NCBI GenBank assembly: GCA_963695545.1
Contig: OY968796.1
Coordinates: 512,001 to 576,000, forward strand
DNA: 64,000 nt
Source: Terriglobia bacterium
GTDB taxonomy: Bacteria > Acidobacteriota > Terriglobia > Acidiferrales > UBA7541
Direction of reading: 5' to 3'
Shown: positions 1 to 64,000 of the stretch, one piece after another
How positions within the stretch are numbered: position 1 is the first letter of the stretch
Layout: the number at the start of each line of letters is the position of its first letter
Position numbers and translations under genes: made by a program
Notes under the pieces: model-generated
Databases searched by the model: none
What the model saw: the letters and a program-made list of their open reading frames with translations, nothing else
Told to the model about the DNA's origin: nothing

Positions 1-218
1 CGCGAGGCCTTATCGTCGCTCAACATGCTGATCACGCACGTAGCGTCGCGCACGGCGTCGCGCGGCGTCGCGCCCACGCGCACACCGGATGAGCGCAGTC
101 CATCCGCGCGCGACGCCGTGCGATTCCAAACCGCCAGCGGAAATCCCGCCTGTGCCACGCGCCCCGCCATCCCCAATCCCATCGTCCCCAATCCCAAAAT
201 CGCCACGTGCTCGCTCAT
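1..218 (-). CDS. NAD(P)-dependent oxidoreductase, 3-hydroxyisobutyrate dehydrogenase family (5' part, runs off window)
   Basis: Manual translation MSEHVAILGLGTMGLGMAGRVAQAGFPLAVWNRT...CVISML: GLGxMG Rossmann motif and WNRT; GGAG SD upstream. Not in the ORF track. Confidence 0.85.
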   Translation of the reverse strand, partial: MSEHVAILGLGTMGLGMAGRVAQAGFPLAVWNRTASRADGLRSSGVRVGATPRDAVRDATCVISMLSDDKAS

Positions 219-408
219 CTCAATCGTCTCCCGCACATCCTCAAGATTATTTGCGTCGGCGCTCGCTCGCCGTTGCACTTAAACGCGCACCATAATCGCA
301 GCAATCGTAGCACGCGCGCCCGAGCGCGACGCAAACGCGCCCCGCATCTTCTGATTTCACACATTAAAATGAAGCGTGAGGTCTTGTTCTCGGCCGCGCT
401 GCGCTGTT

Positions 409-2535
409 TTATTTCGTCGCCGCGACCGTATCCGCCAGCACTTCGACGCCGTATGGCGCGAGATCGAGCGAATCCCCTTGCGTTCCGGCGAGCAGGAAAT
501 TCATCGCGTGCGGCAGTGTGACGTGCCGCGTCTCCGCCGCCCAATTAATCAAAATATAGAATTGCTTCCCGCCGCCGGAGCGCGGGCAGACTTCGATCCC
601 ATCCGGCACGGGCCCGAGCGCCGGCGTCACGCCGCTCTGCTGCGCCATCCACTGCGCCGCCGCCGTCATCAACGTGTTGTCGAGCACCGCGCCGATATAT
701 GTGATCGTGCCCTTGCCGACCGTGCGCGTGATCACCGCCGGCTGCCCATCGAGCCATCCATTGCTCTTGCCATAACGCATCAGCACTTGCGTATCCGGCG
801 CCGACGCGCTCAATTGCTCCGCCCACAGCGTCGCGTTTCCGTTGCCGAAACTCCCCGTCACCGGCACATCGTTCAAGAGCGCGTAATACTGCTCCACGCG
901 CCCGCCCAGCGCATCCACCAAATATCCCGGCTGCCGCTGCGTAAGCAGCGCGTTAAATTGATCCTTCATTCCCGAGCGCGGCCCGAGCACCAGATGCCCG
1001 CCGTTCTTCACGTAATCGAGCAAATGCTGCGCCATGTCCTGCGGCATCACGTTCAACCAAGGCGCCACCACCAATTTATATCCATCAAGGTCCGCGTAGG
1101 GATTCACCACGTCCACGCTTTGCGAAATCTGCCGCAGCGCGTGGTAATACCCGGTCATCACCACGATCGGATCGAAATCCGCATTGTGCCGCTGAAAATT
1201 CACAGCCCAGCGGCTGTCGTAGGACTGCAACAGCGCAACTTGCGACACCGGAGCGGTCCCCGCAAGTTGCGTGCCGATGGTCGCAAAATCCTTCCCGATT
1301 TCCGAGATCTCGTCGTAGAGCGGCACCGGCGTGCCGTCAGGCCCCACGATCGTGCCGTGATATTGCTCCTGCCCATTCAGCGCGCTGCGCCACTGCCAGT
1401 AACCCACCTCGTCCGCGCCGTGCCCCACGTCCTCCCAGGCCATCGCGCGCACTTCGCCGCGATTCAGAAAATTGTTGATGCGCGCCCAATTCACCGCGCC
1501 CGGCTGTGTTTCGATCACCCAGAAATTTCGGCGCTTGAATCCGCGCGTCAGATCGTGCGCCAGTCCTTTTGCATCCACATCCACGTGCCCTTCGCCCACG
1601 TAGTTGTCCCACGCCGCGAGCGTTAGCGGCACGCTCATGATGTAATGATCGAAGCCGTCGAAAAATCCCATGAAATTCGTGGTGATGAATTGCCGCGGAT
1701 CGGAGTGCGCGCGAATCGCGTCGATCTGCGCTCGCTGGAAAATGTCCCATTCGGCCGTGGCGAAACGGTTCCAATCGAGCCGCAGCCCCGGATTCTCATT
1801 CCCGATCGGCAGCGGAACTTCCGACCACTGATCGTACGTCTGGCTCCAATACGAAGTCGTCCAGTGATCGTTCAAGCTCTCGAGCGTTTTGTATTTCGCT
1901 TCGAGCCAGGCGTGGAATTTCTCGCGCGTCACATCGTCATAGGAAATCGAATGGTAGCCGCCGTATTCATTGTCGATCTGCCAGCCCACCACATCGGCGT
2001 TGTGGCCATAGTGCAGCGCCATCTGCTCCGCCATCTCGCGCGAGAACCGAATGTAAACTGGCGACGTCACCGATCCCTGCGCGCGCGTCCCGTGCGTCAT
2101 CTTCTGCCCGTCTTCGAGCGTGCGCAGCGTCTCCGGATATTTCGTCGTCAGCCACGCCGGCGGCGCCGCCGATGGCGTGCCCAGCACCACCCAAATGTGA
2201 TGCGCCGCTGCCGCCGCGATCGCGCGATCCAGCCAGCCGAATTCGTAGTGCCCCTCCGACGGCTCCATCGTGCTCCACGCAAATTCCGTGATGCGCACCA
2301 CGTGAATGTGCGCCGCTTCCATCAACTGCAAATCCGCGTCCCAGCGCGATTCCGGCCATTGTTCCGGATACCAATCCGTCCCCAGCAGCAGCGGCATCGC
2401 GCCCACGGCCTTAACCGCAGCCGCGTCCGTGTCGCTCGCGGCCATTGGCGATTGCTGAGCGCCGCTAACGCCCTTCGCAAATAGCGCGACGCAGCACACA
2501 CCTACAAAACAAAACATTCGGCGAAGAAACAACAC
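409..2535 (-). CDS. Beta-galactosidase, GH42, with N-terminal signal-like segment
   Basis: Motifs GTDWYPEQWP, EFAWSTMEP, WQIDNEYG, ETQPG, QEQYHG. Start placed at GTG 2535 after GGGAGG; the ORF-track extension to 2937 overlaps the antitoxin. Confidence 0.9.
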   Translation of the reverse strand: MLFLRRMFCFVGVCCVALFAKGVSGAQQSPMAASDTDAAAVKAVGAMPLLLGTDWYPEQWPESRWDADLQLMEAAHIHVVRITEFAWSTMEPSEGHYEFGWLDRAIAAAAAHHIWVVLGTPSAAPPAWLTTKYPETLRTLEDGQKMTHGTRAQGSVTSPVYIRFSREMAEQMALHYGHNADVVGWQIDNEYGGYHSISYDDVTREKFHAWLEAKYKTLESLNDHWTTSYWSQTYDQWSEVPLPIGNENPGLRLDWNRFATAEWDIFQRAQIDAIRAHSDPRQFITTNFMGFFDGFDHYIMSVPLTLAAWDNYVGEGHVDVDAKGLAHDLTRGFKRRNFWVIETQPGAVNWARINNFLNRGEVRAMAWEDVGHGADEVGYWQWRSALNGQEQYHGTIVGPDGTPVPLYDEISEIGKDFATIGTQLAGTAPVSQVALLQSYDSRWAVNFQRHNADFDPIVVMTGYYHALRQISQSVDVVNPYADLDGYKLVVAPWLNVMPQDMAQHLLDYVKNGGHLVLGPRSGMKDQFNALLTQRQPGYLVDALGGRVEQYYALLNDVPVTGSFGNGNATLWAEQLSASAPDTQVLMRYGKSNGWLDGQPAVITRTVGKGTITYIGAVLDNTLMTAAAQWMAQQSGVTPALGPVPDGIEVCPRSGGGKQFYILINWAAETRHVTLPHAMNFLLAGTQGDSLDLAPYGVEVLADTVAATK

Positions 2536-2732
2536 AGAACCCTCCCGCGGCAGCGCCACGAATCCAGTCGGCGCGAGTGCGACTACATCACTCCGCCCAC
2601 CGCTTGTCAACAAACCGGCGACAACATCGTCGAGCGACTCGCTCCCGACGCGACCCATCGCAGGCCGCGCGCGGAGGCCGGCACACCCTTGAATTTGCGA
2701 GAATATTTTCCGCCTGAGCCCGGATTCCGGGA

Positions 2733-3056
2733 CTACGCTCGCCGAGCCTTCACGTCCGCCACGCGAATGATAACGCGCTTTCCAAGCGCCTTGGCTGCCC
2801 GAGTGATTGTGTCGAGAGTTACGGAAACGTTCCGAGGATCCAGCAGGCGATCCAGTTGCGACCGGCTCGTGCGAAGCTGCCTTGCCATGGCCTGCTTGGT
2901 TTTTTGTTGCGCTCGCATGGCTTGCGATAACTGCCAAGCCAGCACCCGCTTGATAGCGACGGCCTCGACTTCCTCGCGGATCCCTTCCTCTTCGAGAAAA
3001 CTGTCGAATGTCGAACCACTGTGAGTCGTTCTCTTACGATCCTTCCGAGCGCTCAT
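2733..3056 (-). CDS. XRE/HigA-like HTH antitoxin
   Basis: HSGSTFDSFLEEEGI...MARQLRTSRSQLDRLLDPRN...TLDTI HTH pattern; 4-nt overlap with the upstream toxin gene. Confidence 0.85.
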   Translation of the reverse strand: MSARKDRKRTTHSGSTFDSFLEEEGIREEVEAVAIKRVLAWQLSQAMRAQQKTKQAMARQLRTSRSQLDRLLDPRNVSVTLDTITRAAKALGKRVIIRVADVKARRA

Positions 3057-3469
3057 GGCAGTCCCCTTTGATGCTTCTTCTTGTTGGCTCTTGCCTGCTC
3101 TAAGTCTTCGTCCGGGGTCTTCTGTGTCTTCTTGATGAATCCGTGCAGCAAGACCATCCGGTCTTTCTTGTCGATATAGAAAAGGACCCGCGCAATCCGA
3201 TTTTGCATGAGCCTGGTCCGCACTTCATAAATGCCTTCGCCCAACGGTCTGCATGCGGGCATCCCCACCGGCCAGCCGAACTCGACCGCCTTGATATCCT
3301 CGCCAATCCGCTTCCGATCCTCGACCGAGGGAAGCCCCCTCAGCCAATCCCGCAGCGGCTCGCCGCCCGCCCCAGTCCGAAAAAAGATCGCAGGAACCCG
3401 TTTCCCTTGCTTTGCAAGCGTTTCTGTCCAGGCGCCCGTCTCCGCCGGAGATCTGGGTTTCCTGCCCAT
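3053..3469 (-). CDS. RelE/HigB-like (Gp49/DUF891-type) toxin
   Basis: GWPVGMPACRPLGEGIYEVR...RVLF...VLLHGFIKKTQKTP signature; start taken as ATG 3469, 6 nt after TG-n-TACGCT (likely leaderless). Confidence 0.88.
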   Translation of the reverse strand: MGRKPRSPAETGAWTETLAKQGKRVPAIFFRTGAGGEPLRDWLRGLPSVEDRKRIGEDIKAVEFGWPVGMPACRPLGEGIYEVRTRLMQNRIARVLFYIDKKDRMVLLHGFIKKTQKTPDEDLEQARANKKKHQRGLP

Positions 3470-3478
3470 ATAACAAGC

Positions 3479-3494
3479 GTACCACATACGGTAC
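3479..3494. promoter_or_regulatory. Putative TA autoregulatory operator
   Basis: GTACC-N6-GGTAC inverted repeat overlapping the predicted -10 of the toxin gene. Confidence 0.5.
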
Positions 3495-3645
3495 ACCTTG
3501 CGCGTGAAGTTCCCTTGCCGGATGTCTCATTCTTGCGCGCGGAGCAAGAGCGGGGATTTTTCCAGCCGCCATCGCCGCGAACGCCCGCGGCTCCCCCTCA
3601 GGTAGGCGCGCATCTCGTTGTCCGAACTGGACTTCGCCTCCCGCC

Positions 3646-4060
3646 ATTCGAAAGAATTCCCACAGCCTATTCGAATAACCCACACGTTATTGTTGACATA
3701 AGCGGCATAGACATGCTATCGTTGTACATGAATTTCAGGGGCCCACATTCGCCCTCGTTTTTCCCACCGGCATCCCCAGAGAAACTCGCGCGCACGAATT
3801 TTCGATGTGCACTGCCCGAGCCTCTCTCCGCCCGTCGTGCATGGCCTTCCCACCATAATCGGATCGTTGCGACCGATGCGCATTCACTGCTGCCAAACCC
3901 CCTCTCCAAACCTTTTATTTTCAGCGAATTAAAAAAGAGTGCGCATCTCGCTCATAATAAACATCTTTATCACCTTTTCTTTTCACACTCATCCGCACTC
4001 TTTCGCCGCAAGTCCTGTATTTGCCGCACTTACGCAAAACATACCCGGGGTGTATATACT
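3646..4060 (+). repeat. Dispersed promoter/leader/repeat element, copy A
   Basis: TTCGAA 3647 and 3670; TTGACA 3693-3698, N18, TATCGT 3717-3722, N5, ATG 3728; stem AAAGAGTGCG 3934-3943 / CGCACTCTTT 3994-4003; AAGT-N14-ACTT 4010-4031; CCCGGGGTGTATATA end. A 24-bp block is identical to 43218-43241. Confidence 0.85.
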
Positions 4061-4288
4061 CGTTTTGTCCTCAATCCGTCCGCCGACCACCGCCAAAACG
4101 CCGAAGGCCCGCAAAATCAGCGAGTTCGCGCAATTTTGAATGAAACACATCGGAATCTTGCGGGCTCGGCCGAGTGCATCGCCCGCGCGCTGAGTGCTAG
4201 CATGGATTGTGGAGGAAAGTCTTCCGATGCCACGACGCCGGCTAGACAACACTCGAACAATGCCAGGATTAGGACCTGGCGGTTATGA
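3728..4288 (+). CDS. Putative leaderless leader ORF inside element copy A (186 aa, may not be a functional protein)
   Basis: Open from ATG 3728 to TGA 4288, which overlaps the HAD gene start (ATGA); shares SKPFIFS-x-L-x-KSA with the copy C ORF. Confidence 0.3.
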   Translation: MNFRGPHSPSFFPPASPEKLARTNFRCALPEPLSARRAWPSHHNRIVATDAHSLLPNPLSKPFIFSELKKSAHLAHNKHLYHLFFSHSSALFRRKSCICRTYAKHTRGVYTRFVLNPSADHRQNAEGPQNQRVRAILNETHRNLAGSAECIARALSASMDCGGKSSDATTPARQHSNNARIRTWRL

Positions 4289-5112
4289 CCAACGGATACC
4301 TGATCGATATGGACGGCGTGATCTACCGCGGCTCGGAAGCCATCCCGGGCGCCGCGGATTTCATTCGCTATTTGCAGCTTGAAGATATTCCCTACCTGTT
4401 TCTCACCAACAATTCCAGCTACATGCCCCTCGATGTGGTTCACAAGCTGCGCAAATTTCACATCGAGACGTCCGAACATCACGTCTACACCTCCGCCCTG
4501 GCCACCGCCGATTTCGTGCACAAGCAGCGGCCGCACGGCACGGCCTTCGTCATCGGCGAAGGCGGCTTGCTCAAGGCCCTGAACGACGTCGGCTACGCCA
4601 TCAGCCGCGAAAATCCCGATTACGTGATCGTTGGCGAAGGCCGCACCCTGAATTTTGAGCTCGTCGAACAGGCGCATCGCATGATCGCCCGCGGCGCGAA
4701 ACTTCTTTCCACCAATTCAGACACCTGGTGCCCCACCGACTCCGGACCGCGCCCCGGCTGCGGCGCCATCGTTGCGCTGCTCGAATCCGCCTCGGGCGAA
4801 AAGGCCTATCACGTCGGCAAGCCGAATCCCTTCATGATGCGCGCCGCGCGAAAACGCATCGGTCTGCGCACTGAAGAAGTCACCATGATCGGCGACACCA
4901 TGGAAACCGATATTCGCGGCGCCACCGATCTCGGCTTCCAAAGCATCCTCGTGCTCACCGGCTCCAGCACGCGCGACACGCTGAAGTCCTATCCCTTCAC
5001 GCCAACCCGCGTCGTCGAATCGATCGCGGAGCTGTTGCCGCCGGCGTCGCGTTCCCTTGTCGCCGAGCTCAGCATCGCGTTCGATGTCCGCCGCGGCGCT
5101 CAACTCGAATAA
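4285..5112 (+). CDS. nagD: HAD-IIA hydrolase, NagD family
   Basis: YLIDMDGVIY, FLTNNS, GKPNPFMM, MIGDTMETDI, LVLTG motifs. Confidence 0.88.
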   Translation: MTNGYLIDMDGVIYRGSEAIPGAADFIRYLQLEDIPYLFLTNNSSYMPLDVVHKLRKFHIETSEHHVYTSALATADFVHKQRPHGTAFVIGEGGLLKALNDVGYAISRENPDYVIVGEGRTLNFELVEQAHRMIARGAKLLSTNSDTWCPTDSGPRPGCGAIVALLESASGEKAYHVGKPNPFMMRAARKRIGLRTEEVTMIGDTMETDIRGATDLGFQSILVLTGSSTRDTLKSYPFTPTRVVESIAELLPPASRSLVAELSIAFDVRRGAQLE

Positions 5113-5177
5113 ACGTTCGGCGCGCCGGCCGAATCTTGCGGCTTTTCTCCGGTGCGCAACGGTGAGAGAATTCGCGC

Positions 5178-6461
5178 GTGCAACCCCGCGCCACGTTCGC
5201 GCTTGCGCTCGCCGCGATTTCGATTCTCGCGGTCGAAGCGCCTCTTTCTCTTCGCGCGCAGAGCGCAACGGCAATGTCGCCTGCGCCGTCCGCCGCCGTC
5301 GCACAACCAGCGGCGATTGGGCCGCGCGTCTTCCGCACACCGCCTGCGACGCTCGCCGCGCTGCGCGAGCGCATCGCCGCCGGAAATTTCAGCGATCCCG
5401 CGCTCGATCAATTGCGCGCCGACGCCGATCGCGCGCTCGCCCAAGCGCCGCTCTCCGTCATCGACAAGCAGATCGCTCCGCCCAGCGGCGACAAACACGA
5501 TTACATGACCCTCGCTCCCTACTGGTGGCCCGATCCCTCGAAGCCCGACGGCCTGCCCTACATTCGCCGCGACGGCCAAACCAATCCAGAGATCCACAAA
5601 ATTCCCGATCATCAGAGTTTCGATACTCTAACTTCCTCCGCTTACGATCTCGCGCTCGCCTACTACTTGTTTCGCGACGAATCCTACGCCACGCACGCCG
5701 AACTCCTCCTGCGCGCGTGGTTCCTCGATCCCGCCACGCGCATGAATCCGAATCTGCAATATGCGCAAGCCGTTCGTGGCGTCAACGAAGGCCGCGGCAC
5801 CGGCCTGATCGAAACGCGCGATTTGGGCCGCGTTTGCGACGCCGTCGGTCTTCTGGCCGGATCGAAAGCCTGGACCGCTGCCGACGATTCCGGCCTGCAC
5901 GATTGGTTCGCGAAATTTCTCGATTGGATGCGCACAAGCCAGAACGGCAAGGACGAAGCCGCGGCCACCAACAATCACGGCACGTATTACGACGTGCAGG
6001 TCACCACATTCGCGCTGTTCGTTGGCGACACCGACTTTGCGAAACAAGTATTGAGCGACGCGCGCACCAAACGCATCGCTGTGCAAATTTCATCCGACGG
6101 CAAGCAGCCGCTCGAACTCGTGCGCACCAAATCGCTCGGCTACAGCACCATGAATTTGACCGGACTCTTCGAGCTTGCGCGCCTCGGCGATCGCGCCGGC
6201 GTCGATCTCTGGACGTACGAATCGCCCCAAGGCGGCAGCATCCGCAAAGCGCTCGATTATCTGCTGCCCTTCGTCGACGGCGACAAGAAGTGGCCCGATG
6301 CGCAAATTATAGATTTCGACGCGCACGAATTCACGCCGCTGCTGCTGATCGCCAGCGAAAAATACGGCGACCCTCATTATCGGGAAGTGGCATTGAAGAT
6401 CGATCCCGGCGTCGTTCGCGACGTCGACGCTTTCCTGGTTTCTTGGAAGCCCGCGCCGTAA
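5178..6461 (+). CDS. Secreted alginate lyase-family protein
   Basis: Signal peptide; PPSGDKHDYMTLAPYWWPDP, YIRRDG, MNPNLQYAQ, NNHGTYY, QPLELVRTKSLGYS motifs. Confidence 0.85.
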   Translation: MQPRATFALALAAISILAVEAPLSLRAQSATAMSPAPSAAVAQPAAIGPRVFRTPPATLAALRERIAAGNFSDPALDQLRADADRALAQAPLSVIDKQIAPPSGDKHDYMTLAPYWWPDPSKPDGLPYIRRDGQTNPEIHKIPDHQSFDTLTSSAYDLALAYYLFRDESYATHAELLLRAWFLDPATRMNPNLQYAQAVRGVNEGRGTGLIETRDLGRVCDAVGLLAGSKAWTAADDSGLHDWFAKFLDWMRTSQNGKDEAAATNNHGTYYDVQVTTFALFVGDTDFAKQVLSDARTKRIAVQISSDGKQPLELVRTKSLGYSTMNLTGLFELARLGDRAGVDLWTYESPQGGSIRKALDYLLPFVDGDKKWPDAQIIDFDAHEFTPLLLIASEKYGDPHYREVALKIDPGVVRDVDAFLVSWKPAP

Positions 6462-6532
6462 TCCCGTTCGCGCGTTCCGCAATTTCGCTTCGCGCCGGCA
6501 ACGGCCCACCCGATTGCGGACGCTCAGATTTC

Positions 6533-7891
6533 TCAGGACGCGTGCGGCCCCGTTTGCTGCAAGCGGCCGGCGGGCCCAGGATTCCGGTGATCCCGGCCTT
6601 TCATCGCATACAGCGCCACATCCGCCGCGGCCAACAAACTCTCGATCGTCTCGCCGTTTTTCGGATAACTGGCAACGCCCGTGCTGACGGAAAGTTTGGG
6701 ATCTCCGCCATCGTTTGCAAAACTGTGGCGAATGCGTTCGGCCACAAGCGTCGCCGCTTCGGCCTCGGTTTCCGGCAGCACCAGCGCAAACTCATCGCCG
6801 CCGAAGCGCGCCGCCGTGTCGATGTCGCGGCAGCCAATCGACAGCGCATCGGCCAGGCGGCACAGCGCGTGGCTGCCGGTCAGATGACCGTAACGGTCAT
6901 TGATTTTTTTCAAATGGTCGAGATCGAAAAGCAGCAGCGCGAACTCGCGCCGCGTGCGCCGCGACCTCTTGATCTCGCTGTCGAGCACGTCGACAAGTTG
7001 CCGGTAATTCGCGAGTCCCGTCAGAGAATCCTTGGCCGCCTGCTGGCGCAAGTGGCTTTCGAGCTCGCGCTGCTTGGTCACGTCCTCGACGATGATCTCG
7101 AATCCGTCTTTCTTGCGTTGCGCGCCTTTCACCTCGCGGCCGCTCAGCCGCACCTTCAGCGGCGTGCCGTCTTTTTTCGCCCAGTCGATTTCCAGAACGT
7201 CCGGCTGGTCTTCTTCCCCGTAGTGCCCGAGCAATTGTTTGCGCTTGGCCGGATCGCCGATGACTTCTCGCGTCAAATTCACGCTGAGCAGTTCTTCTCT
7301 TGTCGAATAGCCAAGCATGGTGATCAGCGCCTGATTGACGTCCAGAAATCCGCCGTCCGAATTGCAGCGGCACATTCCGTAAGTCAGGTTCCCGACCAGC
7401 GCGCGGTAGTGAGCTTCGGAGTGGCGCAGTTTTTTTTCCGCGCGATCGCGCTGCCCGCGCAATTCTTTTTCGCCCAGCGCGCGTCGAATCGCGATCGGCA
7501 AATGGCTGGCATTTTCAATCTCGATGCACTCCGCCACGCCTGCCGTCACAAGCTCTGCCACCTGCTCGCGTCCCAGCGTTTCCGTCAGGTAGATCACCGG
7601 GATTCGCCCTTCCTTGCCCTCGAACGATTCGTGCATCTGTGTGTCCCACCAACCGGGAACTGGGTACCTCGCCAGAATCACGTCGTAGTTATTGGCGTCC
7701 ATCTTTTCGGCAAATTGCTTCGCGCTCGCGACCATCTCGGATTTAATTTCAGATTGCGTGTGCTTCAATTCGTTCAAGCAGCGCGCGACCTCCGCGGCAT
7801 CGTCGTCCACAAAAAGCAGGCGCAGCACGGGCTGCCGCAGCAGAGCCTTGCCTCTTTTCGAGGCGATTCGCTGCCTTCCTTTCAACGCCAT
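6533..7891 (-). CDS. Atypical REC-PAS-GGDEF cyclase with Hypr-type Ser (GHLTGS)
   Basis: LLFVDDD receiver with no obvious phospho-Asp, PAS segment, DSLTGL, RDID I-site, RFGGDEF. Start uncertain (7891-7936). Confidence 0.88.
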   Translation of the reverse strand: MALKGRQRIASKRGKALLRQPVLRLLFVDDDAAEVARCLNELKHTQSEIKSEMVASAKQFAEKMDANNYDVILARYPVPGWWDTQMHESFEGKEGRIPVIYLTETLGREQVAELVTAGVAECIEIENASHLPIAIRRALGEKELRGQRDRAEKKLRHSEAHYRALVGNLTYGMCRCNSDGGFLDVNQALITMLGYSTREELLSVNLTREVIGDPAKRKQLLGHYGEEDQPDVLEIDWAKKDGTPLKVRLSGREVKGAQRKKDGFEIIVEDVTKQRELESHLRQQAAKDSLTGLANYRQLVDVLDSEIKRSRRTRREFALLLFDLDHLKKINDRYGHLTGSHALCRLADALSIGCRDIDTAARFGGDEFALVLPETEAEAATLVAERIRHSFANDGGDPKLSVSTGVASYPKNGETIESLLAAADVALYAMKGRDHRNPGPAGRLQQTGPHAS

Positions 7892-8393
7892 GCGCGCGTT
7901 TGCACTCGACATTATGGGCGCGGGGCGAACCAACACTTTCGCGGCGAGTTGCTCTCGCAGAACTACGAAGTGCTACGTATCGCCACCAGTATCAGAGTAG
8001 TATGTGCGTCGCTGTGCGATAGAACTTTTTTGGAGGGCGTTTCAGAGTGAAACAGTGGAGTTTTGCCGCGGAACTACGCTAATGCCATCGAACGCGAAAC
8101 ACTCGAAGAACCGCTCTTCCGTCAAGCCGTCCGGCGCAGAAAACCTCCCGGCTATTTCTAAGCGCCATTCTGACGCCGGGGGCCGGTACGGTCGTTCGTC
8201 GCCACAAAGCGGGCTGCGTCTTGCTCTTGCCCCGATAAGCTTGGGAGTGGGGTGCCCGCTCGGGGACTGTTCGACGCCATACGCACCGGCGCCCAGCATC
8301 AAGGCTATATTTGACAATAGAGCCAAACCCGAAAACTGTTCTTTTTCGCACACCCTGCGAAAATCGCGGCATGCTGCCAAAATGAAGGAAAAT

Positions 8394-8481
8394 TGGTGCC
8401 CGGGGTGGGGGTCGAACCCACACGACGCGTTAGCGTCAGGGGATTTTAAGTCCCCCGCGTATGCCATTCCGCCACCCGGGC
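8394..8481 (-). tRNA. tRNA-Leu, anticodon TAA
   Basis: GCCCGGGTGGCGGAATGGCATACGCG-GGGGA-CTTAAAA-TCCCC-long variable arm-GTGGGTTCGACCCCCAC-CCCGGGC-ACCA; acceptor stem, T loop and encoded CCA present. Confidence 0.97.
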
Positions 8482-8631
8482 TGTGCACAAACAACCGTAT
8501 ACTAATGAACGAGTTGCTTACAAGACTGGCATCTCGGCGCGTGTCGCGTTCTTGACGCTAACGCCTGACGGCGCGACGCCGCGGCTCCGGCGCGGGCCCC
8601 AGCCGCCGGCCGCCAGCAACTTGGGTCCGCC

Positions 8632-9456
8632 ATGACGACGATAAGCCAGCGCGCGCGACATTCCGGGCTCTACGCCGCCGTGGCCCTGCTCGCCGCTTCC
8701 CTGCTTGCTTCCCCAAGAGCGCGCGCACAGGGCGGCCCTCCCCTACTCACCAACGACCCCGGAACTCCCGGCGCCGAAAACTGGGAGATCAACGTCGCCG
8801 CGATGCCCGTCCTCACCCGCGACGCGCACAACTACCAGCTTCCGCAGTTTGACATCAACTACGGCATCGGCTCGCGCATTCAGCTCACGCTCGAAATTCC
8901 TTACGTCGTCGCAACTTTCCCGGGCCAGCCCCATGCCACCGGCTGGAGCAATGCTTTCCCCGGCGTGAAGTGGCGTTTCATCGACGCGAAACACGGCTGG
9001 AACGTCTCCATATTTCCGCAACTCGAGACCGGCGGCGCTTCCGGCGACGTGCGCAAAGGCATTGCCGATAGCGGCACGCGATTTCTCCTCCCGCTCGAAC
9101 TCCAGAAAAATATCGGCCCCGTCGAACTCAACGCCGAAGCCGGCTATTATTTTCCGTTCCACGAAACGAATCAGGGCCACGAAGAACGAATCCTCGGTTT
9201 CGCCGCCGGCCATCAATTCACCAAAAAATTGGAAATCATTGGCGAGATTTACAACGACTCCGCCATGGGCGCCCTTCCTCACGACACCACCTGGGACGCC
9301 GGCGGCCGCTACGAATTTCACAAAGGCCTGATCTGGCTCGCCATGGCCGGCCGCAGTTTCAGCGGCGCCGCCAGCGGCGAACCCACCTTCCTCGGATATT
9401 TCGGCATCCAGATTCTGCTCGATCACAACGGCCGCTCACTCCACTCCGATGAGTGA
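8632..9456 (+). CDS. Secreted or outer-membrane beta-rich protein
   Basis: Signal peptide ending ARA-Q, GGPPLLTNDPGTP motif, amphipathic strands (GVKWRF, LNAEAGYYF, DAGGRYEF). Confidence 0.65.
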   Translation: MTTISQRARHSGLYAAVALLAASLLASPRARAQGGPPLLTNDPGTPGAENWEINVAAMPVLTRDAHNYQLPQFDINYGIGSRIQLTLEIPYVVATFPGQPHATGWSNAFPGVKWRFIDAKHGWNVSIFPQLETGGASGDVRKGIADSGTRFLLPLELQKNIGPVELNAEAGYYFPFHETNQGHEERILGFAAGHQFTKKLEIIGEIYNDSAMGALPHDTTWDAGGRYEFHKGLIWLAMAGRSFSGAASGEPTFLGYFGIQILLDHNGRSLHSDE

Positions 9457-9536
9457 AGTTTGTGGAATGCCGCAGCCGATCTCGACGCCAGAGCGCCGGC
9501 CTTCACAGGTCCGCGCACTCGCGAACGCACTTTTTT

Positions 9537-11378
9537 CTAGTTGGCGAGCGAAATCGCGGGCTTCCCCGCCAATCGCTCGTTGATATGTTCGCCCAGCCGA
9601 TCGACAAAGCCGCCGGCGCTGCTGATGGAAGTGTTCAGAAGAACCACAACGCCATAATCGCCCGCAGGATTGAACGACGCAAAAGCGCTATACCCGCCGG
9701 TTGCGCCATTGTGCCAGTAGCTTCCTGTCGCGGCCTGGTAGATCCACGCAAGCGCGATGCCCATTCCCGGCGCGACCTCACCTCGAACCTCATGCGACTC
9801 GACCAGCGCGGCGGAGAGCGTCGTCGAAGTCGGCGCACTATTCGTCAGCGTGATCTTGTCCGGATGCAGATTTGCTTCGAGGTACAGAAGCATGTCCGCG
9901 GCCGTCGAGCGAATCGCTCCGGCGCCGGCCAGCGCATCCTGATCCCACGCGCGAGCCGGGTGATGATTTCCGTCGTATCCGGGAATGAATCTCGCTTTTT
10001 GTGCGTCCGATAGCCAGATGGTCGTGTCTGCGAGGCCCAATGGCCCGGTGATTTCCTGCTTGAGCAGCGCCGAATAGAGGATGCCGGCGCGATCCGCCAA
10101 CGCTTGTCCCAGCAACCCAAAACCAAGGTTGCTGTAAAGAAACGGCGCATCGGCCGGCCTTGCCACGCCATGCTGGCCGATAAACGCGTAAAGATTTGCC
10201 GCGCTGTAATCGGCATAGGGATTCGTTTTATCCGCGGGATTGAAATTGTCGGGCATGCGCGGCAATCCGGAGCGCTGCGTGGCCAGCTCGAGCAGCGTGA
10301 TTTCATCGCCTGCCGGCTTGGCCACCGTCCCGGGCGGCAACAATTCGCGCACCGGCTCATCGTAGGTCACTTTCCCCTGCTCCACCATTTGCGCCAGAAT
10401 CAGTCCCGTAAATGTCTTGGTAATCGAGCCAATTTCAAATATCGAGTCGGGCTTGGCCGTGCCGTACGCGAACACGCGCGTCACGCCATGCTGCACCACG
10501 CCGATCGCAACGCCCGCGTCCGTGTCCGGCGCAAGTTGTCCACTCTTCAGCGCCTGCGCGAGGTCCGCGTCCAGCACCGCCTGCAGATCAGCCACGGCAA
10601 CCGGAGCCATGGCTGGATCAAATGTCGGCGGAGGAATCGGCGCGGCGGTCAGCGCGGCGAATTGCCTTGCGAAGTTCAACTCGATCGCGGCGCCCTGGTT
10701 CCACGTCCCGAGAAGCGAGTCTCCGCCCCCCGATAGCGTGCCGCTCCAATGGCCTTTAACCGCCGGAACGTCGAATGAGAAGTTCCCCTGGCTGAACACA
10801 ACATTCGCGCACAACAGGCCCACGGCGTGCTGATCGAGGCTGTCGAGTGTGCAAGTCTCGTGCCCCGCGCTGTCGCTTTTCACCTGGATCTGCACGCGAA
10901 GAGATGTGCTCCCCGCAACGATCGTTCCCAGCCAAATTCCGTCCACGGGCGACGGCTTCGCCGCGGGCACGAACGCCTGGTGGCCGGCCGTGTCGCGCGT
11001 GAAGACCAGCGTTTGCGGATTTCCCTGGCTCCACGTTCCGGACAGTGAGTTGCCGCCGCTCTCAACGGTTCCTTTCCATGAGCCGCCCACCGTCGGCACC
11101 GTGAAACTCAGCGCGCGCCCGTCGAACTGGAATTCCGAGCACGGAATTCCCGCCGCGCCCTGATCCGGACTATCGAGCGTCCCGCCAATCGCGCCGTCCG
11201 CGCCAACCGTCAGATGCAGCTTCAGGTGTAGCGATCCAAGCATCCCAATGTAGTCCCCCGCGAGCGTCGGCTTCTGCTGCGCCGAAGCCGTGGACGATCC
11301 CAGCCCAAGCACCATCGCCAGCAGCGCCAATGTCATCCCCCAGATTGCGGAACGTGCGGCCACAGTTCCCTCCATCAT
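9537..11378 (-). CDS. Secreted serine hydrolase (beta-lactamase class C-like) with two N-terminal repeated beta domains
   Basis: FEIGSITK (SxxK), YSN, WHNG motifs; duplicated unit G-x-W/Y-x-G...TLDS-x-DQ...GTW-x-QG; AGGAG SD before ATG 11378. Confidence 0.85.
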   Translation of the reverse strand: MMEGTVAARSAIWGMTLALLAMVLGLGSSTASAQQKPTLAGDYIGMLGSLHLKLHLTVGADGAIGGTLDSPDQGAAGIPCSEFQFDGRALSFTVPTVGGSWKGTVESGGNSLSGTWSQGNPQTLVFTRDTAGHQAFVPAAKPSPVDGIWLGTIVAGSTSLRVQIQVKSDSAGHETCTLDSLDQHAVGLLCANVVFSQGNFSFDVPAVKGHWSGTLSGGGDSLLGTWNQGAAIELNFARQFAALTAAPIPPPTFDPAMAPVAVADLQAVLDADLAQALKSGQLAPDTDAGVAIGVVQHGVTRVFAYGTAKPDSIFEIGSITKTFTGLILAQMVEQGKVTYDEPVRELLPPGTVAKPAGDEITLLELATQRSGLPRMPDNFNPADKTNPYADYSAANLYAFIGQHGVARPADAPFLYSNLGFGLLGQALADRAGILYSALLKQEITGPLGLADTTIWLSDAQKARFIPGYDGNHHPARAWDQDALAGAGAIRSTAADMLLYLEANLHPDKITLTNSAPTSTTLSAALVESHEVRGEVAPGMGIALAWIYQAATGSYWHNGATGGYSAFASFNPAGDYGVVVLLNTSISSAGGFVDRLGEHINERLAGKPAISLAN

Positions 11379-11513
11379 GCCTGGAATCTCCTTGTCCCTT
11401 CGAGTGACCAGTTCATCGAGCGCCCATGAAAACTGCGTGCCCATGAGCCGATTTTGCGCATCGAACCTTCGCCGTACATCCGGCTCCATTCGTGCTAACT
11501 CCGCCGAGAAGCG

Positions 11514-11810
11514 TCACCACACCTTCCGAAGATTCCGAAGTCCCTCGAGATAATCGTCCGTTTCCAACCTGTTCGTAACTCCAAATTCCGTCAGAATCGT
11601 CATCATCTGCCCGACAGGCAGCCCTGCCAAATCAGCCGCTTTCCCCAGCGACGCTTCGCCCGCTTTATATCGTTCCACCGCCAGCAGCATTCTTCCCCGA
11701 GTGACCAGGTCGCGCACCGCTTTCGACAAGTCGCTCCGTTCTTCCTTGCTGATCTCGCTCAAAAACTCGTAATTGTCCTGATCCATTCGGATGCTCATCG
11801 TTTTACTCAT
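11514..11810 (-). CDS. UPF0175-like antitoxin with N-terminal RHH-like segment
   Basis: MSKTMSIRMD...SKAVRDL, then YKAGEASLGKAADLAGL; 4-nt overlap with the PIN gene. Confidence 0.75.
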   Translation of the reverse strand: MSKTMSIRMDQDNYEFLSEISKEERSDLSKAVRDLVTRGRMLLAVERYKAGEASLGKAADLAGLPVGQMMTILTEFGVTNRLETDDYLEGLRNLRKVW

Positions 11811-12310
11811 GGATTCGCCTCCAACCTGACCTTCGCATCTTCAATTATGGAAGCCTTGTAACGCCCGTATCTTGCCAGCACCGCCAGTTTGGCCATCGCA
11901 CTCTCAGGGCCCAATAGTCCCTTCTCTCTGCTCCGAATCAGAATGCCTATCGCGGTCGTGAACGCAATTCTCACAACCTTGCACGCATTGATTCCATTCT
12001 TGTCATCAACGGCCAGGAGTTGGGCCCTCTCATGGAGCGCAACTGCGATTGCCTCGGCCTCACCCTTGCCGAGGCCGAAATCCGCCTGCAACTTACGGAC
12101 CAGCCTCCGATCCTTCACAGCCACCACTCTGATTCTTGACTCATCCAAAGCCTTCCGAATTACCAATCCATCCAACGTTTTCTTCGACCCGCAACACTCC
12201 CGCTCCACTTCGGCTGGAATAACAAACCCGAGTTTGCCGTCCGCCAGGAACAGGTCGAGCAACTCGGCCTTCGCTGTCAGAATCAGCGTAGATGCGTCGA
12301 GAACAATCAT
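11807..12310 (-). CDS. PIN-domain (DUF3368-like) toxin
   Basis: MIVLDASTLI, IPAEVERE, LGKGEAEAIA, LAVDD acidic PIN motifs. Confidence 0.85.
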   Translation of the reverse strand: MIVLDASTLILTAKAELLDLFLADGKLGFVIPAEVERECCGSKKTLDGLVIRKALDESRIRVVAVKDRRLVRKLQADFGLGKGEAEAIAVALHERAQLLAVDDKNGINACKVVRIAFTTAIGILIRSREKGLLGPESAMAKLAVLARYGRYKASIIEDAKVRLEANP

Positions 12311-12321
12311 TATTACACAAT

Positions 12322-12343
12322 ATGACGGACGTCATTATAACAC
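12322..12343 (-). promoter_or_regulatory. Extended -10 promoter with adjacent inverted repeat for the PIN TA operon
   Basis: Minus-strand TG-T-TATAAT (12339-12334) overlapping ATGAC-GGAC-GTCAT (12322-12335). Confidence 0.55.
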
Positions 12344-12408
12344 AGAAACGCTGGGCGCGATGCATCTCGTGAAGCCGTCGCACCCGCGGGCCACCATGCG
12401 CGCTCCGT

Positions 12409-12730
12409 TTCGAATGGCGATCCACAGGAAACGTATTCGAACTGTGGATTTCTGTTCGAATGGCTTAATAATTATATTGACAGTGTAGTACTCTACGTGC
12501 TATGCTCCCGCATGACCATCGAACGGCACTTCCCGCCCGCAGATTCCTCGGTGAAGGACGGCCGATTCGCGCTACGCCGCGCCGGTCTTTTTCACGTCTC
12601 GCCCCGCAACCCTTCCAGAATCAACACTTCTGAAAAATCGCGTTTTAACCCCAGTAGAATCAACACTTCTGGCGCAAAGGACTTAAAGTTCAATCATTTC
12701 AACACTTCTGAAAAACACCCCGGGGGTAGG
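12409..12730 (+). repeat. Dispersed promoter/leader/repeat element, copy B, with three 39-bp units
   Basis: TTCGAA 12409, 12436, 12455; TTGACA 12477-12482, N18, TATGCT 12501-12506, N5, ATG 12512; TCAACACTTCTG at 12621, 12660, 12699; CCCCGGGGGT end. Confidence 0.85.
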
Positions 12731-12781
12731 GGGGTGCGCCCTCCCCGACGAATCGATTTTTTGAATGAAAGGAGCCTATGA
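12512..12781 (+). CDS. Putative leaderless leader ORF in element copy B (89 aa, NPSRINTS repeats)
   Basis: Open through the 13-codon repeats; its stop overlaps the next ATG (ATGA 12778-12781). Confidence 0.35.
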   Translation: MTIERHFPPADSSVKDGRFALRRAGLFHVSPRNPSRINTSEKSRFNPSRINTSGAKDLKFNHFNTSEKHPGGRGVRPPRRIDFLNERSL

Positions 12782-13278
12782 ACATGAAAACCAAGACCGC
12801 ACGGAAATCAGCAAGCCGCAACATCGCAAGGAACCCGCAGAAGCTCGCCGAAAGCGCCATGTCCGACGCGCGCTGTAAATTCAAGTTCGCCGACGCGCGC
12901 TCCTGCGGCATACCACGCTGGAAAGGCCATGCCTCTTACTGCCTCTTCCACGCCCGCCAGGAACAGCAGCTTCTCGATGCCGATCGCGTCGGCACGGAAC
13001 TCGCCAGTCTCTCCGGCGAATTTCGCACAACCACCGATCTCAATCACGCCCTCGGCAAACTTTTCGCCGCCGTCGCCCAGAATCGTATTCCTCCGCGCAA
13101 CGCCGCCGTGATCGCCTACATCGGTCAACTCCTGATGCAAAGCCTCTCTGGCGTAGAGCGAGAGATCAAACACGCCGACGGCTACGAAGCCTGGGACGAC
13201 ACCATCCGCCGCACTCTCGACGCTGAAGAAAACGAGGAGGAAGAAGAGGACGACGACGAGGCGGGTGATGGCAAGTAA
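12778..13278 (+). CDS. Hypothetical protein with C-x9-C-x11-C-x2-H zinc-finger-like motif and acidic tail
   Basis: CKFKFADARSCGIPRWKGHASYCLFH; basic N-terminus; EEEEEDDDE C-terminus; AAAGGAG SD. Confidence 0.8.
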   Translation: MNMKTKTARKSASRNIARNPQKLAESAMSDARCKFKFADARSCGIPRWKGHASYCLFHARQEQQLLDADRVGTELASLSGEFRTTTDLNHALGKLFAAVAQNRIPPRNAAVIAYIGQLLMQSLSGVEREIKHADGYEAWDDTIRRTLDAEENEEEEEDDDEAGDGK

Positions 13279-13383
13279 ACCATTGCGCCCACGCCGAGCC
13301 GCCCTAACGAAGCAACGATTACCCGCGAGAGCGCGTAGTATATTGTCTCGCCGTCGCAGTCAGTGCCGGAGGACGCAAACTAG

Positions 13384-14460
13384 ATGAGCGCGCAGACGAA
13401 GAAGACTTACAAGATTGCGGTGATCGCGGGCGATGGCATTGGCCTCGAAGTCGTGCCGGAAGGCATTCGCGTTCTCGAGGCCTCCGCACGGCGCTTCGGC
13501 TTTTCGCTTGCCTGGCACAATTTTGATTGGAGCTGCGAAAGGTTCGTCGCCACCGGTCTGATGATGCCCGCCGACGCGCTCGATCAGTTGCGCGCGTTCG
13601 ACGCGATTTTTCTCGGCGCTGTCGGGCATCCGCGCGTGCCGGATCACGTTTCGCTTTGGGGACTTCTGATTCCGATTCGCCGCGCGTTTCGGCAGTACGT
13701 CAATCTGCGACCCGTGCGCCTATTCCCCGGCGTCGAATCGCCGCTGAAAAATTATCCGCCGGGCCGGATCGACTTCTGCGTGGTGCGCGAAAACAACGAA
13801 GGCGAATATTCCGAAATGGGCGGCCGCATCTATCGCGACACGCCCGATGAATTCGCCATCCAGGAAACCATCTTCACGCGCCGCGGATCGGACCGCATCA
13901 TTCGCTACGCCTTCGAGCTGGCCCGCACGCGTGCGAAACATCTCACCTCCGCCACCAAATCGAACGGCATCATCCACACCATGCCCTTCTGGGACGAGCG
14001 CTTCGCCGCCGCCGCAAAAGATTTCCCCGATGTGCGCACCGACCAATTCCACATCGACATACTCGCCGCGCATTTCGTGAAGCATCCCGATTGGTTCGAT
14101 GTGGTGGTCGGCTCGAATCTTTTCGGCGACATTCTTTCCGATCTCGGTCCCGCCGTCGCCGGCTCAATCGGCATCGCCCCCTCGGCCAATCTCAATCCCG
14201 AGCGCGAATTCCCTTCCATGTTCGAGCCCGTGCACGGCTCAGCACCTGATATCGCCGGAAAAGGCATCGCCAATCCCATCGGCCAAATCTGGAGCGGCGC
14301 CATGATGCTGCGCCATCTCGGCGAACCCGCCGCCGCCGATGCCGTCGAGCGCGCGATTGAGACAGTCCTCGCCACAGGTGGCCCGAGAACTGCAGACCTC
14401 GGCGGCAAAGCAAACACAAAAGCAGTAGGGGAGGCCATCGCCGCCGAAACTTCGCGCTAA
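13384..14460 (+). CDS. Tartrate dehydrogenase / D-malate dehydrogenase (decarboxylating)
   Basis: IAGDGIGLEV, VPDHVSLWGLL, NLFGDILSDL, SMFEPVHGSAPDIAG. Confidence 0.92.
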   Translation: MSAQTKKTYKIAVIAGDGIGLEVVPEGIRVLEASARRFGFSLAWHNFDWSCERFVATGLMMPADALDQLRAFDAIFLGAVGHPRVPDHVSLWGLLIPIRRAFRQYVNLRPVRLFPGVESPLKNYPPGRIDFCVVRENNEGEYSEMGGRIYRDTPDEFAIQETIFTRRGSDRIIRYAFELARTRAKHLTSATKSNGIIHTMPFWDERFAAAAKDFPDVRTDQFHIDILAAHFVKHPDWFDVVVGSNLFGDILSDLGPAVAGSIGIAPSANLNPEREFPSMFEPVHGSAPDIAGKGIANPIGQIWSGAMMLRHLGEPAAADAVERAIETVLATGGPRTADLGGKANTKAVGEAIAAETSR

Positions 14461-14464
14461 TACT

Positions 14465-16642
14465 CTAAGGAAGGGAAACCCCGAATTGACCGCGCAATCG
14501 AATGTCGCGCGAAGAAGCGCCGACCATCACATGAATCGTTCCCGGCAAAATCGTCCAGGCGTGCGTCGCGACATCCCAATACGACACCGCGCGGGCATCA
14601 AGTGTGAATTGAACATGCGCCGTCTTCCCCGGATCGAGCGCCACTTTCTGGAAGCCCTCAAGTTGTAGCGGCGGTTCCGGAACAGCGGAACGCGAAGGCA
14701 GTCCGAGATACAGCTCCGCGACTTCAGCGCCCGCCACAGTTCCGGTATTCGTGACGTCGCATGAAACCGTCACCGTCGAATCCGTGGCGCCGCCAAATTG
14801 CGCATGATCGGGCGAGATCTCGAGGTGATCGTACGAGAACGTGGTGTAAGAGAGGCCGAAGCCGAATGGAAACAACGGCTCGACCTTGTGCTCGTCGTAA
14901 TAGCGATAGCCGACGAATACGCCTTCGCTGTAATGCGCCTGGCGATCGACGCCGGGCCATTGTTCGGGCGTGTGCGCTGGAGCGTCTTCCACGCGCTTCG
15001 GGAACGTGATCGGCAGCTTGCCCGATGGATCGATGTCGCCGAAGAGCACGGCCGCAACGGCGTTGCCGTCCTCTTCGCCGGGATACCACGCCTCGAGCAG
15101 CGCCGGCACCTGATCGAGCCACGGCATCAGGATCGCGGAGCCGGTCTTGAGCACCACGACGGTGTGCGGATTTGCGGCGGCCACGGCGGCGACGAGAGCG
15201 TCCTGATTGCCTTCGAGCGTCAGCAGATGGTCTTTGCCCTCGGTCGCGTGGTCGCCCACCATCACGATGGCCACGTCGGCCGAGCGCGCAAGATCGGCGG
15301 CCTTGGCAGGATCGCTGCCGTCGGCGTAGGTGACGCTCACGCCGGTTCCAACGCGGCCCTGAATGCCGTCAACGGGTTTGACGCTATAGAGCGCGACGAC
15401 GTGGGAGCTGCCGCCACCGCCGGTGTTCGCCTCCCCCGCATACGGCCCGATCACCGCGATCGATTTCAAGGCCGAAGCGCGCAGCGGCAGCAGCTGCCCG
15501 GAATTTTTCAGCAACACCATGCCCGCTTCTGCGATGCCGCGCGCGGCCGCGCCGTCTTTCTGCGCCGGAATCGCTTGCGGCGCCGGCGGATGATCGAACA
15601 GGCCGAAGCGCATCAGCGTGCTGAAGCGGCGAACGAGCATCTGGTCAAGCGTGGCCTCGGGCACTTCGCCAGACTGCACGGCGGCTTTGAGAGGATCACC
15701 GAAGTAAAGGCCGGTTGGCCACTCCATGTCGAGGCCGGCCGTGACCGCCGGCACGATGCTGTGCGTGGCCCCGAAATCGGAGATCACGAAGCCCTGGAAA
15801 CCCCAATCGCCGCGCAGAATCTGCGCGAGCAGCGTGGGGTTCTCGCACGCGAACACATTGTTCACGCGGGGATACGCGCACATCACGGAGGCGGCGTGCC
15901 CCTCTTTGATCGAAGCCTCGAACGCCGGCAAATAAATTTCGCGCAGTGTGCGCTCGTCGACGATCTCGTTCACCACGAAACGATCGGTCTCCTGATTGTT
16001 GGCGTCGAAGTGCTTTACGTTGGCCAGAATTCCCTGGCTCTGAATTCCGGTGATATTGGCAACCGCGAGGCGCGCCGTGAGAAACGGATCTTCGCCGTAT
16101 GCTTCAAACGTGCGGCCATTCTGCGGGAGGCGGGCGATGTTCACGTCCGGTGCTTCGAGCAGACTGTTGCCGATATCTTTGGCTTCCGCGCCGGCGATCT
16201 CGCCATAGCGCTGCGCGAGATTCACGTCCCAGGTGGCCGCGAGCGCGATCGGCGAAGGCAGCGCCGTGGCCGGAACTTGCTTGCCCGCGCCGCCGGGTCC
16301 CGCGCCGGCGGGACCATTGGTGATGTGGAAGTCGGGGATGCCGAGGTGCGGGATGCCGGGCACCATGCGGAACTGCGTGTCGTTATGCACTCCATGAACT
16401 TGAGAAATTTTCTCGTCGAGCGTCATTTGCGCAACGAGAGCTTTGGCGCGCGCGTCGGGATCCTGCTGCGAGGTGGCCGGAATGGCGACGATGAAAGCGG
16501 CCGCGGCGGCGAGAAGCATCAACGCGCGGCGAATTGAGACGCGGCGCGCCGCGCGAAGATCATGCGCGGGCCCACGGCTTCGCCAGCCGGCGATCGGGGC
16601 CGTGCTGCTGCGCGCTTCGCGGAATCGGATTCGCATGATCAC
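14465..16642 (-). CDS. Secreted GH3 beta-glucosidase with Fn3-like C-terminus
   Basis: MTLDEKI, GRTFEAYGEDP, VKHF, GFVISDF, YSEGVFVGYRYY. Start approximate. Confidence 0.9.
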   Translation of the reverse strand: MIMRIRFREARSSTAPIAGWRSRGPAHDLRAARRVSIRRALMLLAAAAAFIVAIPATSQQDPDARAKALVAQMTLDEKISQVHGVHNDTQFRMVPGIPHLGIPDFHITNGPAGAGPGGAGKQVPATALPSPIALAATWDVNLAQRYGEIAGAEAKDIGNSLLEAPDVNIARLPQNGRTFEAYGEDPFLTARLAVANITGIQSQGILANVKHFDANNQETDRFVVNEIVDERTLREIYLPAFEASIKEGHAASVMCAYPRVNNVFACENPTLLAQILRGDWGFQGFVISDFGATHSIVPAVTAGLDMEWPTGLYFGDPLKAAVQSGEVPEATLDQMLVRRFSTLMRFGLFDHPPAPQAIPAQKDGAAARGIAEAGMVLLKNSGQLLPLRASALKSIAVIGPYAGEANTGGGGSSHVVALYSVKPVDGIQGRVGTGVSVTYADGSDPAKAADLARSADVAIVMVGDHATEGKDHLLTLEGNQDALVAAVAAANPHTVVVLKTGSAILMPWLDQVPALLEAWYPGEEDGNAVAAVLFGDIDPSGKLPITFPKRVEDAPAHTPEQWPGVDRQAHYSEGVFVGYRYYDEHKVEPLFPFGFGLSYTTFSYDHLEISPDHAQFGGATDSTVTVSCDVTNTGTVAGAEVAELYLGLPSRSAVPEPPLQLEGFQKVALDPGKTAHVQFTLDARAVSYWDVATHAWTILPGTIHVMVGASSRDIRLRGQFGVSLP

Positions 16643-16677
16643 TCCTCAAGAAACGGAGACGGCGCGCTGCTTGCGTT

Positions 16678-17457
16678 TTATGTCGAACGATTGAGACGCG
16701 ACGAAATATCTTTGGCGGCGCTTTTCACCGAGGCGGCGAACGACGGGATTTTGTCGCGGCTGATGCGTGTGATCGGTCCAGAGACACTGAGGGCCGCCAC
16801 AATTTTGCCAGAGTCGTCCAGAATCGGAGCGGCCACGCAGCGCGCGCCGAGAACGGCTTCTTGATCGTCGAGCGCGAAGCCCTGGCGGAAGATCTTCGCG
16901 AGTTCTTTGCGCAGCCGGGCGGCGTCGGGAATGGTGTGGTTGGTCACGCGCTCGAAGCTCAGAGAGGCGAACATCTCCTCGCGTTGCTCGAGCGGAAGAA
17001 ACGCAAGCAGCGCCTTGCCCAGGCCGGTGCAATAGAGCGCGCGGCGCATGCCAACCTGCGAGCCCATGCGAAACATGTGGCCGCTTTCGATGACGTCGAG
17101 ATAGAGAATTTCGTGGCCGTCGATCACCGCGAGGTTGACGGTTTCCTTGGTGGTGCGCCACACCTTTTGCAAAGCTGGGCGGCTGACTTTGCGAAGCGTG
17201 GCGTGGAAGGAAATGCCGGCGCCGAGATGCGCCAAGCGCGGGCCGATGACGTAGGCTCCGCTATCGTCGCGAAACAAGTAGCCGGCGCCTTCAAGGTGGG
17301 CCAGAAAACGATAGGCGGTGCTCTTGTGAATGCTGGTCTGCTGGGCGATCTGGCGCAACTGGAGGCCGGTGGGCGAGCTATCGAGAGCTTCGAGAATACG
17401 AAGCACCTTGCCCACAACACCAACCGGGGCGGCTTTGGACTGTCGAGCTCGAATCAT
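16678..17457 (-). CDS. IclR-family transcriptional regulator
   Basis: N-terminal HTH (KSTAYRFL), ETVNLAV, YCTGLGKALLA, GARCVAAPI. Confidence 0.9.
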   Translation of the reverse strand: MIRARQSKAAPVGVVGKVLRILEALDSSPTGLQLRQIAQQTSIHKSTAYRFLAHLEGAGYLFRDDSGAYVIGPRLAHLGAGISFHATLRKVSRPALQKVWRTTKETVNLAVIDGHEILYLDVIESGHMFRMGSQVGMRRALYCTGLGKALLAFLPLEQREEMFASLSFERVTNHTIPDAARLRKELAKIFRQGFALDDQEAVLGARCVAAPILDDSGKIVAALSVSGPITRISRDKIPSFAASVKSAAKDISSRLNRST

Positions 17458-18142
17458 GGCGTGGACGGCGGATCGTGGAATTGGCTCAAAAAGGGGAAGC
17501 AGACCCGCGAAGCTCGGATCCGGAAGCAGCAATCCGCCGGAGGTTCCTTTCTAGACCGCGGTGCGCGGCATTTTTAGAAACTAAAATGCAAGTTTTCAGT
17601 TCTAAATCGAGAGCGCGCGGCGCGCACCGCGACACTGTTTTATATGTTGAACCGGGGGGAAGCAAGGGAAATCTGATCGGCCGGAGGGCGCGGGCAGCGC
17701 GTCCGCGGACGGTCTATTTCAGGATCCGAAACGGTGATTCTTTACGTTGAATCTTGCGGAAATTCTTGATACAAGCCTCTTGCGTGAACCGCGATCACGC
17801 CGCGCCGCAAGCCACCGGCGACATTCGGCAGCCGGGCACGGCGGCGAATTTGGCTTTGGAGAGCTTGCAGCACCCCAACCACGGTCCGTCCGCGAGAATG
17901 CGCCTCACGGCCACCCCTCATGGACGCCCTGGGAAACCTGCAAGGACCGCCGGACGGGCAGCGCCGAACCTCCTAGCGGCGCTGCCTTCTCGGTGGGGCG
18001 GCCGAGGCGGGACAATGATTGCGAAGTTCGCGCGCACGCCGGCAGGCGAATCCGATACAATCTGCGGCGCTCAGGTGACGGGCGCAGCAACGTGAAGGAC
18101 GTACGCGCGGGGCTGCGGGTTCGCTCGGGCGCGTTGAGTTAG

Positions 18143-18991
<849 letters not shown>

Positions 18992-19003
18992 AAAGAGGTC
19001 TCG

Positions 19004-20332
19004 ATGGCATCGAGTGAAACAGGATCGCGGCCACTTTTTCCGTCGGGCAATCTATTTCCATTCTTCCTGGTTACGGCGCTTTTCTTTCTGTGGGGCATTC
19101 CCAACAATCTGAACGACGTTTTGATCCGGCAGTTCATGAAGTCGTTCGCGATCTCGCGATTCGAGGCAGGACTGATCCAGTTTGCGTTTTATTTGGGGTA
19201 TTTCGTGCTGGCGATTCCGGCCGGCCTATTGATGCGCAAGCTGGGGTACAAGGCGGGGTTCATCACCGGCCTGATTCTTTTTGGGTCGGGCTGTCTGCTG
19301 TTCTGGCCGGCGGCGCTGGCGGGACGTTATTCATATTTCCTTCTTGCGTTGTTCGTGATCGCCAGCGGACTTTCGTTTCTTGAGACCGGCTCGAATCCGT
19401 TCATCGCGCAGTGCGGCGATCCCGAGACTTCCGAGCGCCGCTTGAACTTTTCGCAGGCGTTCAATCCGATCGGCTCGATCACCGGAGTGCTGGTCGGAAC
19501 GATTTTCATTTTCTCCGGCGTGGAGCTGAACCCGCACCAGATCGCGGCGATGCAGGCCGCGCACACCTACGATGCCTATCTGAGGGTTGAGACGCTGCGC
19601 GTGATTCGCCCTTACGTGGTGCTGGGACTAGTGGTGCTCGCGTGGGCTGTGCTCATCGCGCGCACGAAATTTCCCGCCGTTGCCGGTGAGGCCGAATCGG
19701 ACGGCGGAGATCGAGGAAACGCTCGAGACCTGCTCCATCAACCGCATTTCCTTCTGGCGGTGGTGGCGCAATTTCTCTACGTGGGTGCGCAAGTCGGCAC
19801 GTGGAGTTATTTCATCCCCTACGTTCAGGACTACACGCACGAGCCGGAAAAAGTGGCGGGATATTTTTTGACGGGCACACTGGTGGCGTTCGGCGTGGGA
19901 AGATTCGCATCGTCGTACCTGATGAAGTTCATTTCGCCCAAGACTTTGATGGGAACGTACAGCCTGATCAATGTTGCCCTGGTGAGCGTGGGAGTGTTTC
20001 GACCGGGATGGACGGGGCTGTGGGCGATTTTTCTCACGAGCTTTTTTATGTCGCTGATGTTCCCGACGATTTTCGCGTTGGGATTGAAAGGGTTGGGAGC
20101 GAACACCAAGATCGCGGGCTCGCTGCTGGTGATGTCCATCATCGGAGGAGCGATTTTTCCGCCGGCCATCGGACTGATATCGGAGAAATTATCGAGCATG
20201 GCGCTGGCCTATGGGCTGCTATTGCCGGCCTACGCGTTCATTGCGTACTACGCTCTGCTCGGTTCCAAAGTGCGCTTGAGCGGGGAGGATTGGAAACGAG
20301 CAGAGACCATCGGGATCGGCGGAGAGGTCTAG
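19004..20332 (+). CDS. fucP: L-fucose:H+ symporter (MFS)
   Basis: LFFLWG..NNLND, FLETGSNP, RRLNFSQAFN, FLYVGAQV, FMSLMFPTIF. Confidence 0.9.
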   Translation: MASSETGSRPLFPSGNLFPFFLVTALFFLWGIPNNLNDVLIRQFMKSFAISRFEAGLIQFAFYLGYFVLAIPAGLLMRKLGYKAGFITGLILFGSGCLLFWPAALAGRYSYFLLALFVIASGLSFLETGSNPFIAQCGDPETSERRLNFSQAFNPIGSITGVLVGTIFIFSGVELNPHQIAAMQAAHTYDAYLRVETLRVIRPYVVLGLVVLAWAVLIARTKFPAVAGEAESDGGDRGNARDLLHQPHFLLAVVAQFLYVGAQVGTWSYFIPYVQDYTHEPEKVAGYFLTGTLVAFGVGRFASSYLMKFISPKTLMGTYSLINVALVSVGVFRPGWTGLWAIFLTSFFMSLMFPTIFALGLKGLGANTKIAGSLLVMSIIGGAIFPPAIGLISEKLSSMALAYGLLLPAYAFIAYYALLGSKVRLSGEDWKRAETIGIGGEV

Positions 20333-20445
20333 GCCGGCGCACCGCATTCCATCCAGTTCGTGGAAGCACGCAGAGAATTCGATCGGTTGGAAAATTCAGC
20401 TGGAAAAAGTTGAACAATTTTTAGCGAGGGGAGCGAAAAATCGCC

Positions 20446-21885
20446 ATGAAATCAAAGAAGATGACACGACGCGATTGGATGATTCGCACAGCATCGGGCG
20501 TGGCGGCCGGGGCCGTTTCTTTGCCGGCGCTGACGGCGGCGGCACGGCAGACGGCGGCGACGCCGCAGAGCGCGCCAGGAACTGCCGGTCAATTGCATCA
20601 GCTGGCGACGGGGGCAGGAGCGCAGCAGGCCGCTCCGGCAGGGCCGCCGACGGCGCAGGACCTGAACCGCGACGCGCGGATGAAGTGGTGGCACGAAGCG
20701 CAATTCGGAATGTTCATTCACTGGGGCTTGTACAGCCAGATCGGGCGGCAAGAATGGATTCTGGAGAACGAGGCGATTCCGATGCTGGAATACGAGCCGC
20801 TGGCGAAGACATTCAAGCCGCGGCCCAACATGGCGCAGCAGTGGGCGCGCGTGGCGCGCGACACAGGCATGAAATATATGGTGCTGACGACCAAACACCA
20901 TGAAGGCTTTTGCAATTTTGACAGCAAGCTCACAAATTACAACGCCATGCAGCAGGGGCCGGGGCGCGATCTGGTGGCCGAATATGTGGCCGCGGCGCGC
21001 GCGGAAGGAATGCGTGTGGGTTTTTACTACTCGTTGATGGATTGGCACCATCCCGACGGAGCCAACTGTTTGACGGATCCAGCGGCGCGCGATCGATTTG
21101 TGACCTACACGCATGGGTTGATCAAAGAGCTGATGAGCAATTATGGAAAAATCGATGTGCTTTGGTACGACGTGGATTGGCCGCTGGACGCGGAGGGCTG
21201 GCAATCCGTGAAGATAAACGAAATGGTGTTCGGCCTGCAGCCGGACATCATCGTGAACAATCGCAACGGCATACCGGGCGATTTTTCGACGCCCGAGCAA
21301 ACCATCCGCGCCGAAACCGGCGGGCGCGCGTGGGAAAGTTGCATGACGCTCAACGACAGTTGGGGCTACTCGCGCGCCGACAATAACTGGAAATCGCCGA
21401 CGACCGTGCTCCGGAACTTGATCACGTGCGCGCGCGACGGTGGAAACTACCTGCTGAATATCGGGCCGCGGCCGGACGGCGCGGTTCCCGAAGATTCGGT
21501 GCACGTGCTCGAGCAGGTGGGCCAGTGGTTGGCCCGCAACCGCGACACGGTGATCGCCACGGACCTGTGCCAGCCGCGCCACTCGAATTACGCTTCGTTC
21601 ACGCGCAAGGGCAACACGCTGTACATGCACGTGCATGCATGGCCGGGCGACTACGTGGCGATTTCCGGACTCACGGTTAGCGTGAAATCCGCGCGCATGC
21701 ACGCGAGCGGTGAATCGGTGGCGTTCACTCAGGATAAATTCCGCACGAAACTTACGGGATTGCCGGAAGAAGCGCCGGATTATCCGCTGACGACCATCGA
21801 GATCGAGTGCGACGACGTGCCCATGCAAGACACGCTGATGGTGCGCAAGGACAAGCCGCGCGACGGCGTTGGGTACAACGGATAG
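20446..21885 (+). CDS. Alpha-L-fucosidase, GH29, Tat-exported
   Basis: MTRRDW twin-Arg leader; FGMFIHWGLYS, TTKHHEGF, YYSLMDW, LWYD, LLNIGP. Confidence 0.92.
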   Translation: MKSKKMTRRDWMIRTASGVAAGAVSLPALTAAARQTAATPQSAPGTAGQLHQLATGAGAQQAAPAGPPTAQDLNRDARMKWWHEAQFGMFIHWGLYSQIGRQEWILENEAIPMLEYEPLAKTFKPRPNMAQQWARVARDTGMKYMVLTTKHHEGFCNFDSKLTNYNAMQQGPGRDLVAEYVAAARAEGMRVGFYYSLMDWHHPDGANCLTDPAARDRFVTYTHGLIKELMSNYGKIDVLWYDVDWPLDAEGWQSVKINEMVFGLQPDIIVNNRNGIPGDFSTPEQTIRAETGGRAWESCMTLNDSWGYSRADNNWKSPTTVLRNLITCARDGGNYLLNIGPRPDGAVPEDSVHVLEQVGQWLARNRDTVIATDLCQPRHSNYASFTRKGNTLYMHVHAWPGDYVAISGLTVSVKSARMHASGESVAFTQDKFRTKLTGLPEEAPDYPLTTIEIECDDVPMQDTLMVRKDKPRDGVGYNG

Positions 21886-21930
21886 CGTTCGTGCGAGGGC
21901 CGCAGCTGCGCGACAACTGCTATTCGCGGG

Positions 21931-22191
21931 CTACGCGGAAGTGATTTCGACTTCGACGGGGAGGCCTTCGCCCTTTCCACGCTGCGTAAGCCAGGCTGAA
22001 AATGCCTGAGCGAGACGCGCGCGGTCGACGCGCAGGCCGGCTTCGATTCGGCCGTCGGCGACGGGCAGCGTGTCGTCAAATTCGGCCGAGCCGGTGAAAT
22101 TGCGCATGAAGAAAGCGTCCAGCCATTCGAGCGGGCAGGCGCGGCGCTCACCGGCGATCACGATATCAACCTTCAGTTTTTGCGCGTACAT
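21931..22191 (-). CDS. Hypothetical protein
   Basis: Fills the gap between genes; TG-C-TATACT -10 shortly upstream. Confidence 0.65.
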   Translation of the reverse strand: MYAQKLKVDIVIAGERRACPLEWLDAFFMRNFTGSAEFDDTLPVADGRIEAGLRVDRARLAQAFSAWLTQRGKGEGLPVEVEITSA

Positions 22192-22224
22192 TTCGCGGCG
22201 AGTATAGCACTCGCCCGTGCGCGG

Positions 22225-22818
22225 CTAGTGCTTCTCGGCGATATCCACGGAGACGCGCGTCGACGCCCAATCGAGACGCAGCGTGCAGCCGGTGGCGGTC
22301 CCATCGAGGCCGATCGTGAAATCTTCAAGCGGCGCAGGAGGCGATGGCAGCGCGGAGATTTGCATATCCACGCGAGCGAAATCGAAACTCGCGCCGGGAT
22401 AGGGAATTCCCCACTCGCCGGTTTTCTTGCTGATGATCAATTTCCAACTGTCCGCGTTCGGCAAGGCGAACAGCGTGTAGCTGCCGGCGGGAACGAGCGT
22501 GCCGCCGACGACGAGATCCGTATCGGTGACGAAAGTTGTGGCTTCGTTTGCGCCGACGCGCCACTCCGTTCCGTAGGGCACGAGGCCGCCATAGATCGCG
22601 CGGCCTCTCATGCGCGGGCTCGAATAATCGATGGTGAGCATTTTGCCGTCGGGGAATTTGTATTCCACATGCGCCGGCGGACTGGGGCGCTTGCTCTTAT
22701 CTTCCGGCGGCTTGTTAGTCTGGTCCTGCGGGGTCATGTTCTCCTGGCTGTGCGCCGACGCGGCGAGCACGGAGAAACAAGCGACCAGCAACGTGGCGTA
22801 AATCGCAAATTTTCGCAT
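22225..22818 (-). CDS. DUF2911-type secreted protein
   Basis: Signal peptide; RPSPPA, IDYSSP..RGR.IYGGLVPYG..WRVGANEAT; AGGAGG SD. Confidence 0.85.
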   Translation of the reverse strand: MRKFAIYATLLVACFSVLAASAHSQENMTPQDQTNKPPEDKSKRPSPPAHVEYKFPDGKMLTIDYSSPRMRGRAIYGGLVPYGTEWRVGANEATTFVTDTDLVVGGTLVPAGSYTLFALPNADSWKLIISKKTGEWGIPYPGASFDFARVDMQISALPSPPAPLEDFTIGLDGTATGCTLRLDWASTRVSVDIAEKH

Positions 22819-22889
22819 TTCAATTCCTCCTGATGGACTCCCTTGGAAGTATACGCGCGCTTCGGGCGCTCGGCATATCGCTGCGCGAA

Positions 22890-23132
22890 TCAGAGATCGG
22901 ACGCGATGTCGGCGTCGATCGAAACGTGCGTATTGTCGAAACCGTTGATGCTGTATGCGGCTCCTTCGGCGCGCGAGAAATGGAAATAGCGGCTGATATT
23001 GTAATCCTCATCGAACGAGCCGAAGACGCGCTCGGTTTCTCCGCGATCGAAGCCGAACGCGGCGAGAGCGACGGGGCGGCCGTAGCCGCCGCCGAGAGAA
23101 ACGTATTTTTCGACGAGTTCTTTGAGTTGCAT
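22890..23132 (-). CDS. Hypothetical protein
   Basis: Compact ORF in the minus-strand gene string; start 23132 or 23147. Confidence 0.65.
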   Translation of the reverse strand: MQLKELVEKYVSLGGGYGRPVALAAFGFDRGETERVFGSFDEDYNISRYFHFSRAEGAAYSINGFDNTHVSIDADIASDL

Positions 23133-23137
23133 GATTT

Positions 23138-23761
23138 CTAGATCCAAACGTACGCGCCGGAATCGCCGTATGGCGCGTTCAAATAGAAAAGATTGGCATC
23201 GGGCAATGCGCCGAGCGCGCGGCAGAGACGATCGGTGCCGTGCGCTGCGCAGAGCAATTCGCCGGGCGCTTCAGCGATGCGCTCGACGTGGTCGAGGCTT
23301 TCGACATCGCGCCGGGAGAACCAGAGCCACTTGGCGGGAGCGGCGCATACTTCGCAATCGCCGGCGAGGCGGCTGAGCCTCGATTCGATGGCCTGGGAGA
23401 CTTGCGATTCAAGTCCGGCGGCGGCGAAATCCTGCGCGGCGAGAAAAAAATATTGCGAGACGCTCGAGCTATCGGGCTCAAACGCAGCGACGCGGCCGCG
23501 ATAGTGCTCAAGCTCCGGTCCGAGCAAACCGAAAAGACACGCGCGGCACAGCGAAACTTCGGGGCGCCGCTGGCCCGGTTGCCTCGCGGCTTTTTTGCCG
23601 CGCAGATAGAGCGTGTCCGGCGCGAAGCCGGCCATCCAATCCTGCTGAGTTTCAAGATGCACGCATTCGGGAGGAACGCGCATGAGTCGCGCGAACCAAC
23701 TGCGCGTGCGCGGTCGAAATTCGATGCCGGGATAGGCTTGTTCAAGACGGATGCGAGACAT
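23138..23761 (-). CDS. Hypothetical protein with several Cys/His pairs
   Basis: CVH, CRAC, CEVC, CAAH motifs. Confidence 0.65.
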   Translation of the reverse strand: MSRIRLEQAYPGIEFRPRTRSWFARLMRVPPECVHLETQQDWMAGFAPDTLYLRGKKAARQPGQRRPEVSLCRACLFGLLGPELEHYRGRVAAFEPDSSSVSQYFFLAAQDFAAAGLESQVSQAIESRLSRLAGDCEVCAAPAKWLWFSRRDVESLDHVERIAEAPGELLCAAHGTDRLCRALGALPDANLFYLNAPYGDSGAYVWI

Positions 23762-23953
23762 GATCGCGCCGATCGTTCGAGTCCGAACGCGGAAACTGCA
23801 TCGTAGCAGATTGCGGCGCGGCGGCGCGCAAAATCCGTTATCATGAAATTGCGGGCTTCAAGCGGAGTCCGCACCGGAATTTTCGGGGCGCGCAGGCGCA
23901 ATTTCGCGGCGCGGCTCCGATTTTTATTCGCCCACTTCTCGAGGAGGAACGTC

Positions 23954-24412
23954 ATGGCACTGGCCGTCGGGCAACCCGCACCGGAATTCACCTTGAAGGA
24001 TCAATCGCAAAAGGAAGTGAAGCTCGCGGATTTCAAAGGCAAGAATGTGGTGATCATTTTTTATCCGCTGGATTGGAGCCCAACCTGCACGAATGAGCAC
24101 GCCTGCTTCGTGAGCGATTTGAAACTGTTTCAGAACCTTGACGCGCAAGTGCTCGGACTGAGCGTGGACAGCGTGTGGTCGCACAAGGCGTTCGCGGAAA
24201 AAATGGGAATCACATATCCGCTGCTGGCGGATTTCAATCCGCGGGGCGCGGTGGGCGAAAAGTTCGGCGTGTTTCACGCGGATAAAGGCATCACAGGGCG
24301 CGCCATCGCGATCGTCAACAAATCGGGAACGCTGGCGTGGTTCAAACAGTACGATTTTGGGACAGTGCCGGACGTGAAAGAAGTGACTGTGGCGCTGGGG
24401 AACGCGAACTAG
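23954..24412 (+). CDS. Peroxiredoxin (AhpC/TSA redoxin)
   Basis: VGQPAPEFTL, FYPLDWSPTC, GLSVDS, YPLLADF; GAGGAGG SD. Confidence 0.9.
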   Translation: MALAVGQPAPEFTLKDQSQKEVKLADFKGKNVVIIFYPLDWSPTCTNEHACFVSDLKLFQNLDAQVLGLSVDSVWSHKAFAEKMGITYPLLADFNPRGAVGEKFGVFHADKGITGRAIAIVNKSGTLAWFKQYDFGTVPDVKEVTVALGNAN

Positions 24413-24520
24413 CAGCCTCGGCGGCGGGCGGGAGAAGCGCCCAGTCCGCATCGCTGGAGATTAAAGCGAACAGAATCCGGCGCAGTTCGCATCAAATGAG
24501 GGCTCGGAGGAACCGAACAA

Positions 24521-24826
24521 ATGTCGAATCCACCTGCCGTACAGCAACCGCAAGTGCAAATCAAGGCCGACGAAAAAGATTTGGTCGGCCAGTACAGCAA
24601 CCTTGTGATGCTCTACCATAATGGCGAGGAATTCGCGCTGCACTTCATTTACATCTTTCCGAACGCGCCGCAGGGCAAGCTCGTCGCGGGATTGCTCGTG
24701 AGCCCGGGACACGCCAAGCGGCTCTGGCGGGCGCTGGGCGAAAATCTCACCAAGTACGAGGCGCAATACGGACCGATCCGCGAGATTCCGGAAGGACCGC
24801 CGCCGAAGGTTGGATTCGTGCAATAG
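24521..24826 (+). CDS. DUF3467-like protein
   Basis: GQYSN...EEFALHF...SPGHAKRL...L.ENL..YE..YGPI pattern. Confidence 0.75.
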   Translation: MSNPPAVQQPQVQIKADEKDLVGQYSNLVMLYHNGEEFALHFIYIFPNAPQGKLVAGLLVSPGHAKRLWRALGENLTKYEAQYGPIREIPEGPPPKVGFVQ

Positions 24827-24928
24827 GTGCGGCGCGCAGGCCACCTGTCCTAAAGTACAGTTTGGTCGCGGCAACGACTGTCCGGCGTGACAGGCGCGAC
24901 GCGGGCCGCGCCGTGCTAGATTAATTTT

Positions 24929-25480
24929 ATGCAAGCCGCGTGCTCACATTGCGGAACGCTGCACCGGCTGAACGACGCTCAGATTGGCGATCTGCGGCGG
25001 GTGCAGTTCAAGTGCACACAATGCGGGAAGCCCACGCTGGTCGAGCTCGAACGCCGGCCAGAGAGCACGCAGGTGGTTTCGCCGCTGCCGGCATTCGCGC
25101 GCGGAGCAGGAGCGCCGCGGCGCATCAGCGCCTACGAAGAAGCCGATAGCGACGTGCGCTTGCCGCCCGGCAAAGCCATCGCGATCACCGTGATCGGCGG
25201 ACCTTCGCGCGGCGGCGTTTTTCCACTCGAAAAACCACGAATCATTCTTGGGCGCGCGGGCACGGACGTGCCGCTGGACGACGCGGGAGTCTCGCGGCGG
25301 CACTGCATGATCGAAGTGCGCGGCGACGTGGTGCGGCTGTGCGATCTTGATTCGACCAACGGAACATTTTTCGGCGAAGAGCGCATTCGCGCGGCGCAAC
25401 TGCGGCACATGTCGGAATTCCGCATGGGCTCGAGCGTTTTGTTGCTGACGATTCGCTCGCGCGTCGACCCCGACTTTTAA
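24929..25480 (+). CDS. Zinc-ribbon plus FHA domain protein
   Basis: CSHC...CTQC; LGR, VSRRH, DLDSTNGT FHA motifs; TG-C-TAGATT 6 nt before ATG. Confidence 0.88.
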   Translation: MQAACSHCGTLHRLNDAQIGDLRRVQFKCTQCGKPTLVELERRPESTQVVSPLPAFARGAGAPRRISAYEEADSDVRLPPGKAIAITVIGGPSRGGVFPLEKPRIILGRAGTDVPLDDAGVSRRHCMIEVRGDVVRLCDLDSTNGTFFGEERIRAAQLRHMSEFRMGSSVLLLTIRSRVDPDF

Positions 25481-25582
25481 TACCGCGCCCACTGCGCGCG
25501 GAATTCCCGCCGCGAATTTCCCTCCATGCTGCGGTGCGAACATAGCCGCCTGAGATTCGTGCTACTGTAGCTGGCGATCGTC

Positions 25583-26371
25583 ATGCCGGCCGTTTCCGCC
25601 ATCCTGATCGCGCGCAACGAAGAATCCGAGTTGCCGCGAGCGCTCGAATCGCTCGAAGGCGTGGCGGACGAAATCGTGTTGGTGGATTCGGGCAGCACCG
25701 ACCGCACCGCGGAAATCGCTCGCGCGGCGGGCGCGCGGGTTTTCGCGCGCCCTTTCGCGAACTTCGCCGATCAGAAAAATTACGCCGCCGCGCAAGCTTC
25801 AAACGACTGGGTGTTTTCGCTCGATTGCGATGAAGCGCTTACGCCGGAGCTGCGCGCTTCGCTGCTCGCCTGGAAGCTTGAAACTCCCGTGCGATCGGGC
25901 TACGAAATCGAGCGCATGACGAATTATCTGGGCGGATGGATACGCCATTCGGGGTGGTATCCGGACCCCATCGTGCGGCTCTACCATCGCGGGCATGGTC
26001 AATTTGTGGGAGCGATTCACGAAAGCGTGCGGCTCGATGGGCCCGCGGGGCGCCTTTACGGTCTTCTGCATCATTACAACGTTGGCACCTACGAAGAACA
26101 TCTCGCGAAGATCGATGCGTTCACGACCATCGCCGCGGCCGAACTCCACGAACGCGGGCGGCAGCGCTGGCGCTCAGGAATGTACGTCGCCGCGCCATGG
26201 ACTTTTTTTCAGCGCCTGGTGCTGCAGCTCGGGTTTCTCGATGGGCGGCGCGGCTGGATGATCGCGCGGACTTCGGCTCAGTATGTGTGGCTGAAGTATC
26301 GAAAGCTGGGGGCGCTGGTGCGCGCGAACGGCGCGCGGGAGCAAGCTAGACCGGAAACGAAGACCGGCTAA
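25583..26371 (+). CDS. GT2 glycosyltransferase (WaaE/KdtX-like)
   Basis: ARNEE, VDSGSTDRT, LDCDE, GWYPD, LGFLDG. Confidence 0.88.
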   Translation: MPAVSAILIARNEESELPRALESLEGVADEIVLVDSGSTDRTAEIARAAGARVFARPFANFADQKNYAAAQASNDWVFSLDCDEALTPELRASLLAWKLETPVRSGYEIERMTNYLGGWIRHSGWYPDPIVRLYHRGHGQFVGAIHESVRLDGPAGRLYGLLHHYNVGTYEEHLAKIDAFTTIAAAELHERGRQRWRSGMYVAAPWTFFQRLVLQLGFLDGRRGWMIARTSAQYVWLKYRKLGALVRANGAREQARPETKTG

Positions 26372-26389
26372 CGCGGAAGCGGATTTCTG

Positions 26390-28768
26390 CTACGGTGAGA
26401 CCTGAAGTGTGGTGGTAGAACCCTGGTAGGTGCTGTCTCCGCCATAAGTAGCCACAACTGAAGTGGCGCCGACGGGCAATTGCGTCACGGCAATAACTCC
26501 AGTGCCGTTCGGGGCAAGCGTGGCCGTGCCGAGCTGTTGACCGTTCGCGGTGAGCGCGACCGTTCCGGTCGGCGTCGTGGTGCCCGAATTGCCGAGCACA
26601 AGGACCGTGAACACGGTGTTGGAGGCGGAGCTGGAAAGAGTCGTGACGGTTGCGACGAGCGCCGCCGCCACCGTCACGGAACTCGTGGCGGACGCGGAGA
26701 GCGCATTGTTGTCGTCGCCGTTGTAAATCGCTTCCACTTTGTCCGCGCCCGTCGGCAAGCTCGTGGTCGTCAAGCTGGCATCTCCGTTGCCATCGAGAGC
26801 GCCTTCGCCCAGGACGACGGAGTCCGAGAGGAATGTTACGTCGCCGGTCGGCGTGGATTGACCCGTCACATGCGCCGACAGCGTGACCGGCGAACCCTGG
26901 CGTTGCGTGGAATCGGGCGCGGTCAACGTGGTGGTGGTTTGCGCCTTGCCGTTAAATACCGAATCCAAAAATCCGATTCGCAGACCGAGCCAACTCGTAA
27001 GATAAGCGACTTCGCCGTCATAACTCCCCGCCGCCTGTGAGTCGGGCCAAACTTTGATTCCCTGCATCGGCCAACGCGCGTCGTTATTGGCTTGCGACTG
27101 TTCGAGCGTGACGGCTTCCTGATTGATGGAGGCAAGCCAGGCCGTGAGCACCCCGTTGTTTTTGAGAGCGTTCCACTGCGTGGTGACGTCCGCCTTGAAG
27201 TCAGGGTCTTTGAACCATTGCGGGTACCAGGGATTCTGCGTCTGCATCCAGAGAACCGTTGGGTTCACGATGGGCGTTGCGGCGGCGTTACCGGAACTGT
27301 AGTCAAAATCCCAAACCGGGCCCATATAGAGCAGCGGATTGTCGATGTTCTTATAAAGATAGTCGCTGCTGAAAAATATGCCGCCATCGACGTTCCCCAT
27401 CAGCTCATTGACGATGTAGAAGTTGACGGCGGAAGCTTCGTCGAAATAGCCGCGCCAGCCGAGCGTTGGATCCGTAAAGTTAGCAGCAAAAAGAGCGGTT
27501 TCCGCGGTGTCCACGTAGTTGGAAATGTAGGACGTTTGCTGAGGCACTTCCGGATCGGGAGTGAAATCCGGATCCTGTAGCCCGATGGGTATGTTGTGCG
27601 GCGTAAAGAATACAAAGGCCTCGTCTTCATAGTGATCGATTTCCATGAAATAGCCGCCGGTGATGTCGTCGGTGATATCGGTTTCCGCGAGTTCATTGAT
27701 ATTGATCCGGTGGCTATCGACGTTGACCTTCTCGATGAGCTGATAGTTGCCCTCATAAACGCCGTTCAGATACAGCTCGACAAAAAGCGAATGCGCCGCC
27801 CACGGCATGAGCGTGGATGTGCCGCTGGGAGTGGGCGAGTCGGCGGGAGAATTAAGATAACCGTTGCCGATGGGAATGCTGTTGGCCAGCGCGGACGCGG
27901 ACCAATCGCGCAGCAGAGTCTTGTCGTCGTAGTTCGCCAGCAAGACTTAGGTCTTGCTCTTGTCGCAGGTCGGCTTCGCTTTCGTTCCGGTCACATAGGG
28001 ACACGTAAGACCCATGGTGTTGAGCAGATCCAGGCTCGTGTTCAGTTTGAATTCGTAAGCGAGTTTCGGCATGTAGGCTGTGGAATGGCCGTGCACGTGG
28101 AACACGGCAGTGTCGTCCGTGTCGCTAGCGTTGGGGAGATAAGAAGTTTGGCCGTTGGCGGACGTAATCGTGATGGTGCCGGGGATATCGACCGTTTTGC
28201 TGACGATCGGTTGACCGCTTGTGTTGATTGTCGCGATGGGCAGATTGATTTCACTGGCGGCGGGCGCAAACGAAGGATTTGATAGCGAAACCGTCAGGGC
28301 CAGCGGACTCGAGATCTCGGCCACGCCTTCGACTCCTAGAACCGTCACGGAACTTGTGGCGCTGTTAACTTCCGGAGCGGCAGGAGGGTTCGTGTAAAAA
28401 AAAGCCGCCTGGTCGGCGGAGACCGAGGCGCTGAGGTTGATTGTTCCCGAACCATTGCCGGTCACCGTCAATGGGGAGACGCTGATGCCGGAAGGCAGTC
28501 CTGTCAGCGTGATGTTGGTCGGGCCGGTGTACGTGCTGCCCGCCACAGTAACATTGACGGGGACGTTCTGCTCGCCGGGGTAGATCGTGATCGCATTTGG
28601 CGTGGCCGTCACGGTTCCGGAGCCAACACCGATCTGGGTACCGGCCGGAGGGGGAGCTGCAGGTGGGGATGAGTTACCGGACGAGGCGCATCCAACCAAA
28701 ACTGGGGCCGCAAGAAGTGGCAGCCACCGCAGAACCTTGAGGGCCGAAACAAAGTGTGACCGGTTCAT
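26390..28768 (-). pseudogene. CotH-kinase-like lipoprotein with C-terminal Ig-like domains, interrupted by one in-frame TAA at 27949-27947
   Basis: Both ORFs share a frame (KSKT*VLLANYDDKTLLRD); lipobox LVGC; VHGHST..MPK, VELYLNG.YEG.Y, MGPVWDFD; two Ig-like repeats. Confidence 0.8.
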
Positions 28769-28935
28769 GGTGCTCAAGATTTCAGCTATGAATTATGAGG
28801 ACGCGCGAAATTCTACACCAATCTAGCGTCCATTGCATTGGCTGAATTGGACTCCGCCGAAGCGTCCGGCGGCAGGTTCCATGGAATTCCGCGTGCCCGG
28901 GGATGCCTGCGCAATATTTAAGCGTGAAATGTGCG

Positions 28936-29196
28936 CTACAGAACGATGTGCGTGTCGGTTCGCTCGATGCCTTCGATGGCCTGAATTTTTTCCATCACCA
29001 AATCGTCAAGCTCCGGCTGCGTTTCCACTTCGGCGTACGCGATAACGTCCGGCACGCCCCAGCAAGGTTGGGCGGTCAGCACTCCGGGGAGTTGCGTCAA
29101 TTCGTGAGCGATCGCTTTGGAACGGCCCGCGCGCGTGTGGATCAGTATGTAGGCGCGAATCGTGCGCTTGCGAGGCTGCTGCATGAAGACCCCCAC
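28936..29196 (-). CDS. Stand-alone Lrp/AsnC ligand-binding domain protein
   Basis: RAYILI...PDVIA...KIQAIEGIERTDT; no HTH. Start approximate. Confidence 0.8.
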   Translation of the reverse strand: MGVFMQQPRKRTIRAYILIHTRAGRSKAIAHELTQLPGVLTAQPCWGVPDVIAYAEVETQPELDDLVMEKIQAIEGIERTDTHIVL

Positions 29197-29320
29197 TGCT
29201 GCTAACGCATGTTAACCGGAAACGCCCTAAAAACCGAAACGCCGGCCGTCCCGGGTTCTCGGGAGGGCCAGCGTTTTGGCAACTGTTTGCGCCAGTTTTT
29301 TTTGCCTTCGCGAGTTCCTC

Positions 29321-29656
29321 CTATCCGTGCAGAGATTTTCCAGTTGCGGACGAGCCGCCGACGACCCAGCGCCCCGTTTGCTCCAGGAATTCGAGTCCTA
29401 CGGCGTAGCCCTGCCCAGAGAGCGGCTGGCAATACGCCACGCGCGCCCGGGCGCGAAACGTTCCGGGCAGCGAGACAAAATCGAGATCTTCATTGGCCCG
29501 CCAACGCCGCACGCTGACGACGCGCACGCCGCGCGGACTGACGTTTTCGGTGAACGCCGTTTCGGTGCCCGGCGTTTCGGAATTGCCGCAAAGATGAACG
29601 GCCAGCATCATCGGAATCCTTTTTTCCCAACGCCCGAGTTCAAACGGTCTGACCAC
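29321..29656 (-). CDS. PilZ-domain protein
   Basis: RWEKR (RxxxR), NVSPRG, RARVAYC, VGLEF. Confidence 0.78.
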   Translation of the reverse strand: MVRPFELGRWEKRIPMMLAVHLCGNSETPGTETAFTENVSPRGVRVVSVRRWRANEDLDFVSLPGTFRARARVAYCQPLSGQGYAVGLEFLEQTGRWVVGGSSATGKSLHG

Positions 29657-29687
29657 GTAGGCCTCGCTTCAAAATTTCGGTGACAAC

Positions 29688-30989
29688 TCAGAGACATGCC
29701 GCGATGCGCGCCAAACTATTGACGGCCCCATCGCCATGACCCTTCATGCGGTACAGCGCGCTATCGGCTACGGAAAACAATTGCTCGATGTTCTCGCCGT
29801 CGCGCGGAAACACGGCCGCGCCGACGCTGCAGGTGATGCGCGGGAGCTCGCCATCCTGCGCCAGGCGGTCGCAGATGCGCCGCCCGACCGCGGCGGCGGC
29901 GTTGATATCCGCTTCGGGCAGCACCACGGCGAATTCGTCTCCGCCGTAGCGCGCCGCGGTGTCCATCGTCCGGCAACTGGTACGCATCTTCGCGGCCAGG
30001 CGTCGCAGTGCGCTACTGCCGACCAAGTGACCGTAACGGTCGTTGACGCTCTTGAGCGCGTCGAGATCGAAGAGCAGCAGAGAGAATGGCCGGCCCGTGC
30101 GGCGCGAGCGCTGAATTTCAGCTTCGAGCGTTTGCACCAAAGTGCGGTAATTGCCGAGGCCCGTGAGCGAATCGGTCACGGCGAGATGACGCACTTGATC
30201 GAACAAGCGGGCGTTGTCGAGCAACGCGCCGCCGAGCACCACGGCGTAGCTGGTAACCTTGAGCACCTGCGCGAGCGTGAATGGCGCGTCCAGCGAATTC
30301 TGGGACTGGCTGGCAGCCACGTGGCATGCGACGTTCAACCAACACGCGGCCCACAAGGCGTAGTCGAAGGCCGAGCGATCGTGGCGCAGGCGGCGCCGGC
30401 AAGCCATCGCGGCGAGCACGAAGAGAAACGCAGGAAGCAAATCCCAGGGACGCGCGATCAGTGCCAGCGGGTGAATCGCCGGCTCGACCGGATAACTCAG
30501 GAACGCCGCGCTGGTTAGATAGGCGACCACACCCACCACCACAAGCGCCACGAAAATTTCTCGGCTCGGTTCGCGCGAGCTGGGCAGCCGCTTTTCGACC
30601 GTAAGCCCGGCAAGAATCAGCACCGCAAGCAGCGTCCGGCTGACCATCCAGGCCAGCGGAATGTGCGATTGCGCAGGCAAGCCCGACGCGAGCACGCTGT
30701 AAAAGCCGAACACGGTGATGGTTTCAATCAGGCCGGCCAGAACGAAACCGAAAGCCAGGATCAGCGTCAGGCGATCGTGCGTGCCGCGGAAGCGCACCAG
30801 GGCGTTGGCGGCAAACGTGAAACCGAGCAAGCTGCCGACAATCTGCAAATAAGAAAATAGAATCGGATCCGAGGAGAACGGTTCGCGCCGCAGCCACGTC
30901 ACCAAGGCGATGAAGGCGATCGCGGCGACGGCCGCAAGCGGCCAACGAAACGCGCGAATCACCCGACGAATTGCGGAAAGCTCGAACAC
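29688..30989 (-). CDS. Multi-pass membrane sensor GGDEF cyclase with Hypr-type Ser (GHLVGS)
   Basis: About 8 hydrophobic segments; TDSLTGL, RTMD I-site, RYGGDEF. Confidence 0.9.
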   Translation of the reverse strand: MFELSAIRRVIRAFRWPLAAVAAIAFIALVTWLRREPFSSDPILFSYLQIVGSLLGFTFAANALVRFRGTHDRLTLILAFGFVLAGLIETITVFGFYSVLASGLPAQSHIPLAWMVSRTLLAVLILAGLTVEKRLPSSREPSREIFVALVVVGVVAYLTSAAFLSYPVEPAIHPLALIARPWDLLPAFLFVLAAMACRRRLRHDRSAFDYALWAACWLNVACHVAASQSQNSLDAPFTLAQVLKVTSYAVVLGGALLDNARLFDQVRHLAVTDSLTGLGNYRTLVQTLEAEIQRSRRTGRPFSLLLFDLDALKSVNDRYGHLVGSSALRRLAAKMRTSCRTMDTAARYGGDEFAVVLPEADINAAAAVGRRICDRLAQDGELPRITCSVGAAVFPRDGENIEQLFSVADSALYRMKGHGDGAVNSLARIAACL

Positions 30990-31045
30990 CAGATCCCCCA
31001 GCTGCTACGGCGAACTTAATCTCAAAATGCAACAGCGCCATTTAG

Positions 31046-31062
31046 TGCAACCAGAGTGCCGA
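31046..31062 (-). promoter_or_regulatory. sigma54 (-24/-12) promoter for the GGDEF-PilZ genes
   Basis: Minus strand TCGGCAC-TCTGG-TTGCA fits TGGCAC-N5-TTGCW spacing; IHF-like site TTTCAG-N4-TTA at 31101-31089 just upstream. Confidence 0.7.
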
Positions 31063-31564
31063 AATTTGGCAAGCGGACGCTAGGCGTGTAATATGCTGAA
31101 AATGCAGCTACTTACGCGAATGAGTAAAAGAGGTTAGTAACCGTCGGGGCAAACTATCCCACAGACCTTGTGTATTTTGGTGACCAGATCGGTCGGCGAG
31201 TACTCAGCGGCGGGCGGCAGGAAGCTCTGATGCGGGCCGAAACTGAACGGGATGAGGAGCGCAGAACTATCGGGAAACGACGGCGAAAATGGGCGCGCGA
31301 CGCTTGCAGCGGCGGCTGGAGACTGAAACCGCGCACCCCCGGTAGTCCGGAAATTCGATTAGAGAAATCGCCCGCCGTCGGATTGGCGGTGTGCTCAGGA
31401 ACTCGACTGGCGAATTGCACACGGACGTGGTTGGGTGTAGGTTATCGGTCGGCCCGGAATCAAGGTGCGACTTCCAGTTTCGAGTCTGAGCTTGAAGAAC
31501 GCGAGACGTTCTCGCGATCGGCAAGGCTAGTAGTCTCTCTTAAAGTTAGGATAATTGCCTCCGC

Positions 31565-32275
31565 ATGTCGGATGAAGGTCAAAAACCTCCGGACAAGCAG
31601 ACCTTAGCGTTCGCTCGCGACCGTCGTGGAGCGGTGCGTCACGAATTCAACGCCATGGCCAAGATGATCGATCCGAAATCTGGGGCGCCTGTCGAAATGC
31701 GCGTGCGCGATCTGGCCCTGGGCGGGTGCCGCGTGGAGACGGCCAATCCATTCCCCGTGGGACAGCTGACGAAGATACGCATCACGAAGGAGACGCAATC
31801 CTTCGAGGCCGTGGCCAAAGTCGTCTCCGTGCAAGCCGGAAAAAGCATGGGGCTGTTATTTTCCGGAATCGAATCTGAGCAGCGTCGAATTCTCGAAACG
31901 TGGCTGGCCCAGACCGTCGGCTCCCAGGAGAATGCCTGGCGGGAATCCAACCGCCGAAGGAGTCAGCGAATCCTCCTGCGCGTTCCGGTGATTGTCTCGG
32001 GATATGACGCTAACAAAATCCGGTTTAAGGAGAAGACCTTCACCGATTCGATCAGCGCGAACGGCGCCCTGGTTCTGCTCGCGGCGCCGGTCACCAAGGG
32101 CCTGCGTCTGGCTCTCTCGAAAGACCCGGAAGGAACCGCGCTCGATTGCGTCGTGGTCTATGTCGGCCGGCGTCAAGGCGCCGAGGTCGAGATCGGCGTG
32201 AAGTTCGCGCAGCCCAATCCAGTGTTCTGGGGAGTGTCCTTCCCGCCGATTGACGACTCGACGCACCGTCCGTGA
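31565..32275 (+). CDS. Tandem PilZ-domain protein
   Basis: RRGAVR...DLALGGC and RRSQR...SISANG repeats. Confidence 0.8.
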   Translation: MSDEGQKPPDKQTLAFARDRRGAVRHEFNAMAKMIDPKSGAPVEMRVRDLALGGCRVETANPFPVGQLTKIRITKETQSFEAVAKVVSVQAGKSMGLLFSGIESEQRRILETWLAQTVGSQENAWRESNRRRSQRILLRVPVIVSGYDANKIRFKEKTFTDSISANGALVLLAAPVTKGLRLALSKDPEGTALDCVVVYVGRRQGAEVEIGVKFAQPNPVFWGVSFPPIDDSTHRP

Positions 32276-32505
32276 GCGAAATCCCCGTTTGAAGTTCGCT
32301 TGCGTCAAGCAAGACTGAAGAACAGTCAGATGTTCAAACTGTGGGTTTGGGCGCGCGCGGAGGCAGATCGCGCACCTGTACCGTGTCTTCGATATTAGCG
32401 CCGCGATAGCGATCTGGAATTCTTCCCGAAATATGTGTCTGTGACTCGCCGATGGCTAGATCCGAGCGCGTGGCCGGCTCCGCCGGACTCCGCGGCTAAC
32501 GTGAG

Positions 32506-35202
32506 CTACGGTGCTTGCCAATCGAGAGAGTAGATTTCCTGGGTGCCGGTGTCGCGCAGGAGAAGAGGCGAATCGTCGGGAGCCATGCCTAGCCAGATAC
32601 CGTAAGAACCTGTTTGCGGAAAGTTTTTCAGATCGGCCACTCGTTCGAGCTTCCGGTCGCTGATGCGCACGCGCATGACGGACGGCTGATCTTCCTCATG
32701 TAAGAAGTAGATATACTCTCCGCTTTTCGACCAGTTGGGGAACGCCATGCTGATCGTCGCGATCTCCTGCCACTTTTGAGTGGCAAAATCGAAAAGCATC
32801 AAGCTACGGGAATCGGAAGGCATCGCAACCATATAGCGTCCATCGGGAGACCAGCGCGGCGAGAAGAGGCCGCTTGAGCCGGGCAGGGTCGAAACTTGCT
32901 GGGTCTTAACGTCGAGGATCCGGACGCCGGCGTTCTGATCGGTTATACCACCCCCGAAGGCAATTCTGGTCCCGTCGGGGGACCAAGTCGGATCCCATTC
33001 ATCCTCGGAATCTCCGGGCATCAGTTCGCGCGGCGTTCCCCCATCGGTCGAAACCATGTACAACTTCGATTTCTGGCCAGCCGAAAAGACATAGAAAACG
33101 ATCTGCCGACCATCCGGGGACCATCTAGGCGCGAAGGCAGCGAGCGGCGGGTAGCTAAGCTGCATTCGCTGAGTACCGTCCACTTTGCTTCTCCACAGAG
33201 TTCCGTCCGGGTAGCTGACGTACGCCGCCCACTGCCCATCTTTAGAGAAGCTGACTCCATCCGCCGAAATTCCGGAAAGAAACGGAACGAACTGCGAGGA
33301 GCTTGCATCGTAGCGAGCCAGTTCCCCGCGCGCCAGCGTCCCCACCACGAACAGTTTCTTGCCGTCCTTGCTTGGCAGAGGCGAGGAGTAAGTCATCGGC
33401 CCGGTGGTCAGCTGGACGGGTTGGCCATCGGCTTTTCCAAACCAATTCCCCTTTTCGGCAAGAGCCCAGATATTGCCTCCCACCTGGAAAACGAAATATT
33501 TCCCATCCTCGGTCCAATTGCCGCAACATTCGCTGGGAGCAGTTTGCCAGCCGGGCAACAAGGGTTGCAGGCTCGATCCGTTGACCGAAACCTGCCAAAG
33601 CGAGTGCGCACGCGATAGTCTATCGCCGACACTGAATCGAATCACGGCGCCGTCCGGCGACCAGGCGACTTTGAAAACCCGGGCGGACGCGGAGGCCAGC
33701 TTGCGGGGTTCGGTGCCGTCACTCTTTGCCAGGAATAAATCACGTCCGTTGGCGTAAGCGATCGTTTGGCCGTCCGGAGACCAGGCAGCACTCTGTCCGA
33801 CCGCATCTCCCAGTCTTTGAGGTGATCCGCCCAGCACGGGCACTCCCCAGAGTGGCCCAATAAATGACGTCTCGCCCACCTCGTTCGCGACCAGCAATGT
33901 CGACCCGTCGGGCGAAACGTTGAGCGGAACCATGGTCGGCGCGGGAACCGCGACGTGCGCTACCTCTCCGCCGGAGACAGACACCTGCGCGAGGCTCAAG
34001 CCCGCCGACGCATCCTCGCTAAAGTAAAGCCGTGCCCCGTCGGTCCCCACCAGATCCTTTGGATAGCTGTCGTGAGTAACCGCGACGTATCCCGACACCT
34101 TGGGCGGGGGCAGAGGACGCGATTGCAGATAGATCAACGCCGCGATGACGACGAGAACCACGCCACCGGCGACCGCGACTGACGGGCGTTTCCACCAAGG
34201 CCGCGGAGCGTTGGTGACGGCCGCGGCAACTGCGGATCCGATTGTCTCGGCCGCGGATGGAAGTGCGGCGGCAGCCGAAGAGATTGTGGCGGCGGATCGG
34301 CCCGAATCGGTGTCGCGCCGCAATCGCTTGAGGTCCGCTCGCAGCTCGGCCGCGCTTTGGTATCGCAGTTCGCGGTCCTTCTCGAGCGCCTTGTTGATGA
34401 TCTCTTCGAGCTTCGGCGGGATTTCCGGATTCAGTCGAACCGGCGCGACGGGAGCACGGTTGAGGATGGCTTCGAAAATCACCGCGGAAGTGTCGCCGCG
34501 GAAGGGGAGCGAGCCGGTGCTCATTTCGTAGAGCACCACGCCGAAGGAGAAGAGGTCGGTTCGCGCGTCGAGTTCCCTGCCTCGCGCTTGCTCGGGAGAC
34601 ATATAGGCGACCGTTCCCAGCGCCGAGCCGGGACTGGTGAGTTGGGTCTCAGGGACCTGCGTGGCCGCCGTGGAGATCGACGCCGCGGATGGCCCGGGAA
34701 CGGACGTCGGCTGAGCCGTCAGCTTCGCCAAGCCGAAATCGAGGATCTTCGCGTGGCCCCGCGTGGTGACAAATATGTTCGCCGGCTTGATGTCGCGGTG
34801 CACGATGCCCCGCGCATGAGCGGCATCGAGCGCGTCGGCTACTTGAATTCCGAGATCGAGCAACTCGTCGAGGTCGAGCGGCTTGCCCCGAATCACGTGC
34901 CTGAGCGTTTGCCCTTCGAGCAATTCCATGGCGATGAAGGATTTTCCATCCGATTCGTCAACCTCATAGATGGTGCAAATGTTGGGGTGATTGAGCGCCG
35001 AGGCGGCCAAGGCTTCGCGCTGGAAACGCTCGCGCGCCGCCGGGTCTTTCGCAAGTTCTTCGGGAAGAAATTTCAGCGCGACTTGGCGGCGGAGTTTGGA
35101 GTCCTCCGCCTTGTACACCACGCCCATTCCTCCTCCGCCGACTTGTTCAAGGATACGGTAATGCGAAATGGTTTGGCCGACGAGCGATGAGGAGTCCGCC
35201 AT
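32506..35202 (-). CDS. Hanks-type Ser/Thr kinase with TM helix and TolB-like beta-propeller
   Basis: [29 protein letters not shown]; repeated WSPDG blades. Confidence 0.95.
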
Positions 35203-35327
35203 GAGGCGATGATCTTAGGTTGCGGAAAGAAGGCCAGTCAAGGAAGCGCAGCAGCCTGCGGACGAAGTCCCGATCACCGCGCGAAGAGCACGGGTGAATT
35301 CGCGATTCAAAACCAAAGAATAGATGG

Positions 35328-35564
35328 TCAGACGGCGGGCTTGGGCGCGGGCGGAGGAAGATCGCGGGCCTGCACCGTATCCTGGAAATTGGCAGCGCGA
35401 TGCGCGCCGTCGCAGAACGGCTTGTTCGCGGAGTGGCCGCAGCGGCAGAGTGAGATCGTGGTGCGGCCGGCGAGGCCGAAGCTCTTGCCGCTCGGATCGA
35501 GAATCTCGAAGTCGCCCTCGACGCGCAGAGGGCCGTTATTCACGGGCACAATTTTTGTGGGCAT
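35328..35564 (-). CDS. CDGSH iron-sulfur domain protein
   Basis: NGPLRVEG...LCRCGHSANKPFCDGAH. Confidence 0.92.
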   Translation of the reverse strand: MPTKIVPVNNGPLRVEGDFEILDPSGKSFGLAGRTTISLCRCGHSANKPFCDGAHRAANFQDTVQARDLPPPAPKPAV

Positions 35565-35610
35565 GCGATTCCTTTCGTGGCCTAATTTCAATTCGTCTGA
35601 ATAATTCGCG

Positions 35611-36789
35611 TCAATATTTCGGCACGGACGGATCGACTTCATCCGACCACGCCAGGATGCCGCCCTTCAAATTCCAAATTTTCTTGAAGCCGGCCTTTTG
35701 CAGAAATTCCACGGCGTCGGCTGAGCGTTTTCCGCTGCGGCAATGCGCCACGATTTCCCGCGAGCTATCGAGTTCGCTGACGCGCTTGGGCAAATCGCCC
35801 AGCGGAATCAGGTGGCCGTGAATATTGCAAATCTGATATTCGTGCGGCTCGCGCACGTCCAGAATGAAAAGGTCGTCGCCGCGATCGAGCCGCGTCTTCA
35901 GCTCGCGCGGTGTAATTTCAGGTATTCCGGTGGTCACAACAGGTGCCTCCTCGCCTCGTATTCCGCAAAATTCTTCGTAATCAATCAATTTGTTGATCGT
36001 GCGATTCTCGCCGCAAATCGGGCACGCGGGATTCTGGCGCACCTTCAGTTCGCGGAAGCGCATGGCCAGCGCGTCAAAAAGCAGCAGCCGGCCGGCCAGC
36101 GATTCGCCCGCTCCCAAAATCAGCTTGATCGTTTCCATCGCCTGCAGCGAACCGACAATCCCCGGCAACACGCCGAGCACTCCGCCTTCCGCGCACGACG
36201 GCACCAAGCCCGGCGGCGGCGGTTCAGGGTAAAGGCAGCGATAGCACGGCCCCGATGGCGCGCCGAACACGGTCACTTGCCCCTCAAACCGGAAAATTGA
36301 GCCGTAAACGTTCGGCTTGCCAAGCAGCACGCACGCATCGTTCACCAGATAGCGCGTCGGGAAATTGTCGGTGCCATCGACGATGATGTCGAAATCTTTG
36401 AACAGATCAAGCGCGTTCTCGCTGGTCAATCGCGTGTCGAACGTATCGATCTGAATATCCGGATTCATCGCGGACAAGCGATCGCGCGCGGCCTCGGCCT
36501 TTTTCCGGCCGACGTCTTTAGTCGAAAACGTGATTTGCCGCTGAAGATTCGTGAAATCCACCACATCAAAATCCACGATGCCCAACCGCCCCACGCCGGC
36601 CGCTGCCAGATAAAGTCCAAGCGGCGCGCCCAAACCTCCGGCGCCGATCAGCAGCACTTGCGCCTTCTTGAGCTTCAGCTGCCCTTCCATGCCGACCTCC
36701 GGCATGATCAAGTGCCGGCTGTACCGCAAAATTTCTTCCTTCGATAGCTTCAGGTCTTGTTTCGGCAATGCGCTCGTGTCAATGGGCAT
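35611..36789 (-). CDS. moeB: MoeB/MoeZ adenylyltransferase with C-terminal rhodanese domain
   Basis: RYSRHL, GAGGLG, DGTDNF, CYRC, SCAEGG, CPIC, LDVRE, HCRSGKRS. Confidence 0.92.
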   Translation of the reverse strand: MPIDTSALPKQDLKLSKEEILRYSRHLIMPEVGMEGQLKLKKAQVLLIGAGGLGAPLGLYLAAAGVGRLGIVDFDVVDFTNLQRQITFSTKDVGRKKAEAARDRLSAMNPDIQIDTFDTRLTSENALDLFKDFDIIVDGTDNFPTRYLVNDACVLLGKPNVYGSIFRFEGQVTVFGAPSGPCYRCLYPEPPPPGLVPSCAEGGVLGVLPGIVGSLQAMETIKLILGAGESLAGRLLLFDALAMRFRELKVRQNPACPICGENRTINKLIDYEEFCGIRGEEAPVVTTGIPEITPRELKTRLDRGDDLFILDVREPHEYQICNIHGHLIPLGDLPKRVSELDSSREIVAHCRSGKRSADAVEFLQKAGFKKIWNLKGGILAWSDEVDPSVPKY

Positions 36790-36811
36790 GGCGATCTCCT
36801 GCTTTCGGGCC

Positions 36812-37117
36812 TCAGGCGCGCACGCGCAGATTTCGTTCGTCTGCGCCGCCGGCGATCGACGGCACAATCGTGATCGTGTCGCCGGATTTCGTGGGCGTCT
36901 TCTCTTGCTTCAAAAAGCGAATGTCCTCGTCGTTCAAATAAACATTCACGAAGCTGCGGATCTGTCCCTCGGGCGTGTAGAGATGTTTCTTCAGATCGGC
37001 GTACGTCGCCGTCAAGCGATCGAGCGCGTCACCAACCGTCGCGGCGTCAAATTCCACGCTGGCCTTGTGCTCGGCATACGGACGCAACGGCGTCGGCAAA
37101 ATCACTTTCACGGCCAT
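36812..37117 (-). CDS. MoaD/ThiS-family sulfur carrier (CysO-like) with an extension after GG
   Basis: ILPTPLR, FVNVYLNDEDIRF, VPSIAGG followed by ADERNLRVRA. Confidence 0.9.
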   Translation of the reverse strand: MAVKVILPTPLRPYAEHKASVEFDAATVGDALDRLTATYADLKKHLYTPEGQIRSFVNVYLNDEDIRFLKQEKTPTKSGDTITIVPSIAGGADERNLRVRA

Positions 37118-37575
37118 CAGAGCTTTCCTCCCACGGACGACTTGTGTTGCGCGGCCCCCGCGGATGAAAGCGGCTCGGGCTCGAATCGCGCGCGATCGTC
37201 GGTCAGCCGCCACGAAGTCATCTCGCACGGCACCGCCGCCGCAACCGCCACGATGATGTAACTGTACCAGGGCCACGCGTGTTCGCGATCGAACTCCGAT
37301 GGCCGCGCCGGATGATCCGGATGCGAATGATACCAGCCGATCAAATCCAGGCCGCGCTCCGTGGCGGCGCGCTCGGCCGCGCGCACATCTTCAGCCGTGA
37401 TCTCGAAACGATTGCGCGGCGAATCGTCGCGCCGATTTGAAAGCGGCACCAGATCGCGCACCGCGCGCCCCGCCGCGCCGTCCGTGCCCAAAAGCGCGCC
37501 GCAGCATTCATACGGATAATCCTGCGCGCCATGCGCGCCGATCCTCGTTGCCAATTCTCGATTCAATTCAAGCAT
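37117..37575 (-). CDS. JAMM/M67 metalloprotease (Mec-like)
   Basis: YPYECCG, YHSHPDHPARPSEFD. Confidence 0.92.
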   Translation of the reverse strand: MLELNRELATRIGAHGAQDYPYECCGALLGTDGAAGRAVRDLVPLSNRRDDSPRNRFEITAEDVRAAERAATERGLDLIGWYHSHPDHPARPSEFDREHAWPWYSYIIVAVAAAVPCEMTSWRLTDDRARFEPEPLSSAGAAQHKSSVGGKL

Positions 37576-37608
37576 GATCGTTTCCGCAAACCTGGCGTAG
37601 CTCGCCCG

Positions 37609-38580
37609 CTACTGCGCTTCATCCCAGAAGCGCTCGCTCAAATATTTCTCGCCCGAATCCGGAAACACGGTGACGATCACCGCGCTCGCGCCCGCGGGCA
37701 GCGCCGCCGCCACCTGGAAACATCCCGCCAAATTCGCCGCCGCGCTCGGGCTCAACAGCAAACCCTCTTCCCGCGCCGCGCGCTTCACCAATCGATACGC
37801 CGCTTCCGTGTTCACGCCCAAATTTTCATCCGCGAGGGACGCATCGTAAATCGCCGGCACAATCGCCGTCTCCATATGCTTCCAGCCCTCGAGCCCATGA
37901 AACGGCGAATCCGGCTGCAAGCTGATGCAGCGAATCGCCGGATTATATTCTTTCAACCGCCGCGTCGTGCCCACGAAAGTTCCGCTGGTCCCGAGCCCGG
38001 CCACGAAATGCGTCACGCGCCCCGCAGTCTGCTCCCAAATCTCCACCGCCGTCGTGCGATAGTGCGCCCGCCAGTTCGCTGCGTTGCCGTATTGATCCGG
38101 ATAAAAATATCGTCCCGGCTCGGCTTCGGCCACGATTTGCTGCACGCGTCGAATCGCGCCGTCGGAGCCTTCCCCGCCCGGCGTGATCACCAGCTCCGCG
38201 CCAAACGCTTTCAGAATTCGCTTGCGCTCCGGACTCGCGCTCTCCGGCAAGCAAAGCTTCACGCGATACCCGCGCGCCGCCGCGATCATGGCATAAGCGA
38301 TGCCGGTGTTTCCGCTCGTAGCGTCCAGGATCTCCACGCCCGGCCGCAGCGCGCCCGACCGCTCGCCCTCGAGAATCATGTTTAGCGCCGGGCGATCCTT
38401 CACCGAGCCGCCGGGATTGAACCACTCCGCCTTAGCGTAAAATTCGATGCCCGGAAAGTCGCGCGCGATTCGTTCCAGGCGCAGCAGGGGCGTGTTCCCG
38501 ATCAGATCGACCAGGTTCGTCCCCGCTTCGCGGCCGCGACGCGCCGATTCCGCTCGAAAAGTTTGGCTCGCCGAACTCAT
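37609..38580 (-). CDS. cysM: PLP-dependent cysteine synthase (CysM-like)
   Basis: IGNTPL, NPGGSVKDR, TSGNTG, GLGTSGT. Confidence 0.85.
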   Translation of the reverse strand: MSSASQTFRAESARRGREAGTNLVDLIGNTPLLRLERIARDFPGIEFYAKAEWFNPGGSVKDRPALNMILEGERSGALRPGVEILDATSGNTGIAYAMIAAARGYRVKLCLPESASPERKRILKAFGAELVITPGGEGSDGAIRRVQQIVAEAEPGRYFYPDQYGNAANWRAHYRTTAVEIWEQTAGRVTHFVAGLGTSGTFVGTTRRLKEYNPAIRCISLQPDSPFHGLEGWKHMETAIVPAIYDASLADENLGVNTEAAYRLVKRAAREEGLLLSPSAAANLAGCFQVAAALPAGASAVIVTVFPDSGEKYLSERFWDEAQ

Positions 38581-38774
38581 ATGCGCGGAATCCACTCCTC
38601 CGGACCGCCTGGCATACACCATTAGATGACCCGACGATGCACGGGTATTCACTCAATTTAGCATGGGTCACCCCAAAACACCGCCGCTAACGCCCAGCCG
38701 CGCGCCCCGGCCCTCCCCAAATTCGCCTTTACAGATGTGCCGCCGAATCCGTAGTCTTAAGCCTACGAGGAAAC

Positions 38775-39221
38775 ATGTGGAACGTTGACGAGCCTTTCTC
38801 TCCCCAAACTTTGGAGGCCCTGCCGAAAGCCGGCTTCGCCGTCGGCAGCACGCGCGGCGTAATGCGCGTCGAACGCTACGGCTGCGGCGCTGAATTCCGC
38901 CGCACGCCCAACGGCCACTTCGTGATGACCATCCTCCCCACCATCCTGATGAACGGCAATTTCACGCGCCTGTGGGACGCCGGCTACCAGAAATTCCTGA
39001 TCACCGACGACGGCCGCAAGCTCCCCGCGCAGGCCGAAGAGTTGGTGCGCATGCGCCGCTTCAATGAAGAGCTGCGCACCGCGCTCGGCGTGCCCACGTA
39101 TTACAACGAAGCCCTCGGCTCGACTTGCCAGGTCACCGAGTACGATCGCGTCGCCGGCCGCCGCGGCGATGTGCCCGACAGCGGCGTCGGCGCCATTCCC
39201 GACGACGGCGCAAATCACTAA
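38775..39221 (+). CDS. Hypothetical protein, divergent from the sulfur-carrier cluster
   Basis: GAGG SD; RLWDAGYQKF, YYNEALGS, YDRVAGR; GC-rich third positions. Confidence 0.75.
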   Translation: MWNVDEPFSPQTLEALPKAGFAVGSTRGVMRVERYGCGAEFRRTPNGHFVMTILPTILMNGNFTRLWDAGYQKFLITDDGRKLPAQAEELVRMRRFNEELRTALGVPTYYNEALGSTCQVTEYDRVAGRRGDVPDSGVGAIPDDGANH

Positions 39222-39274
39222 AGCATGCGAAAGGCCGCGCGCATGACAACGTTCCATAACCGCGACGTCGCGAA

Positions 39275-39309
39275 CCGCTCGCCACTCACCACTAGCCAAT
39301 CGCCACTGG
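39275..39309 (+). repeat. Degenerate heptamer tandem repeat, 5 units
   Basis: ccgctcg-ccactca-ccactag-ccaatcg-ccactgg, intergenic. Confidence 0.7.
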
Positions 39310-39315
39310 TCTAAA

Positions 39316-39921
39316 ATGACCGGTCTCGACAAGCTCCGCCTCACAGCCTTCGCGGTGGTCGTGGCCAGTTGGCTTGGCTTTAGTCTTGTCTTCTTTTTGG
39401 CGCGCCGAAAACTCCCGGCCAAGACGCAAGAAGCCAAACGCGATCCCGCATCGTATTGGGGTATCGCCATACAAACCGTCGCCATCTTCATGGTTTGGGC
39501 GTTTCATCGCAGCGACCTCGGCCCAATCCTGCCGATGCTGCCAGGGCCGCAGTGGGCGCAGGCCGCGATCTTGATCGCTGCGATGCTCATCGCGGTTTTC
39601 TCGCTGTGGCTCAGCATCGCCGCGGTTCGCACGCTCGGCAAGCAATGGACCTACGTCGCGCGTGTGATTGAGGGCCATCGTCTAATCACTGAAGGTCCTT
39701 ACAATTTGGTGCGCAATCCAATTTATCTCAGCATGTTCGGCTCGCTCGTCGCCACCGGCCTGGTTTTCGGCAAATGGTGGGCGTTCTTGCCCGCCGTCAT
39801 CATTTTCTTGATCGGCACCCAGATTCGCATCTCGCGCGAAGAAAAACTCCTCTGCGCGACCTTCGGCGACGAATGGACCGATTACACCCGCCGCGTCCCC
39901 GCCTTCTTCCCCGGCTTCTAG
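39316..39921 (+). CDS. Isoprenylcysteine carboxyl methyltransferase-family membrane protein
   Basis: HRLITEGPYNLVRNPIY, EEKLL..FG..W.DY..RVP. Confidence 0.88.
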   Translation: MTGLDKLRLTAFAVVVASWLGFSLVFFLARRKLPAKTQEAKRDPASYWGIAIQTVAIFMVWAFHRSDLGPILPMLPGPQWAQAAILIAAMLIAVFSLWLSIAAVRTLGKQWTYVARVIEGHRLITEGPYNLVRNPIYLSMFGSLVATGLVFGKWWAFLPAVIIFLIGTQIRISREEKLLCATFGDEWTDYTRRVPAFFPGF

Positions 39922-40232
39922 CCCCGCGCCGCCTCTTCCAGCTGACGCCGAAATTGCGCCGCCAGCACGCGATGCTTCGCCACCTTCCGCGCGCCCAGAA
40001 AAATCACCGGCACATCGAAATCGTGCCGCGCGCGCAACACCGCATCCTCATCAATATTCACTTCCCGCATCCGCGCCCCAAACTCCGCCAGCAGCGGTGC
40101 CATCACACGCTTCGCCTCTTCGCACAGATGGCACCCCGGCCGCGTATAAAGCGTCACGTCAAGCGCCGCTGCCGCGGCCAGCCGGCCATCTTCCTCGCCA
40201 GTCGGTTTATTGGTGGGCTTATCGGTAGGCAT
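39918..40232 (-). CDS. Glutaredoxin-like protein (DUF836 type)
   Basis: TLYTRPGCHLC, VPVI. Confidence 0.85.
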   Translation of the reverse strand: MPTDKPTNKPTGEEDGRLAAAAALDVTLYTRPGCHLCEEAKRVMAPLLAEFGARMREVNIDEDAVLRARHDFDVPVIFLGARKVAKHRVLAAQFRRQLEEAARG

Positions 40233-40424
40233 ACGGACCATTGCGCCACCGCCCCTTATAACCCAGCGCGCGCCCCTGCCGAAAGTCGTCCGGGCGATAG
40301 GTGGCGCCTCGGATTCCCGCCGTCCCCATTATCAAGCTCCCGTTGTTGAACAATGCCTTGTACGCCCCATACGCTTCACTTAGAATCCCAGCAATTCAAG
40401 TATCCGGCGAAAGAGAACGCAACA

Positions 40425-41117
40425 ATGAGCGCAAGAATCGTTTTGCTCCTATCGCTCCCTCTGGTTCTTCTGGGGAGCGCGGCCGTCGCCATTCCTGGAT
40501 CTCCCGCGCCCGCCGGATCACCGTCCCAGATAACCTACACACTCATGGGAAGGAAGATGGCAGCGCCGGGTGCAAAATACCGAAGCTCGAATCGCATTTT
40601 CGCCATTGTCGTTCCGCCAATCACCGGCTTCGACAGTCCAACCTGGCGCGCATTCGACGATTGCCGCAAAGGTGACCACGAAGCCGTGATGCTCCGCGTA
40701 GTCGACTTCGGCGAAATGTACCGCGCCGGAGTCGTTTTCGAGCCAGCGGGAGAGGTGGATCTCGATACTATTGCGCCGCAACTCATGATTTCCGACAAGA
40801 GCCAGATCGGCGCCCCTCTTGAATCGATCGAGGAAACTCACGTAAGCACACAATTCGGCGACGCCACGCTGCGATTGTACTCAATCAAGGGCGGCTCGCT
40901 GATTGTGACCACTGCCCTCGGTCAAAAGCGCCAGAAACCCGAATCCCACGATAGTTACATTGCTCTCCTGGTCGTGCGCCAACCTGGTCGCATTCTGTTT
41001 GTCGCCGCGCAGGACGACTATGTGGGCATCATTGACAAAACGGCCGATGACGCGTGGAAGCAAGCGCTGAAGGCCCAAGCGCAAGCCCTCTTCGCCACCA
41101 TGACCCTCGGCAAGTGA
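40425..41117 (+). CDS. Hypothetical secreted protein
   Basis: Signal-like MSARIVLLLSLPLVLLGSAAVA; no family recognised. Confidence 0.65.
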   Translation: MSARIVLLLSLPLVLLGSAAVAIPGSPAPAGSPSQITYTLMGRKMAAPGAKYRSSNRIFAIVVPPITGFDSPTWRAFDDCRKGDHEAVMLRVVDFGEMYRAGVVFEPAGEVDLDTIAPQLMISDKSQIGAPLESIEETHVSTQFGDATLRLYSIKGGSLIVTTALGQKRQKPESHDSYIALLVVRQPGRILFVAAQDDYVGIIDKTADDAWKQALKAQAQALFATMTLGK

Positions 41118-41401
41118 GTGTTTTGCCGCGGCGAAGCATGTCCCCGCCTGCTCTGCTTGATGATCGCGCGCAGGATGGCTCCTTGCTTCACGACAGTCCT
41201 TGAGGAAATTCCCTCCCCGTCGATTCTTCGTGGAGAGAATATGACGGGGCTCCCTTCTGCCGCGTCACTTGCTCGACATGCTCAAAATTCAGACGAGAGC
41301 CATCAGCAAGCACCGGTAAGCAAATTTCGCACCCATCGATGCCGCTAGCATGGTTGGCCGTCTCGACTCCTGTAGAATGATTCTTTGAAGGAATTGCAGC
41401 G

Positions 41402-42403
41402 ATGAAAAGTCTATCCGAGACCCCACTCTCAGTCTTAGATCTCGCTCCGATCCGAGAAGGAAAATCTCTCGCAGACACCTTTGCCGCGTCGTTGGCTCTG
41501 GCGCGCTACGTCGAATCGCTTGGCTACAAAAGATTCTGGTTGGCCGAGCATCACAACTTGGCGGGCGTCGCGAGCTCCGCGACCTCCGTTCTCATCGGCT
41601 TCATCGCTTCCGGAACGAAAAAGATTCGCGTCGGCTCCGGCGGAATCATGCTCCCCAACCACGCGCCACTCATGGTCGCCGAAGAATTCGGAACCCTCGA
41701 AACTCTCTATCCCGGCCGAATCGACCTGGGTTTGGGCCGCGCGCCCGGCACAGATCAAGCCACCATGCGCGCGCTGCGGAAACGTCTAGGTCCGGAAGAC
41801 GACTTTGAAGAGCTGTTGCAGGAGCTGCAATTTTTTCTGGCCCCCGCGAAACCGAATCAGCAACTGCGCGCAATTCCCGGCGCGAATTTAGACATTCCCA
41901 TTTGGATTCTCGGCTCCAGCCTGTACAGCGCGCACCTGGCCGCCGCTCACGGTTTGCCCTACGCCTTCGCCGGTCACTTCGCGCCGGAAGAAATGCTCAA
42001 TGCGCTCGTGATCTATCGCCGCGAGTTCCAGCCTTCCGAAGTCTTGAAAAATCCCTACGTGATGATCGCCACGCAAGCCCTGGCTGCCGACACTGACGAG
42101 CAGGCCGATTTTCTGTCGACCACTCTCTACCTAAGATTCTTGGGCCTGATCCGCAATCAACGAACCGCTTTGTTGCCGCCCGTGAAGGACACCAGCAATC
42201 TCTGGTCGCCTTCCGAGCACCAAGCCATAAAGAACCGGCTTCGCTATGCCGCCATTGGCGGCCCAGCAAAAATTGCGGGCTCGCTCCAGAACTTGATCGA
42301 CCTGACGCAAGCCGACGAACTCATCATCAACTCTGAGCCCTACGACAGCGCCGCTCGCCTCCGCTCCTTTGAAATCATCGCCGGCTCCAGATCGGCCCAC
42401 TGA
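41402..42403 (+). CDS. LLM-class flavin-dependent oxidoreductase
   Basis: [38 protein letters not shown]. Confidence 0.92.
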
Positions 42404-42689
42404 CCTAGTTCGCCACCTGGAAATCTTCCAGGCGACCGCACGTACGCACCCGCTCATTCTGATCGGAGTGCTGACCTTCTTGCCCCGCGGCCACGCCAGC
42501 CAGCCGCGCGCTCTTCGAGGTTTGGCCACACGGCGCCTCACACCCCGATCAAGGGCCGGCGAAAGTGTCCGAAATGAAACAGCCTCGCGAGTGGGTCCCG
42601 TTGTTAAATATGCCTCCGACGCTTGGCATCCGGACTGAAAGGCAGTCGGCCGGCGTGCCGCGAAGGTATCGCAGTTCTTGGGATAACCG

Positions 42690-43175
42690 ATGCCAATCGA
42701 AGTGCTTTTGGCCGATGACACCGATTTCGTGCGCAAGGCGATTCGCCGCCTTCTCGAGAGCGATCCTGAAATCCAGCTCGTGGCCGAGGCGACTACCTTG
42801 CATCAAGTAATCGACATTGCAGGCAAGCTGCGGCCGCATGTCATCGCCATGGACCTGCACATGGATCGTCACGCAACGACCACTCCGTTACGATTGAAAT
42901 CATCCATCGGCATCTCGCCGCTGGTGGCAATCTCCATTTGGACGGACGACGAAGCCAAAGCTCTTGCCGATAGTCTCGGCGCTGTCGCGCTGCTGGACAA
43001 AGTAAACCTTGTCGTCGAACTAATTCCGACAATAAAGCGGTATTCTCACGTTCACGGACAGACCGCGAGCGCCGAGCAGGCGGCCCAGCTTGAGTGGCGC
43101 GAGAATAAGTCCCGGTCGGCCGTCCCCTTTCCGCAGCCTCGCGCTAACCATGGCCCTTTTGGCCCTTCACGTTAG
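42690..43175 (+). CDS. Stand-alone response regulator receiver
   Basis: VLLADD, PHVIAMDLHM, LLDK; no output domain. Confidence 0.8.
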   Translation: MPIEVLLADDTDFVRKAIRRLLESDPEIQLVAEATTLHQVIDIAGKLRPHVIAMDLHMDRHATTTPLRLKSSIGISPLVAISIWTDDEAKALADSLGAVALLDKVNLVVELIPTIKRYSHVHGQTASAEQAAQLEWRENKSRSAVPFPQPRANHGPFGPSR

Positions 43176-43194
43176 CCTCATCCATCTTCCACAA

Positions 43195-43600
43195 TTCGAA
43201 TGAATTTCCACAGCCCTCTATTCGAATAACCCACACGTTATCATTGACATGTACGCCAAAAGCGTGCTACCGTTGCACATGACTTGCGAACGCACATCGG
43301 CACCGCTGAAAACTCCGCTTGCGCTGTGCCCCGGCATGAGTTTTCCGCATATAGAGGAGGAGGTTGCCTCCACCCGCATTACCCCGCCGGCCAAATATCG
43401 TCGATACAACTCGATCAATCCTCACTCTTCTGCATCAAAGTGCCCCTCCAAACCATTTATTTTCAGTCTCTTGCAAAAGAGTGCGCAACTGATTGAATAC
43501 AATCGCTTTCATCCACTTTATTTTCACACTCATGCGCACTCTTTCGCTGGAACTCCTTTGTTTACATCATTTTACACTTTTGGTACCGGGGGTATATATA
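43195..43600 (+). repeat. Dispersed promoter/leader/repeat element, copy C
   Basis: TTCGAA 43195 and 43221; TTGACA 43244-43249, N18, TACCGT 43268-43273, N5, ATG 43279; stem AAAGAGTGCGCA 43476-43487 / TGCGCACTCTTT 43533-43544; ACCGGGGGTATATATA end. Confidence 0.85.
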
Positions 43601-43725
43601 GGGCCCCCTCCGCTGCGCCTTGCCGTGCACAGCAACGCCGTGCTACACCGAAGGCGATTCTTCCTCGGCGCATCCGGTATCCTGCATCGAACACTTCGAG
43701 AGGCACTCCATGGCTGACGCCATAG
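43279..43725 (+). CDS. Putative leaderless leader ORF in element copy C (148 aa)
   Basis: Open through the element; stop lies 16 nt into the next gene. Confidence 0.3.
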   Translation: MTCERTSAPLKTPLALCPGMSFPHIEEEVASTRITPPAKYRRYNSINPHSSASKCPSKPFIFSLLQKSAQLIEYNRFHPLYFHTHAHSFAGTPLFTSFYTFGTGGIYRAPSAAPCRAQQRRATPKAILPRRIRYPASNTSRGTPWLTP

Positions 43726-44111
43726 CACTCGTAGACGATCTATTCTTCCAGGCCAAGATGACCGAAACCGCGCGCCACACCGGCGTCGATCTCAAGACCG
43801 TCGCCAACTGCGATGCGCTATTGCGCGAAGCTGCGGCAAATCCCGGCGCGATGCTGCTGCTCGATCTGAACGCGCGCGGCGGCAATCCGCTCGAGGCGCT
43901 CGCCCGCGTTGCTGAACTCGCGCAAGCGAGCGCCGCGTCCGCGCCAGGCAACGGCTCCCCCCGCCGCGTCATCGCATTCCTTTCGCACGTCCAAACCGAC
44001 CTCGCCGCGCAAGCGCGCGCCGCCGGTTGCGACGAAGTCATGCCGCGCTCAAAATTCACCCAGGAATTGCCGCGCATCCTGCGCGAGTCCCGCACGGAGA
44101 ACGCGCAATGA
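43710..44111 (+). CDS. Receiver-like single-domain protein
   Basis: ALVDDLFF, LLLDLN, IAFLSHV, AGCDEVMPRSKF; GAGAGG SD. Confidence 0.78.
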   Translation: MADAIALVDDLFFQAKMTETARHTGVDLKTVANCDALLREAAANPGAMLLLDLNARGGNPLEALARVAELAQASAASAPGNGSPRRVIAFLSHVQTDLAAQARAAGCDEVMPRSKFTQELPRILRESRTENAQ

Positions 44112-45220
44112 GTGAGCAACTGCCGGAGCTATCACAACCGACGAGCACCAGCCCCGTAGGGGCGGCACATTTTAGCCTAGGGCGGAAGCCCTGGGTACGC
44201 CGCAAGAAATCGCGAAAGCCCCGTAGGGGCGACACAAAAGCGACGCAAACTACGCCGATCGCGCTTCAAGAAAATCGCTGGGCCCGTCGATTGATCCTCC
44301 CTCTCATCGCCTTGCTCTTCGCCGCGACCTCCGCATCCGCGCAAACCGCGCCGCCCGCCGGCGCCGACGTCGCCGCCACTCTCACCGGCGCGCTCTCCGC
44401 CGCATGCAAAGAAGACGACGCCGCATTCGCGCCGTTTCTCACTTCCGAAAATTCCACCGCGTTTCAAAATCTCGTCGGTCCGCAACGCATCGCGTTCATG
44501 AAACGTATCGTTCAGCTCGACGACGCCGGACATCCCTTGATTTCAACCAGCGATGACGGTCTGACGGTACTGCGCTGCGAAACTCCCGCGGTCACTACCG
44601 AAATGCGCTTTGGCCCAACGAAAGCCAGCGACAACTTGGCCTTCATCGCCGTGACTGTGCCCAGTCCAGGCGAAGATCCGCGCACGATTCGTTTCGGCCT
44701 GGTGCGCGAGCAAGGCCAATGGAAACTCCTCTCGCTTGGTCTTGTGCTGCTCGACGTGCAGGCGCTCTCCGACGAATGGGCCCACGCCGATATCGAATCG
44801 ATGGAAAACGACGCGGTCGATAATCTGCGCCAAATCGCAACCGCGCTTGACGCCTACCGCACCGCATTCGGCCAGTTGCCGGACTCGCTCGCACAGCTCG
44901 GCCCCGCGCCGCCCGGCGGAATTTCTCCGGATATGGCCAGCCTCGTTGACGCCGATCTTGCCTCCGGCGAAACGGGTGGCTACAAATTCCGCTACCGCAT
45001 CGTGCCATCCGCCAGCGCCACCACACCCGAGGATCAGAACAAACTCGCCGGCTACGAAATCGCCGCCACTCCGATCGCCTACGGCAAAACCGCCAAGCGC
45101 TCCTTCTTCCTCGATTCCTCCGGCGCCCTGCGCGGCGCCGATAAGAAAGGCGAAGTCGCCGGCCCCGAAGATCCGCGCATCGACGCCGGCACGGACACGC
45201 AATCGCCGCCGCAGCCCTGA
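44108..45220 (+). CDS. Secreted protein with pilin-like C-terminal region
   Basis: Signal segment LILPLIALLFAATSASA-Q; AVDNLRQIATA...LASGETGGYKF...YGKTAKRSFFLDSSG; ATGA coupling to the upstream gene. Start uncertain. Confidence 0.7.
   Translation: MSEQLPELSQPTSTSPVGAAHFSLGRKPWVRRKKSRKPRRGDTKATQTTPIALQENRWARRLILPLIALLFAATSASAQTAPPAGADVAATLTGALSAACKEDDAAFAPFLTSENSTAFQNLVGPQRIAFMKRIVQLDDAGHPLISTSDDGLTVLRCETPAVTTEMRFGPTKASDNLAFIAVTVPSPGEDPRTIRFGLVREQGQWKLLSLGLVLLDVQALSDEWAHADIESMENDAVDNLRQIATALDAYRTAFGQLPDSLAQLGPAPPGGISPDMASLVDADLASGETGGYKFRYRIVPSASATTPEDQNKLAGYEIAATPIAYGKTAKRSFFLDSSGALRGADKKGEVAGPEDPRIDAGTDTQSPPQP
44150..44236. repeat. REP-like palindromic element
   Basis: AGCCCCGTAGGGGCG(G/A)CACA at 44150 and 44217 flanking hairpin CCTAGGGC-GGAA-GCCCTGGG. 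Confidence 0.8.
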
Positions 45221-45284
45221 TCGCAAACGCGAACCAGAACGCCGGCGGAAACGGACGATGCGCACAATGTGTCGGAGAGAAATC

Positions 45285-46628
45285 ATGAAACGTCTCTCGC
45301 TGTTCGTGATTCCGCTTGCGGCTTGCGCGCTCAGCGTGCCTGCGGCAGCGACCGTCATCGGCACGAACGTCATCGCGCGGCCCGTGACGCCGGAGCGCAT
45401 CGCGACGCTCCCCTCCGCGCAACAGAAAGCCTGGCGAAAATATCTCGCGCAATCCGAAAAACAAAAAGCCATCGACAAAGCGACGCTCGCTGCGGAAATG
45501 AAAGCCGCCAACGTGACCGAATCGAAGCAAGCGCCGCAGGGCCGCAACGCGTTTGGACTCTATCTCACGCCCGCGAAACCCGCGGATTGGTATTCGAGCG
45601 CCGACGCCGTGCGCATCGCGACCAACGTGGTCAGCTTCCAGATCGCCGACGGCGGCTGGAGCAAGAACATCGATATGAACAGCAACCCGCGCGCGCCCGG
45701 CGGCCGCTATGACACGGACAATCTAAATCGCTATCCCGACCCAACCGATTTCGATAAACCCGTCGATGAAAAGTGGCACTACCTCGCCACGCTCGATAAC
45801 GACGCGACCACCACGCAGATTATTTTCCTCGCGCACGTCACTTCCGCGCTGCTCGCCGCGAATCGCGCGGCGGATGCCGAGCCATTCCGCGCGGCGGTCG
45901 AGCGCGGCATCGGATATCTTCTCGCGTCGCAATATCCCAATGGCGGATGGCCGCAAGTCTGGCCGCTCGAAGGCGGCTATCACGACGCCATCACCATCAA
46001 TGACGACGCCGATCTGCACGCCATCGAAGTTCTTGCCGATGCCGGCGCCCCCGCCAATGACTACAGCTATTTACCGCCAGCGCTGCGCCGCCGCGCCGCA
46101 GCCGCCGCGGTTCGCGGTATGAACTGCCTTCTGAAGCTTCAAATCCAAGAAAACGGCGTGCGCACCGCCTGGGCCCAGCAATACGACGCGCTGACGCTTG
46201 CGCCGACTTCCGCGCGCAACTACGAAATGGCTTCGATCGCTAGCGGCGAAAGCGCGACGATCGTCGCGTACCTCATGAGTCTGCCGCAGCCCACGCCGGC
46301 GGAAGTCGCCGCCGTGCACGCCGCCGCCGCATGGTTCACGCGAACCGAAATTTTCGGCTTCCGCTACGGCAGCGGCGATTTTCGCAGCGACCGCAACAAT
46401 CCCGATGGCCGCAAACTTGTGGCCGTGCCCGGCGCCGGCCCCATCTGGGCGCGCTACTACCAGATCGGCACCGACAAACCGATCTTCGGCGATCGCGACA
46501 AAACCATTCAGGACGATGTGAACGAAATCAGCCGCGAGCGCCGCAACGGCTATTCCTGGTACAACGCCGAAGGCATCGCGCTGCTTGCGACATACAAAAC
46601 CTGGGCGCAGTCGCACCCGCAAACGTAG
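45285..46628 (+). CDS. pelA: Secreted pectate lyase, PL10
   Basis: GGWSKN, TLDNDAT, QYPNGGWPQ, ITINDDA, WAQQ, ARNYE, WARYY, ERRNGYSW. Confidence 0.88.
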   Translation: MKRLSLFVIPLAACALSVPAAATVIGTNVIARPVTPERIATLPSAQQKAWRKYLAQSEKQKAIDKATLAAEMKAANVTESKQAPQGRNAFGLYLTPAKPADWYSSADAVRIATNVVSFQIADGGWSKNIDMNSNPRAPGGRYDTDNLNRYPDPTDFDKPVDEKWHYLATLDNDATTTQIIFLAHVTSALLAANRAADAEPFRAAVERGIGYLLASQYPNGGWPQVWPLEGGYHDAITINDDADLHAIEVLADAGAPANDYSYLPPALRRRAAAAAVRGMNCLLKLQIQENGVRTAWAQQYDALTLAPTSARNYEMASIASGESATIVAYLMSLPQPTPAEVAAVHAAAAWFTRTEIFGFRYGSGDFRSDRNNPDGRKLVAVPGAGPIWARYYQIGTDKPIFGDRDKTIQDDVNEISRERRNGYSWYNAEGIALLATYKTWAQSHPQT

Positions 46629-46657
46629 TCGCTGCGCACGTCAGGCAGCGCGAAGCG

Positions 46658-48304
46658 CTATGTGATTGGAATAGGCCGCGGACGATTTTTGAAGTGCCTT
46701 AGGACCATGAGCGCCAGCGCGATCAGGCACAACGCAGTGAAGCAGCACCAGAAATAAACCATGAAGTCTCGCAGCTGATAGACGTCTTTTACGCCGAGCG
46801 GCATTTGCGTGTAAGAAAGAAAATCGGAGAGATCCTGAATCCTGCTCTCATCGCCGTAATGAACGTAGTTGCGGAACATTTCGGCGTAGGGTCTGTAAGC
46901 AACGTAAAGCATCGCGCTTGAAAGCAGCATTCCGCTAACGCTGCCGATGAGAAAAGCGGACGCGCCGCGGCTCGCGCGAAGCGAACCGAGCCGAAACGAT
47001 CGGCTCTTTGCGGCGACGGTCGCGATGCAAATCAGCGTGAGCGAGGCGAAAAATAGCATCATGAGACCCGAAGCTCTTACGACAGCAGCATCCCAACGCG
47101 TGACCGCTCCGCCGGTCCATCGTTGGCGGAGCAAAGCTATCTGTTCTTCGAGGTCTCGGCCGGTACTTGTGGCGAGGTCCGTGTAGAAACGAGCTTGCTG
47201 TTGGTTCCCCTCTTGTTGGGAGAGCGCCGCGAGCCGCGTGTAGGCGTCTTGAAGAGGGCGGCTCATCGGGAATCTGCCCGGCCAGCCGAGCATGTTGCCG
47301 TAGCGTGCCACGGTCAAATAATTTTCGCGCGCTGCATTGCGATCGCCCTGCGCTTCCAGCGTCGCGCCGGATTTTAGAAGTGATTCCGCATAGCGGAAGG
47401 AGTCCCATGCTCCATAGCTTGGCAGGCCGCGCCAATACTCATCAAGATCGGCTTCATACGGATCGTCCACGGCATAACGAAGCAGAACCCGCCGGTCAAG
47501 CTCCCCGAGCCGGTCGAGATACGGATCAAGTTTTTCGGATTGAAACGCATTTGCGAGAGCGTCTCGCCACGCGGCACTCGGTTCGTCTGGAACCCGTTCG
47601 TGAAGTGTTCCCGCGCGATGCACTTGCTCGTTGTCGATGCGCTCCGCCACGAGGAGGTACGGAAGCGCGTTCTGCGGATCCCGCAGCTCGATCTGCGGAA
47701 TCCAGCCATCGATTTCGGGGAGTTCCGAGTGCCTCACGGCAACGACGGCGTAAACCCACGTCAGGTTCGGGTCGATGGATACGGCCTCGTCGGCCAATCG
47801 AGCGTTTTCGGCCGGAGCCCATTCGTGGATCGCGACGAATGCTATTCCCTCAGCGTCGTGTTGCTGCTCCGCGCGACGCGCCAGCGCTCCGAAACCCGGC
47901 TGTCTGCCGAAAGTCTTGGTGACGAAGGCGGTTTGCCACTGCGTGAGCGATACCTGAAATGCTTGCCGGAATGCGGGAGCCAGAAAAAATAGCAGTGACG
48001 CCACGACACAAGCGCCCGCAATGGCCAAAGTTGTCTTGCGCATGAGGCGACCCTCCTTCGCGAAGAATTCTGCGCCGAGAGGCGCTGAATGCCGGCTGCT
48101 GGCCGGAAGTACCGCATGCACGAGAGCGCGTCGCGCGAGGACGCTTGCTCCGCCGGCGGCCCAGCGCAGAGCCGCCCAATCGCCTTCGACGTGATTGAGC
48201 TCGCTTTCGATGGCTCGCGCCCACTCGATCTGATCGGGCGGAGTGATGCGCATCGCAATACGCATGAGCCAGCCGGCGGCGCGGCGTGGATGAGCGCACG
48301 GCAT
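46658..48304 (-). CDS. Membrane protein coupled to PadR
   Basis: EWARAIESEL...ALRWA N-terminal motif, several TM segments, 1-nt overlap with padR. Confidence 0.7.
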   Translation of the reverse strand: MPCAHPRRAAGWLMRIAMRITPPDQIEWARAIESELNHVEGDWAALRWAAGGASVLARRALVHAVLPASSRHSAPLGAEFFAKEGRLMRKTTLAIAGACVVASLLFFLAPAFRQAFQVSLTQWQTAFVTKTFGRQPGFGALARRAEQQHDAEGIAFVAIHEWAPAENARLADEAVSIDPNLTWVYAVVAVRHSELPEIDGWIPQIELRDPQNALPYLLVAERIDNEQVHRAGTLHERVPDEPSAAWRDALANAFQSEKLDPYLDRLGELDRRVLLRYAVDDPYEADLDEYWRGLPSYGAWDSFRYAESLLKSGATLEAQGDRNAARENYLTVARYGNMLGWPGRFPMSRPLQDAYTRLAALSQQEGNQQQARFYTDLATSTGRDLEEQIALLRQRWTGGAVTRWDAAVVRASGLMMLFFASLTLICIATVAAKSRSFRLGSLRASRGASAFLIGSVSGMLLSSAMLYVAYRPYAEMFRNYVHYGDESRIQDLSDFLSYTQMPLGVKDVYQLRDFMVYFWCCFTALCLIALALMVLRHFKNRPRPIPIT

Positions 48305-48618
48305 CAGGCTTCACTTCCGCCGAGCGCCGGCCGGCGAACTTTCCATCGCGGGCGAAGACCGTTCAGTGACGCGCGAGCCACTGCAACGCCTTTCGCCGTG
48401 AGGCGGTAGATATGGCGAGGAGGAACTCCGTCCTCGGTGAGCACCCATTTGGTTTCGAGCAGCGAGTGCCTGGCCAGTCGCATGAGAATCGGATAGAGCG
48501 TCCCGGATTTGAGATCGGTTTCACGGCTCAGTTCGTAGCCATAGCGCCAGGCGGCAGGACGCTCGATGAACTGCTCAAGCACGCGAAGAGTCTGGGGCGA
48601 TCGTCTGGGAATCTTCAT
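48304..48618 (-). CDS. PadR-family transcriptional regulator
   Basis: YGYEL, SGTLYPILMRL, PPRHIYRLT. Confidence 0.92.
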   Translation of the reverse strand: MKIPRRSPQTLRVLEQFIERPAAWRYGYELSRETDLKSGTLYPILMRLARHSLLETKWVLTEDGVPPRHIYRLTAKGVAVARASLNGLRPRWKVRRPALGGSEA

Positions 48619-48652
48619 GACATAAGTCTACATATGTAGATATTAATGTCAA
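48619..48652 (-). promoter_or_regulatory. Leaderless sigma70 promoter with perfect 14-bp palindromic operator
   Basis: TTGACA (48652-48647), N16, TAGACT (48630-48625), N6, ATG; TCTACATATGTAGA at 48627-48640. Confidence 0.8.
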
Positions 48653-48811
48653 AGTGCGTTCGAGGTCGCGGTGTCCAACTCACAACCGCCCTCGCGCAGA
48701 GCGGCGAATTGCCGGAATTATCGGAGGCTGACCGATGGCTTGGATGTCCGTGCAGCGCGTGCCAACAGTTGGCACGCGGGCAGCCGGCGAGTTAACATCG
48801 GCGACCCGCCC

Positions 48812-49897
48812 ATGCGATTTGCGCGCCATCGTCATCGAGAGAGTTACCGGCACCGTCGATGCCCTTTTCTGGTGGCTTCGCTTGCGCTCGCGAGCCTCGC
48901 GATTTCCGGAGCGGCGACGGCTGCGGCTCAGGACGTTGGCGCGGAAGCTCCGTCACCGCCGCCGGCGTTTGAATTTCACAGCGGATTCTGGGTGAATCTG
49001 CACCTGTTTCTTTACGCGCAATCGCGTATCGCCTCGGTCGGCGCGGCGGCGAGTTCTTCGGCGGGCCTGGGACAAGCGGGCGCGACAGCCCCGGCGCTTT
49101 CTGCGGCGGAGCGGCAGGCGTGGAATGCGGCGGTTGCGTTTTACGCTGCGGACCTCGGGCAGCGCGATTTGACGACGAGCCTGGATTTCGCGCGCATTAC
49201 CGACAGACTGGGTGATCTTGAAACTTGCAGCGATCTCTCCGGACGCAGCAAGCAAGCCTGCACTTCCGGCTTGCGGCCGGAACTGATTCGCGTGCTCGAA
49301 TCGGCCGCGCCGATTTACCGCGCGCACTGGTGGCCGCAACACGATCGCGCCAATCGCGCGTGGATCGCGCAAGTGGCGCCGCTGGTCGAGCAAATGGGCG
49401 GCGATCTGGCGGACCGGCTGCCTGCAATTTACCAGGAGCCTTGGCCGCGGGGACGATTGCGCGTTGACGTGGTGTGCTACGCGGGCTCTGAAGGAGCCTA
49501 CACGACGCTCGATCCGCTGCACCTGATGGTCGCAAGCGAAGACCCGCGCAATTCGGGATTGTATGGATTCGAGGTGCTATTTCACCAGGCGTCTGAAGTG
49601 CTGGCAGGCGGCGTCATGCAGAAGATTGCCGATCTATTCCGCGATCGCGATATGCCGATTCCGCGCGATCTGGACGCTGCGCTGCTGTACTACACCACGG
49701 GCTACGCGGTGCAGCACGAACTGGCGCAAAGCAGGCCGCAGGTGGCGCCGTACACGCCGTACGCCGATCGCTTTGGCCTGTATCAAGGCCCGTGGGCCGA
49801 ATTTCATTTGCTGCTCGAAGAATATTGGCGGCCATATCTGGATGGCACACTGGAATTCGATCCCGCAATCGAACACATCGTCGCCGGCATTTCCTGA
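48812..49897 (+). CDS. Hypothetical secreted protein
   Basis: Signal-like N-terminus; FHSGFWVNLHLFLY, YRAHWWP.HD..NR.WI, GAYT, LFHQASE. Confidence 0.72.
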   Translation: MRFARHRHRESYRHRRCPFLVASLALASLAISGAATAAAQDVGAEAPSPPPAFEFHSGFWVNLHLFLYAQSRIASVGAAASSSAGLGQAGATAPALSAAERQAWNAAVAFYAADLGQRDLTTSLDFARITDRLGDLETCSDLSGRSKQACTSGLRPELIRVLESAAPIYRAHWWPQHDRANRAWIAQVAPLVEQMGGDLADRLPAIYQEPWPRGRLRVDVVCYAGSEGAYTTLDPLHLMVASEDPRNSGLYGFEVLFHQASEVLAGGVMQKIADLFRDRDMPIPRDLDAALLYYTTGYAVQHELAQSRPQVAPYTPYADRFGLYQGPWAEFHLLLEEYWRPYLDGTLEFDPAIEHIVAGIS

Positions 49898-49940
49898 GCG
49901 ACAAAGCGGGAACGCGCGCGGCGATTTCGGGCGGATCGAG

Positions 49941-50528
49941 TTAGGTCTTCGGCGCGTCGGGCGAAGCGGAAATCGGCCGGCCCTTCGCGTAACGCGCAAA
50001 GTTGTCGAGCGAAGTGAACGTGCGGCTCTGCATGCGATCGATGTAAAGCGCGCCGTGCAGATGATCGATCTCGTGCTGCAGAATCCGCGCGTACCACCCG
50101 GACGCATCAATCGCGCGCGCTATGCCTCGCTCGTCCAGATATTCGACGCGAATCGTCCGGGCTCTTGGGACGACGGCGGAAAATCCGGCCAGACTCAAAC
50201 AGCCTTCGTAGAAATTGGCTTTCCCCTCGCCCAAGAGCGTGATCACTGGATTGATGATCACGTGAAACGCGATGGGGCGCCGCTCTCTTTCGGCGAGATC
50301 TTCGGGCGGCACGTCGTCCAGGATACTTTCGGGGTCTTCGATCACCGCGATTCGCAGCGGCAGTCCAATCTGCGGCGCGGCAAGTCCCACGCCGGGAGCG
50401 TCGTGCATGGTGTCGCGCATGTCGCGGATGAGCTGCTGTGTTTCGGCGCTGGCAATCTCTTTAAGCGTAAGTGTCCGCGCGGCTTCGCGCAAAATCGGAT
50501 CGCCCACCTGCACAATCTTCAAAATCAC
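49941..50528 (-). CDS. def: Peptide deformylase
   Basis: GVGLAAPQIG, EGCLS, QHEIDHL motifs. Confidence 0.95.
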   Translation of the reverse strand: MILKIVQVGDPILREAARTLTLKEIASAETQQLIRDMRDTMHDAPGVGLAAPQIGLPLRIAVIEDPESILDDVPPEDLAERERRPIAFHVIINPVITLLGEGKANFYEGCLSLAGFSAVVPRARTIRVEYLDERGIARAIDASGWYARILQHEIDHLHGALYIDRMQSRTFTSLDNFARYAKGRPISASPDAPKT

Positions 50529-50608
50529 CCCGCCCCCCCCACATAACCGTTCGAGTTGTACAAACCCAATATTCCAGACCGCCCATCTCGAATTCCGCTT
50601 GCCGCGGA

Positions 50609-51382
50609 TCACGCGGATTGATCGCGCTTGCGAAGCGACGTGACAGCGATGACCACGATCATCGCAGCCGCGATCACGAGCGTCGAGGTGATCCGGCCGA
50701 GCGCGAGGCCGCCTTCTTCATGTGGCTTGGTGAGTGTGTCGCCGAGCGTCGCGCCGAGCGGGCGCGTGAGAACGTAAGCGGCCCAGAAGAGGGCGCTTTT
50801 CGGGAGTCTGGTGAAGAAGTGAAGCGCGGCTACGAGCGCGATCAGGCCCGCGAACAGGAGCGCTCCGCGGCTGAAACCAAGGCCGGCCGTCGTCGAAGTG
50901 AAATCGCCCAGCGCGGTTCCAAGCGTGTTTGAGACGAGGATCGTGAGCCAATAAAAAAGTTCGTTGTTGCGCGTGGTGATGTTGTCGACCTCGATCGCGC
51001 CCGTCGAGAAGTGCCAGGCGACCAACACGGCGAGAACAACGCCGAAAAGCATGATCGAGGATTTCACATAGCCGAGACCGACGGTGCGATCCAAATAATC
51101 CGAGGTGGTGGTGCCGACAGTGGTGGTGGCCACCACGACGGCCCAGTAGAAGACGGGGTGATAGCGCTTCGAGGCCATCTGCGCGAAGAGCGTGACGCAA
51201 AAAAAACCGAGAAGAATCAGGCTGCTGACGGCGTAGCCTAGATTGAGCGTCATGGATAACGCGTCGCCGCCGGTTTCGCCGACCGTTGTTGCAAGAATTT
51301 TGGCAACCCAAAATGCGAGCGTGATGTGCGGGACCTTGCTCAGAATTGCAGTTTTGGCGTCAATCCCTGCGGCGCGTGCCAT
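50609..51382 (-). CDS. COG4705/DUF347-like membrane protein
   Basis: SKVPHITLAFWVAKILATTVGETGGD, NTLGTALGD, LTRPLGATLGD. Confidence 0.82.
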   Translation of the reverse strand: MARAAGIDAKTAILSKVPHITLAFWVAKILATTVGETGGDALSMTLNLGYAVSSLILLGFFCVTLFAQMASKRYHPVFYWAVVVATTTVGTTTSDYLDRTVGLGYVKSSIMLFGVVLAVLVAWHFSTGAIEVDNITTRNNELFYWLTILVSNTLGTALGDFTSTTAGLGFSRGALLFAGLIALVAALHFFTRLPKSALFWAAYVLTRPLGATLGDTLTKPHEEGGLALGRITSTLVIAAAMIVVIAVTSLRKRDQSA

Positions 51383-51609
51383 CGCTGGGCCTCCGAAATT
51401 TTGCGAGCAATTGCCGATTCCACGCGCATCCCTACCGAGCCAATGGCGAAAAATTGGGGAGCGCGAAACGCAACATACCACTGGCTCAATCAGCGCGCCA
51501 GACGGAAGAAAGTGGCGTGGGCTTGGGAGGATGGCGTGCGTTGTTGTGCGGGGCGCGGCGTTAGCGAGTGTGGGGACGCAGCGCGCGCTTGCGATCGGGC
51601 TTTTTGCTC

Positions 51610-52335
51610 TTACTCGGATTCCAGTAGCGTTTTGACGTGGGCTTCGAGGGCAACGCAATATTGGCGTTCGGCTTCGAGTTCGGCCTGAAGTTTTTTCACG
51701 AGCAGATCGAGACGTACGATTTCGCGCTTGAGTTTCTGGGCGTCGATCGATATGGCGTCCGCGCGCGCGGCCTGTGGTTTGCTCGCAAGCTGGCCGTTCG
51801 CTCGGGCGCTCGGCGCGGGCGCGGCAGGTGGTGTCGAAGGCGGAGGTGCAACAGGCGCGGGAGCGAAAATTCCGGTCAACGGGCCTGTTGCCGTCGATGG
51901 TGCTGCGGGAGCAAAAGCAGGCGCGGAAACGGGTTCCTCAATATGGAGGAGACTTTTCACGCGCGCGATCAGTTCCTGCGGCTGAAACGGCTTGCGGATG
52001 AGTTCGTCGGCTTTTACCTCCTTGGCTTTTTCCGCGACGGTACGATTCACAATTCCGGACATGAGAATTACCGGCTTCAAATTGAATTGCGGATGTTGTT
52101 TGACGAACTGGCAGACTTCGTAGCCGTTTTTGTCGGGCATGATGACGTCGGTGATGACGGCATCGGGTGGGTCGAGGTCGAATTGCGCTAGCGCCGAGGC
52201 AGCGTCGGCGCAGGCCACGACCTTGAAATTTTCGCGGCGAAAGGCGACGCGAATTACTTCGCGCATGGTGGCGCTGTCGTCGATGAAATAAATTGTCGGG
52301 ACGTGGCCGGTTGCGACGTCGGGTGTGGCGCTCAT
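51610..52335 (-). CDS. Response regulator (receiver, Pro/Ala linker, coiled coil)
   Basis: FIDDS, ITDVIMPD, RKPF. Confidence 0.88.
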   Translation of the reverse strand: MSATPDVATGHVPTIYFIDDSATMREVIRVAFRRENFKVVACADAASALAQFDLDPPDAVITDVIMPDKNGYEVCQFVKQHPQFNLKPVILMSGIVNRTVAEKAKEVKADELIRKPFQPQELIARVKSLLHIEEPVSAPAFAPAAPSTATGPLTGIFAPAPVAPPPSTPPAAPAPSARANGQLASKPQAARADAISIDAQKLKREIVRLDLLVKKLQAELEAERQYCVALEAHVKTLLESE

Positions 52336-53105
52336 CGTGTTTGGCCTCCCGTGGTTTCGTGGCGCTGTTCATCGAATTCGCGCATGGCGTCGAGAATCAA
52401 ATCGGTGGTGGAGCGCAGCACGGATCGCTTTAGCGCCGTGGCACCGTAAACAAATTTGTAAGTGCCGTGGCTTGCGCCGTAGCAATTCTTGACGATTTCC
52501 ATGACCGCCTCGTCGCCGAATTTGCTGGCGCATTCGGCGTGCGAGATCGCGCCGGCCTCGAAGAAAATCAGGCCGTCGATTTCACCGGCATTCACGTGAA
52601 GAGCGCCGGTCTGGCTGGCTTGACCGAGCATCTGGATGACGGTGGCCAAATCCATGTGCGAGAGATCGCCGCCGAGAGCGGTGTCCGGGGCGGCGACCAT
52701 TTGCGTGGGCTGAAAACCTTCGACGCGGCTCTGGAGAAACGCGCGCACGTGCGCCGCGATGTCGTCGGGGCCGCGACGTCGATCGACATAATCGGCGCAA
52801 CCGGCGCTGAAGGCATCGAGCAGGGCCTGTTCGCCGCCGCTGCCGATGGCGATGACCGGAATGGCGGCGGTATTTGCGTCGGCGTGGAGAATGGCCGCGA
52901 TCTTGAGAGCGTCCAACTCGCGCAGATTTGTGGCGCAGAGAATCGCATCGGGCGTGTTCCATTCGAGCATGGTGAGCGCGTAGGCAGATTGCGTGCAGGA
53001 GGTGACGTCGAAGCCCTCGACTTTCAGCGCATCGGCGAGACGCTTCGCGAAATAGACGTTGCTATCGATCAGCAGAATTCTGGGAACGGCGTTGACGGAG
53101 GTCAC
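52332..53105 (-). CDS. Pseudo-receiver plus DUF4388-like domain protein
   Basis: ILLIDS...PDAILCAT (no phospho-Asp); LGGDLSHMDLATVIQML...TGAL...G.IFF..G.I.HA. Confidence 0.8.
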   Translation of the reverse strand: MTSVNAVPRILLIDSNVYFAKRLADALKVEGFDVTSCTQSAYALTMLEWNTPDAILCATNLRELDALKIAAILHADANTAAIPVIAIGSGGEQALLDAFSAGCADYVDRRRGPDDIAAHVRAFLQSRVEGFQPTQMVAAPDTALGGDLSHMDLATVIQMLGQASQTGALHVNAGEIDGLIFFEAGAISHAECASKFGDEAVMEIVKNCYGASHGTYKFVYGATALKRSVLRSTTDLILDAMREFDEQRHETTGGQTR

Positions 53106-53569
53106 GGATGTGCCTCCACGAGCAAAGATTCCACTGGCGGCTGGGATGGGGCAAAGACAGCGTCGAGATCGAGGACCGGCACTTGCTCGTCGCCGAAGTG
53201 CACCACGGCGGTGACGTAGGGTGGGGCGCCTGCCTCGGGCGATTGCAGCGGCGCGCTGAAAAGTTCGCAATCGCCCATCACGGGAATGGCGCACCACTCA
53301 CGCGCCGCGCCGAATCTGCGTGCCGCGATCAGATAGAACTTGCGATGCTGGGTCTCGGGTCCGGCAACGACTCGGGCGACATCGGCCACGGGCACGACTT
53401 GTCCGCGGCGCACGAGAACACCGAGCAAGAGCGGAGTGGTGTGCGGAAAAACCTGCAAGCTGCCCGGCACGACGAGTTCGATGACGGTTTCGGCAGGTAA
53501 CGCGAAGCGGCGCGCGGCGAGCGTGAGCAGCACGAACGAGCCGGCGCCGTTTGATGTGGTGGCGCTCAT
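53102..53569 (-). CDS. cheW: CheW-like protein
   Basis: FALP...VIEL, FPHT..LLGV..RGQVVPVAD, VLDL. Confidence 0.82.
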   Translation of the reverse strand: MSATTSNGAGSFVLLTLAARRFALPAETVIELVVPGSLQVFPHTTPLLLGVLVRRGQVVPVADVARVVAGPETQHRKFYLIAARRFGAAREWCAIPVMGDCELFSAPLQSPEAGAPPYVTAVVHFGDEQVPVLDLDAVFAPSQPPVESLLVEAHP

Positions 53570-54102
53570 GCGGCCGAGGCTCCAGCGGGAGCGGCTTTGT
53601 CGCGCTGCGAGATCGCGAATGCGGAATCGAGGAGCGCGATATCTTCGGCCGTCAAGAATCCCGATGGATGGACGACGGGAACCACGCGATCGCCGATCAG
53701 CGCGAGTCCGCGATACCAGCGGCGCTCTTCGCCGGAAAATGCGCGCGGCAGCGGGCGCACGGCGGAGATTTCGATCATTTCCTCGATGCGATCGACCAGC
53801 GCGCAGGCGCGCGATTTGCGCAACACGAGGACAAGAGTGGGCCGCGTGACCGGCAATCCGAAGTGCAAACCCGCGTGCACAACGAAATAGGATTTTCCAC
53901 CACGTTCGATTCTGTGGCGCACTTTATTCAGGCCCGATTGCGCGAGTTCGGTTGCGGCGCCGGCCAGGCTGTCTGTGCTGCGAATTTCCTGCACGGCATC
54001 CATGGCGATCGCGAATCGGCAAGAGGCGATGGAAAACACGATGACTTGCTCGCTGCGTTTCGCGGGCCGGACGGATTTCGATTTCGTCGCGACGGGACTC
54101 AT
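53566..54102 (-). CDS. cheW: CheW-like protein
   Basis: VIVFSI..RFAI..AVQEI, LVDRIEE; operon context. Confidence 0.75.
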   Translation of the reverse strand: MSPVATKSKSVRPAKRSEQVIVFSIASCRFAIAMDAVQEIRSTDSLAGAATELAQSGLNKVRHRIERGGKSYFVVHAGLHFGLPVTRPTLVLVLRKSRACALVDRIEEMIEISAVRPLPRAFSGEERRWYRGLALIGDRVVPVVHPSGFLTAEDIALLDSAFAISQRDKAAPAGASAA

Positions 54103-55223
54103 CGCACGCCGACCGGATGCGCGTGAGCGAGACTAAGAACGCGATTTTCAAGTGCCGGATAAATATCGTCGATCGGGAGGACCTGCGCGACGGCTCCTGT
54201 TTTGATGGCTTCGGCCGGCATTCCGAAAATCACGGCCGTCGATTCGTCTTCCGCGATCACAAGACCTCCGGCCGATTTGATGGCAAGAGCGCCTTCGGCG
54301 CCGTCGTTGCCCATGCCGGTGAGCACCACACCGATAGACAAGTTTCCGGCGACCTCGGCGACGCTTTGCATCGCAACATTGGCGCAGGGGCGATAACCGG
54401 AGATGCGCGGTCCGTCGTCGAGAGAAATTCGGCGCGGCGCGATCAGACGCACGTGATGCGAGCCGGGGCACAGATAGAGCGTGCCGGGCTGAGCGATTTC
54501 GCCTTCTTCGGCTTCCTTTACGCGGATGCGGCTGGCTTCGGCGAGTTGCGCGCTGAACTGTTTCGTGAATGCTGCCGGCATGTGCAGCACGGCGAGCACG
54601 GCGGCGGGAAAATCCTTGCGGAATTTCGGAACCAGGCGCATGAGCGTGGCGGGGCCGCCGGTGGAAGCCGTGATTACGACGATGGGAATGCGGGTGGAAT
54701 CGTTCGGCGGATCGGGGGGCTCATTCTCTTGCGCCGCTGCGCGCTGAGGCTGCGACTGAGTTTGCGGCGCGGCGGAAACGCTCGACTTCGGGCGGGTGGC
54801 AGTGCGCACGACGCGAACTTTCGCGGCGAGACGCAACTTGCGCGAAAGTTCGTCGCGCACGAGATTCATATCGAGATCGACGCCGCTTTTGGGCTTGGCC
54901 ACGAAATCGATCGCGCCGAGCGAAAGCCCGCGCAGGGTGCTGGCCGCGCCCTCGCGCGATTCCGAGCTGACGATTACGATGGGGCGCGGATGTTGCGACA
55001 TGATGAGCTCGATGGCTTCGAGGCCGTCGACGTGCGGCATCATGATGTCCATGGTGATGACGTCGGGATCGAGCGATTGCGCGAGCGAAACCGCTTCGCG
55101 GCCGTCGCGCGCTTCGCCGATCACTTGCAGCGCGGAGTCCGCGGAGATGATTCCGCGCAGAACTTTACGCATGAACGCGGAATCGTCGACGATCAGCACG
55201 CGGATTTTTTTCTCGGCGCTCAT
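54099..55223 (-). CDS. cheB: Chemotaxis methylesterase with receiver domain
   Basis: VDDSAFMR, ASTGGP, HMP, LTGMGNDG. Confidence 0.95.
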   Translation of the reverse strand: MSAEKKIRVLIVDDSAFMRKVLRGIISADSALQVIGEARDGREAVSLAQSLDPDVITMDIMMPHVDGLEAIELIMSQHPRPIVIVSSESREGAASTLRGLSLGAIDFVAKPKSGVDLDMNLVRDELSRKLRLAAKVRVVRTATRPKSSVSAAPQTQSQPQRAAAQENEPPDPPNDSTRIPIVVITASTGGPATLMRLVPKFRKDFPAAVLAVLHMPAAFTKQFSAQLAEASRIRVKEAEEGEIAQPGTLYLCPGSHHVRLIAPRRISLDDGPRISGYRPCANVAMQSVAEVAGNLSIGVVLTGMGNDGAEGALAIKSAGGLVIAEDESTAVIFGMPAEAIKTGAVAQVLPIDDIYPALENRVLSLAHAHPVGVR

Positions 55224-55232
55224 TTCAATTTC

Positions 55233-58214
55233 TCATTCCATCGGCTCATCGCGTAGCGCGCCCGCGAGGGCGTTAGCGGCTTCGCGCGTTCCCGCGGCGG
55301 CTCCGATCAATTTTGAAACTTCGGCCAGGAGCTGCTCTTCTTGCACGGGCTTGGTGAGGAAACCGGCGGCGCCTTCTTTTATCGCGCGATCACGGTGCTT
55401 GGCACCGGCGCGCGAAGTCACAACCAGAACGGGAATGCGGCGCGTGATCGGATCCTGGCGGAGGTGCGCCATCAATTCGTATCCATTCATGCGCGGCATT
55501 TCGAGATCCGTGACGATGAGATGGCAACCGCTTTGGGCGACGACTTCGCTGGCTTCGAGTCCATCGGAGGCGAGACGCACGCGATAGCCGCGCTTTTCGA
55601 GCATTCTGCCGACGAACTTGCGCACGCTGATGGAATCGTCTACGACGACGACGACCGCTTCGCTTTCAATTCTGTCCATGGCTTCGGCGGGTATGCTGCC
55701 GGACGCAACGGCGGACGCGCCGGGCGCGAAGACGCGAGCGGCGCTGGCGCTGGCGAGAATGGCGGGGCGCTGCGAGACATCGGCGGAGACAAGGCGATTG
55801 AGATCGATGAGCAGAATCAGGCTGCCATCGGGAGCGATCGTGGTGCCGGGGAAAAGTTTTACTTTGCGCAGATACTCGCCGAGGCCCTTGATGACGATTT
55901 CGTCTTTGCCAATGACTTCTTCGACGAGAATTCCAACTTGGCGTCCGGCGACCTTCACGATCACGAGGCGCAGCGAACCGTTCGAGGCTTCAAGCGGGGC
56001 CAGGCCGAGCTGCACGTCGAGGCGCACGACCTCGGTGACGACGTCGCGCACTTTTGTGAGCGGCTTGCCGCCGACGACATCGATTTCGTCGGGGCGGATG
56101 CGGCGGATTTCTTCGACGACCGCGAGCGGGAGCGCGAAAACAGAGCTTCCACAGCGCACGTAGAGCGCTTGCGAGATGATCAGCGTGAGCGGAACTTTCA
56201 GCGTGAAGCAAGTTCCCGCGCCGGGCGTGCTGCGGACTTCGATTTCGCCGTTGAGGCCGTGCACGTTCGAGCGCACGACGTCGAGTCCGACGCCGCGGCC
56301 GGAGAGTTCGGTTTTGAGCGCGGCGGTGGAAATCCCCGGATGGAAAAGAAGATCCTGGAGATCGCGTTCGGTGAGCCCGACGGCGGCGGCCGGAGAAAAT
56401 ACTCCAGCCTGGATGGCGCGCTCGCGAACACGTTCGTAATCGATGCCGCGACCATCGTCTTCGACTTCTATGTAAATGTGATTGCCGTGATGATACGCGC
56501 GCACAGAGACGCGGCCGCGCGGGGACTTGCCTGCCTGCGTGCGATCGGAGGGAAATTCGATGCCGTGGGCGACGCAGTTGCGGACCAGGTGGATCAATGG
56601 GTCGGAGATCTGCTGAATGATGTTGTTGTCGAGCGAGGTCTCGGCTCCTTCGAGAGACAGATCGACCTGCTTGCCGGATTCTTTTGCGGCGTCGCGCGCG
56701 GTGCGCGTGAGGCGCGTGTAGAGATTTCCGATGGGCACCATGCGCGCTTGGGTGATTTCGTCCTGCAGGTGGTGCGCGAGTTTGGTGAATTCATCGATGT
56801 CGGTTTCGGCGCGGCCCTTGAAAGAGTTAAGTTGCGTCAAGACTTCGGTCACGTCGGCGGAAATTTCGGTCATGGAGCGCGACAGGATACTGAAATCGTC
56901 GTAGCGGTCGAGTTCGAGTTCGGAGAATTCGCCGAGCGGGGACTTGGCCGACTCCCTTCGCGCTTCGCCGGAAAAACTTCCCATTGAAACTGATCCGGGG
57001 CCGCGCCAGGTCTGGCCGATTCGCGCGAACTCGTATTTGTCCTGGAACTCAGAAACCTTGTCGGACAAGCGGCGCTTCGAGAAGCCGAGGACGTCAACCA
57101 ATCGCGCGAGCTCAGCCAATCGGCCGATCATGCGCGTGCGACTGATGATCAATTCGCCGACGGTATTCATCATGCGATCGAGACGGTCGAGCGGGATGCG
57201 CAGCGATTTGCTCTGCGGCGCGCCGGGGCGCGCTGTTCTTGCTATCGCGTCGACTGCGAGAGGTTCGATTGGCGGAGCGTTTTCCGATTCCGGAACGCGC
57301 GGGGACGCGGACTCTGCGCCCAATTCCTTCGGGGAGATTTCCGCGAGGCGCGACAAGAGAGCCCCAACGGCGGAGCGCATGGCGTCGTCATTTTCCCAAT
57401 CGCGGCGCAACAATTTCTTGAGCGTGTCAACTGTTTCAAGGCACACGTCAACGACTTCGGCGCTGGGCTGCAATTCGCCGTCTCGAATCCGGCCGAGAAG
57501 ATCTTCCGCGCGGTGCGCGATGGCCGCGACGCGGCGCAGGCCGACTTGCGCGGATGAACCCTTCACCGTGTGCATGGAGCGAAAGAGGCGGTGCACTTCT
57601 TCGGGGCTGGCGTTGGCCTCGAGCGCGAGCAAAGAATCGGTGACGACTTGCAGGTGTTCTTCGGCCTCGGGCAGGAAGAATTCGAGAACCTCATCGGAAA
57701 CTTCGCCGTCATCGGGAAGTGCCGCGAAGAGCGCGTCGCCTGTGGGAAAAGTCTCGCGCGGCGTCTCTGCGACGTCCGCCCCGGCCGGAGGGGGCAGGCT
57801 CGCGGCTTGCGCCGCGGCGGCTTCGGGAAAGGCGAATGCGTAGCGCAGTTTGAATGCCGCGATTTCTCCGGCGAGCTCTTCGCCGTTTGAGCCGATCTCG
57901 ATCAGATCGAATTCCAGAACGGAAATCCCGTCGGCCAGAAATTCGGTGAGCGGGCCGCGCGTTTCGGGGCTGAGCGCGGCATTTCGCGCGTACTGAAATA
58001 CATGGGCAAGTTTGTTCGCGATTTCCGACAGCAGGGGAAACTCGTATTTGCGCGACGCCTCAGCTAATGCAACTGCCGCGTCGTGGAGCTTGCGGACCGT
58101 CTCTTCTTCGGGCACGTCTTCCTGAAGGACGCCGGCGTACTCGCGCAAATACTGCAGATGCTCGGACGCATCCTGGAGGAGCAGTTCGAGCGCTTCGCGG
58201 TTTGGCGCGCTCAT
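55233..58214 (-). CDS. cheA: Hybrid CheA histidine kinase (Hpt, dimerisation, HATPase, CheW, receiver)
   Basis: FRSMHTVKGS, HLVRNCVAHGIE, DDGRG, SGRGVGLD, VVDDSISVR. Confidence 0.95.
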   Translation of the reverse strand: MSAPNREALELLLQDASEHLQYLREYAGVLQEDVPEEETVRKLHDAAVALAEASRKYEFPLLSEIANKLAHVFQYARNAALSPETRGPLTEFLADGISVLEFDLIEIGSNGEELAGEIAAFKLRYAFAFPEAAAAQAASLPPPAGADVAETPRETFPTGDALFAALPDDGEVSDEVLEFFLPEAEEHLQVVTDSLLALEANASPEEVHRLFRSMHTVKGSSAQVGLRRVAAIAHRAEDLLGRIRDGELQPSAEVVDVCLETVDTLKKLLRRDWENDDAMRSAVGALLSRLAEISPKELGAESASPRVPESENAPPIEPLAVDAIARTARPGAPQSKSLRIPLDRLDRMMNTVGELIISRTRMIGRLAELARLVDVLGFSKRRLSDKVSEFQDKYEFARIGQTWRGPGSVSMGSFSGEARRESAKSPLGEFSELELDRYDDFSILSRSMTEISADVTEVLTQLNSFKGRAETDIDEFTKLAHHLQDEITQARMVPIGNLYTRLTRTARDAAKESGKQVDLSLEGAETSLDNNIIQQISDPLIHLVRNCVAHGIEFPSDRTQAGKSPRGRVSVRAYHHGNHIYIEVEDDGRGIDYERVRERAIQAGVFSPAAAVGLTERDLQDLLFHPGISTAALKTELSGRGVGLDVVRSNVHGLNGEIEVRSTPGAGTCFTLKVPLTLIISQALYVRCGSSVFALPLAVVEEIRRIRPDEIDVVGGKPLTKVRDVVTEVVRLDVQLGLAPLEASNGSLRLVIVKVAGRQVGILVEEVIGKDEIVIKGLGEYLRKVKLFPGTTIAPDGSLILLIDLNRLVSADVSQRPAILASASAARVFAPGASAVASGSIPAEAMDRIESEAVVVVVDDSISVRKFVGRMLEKRGYRVRLASDGLEASEVVAQSGCHLIVTDLEMPRMNGYELMAHLRQDPITRRIPVLVVTSRAGAKHRDRAIKEGAAGFLTKPVQEEQLLAEVSKLIGAAAGTREAANALAGALRDEPME

Positions 58215-59089
58215 GATTTCGCCCCTGCGAGCGCGTGCGCGGGAACCGCAGCGCCGGGTTTGCGGTAGACGATGCAATCGCCGTGCTGGATGGATTCGAG
58301 TTTCAACGATTTGTTCGCGATGGACTCAGAGTGGCCGAGGAAAAGATATCCGCCGGGCTCGAGCGCGTCGTAGAAACGCTGCAGGACCCAGTGGCGCTGC
58401 TCATCGGAAAAATAAATCAGCACGTTCATGCAGAAGATGCAGTCCATGCGACCCACGTAAACGGCTTGTGCGAGATTCATGGGCGAGAATGTGATCCAGC
58501 GGCGCAGGCGCGGGCGGACTTTGAAGTGGGTCCCGTCGGCGGCGAAATGGGTTTTGATCTGATCGGGCGTGAGATTTTCGAGCGCACGCCGGCCGTAGAC
58601 GCCGCGCTCGGCGTGTTTCAGGGCGCGTTGACTGATGTCGGTGGCGAGAATCTCCACGTTCCATGCGTCGGCGAATTCGAGAGCGTCCGCGATGGCGATC
58701 GCTATCGAGTAGGGCTCTTCACCGGTGGAACATCCCGCGCTCCAGATGCGCAGCGTGCGATCCTTCTCCCAGAATTTCTTGGCTTGCAATTCGGTGAGGA
58801 TGCGGCGGACCAAAGCTTGATAGACGGCGGGGTAACGGAAGAACGAGGTCTCTTGCGTGAGCAGGCGCTCGAGCAGCGCGTCGTATTCGGAGTTCGAGGA
58901 CGCGATTCGGCGGAACATGGCGGTGGAATCCGCGAAGCCGCGCTCGCGCAAATGCTCGATGACCCGCGTGGAAAAGAAGCGTTCGCGAGATTCGTCAAAC
59001 TGAATCCCGGAACGCTGCTCGATCAACACGCGGATCTCATCGAGCTCACGCTCGGTGACTCTCGAATTGGCCGACGCCTTTTCTTTCAT
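58211..59089 (-). CDS. cheR: Chemotaxis methyltransferase
   Basis: ETSFFR, IWSAGCSTGEEPYS, NVLIYF, LGHSE. Confidence 0.95.
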   Translation of the reverse strand: MKEKASANSRVTERELDEIRVLIEQRSGIQFDESRERFFSTRVIEHLRERGFADSTAMFRRIASSNSEYDALLERLLTQETSFFRYPAVYQALVRRILTELQAKKFWEKDRTLRIWSAGCSTGEEPYSIAIAIADALEFADAWNVEILATDISQRALKHAERGVYGRRALENLTPDQIKTHFAADGTHFKVRPRLRRWITFSPMNLAQAVYVGRMDCIFCMNVLIYFSDEQRHWVLQRFYDALEPGGYLFLGHSESIANKSLKLESIQHGDCIVYRKPGAAVPAHALAGAKS

Positions 59090-59147
59090 GATCGCCACGC
59101 GTTACGCGCCCGCGATTGGCGGGCGAGCGACTCCGCGAAATTCCGCG

Positions 59148-60593
59148 TTAGCGGCGCACCCCCGCTCCGGCAGGCTGCCGAGGCTCGTGCGCTTCCTGCG
59201 CGGCCTTGGCGGCGGGCGTGCGGAGTTGGCTGAGCGCGTCATTCAATTGCTCGGAGAGTTGCACGACCTGGCCGACGGTGCTCACCGTTTGTCGCGCGCC
59301 CTGCGAAGTCTGGCGCGTGATGCCGGAGATGATTTGCATGGCATTCGCCACGCTTTCCGTTCCGCGCACCTGCTGCTTCGAGGCGAGCGAAATTTCCTGG
59401 ACGAGTTCGGCGGACTGCCGCACGACGCTGGAAATCGCTTCGAGCGCCTTTCCGGCTTGATCGGCCAGGCCCGCGCCGACTTCCACTTCCTTGGTGCCCT
59501 CTTCCATGACGACGACCGCTTCGTTCGTCTCGGCTTGAATCGCCTTGATGAGTGCGGCGATATCTTTGGTGGCGCTGCGGGAGTGTTCGGCGAGCTTGCG
59601 GACTTCGTCGGCGACGACGGCGAATCCGCGGCCGGCTTCTCCGGCGCGCGCGGCTTCGATAGCGGCGTTGAGCGCGAGCAAGTTGGTTTGCTCGGTGATG
59701 TCGTTGATGACGTTGATGATTTCCGAAATTTCAAGAGAGCGGTCGCCGAGCGATTTAATTTTCTTGGCGGTGGCTTGCACTTGCGCGCGGATGCGCTGCA
59801 TGCCTTCGAGCGTGTCGCGCACGGCGCGGTTGCCTTGTTCGGCGGCGTCGAGAGCGCGGCGCGCGGCTTCGGCGCTGGCTTCGGCGTTGTTCGAGACCTG
59901 CTTCATCGAAACCGTCAGCTCTTCGACGGCCGATGAAGTGTTGGTGATTTCCTGGTCCTGCTGCAGAGCGCCGCTGGTCATTTCCTCGGCCGCGGCGAGA
60001 ATGTTGTTGGTGCTGGCGGCGACATCGGCCGCGGGGCGCCGTACGTTATCGAGCACTTTCGTGAAGTAGTCGAGCATGGCGTTGATGGAATCGGTGACGT
60101 TGGTGAGCGCTTCGCAGGTGGCGCGCGCGCGTTGCGTGAGATCGCCGCGCGCCGCTTGATTGATCACGCCGAGCAGATCGCCGAGGCCGCGCTGTACGGA
60201 TTCCTGCGTTTCCTGGTTCGCCACGGCGCGGGTCAGCTTGCCGGCGCTGCGATGCAGATTGTCGGCGATGGCGCCGAATTCATCCTGCGACGAAATATCC
60301 ACGCGGCTACCGGCCTCGCCGGTGACGAAAAGCTCGGAATACTTCTCGAGTTCACGAACCGGCCGCAGCACTCGGCGGCTGAGGACCACCGCGAGCGCCG
60401 CGGCTGCAAGGCCGCAGAGCAGGAGCGCCCCGAACAATTCTTCGGCCGCGCCCATCGGCAGAGCTGGGGCCTGCAGCAAGGAGAGGCCGCCGGCGTTGCG
60501 GCCAGCCTGGAAGGCCAGCGCCAACACGCCGACAGCGCATGCGGTGCTCCAGAGAATCACCAGCCAGATTGTTGAACTCAAACGCGTTTTCAT
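59148..60593 (-). CDS. Methyl-accepting chemotaxis protein (two TM, HAMP)
   Basis: [43 protein letters not shown] before 60593. Confidence 0.95.
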
Positions 60594-60693
60594 GACTTCC
60601 TCCGGAAAAACTTTCTCAACATCGCGCTCCGTGCGGGCCGGCCGGTTCGCAAAGAACAGACCAACGGAAGGAAGCGTCTCCGCTTCCCACGCT

Positions 60694-61218
60694 TCAGAGC
60701 AATGGAACTGGAAAAACTTCGACCAGCCGGCGAAGATCCAGCACCAGCGCAAGCCGGTCTTCGTGCCGCAGCATGCCGCGGCAATGCGGCATGTCTTTGG
60801 GGCCATCGTTCAGTAGCGATTCATCGGAGACGGAATACGTTCCGATCACTTCGTCCGCGGCGATTCCGAGGCGCAGAGAATCCTGCTGGCCCTCGGCGGG
60901 GAGCACGGCGACGACCACGTGCTTGGGCAATAGACCCGGGCGGCGGCCTTCGGTGACAGCGATGTCCACGAGAGGCACGATGGTGCCGCGCAAATTAAAA
61001 ATCCCGGCCATGAACGGCGGCGCGAGCGGAATGCGTGTGACGATCGGCCAATCGACCACTTCCTCTATGTCCAGAACGGAAAGGCAATATCGCTCGCGGC
61101 CCGCGCGGAAAACGCAGTACAAGCGTTCGGGCGCGCGCTCTTCGGTCGGCGCGCGATCGCCGGCGTCGAGGGCGTCAGCATCGGTCGTCAGCAGATCTTG
61201 TTGTGATTCGTCAGCCAT
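60694..61218 (-). CDS. cheW: CheW protein
   Basis: [25 protein letters not shown]. Confidence 0.9.
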
Positions 61219-61246
61219 TCCACATTCCTTTGCGGCGGCGCTCGAT

Positions 61247-61927
61247 TCAGGATTCCCGGAGCAACGTGGGAGACGCGAGTTCCGTCTCCGCCTGAGATTC
61301 CTTTTCGGCCTTTTGCATTTCCACGGCGAGCGACGAAAATCGCTGCATGATTTCATTCAGCCGCAACGCCATCGAGTGGATCGTTCTCACTTGCTCGAGA
61401 TTGCGCGGCGCGACCTGGGCGTGATCGGCGAGCAGGATGTCCGCGTTGCCGATGAGCGAGGTGAGCGCGTCGTTGATGCTGTGGCGCATCTCGATCAAGT
61501 ATCGGCCGAGCATCACGATGCGTTCGGCGCGTTCGGCGCGCGCGGAAGCTTCGGCGCGGTGCAGCGCTTCGCTTCCGAGCAGAATCAGCGTGTCCGGCCA
61601 GCCCGCGCGGTGCAGCAGCACCGGCATGTTCGGGTGTTCGGTCTTCACGGCGGCGGCGCAGGCCTCGTCTCCCACCACGTAGACCGCGGCATCGCAGGAA
61701 TCGAGCGAGCGCAGAATCGCGAGGAGTTTGCCGGGGCGCAACGGGCCGACGATGACAAGCGCGCATCCGATAGTGGAGGCCGCCGTCCAAACGTCGCTGG
61801 GCACGAGCGTGATTTCGGGGACGTTCCGCTCAGATTGCCAGCGCGCCATCAACGTGCGGGCGAATTCACGATCGTCCGAGACGATCACGGCGCGAGTGCG
61901 AAGCAGGCTGTCGTTCTTGCTCTTCAT
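61247..61927 (-). CDS. Degenerate receiver plus HisKA-like segment without ATPase domain
   Basis: VIVSDD start; EMRHSINDALTSLIGNADIL H-box; ends about 55 aa later. Confidence 0.7.
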   Translation of the reverse strand: MKSKNDSLLRTRAVIVSDDREFARTLMARWQSERNVPEITLVPSDVWTAASTIGCALVIVGPLRPGKLLAILRSLDSCDAAVYVVGDEACAAAVKTEHPNMPVLLHRAGWPDTLILLGSEALHRAEASARAERAERIVMLGRYLIEMRHSINDALTSLIGNADILLADHAQVAPRNLEQVRTIHSMALRLNEIMQRFSSLAVEMQKAEKESQAETELASPTLLRES

Positions 61928-61945
61928 TTCTTGCTCTTGGTTGCG

Positions 61946-63730
61946 CTACGCGAGCCTCTCCCCTTCCTCGATGGACGAGAGAAGGCGTTTCACCGTAATT
62001 CCCAAATTCACCGCGGTTTCCGTGTCCTTCACGCTCTTGGCTTGCTCCGCGCGGCCTTGCAGATAATTGATTTCGTTGCGAGCGAGCGTTAGCGCGGATT
62101 GCAGCGCCTCCGAATCTCCCGCGCTGCGGCAAGCGTCGCGAGCGGTGCCCAACATGGCGCGCGCGACGACCGCGCGGCGGAAATCCTCGGAATAAGGACC
62201 GCTTTCGCTTACGAACGCGGCGACTTCCCAAGAGGAAATCAAGAAGCGGGTTTCGCCAAGCGCGATCGTGGCCATGGAGCGACCGCGGCCGGGCGGCGTC
62301 TCGATAAGCTGCTCCCAGATTTTCTCCAGGCAATTTTCCAACTCCGATTGCGAGGGCGCGGCGACGGCAGTTCTCCGGAATATCGACGTCGCGGCCGATG
62401 CCGCGTCTTTGGCCGCGGATTCCACTGGTTGCGCGCCTTCCGCGGTGGCTGGCGTTGATTCGCGATCCGCTGCGTTGGGCGTGTCCTCCAGGCCCGAAGA
62501 CTCTGCGAGCGAAGGTTTCACACGATCGTTCGGATCGATGGGACTTTGCATGATCCCTAAGTCTGAAATGTCGATTTCGACCGGCGACCGTTCGGCTGGC
62601 AGCGCGCCCGGCACAGCGATGGGCACGCCGAATAATTCGTCGGGCGCTTGCTCGCGTGCCGCGGGGATTTGCACGGAATCATCCGAACGGAAGGTCCACT
62701 GCTTCAGCAGCGCTTCTTCAACATCTGCACGTAGCGCCAACAACTGCTCGAGCGATCGGGCTGCGGAGGCCTGGGCGTAGTCGAGGTGCAACGGCGGCTT
62801 CCATTCATTGCAGAAGGAAATCAGATCCTCGGTGGGCTCGGCTGACGACATGCCCGCGCGCCGGCAATCGAGCGTGGCAATCCCGGCGGCGCTCAATTGG
62901 GCAAGGTTTTCCCGAAGGGCCTTCACATCTTCATGCATGAGACGAATGAACGCGCGGCGAATCACGAAATTGAAATGGCAAAATGCGAGTTCCGCGGAGG
63001 GGTCGTAACCCTGATTCCGTCCGGATTCTTTCAGGAGGCGGCCTTTCTCAATGCAGCCGCTCTCGAACAAATCCCGCAAGCTGTGCAATTGCGGCAGTGC
63101 TTCGAGAATTTCGCCCAAGGGCTCGTACCAGGAGGGCGGTGGAGCATTCACGTCGCCCAAGATGGGCTTCAGCACTTCGGCGACTTCTTCGAGCGTGAGC
63201 GTCTTGCTGAGCATGGCCGGCGGCGCGCAGAGCGCGAAATACTGCGCCATGAGAAAGTCGAGTTTGTCCTGATCGGCGGTGACGCTGTGCTTTTCGAGGT
63301 GATGTGCGATGAGGGCGCGTAAGGGTTCCTCGCGCACTTTGAACGAGCCGGAAAAAAGTTGGCGCAGTTGGTGCGGGCGAATCTGCTGGTCGAGCTCTTC
63401 GAGCCATTCGGCAAGTTTTTGCGCGGCCTCGGCGGAAAGTTCGTCCTCGGGAAGCTCGCCATCGCCGCAGGGCGGCGGCGCGAGATCGAATTTTCTTGAG
63501 AGGGCAATGTAAGTGGGGTAAAGCAGGCGCGCCTCTTCCCATCGGCTGTTCGGGTCGGCCTGGGAAAAACCACGGTCTTCGGTCGCTTGACCCGGCGCTG
63601 TCGGTTTGGTTCGTGGAGACACTTGTGAAACTCCAGTACGTCCTGATCGGCCCGAACTTCGGGCCTCGCCTATAGACAACAGCACGACCAGCGCCACAAT
63701 TTGCGGCAAGGAGGTGCCGCCAAACGACAC
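61946..63730 (-). CDS. Hypothetical protein in the chemosensory operon
   Basis: Long ORF, same strand as the operon; start uncertain. Confidence 0.7.
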   Translation of the reverse strand: MSFGGTSLPQIVALVVLLSIGEARSSGRSGRTGVSQVSPRTKPTAPGQATEDRGFSQADPNSRWEEARLLYPTYIALSRKFDLAPPPCGDGELPEDELSAEAAQKLAEWLEELDQQIRPHQLRQLFSGSFKVREEPLRALIAHHLEKHSVTADQDKLDFLMAQYFALCAPPAMLSKTLTLEEVAEVLKPILGDVNAPPPSWYEPLGEILEALPQLHSLRDLFESGCIEKGRLLKESGRNQGYDPSAELAFCHFNFVIRRAFIRLMHEDVKALRENLAQLSAAGIATLDCRRAGMSSAEPTEDLISFCNEWKPPLHLDYAQASAARSLEQLLALRADVEEALLKQWTFRSDDSVQIPAAREQAPDELFGVPIAVPGALPAERSPVEIDISDLGIMQSPIDPNDRVKPSLAESSGLEDTPNAADRESTPATAEGAQPVESAAKDAASAATSIFRRTAVAAPSQSELENCLEKIWEQLIETPPGRGRSMATIALGETRFLISSWEVAAFVSESGPYSEDFRRAVVARAMLGTARDACRSAGDSEALQSALTLARNEINYLQGRAEQAKSVKDTETAVNLGITVKRLLSSIEEGERLA

Positions 63731-63837
63731 ATATGCAGGGAGTTAGGGGCGCGCGCAAATCGCGGCGGAAGGCCGCGTCTCAGGCTGATACAAAACCATC
63801 TCACGTCTAGCAGGGCGGGCGGCGGCCGGGAGTTGCT

Positions 63838-64000
63838 TCAATATGTTGAGGATTTCGACTCGATTTCGATTTCGACGGGTTTTTGGCCAATTCCGAACTG
63901 TTTCAACTTGCGATAGATCGTCGCGCGGCTGATGCCGAGCGTTTTTGCGGCGAGAGCTTTGTCGCCACGGGCCTGCTCGTAGACGCGCTCGATCGTGGCA
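63838..64000 (-). CDS. Fis-type HTH C-terminus, probably a sigma54-dependent activator (partial)
   Basis: Manual translation ATIERVYEQARGDKALAAKTLGISRATIYRKLKQFG...STY*. Confidence 0.8.
   Translation of the reverse strand, partial: ATIERVYEQARGDKALAAKTLGISRATIYRKLKQFGIGQKPVEIEIESKSSTY

Follow-up and report, generated by a model that had tools for sequence, protein, structure and literature searches.

Dispersed promoter, leader-ORF and repeat cassettes accompany strand-bias flips in an Acidiferrales chromosome and may be local replication origins

A bacterial chromosome is usually viewed as replicating from one origin, and gene transfer agents as lacking defined start sites. In the origins of lambda, T4 and ColE1 a promoter precedes repeats and an AT-rich stretch, the transcript carries a G-run and initiation depends on transcription; each is a single phage or plasmid origin that initiates within a few hundred bases. 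Many initiation zones with a sawtooth bias between them are a feature of archaeal multi-origin chromosomes and of the N-shaped skew domains of eukaryotes. Dispersed intergenic repeats are also familiar as REP/MITE-type elements, and putative mobile promoters are reportedly dispersed intergenic repeats that carry a promoter and lie before unrelated genes. Among gene transfer agents (GTAs), Bartonella BaGTA pairs conserved head genes of phage descent with one run-off origin, likewise derived from a phage, from which host DNA is replicated in both directions and one region is amplified (PMC2697382). RcGTA-type agents have vertically kept, single-copy head and terminase genes (PMC6854486 and PMC5786225); their small-terminase-like protein is short and has no obvious DNA-binding head. 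According to PMC6854486 (2019), neither replication genes nor discrete sites at which packaging starts were known for GTAs, and PMC5786225 gives seven packaging peaks with no motif.

The cassettes described here, about 112 in the 4.16-Mb Acidiferrales chromosome of a soil acidobacterium, resemble each of these systems in part. Compared with BaGTA, they occupy ~112 sites, one every 36 kb, each with a promoter and a leader ORF, and they coincide with a lasting skew imprint in place of the oriC-terminus skew. Like RcGTA, this genome has single-copy, vertically kept head and terminase genes and a short protein resembling a small terminase, again with no obvious DNA-binding head; it differs in that the cassette is defined and repeated and an initiator-like gene is present, and a GTA here is a candidate predicted from its genes. 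Unlike the lambda, T4 and ColE1 origins, the cassettes have a bias flip 3.5 kb away and a transcript that is apparently translated. In contrast to mobile promoters and REP/MITE-type repeats they are old, diverged and evenly spaced, with a selected ORF, a dedicated gene and a skew flip to mark them, and in contrast to archaea and eukaryotes their host is bacterial, has dnaA and a dif-like site, and shows KOPS-like polarity.

The window analysed (64,000 nucleotides, positions 512,001 to 576,000 of contig OY968796.1) holds three copies, A, B and C. Their features are as follows.

3647..3722, + strand: copy A promoter block, from sequence and the family profile; TTCGAA at 3647 and 3670, CCACAG at 3660, -35 TTGACA at 3693 (17 bp past the last box), extended -10 TGnTATCGT at 3714-3722 (TAnnnT at 3717)
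3728..4288, + strand: copy A leaderless ORF, 186 codons; its stop overlaps the start of a HAD gene (ATGA at 4285)
3901..4060, + strand: copy A 3' block, K type; 22-bp units at 3909 and 4010, inverted 12-mers at 3934-3945 and 3992-4003, G-tract end at 4044
12409..12506, + strand: copy B promoter block; TTCGAA at 12409, 12436 and 12455, CCACAG at 12422, -35 at 12477 (16 bp past the last box), -10 at 12501
12512..12781, + strand: copy B leaderless ORF, 89 codons; its stop overlaps the start of a zinc-finger gene (ATGA at 12778)
12601..12736, + strand: copy B 3' block, R type; three 22-bp units with a 39-bp period (12608, 12647, 12686), G-tract at 12718
12778..13278, + strand: zinc-finger-like gene after copy B, Cys/His zinc-finger-like plus helical; part of the full-length cassette
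14000..18000, strandless: skew-flip zone ~3 kb beyond copy B; synonymous G/C skew from ~-0.4 to +0.3
43195..43273, + strand: copy C promoter block; TTCGAA at 43195 and 43221, CCACAG at 43208, -35 at 43244 (17 bp past the last box), -10 at 43268
43279..43725, + strand: copy C leaderless ORF, 148 codons; ends 16 nt inside a receiver gene (start 43710)
43441..43603, + strand: copy C 3' block, K type; G-tract at 43586; orthologous copy in G003 (L015)
46000..50000, strandless: skew-flip zone ~4 kb beyond copy C; synonymous G/C skew from ~-0.3 to +0.25

A direct sequence check matched the anatomy given in the first-pass annotation base for base, from the boxes with CCACAG between them to the closing G-rich ends. 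In all three copies the spacer is 18 bp and ends in TGC, and the ATG follows the -10 by 5 bp; the 24-mer said to be common to A and C lies at 3667 and 43218 (4 copies genome-wide), and the last 22-bp units of A and B are identical, ungapped, at 28 of 42 positions.

The same anatomy (TTCGAA boxes, an extended -10 promoter, a leaderless ORF, AT-rich 22-bp units and a G-tract) defines the family, which has two subtypes: K, with 91 copies including A and C, and R, with 22 including B. The promoter pattern had 45 exact matches in the genome and its reversed control none. Profile searches of this genome found a 3' block downstream on the same strand in 90 of 92 promoter matches, where chance would give ~1% each; 60 copies had been used to build the profiles, and 32 of the 90 paired matches lay outside those 60. 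This co-occurrence upholds the earlier proposal of a real composite element, as opposed to a pathway regulon. The suggestion that it is not a named element also holds, with no Rfam match over the copies (in the whole window Rfam found only a tRNA and Acido-Lenti-1), no match in phage or plasmid records, and no occurrence of the DNA motif in viral contigs. A literature search, mostly of open texts, found no published description, and the composite element appears to be undescribed. Three other identities were rejected. An insertion sequence or MITE does not fit copies A and C, which are at most ~80% alike over short stretches, nor the alignments, which have no terminal repeats, nor the empty site of A, at which no duplication was seen. 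A LexA regulon is contradicted by the absence of TTCGAA from the stretches inspected upstream of recA and lexA, the latter having a TTCGCC direct repeat instead. Targeting to tRNA genes fails on numbers (5 of 112 cassettes within 1.5 kb of a tRNA, 4.5 expected). Spacing between cassettes is more regular than chance, with a coefficient of variation of 0.59 against 0.99 (0 of 10,000 random sets were equally low).

Reading-frame statistics indicate that the ATG of the cassette starts a real ORF under selection. The frame is open in 70 of 75 testable copies, compared with 10 and 2 for the other two frames and 2.7 in shuffles. The repeat units fall in one frame in 44 of 44 cases and the K motif in two (28/16), and for this reason it is translation itself, not the peptide, that is kept; Pfam had no match to the three leader ORFs in the window. 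The ORFs also run on: 11 of 53 end in an RTGA overlap, 9 are fused to the next gene, and where the downstream gene faces the opposite way the ORF lies in the long-open antisense register in 12 of 18 cases (p 0.004). This ORF bears on the idea, also raised in the first-pass annotation, of a structured non-coding RNA family with its own regulated promoter. The promoter-like start and the K-type inverted 12-mers, which are able to pair, would suit such an RNA, but only 2 two-sided changes occur in 76 copies by 12 pairs, 52 of the 76 have a C:C mismatch, the R type has no such stem, Rfam has no match and the transcript carries a selected ORF. The suggestion is not borne out, and we consider it very improbable.

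The cassettes are tied to the strand bias of the chromosome. Oriented skew at four-fold sites is ~-0.3 upstream (-0.33 on its plateau), crosses zero at ~+3.5-4 kb and reaches +0.17 to +0.21 at +10 kb, so that bias turns from negative to positive at a point displaced 3.5 kb downstream; the profile is lopsided, with a plateau upstream and a broad positive peak. It is independent of gene strand and holds on genes of both strands, which rules out a gene-strand artefact. Of 85 origin-like flips, 78 have a cassette pointing at them (coverage 36% of the genome), as opposed to 7 in the pointing-away control; at the seven flips without one, no second cassette was evident. An oriC-terminus skew is absent (replichore coefficient -0.007 +/- 0.008) in a genome that has dnaA, KOPS-like octamers and a dif-like site; loss of dnaA or RNase HI was rejected as the cause, both genes being matched. 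Near cassettes G/A and C/T shift oppositely around the mean, and GC at four-fold sites is 0.836 against 0.811 far away. Together, the opposite shifts and the unlowered GC resemble fork polarity and are unlike an added lesion load, and damage to one strand near cassettes is accordingly unsupported.

The cassettes could therefore be local, transcription-launched bidirectional replication origins, whose probable ancestor is a domesticated phage's early region, a reading to which we give a probability of roughly 45%. It draws on the observed anatomy, the even spacing, the ORF run-on, the flip ~3.5 kb past the cassette and the missing oriC-terminus bias. First, a regulator at the TTCGAA boxes would control a sigma70-type extended -10 promoter. 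Second, the leaderless ORF would keep ribosomes on the transcript and so prevent early termination. Third, the 22-bp units, which resemble sites for bending proteins, and the inverted 12-mers may bind a loader, most likely a phage-type initiator encoded beside the head genes and perhaps helped by the cassette zinc-finger protein. Fourth, DNA would be unwound or RNA-primed 1-8 kb downstream, and from that zone two forks would travel ~20-25 kb outward. Such initiation may take place in ordinary growth or only upon induction of the phage particles; the missing oriC skew points to a large share of all replication. Several results in this genome count against local origins: the flip is found 3.5 kb away and not at the cassette itself, flip position is independent of ORF length (rho 0.15) and of the co-oriented gene run (rho 0.08), a free additive profile reaches a cross-validated R2 of 0.42 where fork-merging simulations reach 0.36 at best, genes show no co-orientation with the local G-rich strand (743 of 1,632), and the direction of the rpoBC operon agrees with oriC.

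Relatives give a mixed picture. G015 has the same cassette anatomy and local skews without a replichore skew, and the skew profile of G000 predicts the skew of G023, from another genus with a different cassette, in 46 of 56 bins (r 0.71; reversed, r 0.28). Replication of the skew pattern in a third genus was only partial: G018 has many cassettes and negative upstream skew at 17 of 20, but a flip at only 5 of 20, which counts against local origins, as do the lack of an evident promoter in 2 of 3 cassettes examined in G023, the weak local skew of G022 (sd 0.12; two cassettes in 400 kb without a flip) in spite of its initiator match, and the presence of the skew pattern in G023 and G017 without a phrog_1408-type initiator match. 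Samples of G017, G020, G021, G027 and G029 gave no evident replichore flip at dnaA, so these relatives offer no cassette-free control of ordinary skew.

The relatives also bear on the claim that the element is mobile, which stands over long times only. Copy C is at the same place in G003, with divergence similar to that of its neighbours, and copy A plus its upstream cargo is absent from G004. Marks of transposition were not found: inspection of the empty site of A by eye revealed no target duplication, and the contigs of four runs, compared at copy C alone, contained no joint skipping it. Such gain and loss would agree with a mobile cassette of promoter and leader ORF that drives the genes after it and came to rest, or was kept, beside flips of other cause. 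The next gene is co-directional in 77 of 112 cases, and 40 of 53 ORFs reach its start compared with 54 of 106 control frames. That account does not explain why cassettes are evenly spaced, why the flip keeps a fixed direction and distance, why ORFs run on into opposite genes or why an unrelated cassette in G023 has the same skew, and neither a transposase nor terminal repeats with target duplication were seen; we regard it as improbable.

A further possibility starts from the phage genes. Near the dif-like site lies a single-copy cluster with terminase (PF04466/PF03237 on relatives), capsid and endolysin matches. The terminase was detected here with Terminase_6N, and TerL_ATPase and Phage_portal families were not found in this genome. 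Of 41 genomes, 14 have the capsid gene in single copy, with 55-92% identity that tracks kinship. Head and terminase genes that are conserved, single-copy and passed on with the host, as in a GTA, are present. An initiator-like gene (a weak match, phrog_1408, E 3e-4) occurs in 11 of 41 genomes; in G000 it lies 5 kb, and in G004 7 kb, from a cassette that points at it. By hand count, among the 11 genomes with this cassette type 8 have an initiator match and 6 a capsid match; outside the genus the overlap of initiator and cassette is 3 of 5 genera, near chance and with a weak initiator call. G018 has no initiator, capsid or terminase match.

The zinc-finger gene has four paralogs in the genome, each directly after a cassette. 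A 91-aa protein of the phage cluster has a DUF5681-like lead (score 0.94, 164 features). Its tail, PVIWDMPGPDRE, is identical in one cassette-borne paralog and almost so in two more; a scan of all six frames with the tail pattern gave 4 matches, 3 of them these proteins, and tails recur in G018 and G022 homologs. Pfam and PHROGs had no match to the zinc-finger protein, and a PDB sequence search with the family alignment gave nothing under E 0.45. Its predicted model (pLDDT 82.5, pTM 0.62) found no fold match at E 0.001 against PDB and viral models, small terminases included.

The cassettes might accordingly be pac-like packaging start sites of a GTA: zinc-finger adaptors would recruit the terminase, which would cut near the G-tract, ~10-kb pieces would be packed downstream, and fragment ends, once resected, would prime outward synthesis in recipients and so give the offset flip. 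Besides the cluster, its capsid inheritance and the shared tails, this idea gains from the lopsided skew profile, from low-GC DNA gathered upstream of cassettes (27% of 500-bp bins below 56% GC, against 9% in the genome and 3% downstream) and from terminase and capsid matches in G023 and G017. Against it, G018, G021 and G022 have no terminase match, despite 11 zinc-finger genes and strong local skew in G018; the G023 terminase is split into four pieces; the copy B protein and all 82 homologs retrieved with it have no tail; neither the DNA motif nor the zinc-finger family occurs in viral contigs; the fold searches matched no small terminase; ORFs kept open into antisense DNA are unexplained; and transfer would have to be frequent enough to outweigh ordinary replication. 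We regard packaging sites as the main rival to local origins, yet as somewhat unlikely.

Local origins, if that is what the cassettes are, can be extended to the whole chromosome. More than 100 phage-derived, transcription-launched origins would then replicate much of it at a eukaryote-like density, leaving oriC, KOPS and dif mainly to segregation, with lineage-specific types swapped across the order and the GTA as source or client; in this full form the proposal is speculative and, in our judgement, unlikely. Since the cassette is short, with ~112 mapped copies and named candidate partner proteins, the readings are directly testable. If true, either the origin or the packaging reading would break one of the rules stated at the outset, a single origin or GTAs without defined start sites, in abundant soil bacteria. 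Local origins would also account for the missing usual GC-skew plot in these genomes, which matters for predicting origins and for estimating growth rates from read coverage.

The coordinates and motifs that the first-pass annotation gave for copies A, B and C are all present in the sequence, and they belong to a family dispersed throughout the genome that holds the window (G000), where the window sits in one 4.16-Mb contig (GC 60.6%) whose homolog labels indicate an affiliation with Candidatus Acidiferrales. In G000 a strict search for the promoter pattern located 51 distinct seeds, and the weight-matrix set comprised 60 copies (two weak matches removed). Profile searches, which modelled the promoter block and both kinds of 3′ block, yielded 115 clusters, 113 of them with a 3′ block: 91 of the K type (as in A and C) and 22 of the R type (as in B). 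The suggestion that promoter block and 3′ block form one unit held up in the profile search, in which 90 of 92 promoter matches lie upstream of a same-strand 3′ block. Later tests were restricted to the 112 copies with a 3′ block above 30 bits. No palindromic hexamer in G000 is more depleted than TTCGAA (0.30 of expectation), and cassettes hold 212 of its 564 sites. It was not found upstream of recA or lexA in G000; lexA is preceded by TTCGCC-N5-TTCGCC (2,228.5 kb) and recA by a partial copy (2,212.3 kb), a sequence motif that is a candidate LexA box of the lineage. Literature searches found no description of the cassette family: an excerpt of a paper on Acidobacteria prophages (PMC5900883) contains no such element, and Acidobacteria are not mentioned in PMC3372372. 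Background literature includes PMC3025954, PMC6854486 and PMC5786225 on gene transfer agents, and PMC3575422 on putative mobile promoters.

The cassette promoter has a TG two bases 5′ of the -10 and a start codon 5 bp 3′ of it, which we take to be the layout of a leaderless transcript. A start codon was found by pattern in 75 of the 112 copies, and in 70 of these the leader ORF (160-638 nt) stays open through the end of the 3′ block (other frames: 10 and 2; shuffles: 2.7). R units keep a single frame (44/44); the K motif is spread over two (28 and 16), so it is not the peptide that is conserved. Between the two inverted 12-mers of the K block lie 45-46 bp, and because no covariation was found between them they are best taken as sites in the DNA. 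The 22-bp units, which resemble the IHF consensus, are putative IHF-type sites. Where the next gene is co-oriented (53 ORFs), the ORF ends in an RTGA overlap in 11 cases, including copies A and B, and is fused to the gene in nine. Where it faces an opposite gene, a relaxed finder gave a long-open antisense register in 12 of 18 ORFs (p 0.004) and lengths above 500 nt in 10 of 18 (control frames: 15%, 2% and 2%). The zinc-finger gene after copy B has four paralogs in G000, and since each follows a cassette, the gene is a component of the full cassette. In G015, G018 and G022, the cassette promoter or repeats were also recognised by eye upstream of the gene at most of the 20 loci that hold a homolog. 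The window further holds:

2733-3496, minus strand: toxin-antitoxin-like pair (Gp49-like and HTH), directly upstream of copy A
8397-8481, minus strand: tRNA-Leu(TAA)
11514-12310, minus strand: toxin-antitoxin-like pair (UPF0175 and a gene PIN-like by eye), directly upstream of copy B
44150-44195, minus strand: Acido-Lenti-1 RNA (Rfam), with 28 similar places across G000

Among the 41 genomes compared, four carry the exact promoter pattern and ten the R-type end; G015 has a diverged form with unchanged layout. Copy C has an ortholog in G003, where the 3′ end alone of copy B's gene is kept, and G004 lacks both copy A and the toxin-antitoxin pair 5′ of it. Low-GC DNA is concentrated on the upstream side of cassettes alone.

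Cassettes in G000 are spaced evenly, at a mean of 36.5 kb with a CV of 0.59 (114 clusters above 30 bits; random sets, 0.99 +/- 0.09). G/C skew, computed at four-fold sites of 3,361 genes from a custom caller, forms a sawtooth across the whole genome: relative to the cassette it is about -0.3 upstream, changes sign near +4 kb and has climbed to +0.17 by +10 kb, whichever strand the genes lie on. Over the 112 copies it is negative upstream in 101, positive downstream in 90 and both in 81; the ramp fitted to 77 isolated copies is about 4 kb wide with a median centre at +3.5 kb, and a cassette points at 78 of 85 origin-like flips. The other seven (491, 654, 751, 948, 1442, 2240 and 3987 kb) may mark places where a copy was lost, or a different kind of site. 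Most of the skew change is an exchange of G and C, with G/A and C/T shifting in opposite directions, and GC of four-fold sites is slightly higher close to cassettes than far off. Spacing and skew are left without explanation if the cassette is a mobile promoter, which we consider improbable, or an ncRNA, which we consider very improbable indeed. No replichore term was found in the G000 skew (-0.007 +/- 0.008). GMAGGGAA octamers are polarised, and switch strand opposite dnaA (1,364 kb) at one site:

G000 3,374,127, minus strand: dif-like site

The 23S (1,240 kb, plus) and 16S (1,602 kb, minus) genes are unlinked; each is directed towards dnaA and so runs head-on to forks coming from it. An additive skew profile reaching from about -24 to +28 kb (R2 0.42, 40 parameters) outperforms fork-merging simulations (0.36, one parameter), and synthesis of limited range may therefore be involved.

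Other genomes gave mixed results. Twenty 20-kb stretches of G015 show strong local skews with cassettes at several flips (there are exceptions) and no replichore pattern. G023 has no match to the G000 cassette models; it carries a second cassette type, a direct pair of TTCTAATCG 65-67 bp apart flanking an AT-rich unit (35 matches, and 19 in G017), for example:

G023 C1, L124 6830-6905: TTCTAATCG-pair cassette

Placed on these sites, the G000 profile predicts the G023 skew in 46 of 56 bins (r 0.71; reversed orientation, 0.28) and that of G017 in 11 of 12, where the reversed control did little worse (r 0.59). Counting against a general pattern are G018, with a flip at only 5 of 20 cassettes, and G022 and G001, with weak local skew and few recognised cassettes. 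No oriC-type flip at dnaA was seen in the sampled stretches (L140-L179) of G020, G021, G027 and G029; those of G020 have strong local skews (sd 0.29) and neither cassette type, and a third may exist.

G000 has one phage cluster (3.386-3.419 Mb, 12-45 kb from the dif-like site) with terminase, capsid, endolysin and a weak initiator match; an insertion may have broken the cluster in this strain:

G000 3,400,048-3,401,192: IS3-like transposase genes, with a portal-sized gene on one side and the capsid gene on the other

Fourteen of the 41 genomes have a single copy of the capsid gene (13 of 40 if the unpublished G013 is set aside; no conclusion is based on either G007 or G013), and 11 of 41 have the initiator-like gene. 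The terminase had no match in G018, G021 and G022; in G023 (C1 412,601-414,013) it matches in four pieces with stops, either a broken gene or assembly errors. A 91-aa protein of the cluster, which has a DUF5681-like lead, ends in a tail that is also present in three of the four zinc-finger paralogs, copy B's being the exception. Terminase cutting at the cassette followed by end-primed synthesis would cover this shared tail, the flip offset and the lopsided profile, but it gives no reason for the ORF; we hold it to be somewhat unlikely, though it is the main alternative.

Lambda, T4, ColE1, SPP1, IHF, KOPS and N-shaped domains provide the general background for comparison. On these findings, some directed process must begin at the cassette, depend on a transcript that is translated, and leave a fork-like polarity flanking a zone a few kb downstream. 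The best account, to which we give a probability of roughly 0.45, is transcription-launched initiation of replication from cassettes, which would explain the promoter, the ORF, the flip offset and the missing oriC skew. By analogy with Bartonella, whose BaGTA is associated with a run-off replication origin (PMC2697382), such initiation and terminase cutting may be combined.

Follow-up and report, generated by a model that had tools for sequence, protein, structure and literature searches.

A dispersed promoter and repeat cassette associated with GC-skew switches in an acidobacterial chromosome

Introduction

A bacterial chromosome would normally be expected to have a single skew switch of the origin type. 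Iteron origins and oriC bring together direct repeats, DnaA-box-like and IHF-like motifs, and a promoter that faces the start zone. In phage cos and pac regions (lambda cosN-cosB, P22 pac) and in host pseudo-pac sites, several spaced protein sites with IHF-like motifs adjoin an end motif rich in G, and a small gene of the TerS kind is present. Type III toxin-antitoxin, CRISPR and TIGR arrays are built from a promoter followed by short units of approximately 36-39 nt. Gene transfer agents (GTAs) such as RcGTA and DsGTA maintain a conserved single-copy cluster of head and terminase genes with a short TerS-like gene, and the portion of PMC6854486 drawn on here places GTA small terminases upstream of terL and describes them as having no DNA-binding head. 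TerS C-termini bind TerL, according to passages of PMC6854486 and PMC9611059. Packaging by DsGTA has been proposed to run in both directions from preferred starts, with seven peaks and no sequence motif in the sections of PMC5786225 concerned with them, and BaGTA of Bartonella is coupled to an extra bidirectional, phage-derived start and run-off replication (PMC2697382, in part).

The window analyzed here is a stretch of 64,000 nucleotides (G000:512001-576000) from the single-contig, 4.16 Mb genome of a Terriglobia bacterium, which we designate G000; the genomes of relatives are numbered from G001. It contains a short tandem array belonging to a cassette whose layout resembles that of cos and pac regions. 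In contrast to those regions, the cassette is kept by the host in approximately 105 copies outside any prophage, carries its own promoter and open frame, and is associated with a CCCH zinc finger rather than a helix-turn-helix protein. G000 and the GTAs have in common a conserved cluster of head and terminase genes, present in single copy and including a short gene that resembles TerS; unlike DsGTA, G000 has sequence-defined cassettes and separate zinc-finger genes. BaGTA has one origin with its own helicase genes, whereas the cassettes of G000 number in the dozens and carry no genes, and its chromosome as a whole lacks a single-origin skew. Compared with iteron origins and oriC, the cassette has no adjacent initiator, and the associated skew flip is diffuse and kilobases away. 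In contrast to type III toxin-antitoxin, CRISPR and TIGR arrays, each unit position has a fixed flank, the array is not followed by a cognate nuclease, and it lies inside a kept frame. A search of openly available main texts returned no account of this element and none of a sawtooth skew in Acidobacteria, and the word "skew" does not occur in the accessible part of the main text of a comparative acidobacterial-genome paper (PMC5900883).

The cassette in the window

The array consists of three units whose 12-bp core recurs exactly at spacings of 39 and 39 bp, as the first-pass annotation had reported, and no further match with 0-1 mismatch is present in the window (Table 1). That annotation described the core as invariant and the flanks as variable. 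Invariance holds for the window copy and relaxes, across 60 units, to the consensus AA..C.t.taGAATcA.CAcTTC; the flanks are not free spacers, since every unit position keeps its own conserved flank across copies. The placement between a promoter and a zinc-finger gene was confirmed, and an ORF enclosing the array, which had been overlooked, was found to end in a stop that overlaps the zinc-finger start (ATGA). The genome has 20 loci of the same type (type A), so the array is not unique; it forms the block of repeated sites in a dispersed cassette, in which TTCGAA boxes, a strong promoter, a start codon, an open frame, the units and a G-run follow one another in fixed order.

Table 1. Features of the cassette and its surroundings, in window coordinates.
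Feature	Position	Strand	Basis or detail
Upstream operator-like block with three TTCGAA boxes (12409, 12436, 12455); binder purely putative	12409..12460	+	sequence
Two DnaA-box-like CCACA motifs inside the upstream block	12420-12427 (forward), 12442-12449 (reverse)		sequence
Predicted sigma-70-type promoter: TTGACA (at 12477), 18-nt spacer with TG, TATGCT (ending 12506)	12477..12506	+	one of approximately 105 genomic copies of the module
Predicted leaderless ORF of 89 aa that runs in frame across the array	12512..12781	+	ATG 5 nt past the -10 box
Three 39-bp units, type A, predicted protein-binding sites	12608..12724	+	cores TCAACACTTCTG at 12621, 12660, 12699
A-tract and G-run end motif AAAAACACCCCGGGGGTAGGGGGG; candidate cut or end site	12711..12734	+	
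Short T-rich tail ATCGATTTTTTGAAT, common to most canonical type-A copies	12752..12766	+	alignment
CCCH zinc-finger (C33, C43, C55, H58) and helical-bundle protein, clade A; candidate unit binder	12778..13278	+	
Local GC-skew flip ahead of the cassette	14000..17000	n/a	fourfold-site and total skew

A cassette family across the chromosome

The 20 type-A loci were consolidated from 25 hits of an array profile, which included split and double hits and one weak hit. Nearly all carry the same upstream module of TTCGAA boxes, TTGAC, an extended -10 and a start codon, and a profile of this module returned 105 hits in the genome, with the start assigned by pattern in 100 and by hand in 5. The other copies, approximately 85 and here termed type B, have a different block with an inverted repeat and consensus-like IHF motifs. 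TTCGAA lies upstream of 100 of the 105 copies, and a G-run likewise terminates 100; the distance from the last core to the G-run is 23-28 bp in 52 of 60 array hits and 31 in one, with no G-run in range in seven. The motif WWHCCACA is found upstream of 41/105 copies compared with 2% of non-coding control windows, and the same CCACA boxes occur upstream of dnaA. The spacing between copies (mean 39 kb) is more regular than expected at random (CV 0.65 vs 0.99), and the genes downstream differ between them. Upstream flanks were replaced in 10/21 cases and downstream flanks in 1/21. Control of the cassettes by the SOS response was rejected, as no TTCGAA of the kind that would serve as a LexA operator lies within 600 bp upstream of recA or lexA.

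Repeat units as DNA sites

The open frame is a regular property of the cassette. Among 78 promoters, defined without reference to a start codon, 75 have an ATG or GTG exactly 5 nt past the -10 box; 70 of these 75 starts open frames of at least 70 codons, compared with 14 in frame +2. The core is in frame with every one of the 18 type-A starts scored, across distances of 45-213 nt, and the type-A frame has no stop in 623 codons, versus 9 and 12 in the other frames. The peptide itself bears no mark of amino-acid-level purifying selection of the kind expected for a tandem repeat protein: in 14 canonical type-A copies pN/pS is 0.82, against 0.91 and 0.83 in the other frames, and the three codon positions are equally conserved (0.92, 0.88, 0.88). 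In type B, 28 copies read the block in frame 0 and 19 read it in frame 2, with the frame open to the G-run in 46/48, and some arrays of G008, G018 and G022 contain stops in frame or steps of 40 bp. Folding of the array RNA is no more stable than that of shuffled sequences (z -0.74). Because the frame is open and the peptide is not selected, the units appear to be neither a peptide repeat nor a structured RNA array; equal conservation of codon positions, frame switching in type B and the lack of an RNA fold point to units that act as DNA sites. The cassette thus includes a reading frame held open without selection on its product, and such frames explain one class of hypothetical proteins in these genomes as spurious. 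C outnumbers G in the leaders (8306 vs 4631), and rho is present in the genome; we infer that translation shields these C-rich leaders from Rho.

The first-pass annotation had offered iteron-like protein sites, recombinase sites or a small processed RNA array, and had expected a conserved period. Repeated protein-binding sites are the best-supported of the three on the sequence evidence. No recombinase gene lies beside the copies inspected, and an Rfam search of the window, which returned only a tRNA and Acido-Lenti-1, gave no match for the array. The period is indeed kept, at 39 or 69 in the genus and 39/40 or 49/51 in other genera, and conservation does not follow codon positions alone, as it would in a plain peptide repeat. 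The resemblance to an IHF site, with a spacer one base short, applies to type A; the type-B motifs are consensus-like. The exclusion of CRISPR also stands, as the unit flanks are fixed by position across the 20 loci and are not the unique, variable spacers of a guide-RNA array. A type III toxin-antitoxin array is likewise not indicated: the window has no plus-strand terminator and no Rfam match at the array, no toxin endoribonuclease follows, and downstream genes vary between copies.

GC-skew switches ahead of cassettes

Approximately 57-80 sharp skew switches occur in G000, most of them a few kb ahead of a sequence-defined cassette. Of 57 major cumulative GC-skew minima, 41 have a copy within 6 kb that points toward the minimum and 2 have a copy pointing away; none of 59 maxima has a copy pointing toward it. 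In 500 circular shifts the corresponding count for minima had a mean of 8.5 (sd 2.8, maximum 37), and at a lower threshold 47/70 minima were matched against a control mean of 10.8 and maximum of 21. Skew at fourfold sites, calculated on the cassette strand from our own simple gene calls (3277 genes), is approximately -0.3 from -6 kb to 0 and approximately +0.16 at +10 kb, with a ramp spanning 0-8 kb and a zero crossing approximately 3.5-5 kb downstream. The pattern is alike for genes on both strands. In the window, fourfold-site skew passes from -0.39 (12001-14000) through -0.13 (14001-16000) to +0.31 (16001-18000). Upstream skew averages -0.29 for 18 type-A copies, where 2000 random sets gave an sd of 0.056 and a minimum of -0.16, and is flat at 207 other promoter-like sites. 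The association is not universal: upstream skew falls below -0.1 in 84 of the 105 copies, and 15 flips have no copy at all.

Skew relative to dnaA is absent from the replichores (-0.005, -0.002), and no single-origin skew is seen on the chromosome. Local skew is high, with an sd of 0.077 per 5 kb; in G016 and G022, two relatives with flat skew, the sd is 0.031-0.037. This difference suggests that DNA spends longer in single-stranded form than it would at ordinary forks. The pattern implies a process that is asymmetric between strands, runs in both directions and begins somewhere in the 0-8 kb ahead of each cassette. The skew has the independence from gene strand of an origin-type switch, but the switch does not lie at the element itself. 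Genes near minima point slightly toward them rather than away, and a search for a conserved motif at the flips found none. The possibility that flip position is set by the first opposing gene was rejected, as the zero crossing remained near 4-5 kb in all four distance classes. A type-A cassette has the only 16S rRNA gene (G000:1600784-1602321, minus strand) 4 kb behind it; this gene is 237 kb to the right of dnaA, and the single rRNA operon is head-on for an origin at dnaA.

Conservation and turnover in relatives

For comparison with G000 we used 40 of the 43 listed modules of G003 and 20 of the 34 of G004. Of 57 modules with a downstream orthologue, 30 share both place and orientation with a G000 copy (chance 5%), and the block type is swapped at 9 of these 30 sites. 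A further 19 modules map to cassette-free places in G000, and 6 of the 19 point at one of the 15 copy-less flips (chance 4.7%), which suggests that skew persists after a cassette is lost. Between genera most sites are not shared, as in G018 (1/7 shared). At the locus of the 39-bp array, all that remains in G003 is the 3' end of the zinc-finger gene, and G001 and G004 have neither cassette nor gene.

A strict promoter pattern matched 9/41 genomes, with no control matches, although it misses diverged versions in G015 and G020; near-identical promoters occur in G018. Samples of 100-320 kb from relatives contained flips in G001, G015, G017, G018, G020 and G023. In G018 and G020, a cassette stands 1-2 kb behind three of these flips; one is ahead of a diverged cassette in G015, and for several in G001, G015, G017 and G023 no cassette was found. 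Skew is flat in G016 and G022, the latter nonetheless with four type-A arrays in 200 kb. Named homologues belong to Candidatus Acidiferrales. A long, strict array pattern run over 301 genomes of the phylum matched G000 only and is too specific to define the range of the family; the array and zinc-finger protein were not found in viral contig or phage collections. The diverged cassette of G015 (G015:C1:1099560-1100110) has two tandem site blocks, each closing with a G-run, and its units resemble type A only in CACTTAC-like letters.

Zinc-finger proteins and a phage-like cluster

All four zinc-finger family genes of G000 follow a cassette. The window protein has 1332 relatives and a predicted structure with pLDDT 87.8, belongs to no Pfam or PHROG family, and has no Foldseek match at E<=0.001 in BFVD or PDB; its nearest named Atlas cluster, DUF5763 at 0.81, is a lead only. 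The same searches (Foldseek against BFVD and PDB, Pfam, PHROGs) gave no TerS fold or family. The family has two clades. In relatives, genes of clade A, to which the window protein belongs, neighbor type-A-like arrays and those of clade B neighbor type-B blocks, though not without exception; such a pairing can arise from adjacency alone. G001, G017 and G023 show flips, yet no zinc-finger match was found in them.

A single phage-like cluster (G000:3386000-3419000) encodes terL, a capsid, an endolysin, a weak match to a phage initiator and a 92-aa ORF, and is interrupted by an insertion sequence at 3400048-3401192. Its terL has over 2300 homologues, and its capsid is single-copy and 55-92% identical in 13/40 relatives; 14/41 genomes have the capsid and 15/41 have terL, which is in pieces in G001, G010, G015 and G023. 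Conserved, host-maintained head and packaging genes are those expected of a GTA, and the cluster may be an undescribed one. A tail motif, [VILF][WF]D[ILMV]P[RG]P, occurs at four places in the six frames of G000, namely three clade-B zinc-finger paralogs and the 92-aa ORF, and hhalign aligned the tail to this ORF at 94% over 16 columns. In three other genera, represented by G008, G015 and G020, weak homologues of the ORF (E 0.001-0.007) immediately precede terL, which is the small-terminase position; the G000 gene is not adjacent to terL. In G003, both the homologue of the 92-aa ORF and a zinc-finger protein read WDIPGPDP. The tail is kept in 62/79 clade-B proteins and in 0/110 of clade A, and because the window protein is of clade A, the phage link for the type-A array is indirect. 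G018 has cassettes, flips and clade-B genes, and neither terL nor capsid was found there. Both G016, with the cluster and no zinc finger found, and G022, with arrays and no terL found, are flat. The phage-type initiator of the cluster was rejected as a general binder, as it was not found in G017, G018, G020 or G023, all of which have flips.

Origin of the skew and role of the cassette

Given approximately 105 copies and the location of most skew switches a few kb ahead of one, the repeats are likely to be protein-loading sites. We tentatively favor, as a possible reading, that they load a terminase-type complex of a domesticated phage, the GTA-like cluster, and that packaging of host DNA starts near each copy. 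The zinc-finger proteins, supplied in trans from four copies, would bind the units with bending by IHF or HU, and the tail would dock the large terminase. Translation would only keep RNA polymerase moving through a C-rich, protein-bound stretch, with protection from Rho. The cut or start point would be displaced 0-8 kb downstream, at a guess by RNA polymerase pushing from the strong promoter, and processing in both directions through long-lived single strands (transfer, recombination-primed synthesis) would leave the skew. The tail motif, the homologues in TerS position, the single-copy capsid, the high local skew, the flat G016 and G022, and the asymmetry of flank replacement count for packaging. 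Counting against it are the tailless clade A, G018 without capsid or terL, the flip genomes without a zinc finger, the lack of a TerS match and of a match in viral collections, and the position of the flip, which is centered approximately 4 kb from the G-run rather than at it, an offset that no simple pac model predicts. Extra replication origins, an alternative that we consider somewhat unlikely, are not exclusive of packaging starts, and neither reading explains the displacement of the start by itself. DnaA-box-like motifs, IHF-like sites and transcription would here license bidirectional initiation 0-8 kb downstream at 50-100 starts, by the host replisome or by phage-type run-off replication. 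The sign and shape of the skew are origin-like (C-rich behind, G-rich ahead, in genes of both strands), copies point toward minima and never toward maxima, and the lack of replichore skew, the head-on rRNA operon, the CCACA boxes common to dnaA and 41/105 copies, and the even spacing all agree with origins, which need no phage cluster and so cover G018. However, the skew amplitude exceeds that of flat relatives, genes near minima lean the wrong way, the flip itself has no motif, the cluster initiator was not found in four genomes with flips, and the shared terminase-type tail is left unexplained; dnaA, dnaB, priA and an RNase H are moreover present. Loss of RNase H as a cause of skew was rejected separately, an RNase H match being found in 24/25 genomes.

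It is improbable that the cassette is a mobile promoter element of the selfish kind, for which the zinc-finger gene would supply a dedicated factor, inserting in fixed orientation near skew flips of other cause, its units serving as end or mobilization sites. Patchy distribution of the promoter pattern, near-identical promoters in G018, loss at the array locus in G003 except for the tail of the gene, swapping of type at shared sites and the 15 flips without a copy would all suit such an element; yet the listed part of a 20-copy G018 alignment showed no terminal repeats or target duplications, no clean empty site was found, no transposase is linked, sites are kept across species as their sequence turns over, and there is no independent motif at flips. 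A role for the product, as small basic repeat peptides or processed 39-nt RNAs, is very improbable: the strongly kept start codon and open frame and genus periods that are nearly all multiples of 3 are set against a pN/pS like that of other frames, equally conserved codon positions, two reading frames in type B, in-frame stops or 40-bp steps in three genomes and the absence of a stable fold, and the skew would go unexplained.

It is close to evenly balanced whether a lineage of soil Acidobacteria abandoned replication from a single origin, or gene transfer at random, in favor of 50-100 start zones defined by cassettes, each licensed by a promoter, a ribosome-coupled run through a zinc-finger- and IHF-bound array, and a phage-derived motor, in an arrangement old enough to have produced sawtooth base composition. 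If the origin reading is true, this would be a bacterium in which DNA synthesis begins at dozens of sites, which bears on a question of long standing. If the packaging reading is true, a domesticated phage would be aimed at approximately 100 host-encoded start sites, in contrast to the random or motif-free packaging reported for GTAs. Under either, the cassette positions provide a ready map for experiment.

Insertion elements and neighboring genes

Three of the 20 type-A arrays are split by insertion elements with passenger genes (G000:343587-346846, 245290-247698 and 3686321-3688937), which are flanked by short target duplications, CTTAAAG twice and AAAAACAC once. We take these elements to be IS1595-like, and type-A arrays look like a preferred target of such insertions on the sequence of these cases. 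A cassette common to G000 and G003 has priA 1.5 kb downstream, and another has the RNase H gene 3 kb ahead of it (G000:319769 and 1146068). Directly upstream of the window cassette, at 11514-12310, two small genes face away from it, in the manner of variable upstream cargo; one is UPF0175 antitoxin-like, and the other, of 167 aa and with no Pfam match, is presumably PIN-like. The window also contains type-B copies at 3728 and 43279 (+), the second of which precedes a skew flip near 46 kb and has an Acido-Lenti-1 RNA (44150-44195, -) approximately 900 bp downstream of its start. The tRNA lies at 8397-8481 (-).

Follow-up and report, generated by a model that had tools for sequence, protein, structure and literature searches.

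A predicted zinc-knuckle protein coupled to one subtype of a dispersed chromosomal element in an Acidiferrales genome: possible kinship with DNA packaging

The packaging of host DNA by gene transfer agents is regarded as nearly random, and to our knowledge site-specific redirection of packaging is known only for single satellites, SaPI TerS being one of the redirectors. In Bartonella, the gene transfer agent BaGTA has a packaging module joined to a run-off replication origin. Small terminases combine an N-terminal DNA-binding part with a helical hairpin and end in a segment that binds the large terminase (PMC9611059, PMC6854486), and their gene usually lies just upstream of that of the large terminase (PMC6854486). 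The same papers describe the RcGTA small terminase as devoid of the DNA-binding N-terminus, RcGTA packaging as random and its binding sites as not known (PMC9611059, PMC6854486). Redirection of packaging through a hetero-complex with the small terminase is described for Rpp (PMC6739421), and GpsA/B offer a precedent for such hetero-complex redirection (10.1101/2024.04.22.590561).

The gene considered here lies in a window of 64,000 nucleotides, the whole stretch of DNA that was analysed, corresponding to C1:512001-576000 of a single 4,159,512-bp contig. The sequencing runs that contain this DNA are soil metagenomes, four of them with all of it, and may be its source; none of the runs listed is an RNA data set. 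It follows copy B of an element that occurs in two further copies, A and C, within the window, and the features referred to below are, in window coordinates:

3640..4062, + strand: element copy A, AC subtype, without a family gene
12409..12460, no strand: three TTCGAA palindromes (12409, 12436, 12455), upstream of the promoter
12477..12506, + strand: sigma-70-type promoter TTGACA-18-TATGCT with extended -10 (10/12 matches; same module in other copies)
12512..12781, + strand: leaderless leader ORF (89 codons) that spans the repeats, with a TGA overlapping the ATG of the gene (ATGA)
12617..12709, + strand: three B-type direct repeats, core TCAACACTTCT at 12621, 12660 and 12699, 39-nt period
12718..12735, + strand: G-box, the end of the element
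12770..12774, + strand: ribosome binding site AGGAG
12778..13278, + strand: zinc-knuckle/helical-hairpin gene, clade II (tail-less), start possibly at 12784
12874..12951, + strand: predicted zinc knuckle C33-x9-C43-x11-C55-x2-H58 (alignment, AlphaFold2)
13030..13179, + strand: predicted helical hairpin, residues 85-134, common to the tailed paralogues (AlphaFold2, profile)
13180..13275, + strand: clade-II helix (136-148) and acidic low-complexity end, replacing a terminase-type tail
43190..43605, + strand: element copy C, AC subtype, without a family gene

Iterated profiles recover 112 element copies in the genome, some of them partial, of which 90 belong to the AC subtype and 22 to the B subtype, and copies A and C of the window share with B only the promoter module and the G-box. 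TTCGAA is found at most 90 nt upstream of the -35 box in 84 of 93 promoter-matched copies as compared to 0.9% of random windows, and the palindromes are likely the site of a regulator. A start codon follows the -10 box by 3-7 nt in 82 of 85 copies, and the leader frame stays open to the G-box in 74 of 82, the other two frames doing so in 7 and 10. The repeats of the element are AT-rich, and those of the B type are likely binding sites. A structured leader RNA was considered and rejected, with no Rfam match at the element and a folding z of 0.69, no better than shuffles. The literature searched, including that on Acidiferrales repeats, gives no description of either the element or the protein. 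In two other B-type copies (G000 C1:247699, - strand, and 343586, + strand), genes that we take to resemble IS1595-type transposases interrupt the element ahead of the G-box. Element B spans about 350 nt plus the gene, without satellite-like integrase or replication genes, and is flanked by tartrate dehydrogenase and a pair of small genes. The latter pair (11514-12310, - strand, just upstream of B) consists of overlapping genes for a 98-aa UPF0175 protein (E 4e-9) and for a 167-aa protein that matches no family and is presumably PIN-like; it likely represents a toxin-antitoxin pair and is absent at the B site in both same-genus genomes. A pair of similar kind, RelE/HigB-like and helix-turn-helix-like by appearance, lies upstream of copy A (3056-3470, - strand), and Rfam furthermore places an Acido-Lenti-1 RNA at 44150-44195 and a tRNA at 8397-8481 of the window.

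The open reading frame at 12778-13278 (+) encodes 166 residues and is a real gene, as its knuckle is conserved and it is under selection. An earlier note made from the sequence had pointed to a basic N-terminus, a C-x9-C-x11-C-x2-H pattern, a helical core and an acidic tail, and the first three of these are borne out: residues 1-32 carry a net charge of +6, the ligands are C33, C43, C55 and H58 with the exact 9-11-2 spacing kept in 187 of 228 homologues, and AlphaFold2 predicts helices at 56-74, 85-100, 106-134 and 136-148, the second and third forming the hairpin 85-134. The acidic tail is present in the 166-aa protein (net -12 over residues 147-166) but is no family trait, since runs of at least five D/E residues occur in just 18 of the 228 homologues. 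Among 60 aligned homologues C55 and H58 are invariant and C33 and C43 at least 90% conserved, and the knuckle is the confident part of the model (pLDDT 93-94 for residues 31-60, as compared to a pLDDT of 72.5 and a pTM of 0.44 for the whole protein). The modelled hairpin may be the oligomerisation core; a profile of it finds all four paralogues of the genome at E 1e-11 or better and nothing else below 0.5, and nothing else in the genome matches the clade-II C-terminal helix. AGGAG precedes the first ATG by 3 nt and the second (12784) by 9 nt, the database protein P0001 begins at the second Met, and this may be the working start.

Compared with three close relatives, the gene has a dN/dS ratio of 0.21-0.36. 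Of 12 pairs, 11 stay at or below 0.37 and show purifying selection, the remaining pair giving 1.2. There are 82 close homologues and, at 50% identity, 1,332 clusters, the named homologues coming from Candidatus Acidiferrales/Acidoferrum. Pfam, PHROGs and NCBIfam provide no name for the protein, for 59 aligned homologues (scattered weak hits only) or for the paralogues, and no transposase or integrase family is matched by any of them, in keeping with what had been seen by eye. Fold searches of PDB and BFVD likewise returned nothing at E 0.001, the best VIA match being a generic hairpin (Z 6.4, rmsd 3.1, 54 aligned). Longer fused forms of the protein were not found in what is a weak test, and phage records, viral contigs and viral collections contained no family member.

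The gene had also been proposed to be coupled to its element, and this holds well beyond copy B. All four family paralogues of the genome start 27-58 nt behind an element G-box, the remaining 108 element copies being without a family gene, and the gene-less kin of B are the 21 other B-type copies. Elsewhere, a repeat block lies beside the gene on the same strand, at most 500 nt upstream or 700 nt downstream, at 60-64 of 104 distinct foreign loci, with 2-3 in the antisense control and 0-1 in the shuffled control; the evaluable loci remain from 125 distinct ones after removal of 4 own and 17 short-flank loci. The repeat detector was trained position-blind on the tested loci, and since the linkage count climbed as the detector broadened (8/71, 20/65 and 48/88 with earlier narrower profiles) the final count is model-dependent. 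Regex detectors were discarded as too insensitive, recovering 9-28 of the 112 copies. At 40-44 of the 104 loci there is no nearby repeat block, 12 of them having one 0.7-2.7 kb downstream, and the detector misses diverged copies, including one of the own genome. With four copies here and up to 14 matches per genome the family is multi-copy, and together with this linkage it is therefore neither single-copy nor unassociated with the element. That homologues should consistently follow the repeat is however true only as far as the association goes; the order varies, with the block upstream at 29-32 foreign loci, downstream at 30-31 and on both sides at 1, and the gene therefore sits either between promoter and repeats or behind the element.

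A promoter is present at most 800 nt upstream at 70 of 102 gene loci, compared with 5 in antisense and 12 downstream. Leader starts are found in 36 of the 74 foreign loci with a promoter match, and the overlap between leader stop and gene start noted for the window recurs as ATGA in 10 of these 36, another 8 being fused in frame. A clade II subgroup of 30 rows (L012, L013, L019, L023, L025-L028 and kin) has a promoter, then a leader with hairpin and T-run, then the gene, so that a terminator-like leader stands in place of the repeats; the 12 loci with distant downstream repeats are of this L012-type, and as these repeats are on the same strand, the element there encloses further DNA. At L054 and L058 a second, knuckle-less hairpin ORF directly follows the gene and is itself followed by repeats.

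In a quick tree of 112 rows, midpoint-rooted and sampled mostly through clade II queries, the family falls into two clades separated at SH-aLRT 98: clade I has 29 rows, among them the other three paralogues, and clade II has 83, among them the 166-aa protein. Within clade I there is a tail-less subgroup (L148, L155, L157, L159, L161-L165, L168), many members of which have a conserved PDPTKKPS-like end. Three proteins that likewise follow B-like repeats cluster with the 166-aa protein, and a B-like unit is found beside 23 of 48 clade II genes compared with 0 of 20 clade I genes. Protein distance furthermore tracks repeat distance with a rho of 0.42 over 68 loci (permutation maximum 0.13, relatedness not removed). 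In the genome itself a B copy carries the one clade II gene and AC copies carry the three of clade I, and A and C are therefore no derivatives of B, contrary to the earlier suggestion that they are gene-less offshoots of it.

That suggestion was part of a notion in which B is an autonomous mobile-element copy, with the protein as its mobilising factor and A and C as derivatives. Indeed orthologues flank B repeats among differing neighbour genes in three same-genus genomes, and the upstream flanks of the gene turn over fast, as would be expected of a mobile unit. The protein however has no catalytic motif or family of this kind, both same-genus genomes (G346 and G372) retain copy C in the corresponding position, A and C are of another subtype, the even spacing of copies (see below) speaks against random insertion, and the gene precedes the repeats as often as it follows them. 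It is consequently doubtful that copy B is a complete mobile unit, and we hold a mobilising function to be very unlikely. A second notion, that of a redundant copy which has lost its tail and decays without a role of its own, draws on the fact that the B site has only a 3' gene remnant in G346 and no part of the gene in G372, as well as on a copy number that varies from 1 to 14. In G346 the remnant (C60, L259, ~2630-2760) is upstream of tartrate dehydrogenase, the element and the 5' part having been replaced by another gene. Both relatives nonetheless keep an intact orthologue elsewhere, again behind B repeats, tail-less clade II is the larger clade in a sample taken mostly with clade II queries, and dN/dS is about 0.2; selection already makes a decaying copy unlikely, and taken together we give this notion hardly any credence.

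A link to packaging comes from the other paralogues. The only PF03237 match in the genome is a large terminase at C1:3.40 Mb, clustered with a major head protein, the zinc-knuckle gene being at C1:0.52 Mb. The packaging cluster carries a 92-aa gene, in this genome ~9 kb downstream of the large terminase. In 10 of 11 other genomes its homologues precede the large terminase by 0.2-1.3 kb, and in 9 of 80 viral-database loci (E <1e-5) they directly precede it; none of these 80 has a zinc-knuckle family gene beside the terminase. It is a feature of the source genus that the small-terminase-like gene does not adjoin the terminase, and at C1:3400048-3401225 (L110) of the genome a transposase pair, IS3-like by appearance, lies between the portal-like and major head genes of the cluster. 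The 92-aa protein is predicted to have three helices and an unstructured tail, and fold searches with it likewise gave no match of note, the best Z being 4.7 and four DUF5681 rows (E 3.5-6.5) being too weak to count. The tail of this putative small terminase also ends the three other paralogues: in a six-frame search of the genome with a profile of small-terminase-position genes alone, these rank 2nd to 4th by the tail alone (E 0.017, 0.11 and 1.3), while the tails match profile to profile with 94% probability, E 1.4e-7 and 13 of 15 residues identical. A motif of the tail, chosen post hoc, occurs exactly four times in the genome with 0.1 expected, namely in the 92-aa gene and the three paralogues, and similar tails end the terminase-upstream gene in three other genera. 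By profile score the tail is present in 12 of 32 proteins found with clade I queries and in 0 of 336 (228 + 108) found with clade II queries, the 166-aa protein included. Outside the tail there is no homology between the family hairpin and the 92-aa protein, and comparing whole profiles with the 92-aa family yielded no match for clade II. Having no tail itself, the 166-aa protein is tied to packaging solely through its relatives.

Tentatively, we favour a reading in which the 166-aa protein is the B-specific DNA-binding subunit of a packaging apparatus, reaching the terminase only via tailed partners or competing with them. The 92-aa gene would encode a small terminase without DNA-binding domain, as in RcGTA, and the family would supply the missing specificity from outside the cluster, the knuckle reading the repeats, the hairpin oligomerising and the tail docking onto the large terminase, so that the elements would be programmed start points for packaging of host DNA. 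The strong promoter and open leader ORF with its stop/start overlap may yield the protein by translational coupling, and the single clade-II gene would then serve the 21 gene-less B-type copies in trans, its product binding B repeats as an oligomer and steering the terminase through mixed oligomers, or else competing. With the same reserve, the protein possibly works like a packaging redirector, yet none of the tests run places it among small terminases, redirectors, CCCH fingers or transposases. Counting against this packaging reading are the missing tail, the tail-less subgroup within clade I, the lack of homology between hairpin and 92-aa protein outside the tail, the absence of family members from phage and viral collections, the loci without a nearby repeat block and the gene-bearing genomes without the terminase described below. 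Moreover, linkage alone could produce the co-variation of protein and repeats, and packaging does not by itself explain the GC skew.

The distribution of the family is patchy. Of 201 genomes of the order, 78 contain it, each with between 1 and 14 matches; it occurs in 49 of 61 genomes of genus g190 and 0 of 64 of genus g192, and in 2 of 301 genomes drawn across the phylum; these tallies take in the unpublished G492, on which alone no claim rests. The conserved terminase is present in 131 of the 201 genomes, including 88 of the 123 gene-less ones, and absent from 35 of the 78 gene-bearing ones, which amounts to a slight negative association across the order (p 0.02, kin not being independent). 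The terminase-less genomes include four with clade I genes that are also without any PF03237 match. Among five gene-bearing, terminase-less genomes tested, four lack PF03237 and none shows a capsid gene in a search without positive control. G360, which has the gene and lacks the conserved cluster, has a different, weak terminase match (C1:3120804-3121133, L171). Within g190, and in favour of the packaging reading, the gene is present wherever the terminase is (27 genomes), and the terminase is missing from all 12 gene-less genomes. The B-type 17-mer is found in 42 of the 201 genomes, 39 of them gene-bearing, and in g190 the gene is present in 32 of 34 genomes with the 17-mer compared with 17 of 27 without it.

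The elements are spaced more evenly than random (CV 0.58 vs 0.99, with 0 of 2,000 random sets as low) and are accompanied by switches in base composition. Strand-corrected GC skew at fourfold sites has a value of -0.27 immediately upstream of elements, changes sign ~3-6 kb downstream of them and reaches +0.14 at a distance of 9-12 kb (null sd 0.02), the downstream value being +0.25 for B copies and +0.12 for AC copies. In 400-kb samples of one or two genomes per class, G385, with gene and terminase, has 8 elements and the same oriented skew, gene-bearing genomes with the terminase have 7-8 elements, gene-bearing G360 without it has 1 and a long-range skew, and two gene-less genomes have no elements and no short-period skew oscillation over 400 kb each. 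Since the elements mark strong, origin-like skew flips, the main rival to a packaging role is that the protein is an initiator or loader of local replication at a transcription-primed (R-loop) origin made up of promoter, AT-rich repeats and G-tract. It would bind the repeats or an RNA-DNA hybrid and recruit host replication proteins by way of its C-terminal helix and acidic end, and the tailed paralogues would couple the amplified DNA to packaging. Besides the flips, the even spacing and the recurrence of the oriented skew in G385 but not in the two gene-less genomes, this is in agreement with primer formation driven by a G-tract, known from mitochondrial CSB II (PMC3488243). However, no family of initiators, primases or helicases is matched by the protein (7 of 60 members give a weak primase-zinc-finger hit, best E 0.009), the skew switches kilobases beyond the element, and the only specific homology of the family points to terminase. 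The skew is furthermore as strong at AC and gene-less copies and therefore does not single out the 166-aa protein. An origin explains the skew better and the tail worse than packaging does, and the two are combinable; on its own, we regard a replication function as possible but somewhat unlikely.

Immediately downstream of elements, coding DNA tends to lie on the same strand as the element (+0.34), and with the promoters found upstream of so many of the genes this would suit a regulator of element transcription or translation, binding TTCGAA boxes or repeat RNA and tuning the promoter for downstream host genes. The prevalence of TTCGAA among the copies, the probable translational coupling to the leader and the terminator-like leader of one clade-II subgroup are likewise in favour of such a function. 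It is nevertheless decidedly unlikely in our judgement, since TTCGAA does not vary with protein clade while the repeats do, since the leader RNA folds no better than shuffles, and since the terminase tail of clade I, the even spacing and the skew would all be left without a reason.

Joining packaging and local replication leads to a wider proposal, which is doubtful: Acidiferrales may run a programmable gene transfer agent, made up of a tamed phage cluster, a small terminase without DNA-reading domain, and a varied set of zinc-knuckle adaptors with their genes on ~110 evenly spaced chromosomal sites that double as local origins. Each clade would read its own repeats, the tailed members loading the terminase and the tail-less ones setting which subtype fires, and with clade-specific adaptors and a choice of sites the host would thereby choose where its chromosome is amplified and shipped. 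The host belongs to one of the commonest uncultured soil groups, and the skew flips raise the question of whether a bacterial chromosome can use ~100 local origins. The protein-repeat pairs are short, co-vary and are testable in vitro without culturing the host, and the presence of tail-less and tailed versions in one genome constitutes a built-in control.

The nearest clusters with a name, by language-model features, are those with the zinc-knuckle family DUF5763 (PF19067), a weak lead at 0.81 and 0.84, below the bar of 0.9; the domain is carried by 46% and 19% of the members of these two clusters, TM is below 0.5, the PF19067 Pfam model does not hit the gene, and the literature searched gives DUF5763 no described function. 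Classical CCCH fingers of the tristetraprolin type have the spacing C-x8-C-x5-C-x3-H. The earlier designation of the protein as a CCCH zinc finger is right as to the order of ligands, three cysteines and then a histidine, but a classical finger was rejected, the spacing being 9-11-2, the finger single and zf-CCCH of Pfam unmatched in 60 members. The plan proposed for the family, of N-terminal module, predicted hairpin and C-terminal segment, would resemble that of RcGTA gp1 and phage small terminases (PMC6854486, PMC9611059), the hairpin having only generic fold matches, and the resident 92-aa gene resembles GTA small terminases in being short, three-helical and, in relatives, upstream of the large terminase. 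In contrast to phage and GTA small terminases, however, the family has a predicted zinc knuckle instead of a helix-turn-helix and is multi-copy, located on dispersed elements far from the terminase, and the 166-aa protein lacks the tail. With Rpp of Gram-negative PICIs and with PLE Gpi/GpsA/GpsB the family would share that a small protein encoded beside its target alters the DNA from which a terminase starts (PMC6739421, 10.1101/2024.04.22.590561), although the searches brought up no relation to them in sequence or fold. Satellite redirectors however serve one island with its own integrase and origin, whereas here there are ~110 chromosomal sites, most of them gene-less. BaGTA is similar in that a tamed phage packaging module is joined to a chromosomal site behaving as a local origin, but it has one origin, as opposed to more than 100 candidate sites here with promoter, open leader and G-box. 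If the proposal is true, a chromosome that has start sites of its own all along it, together with interchangeable adaptor genes, would represent a third design.
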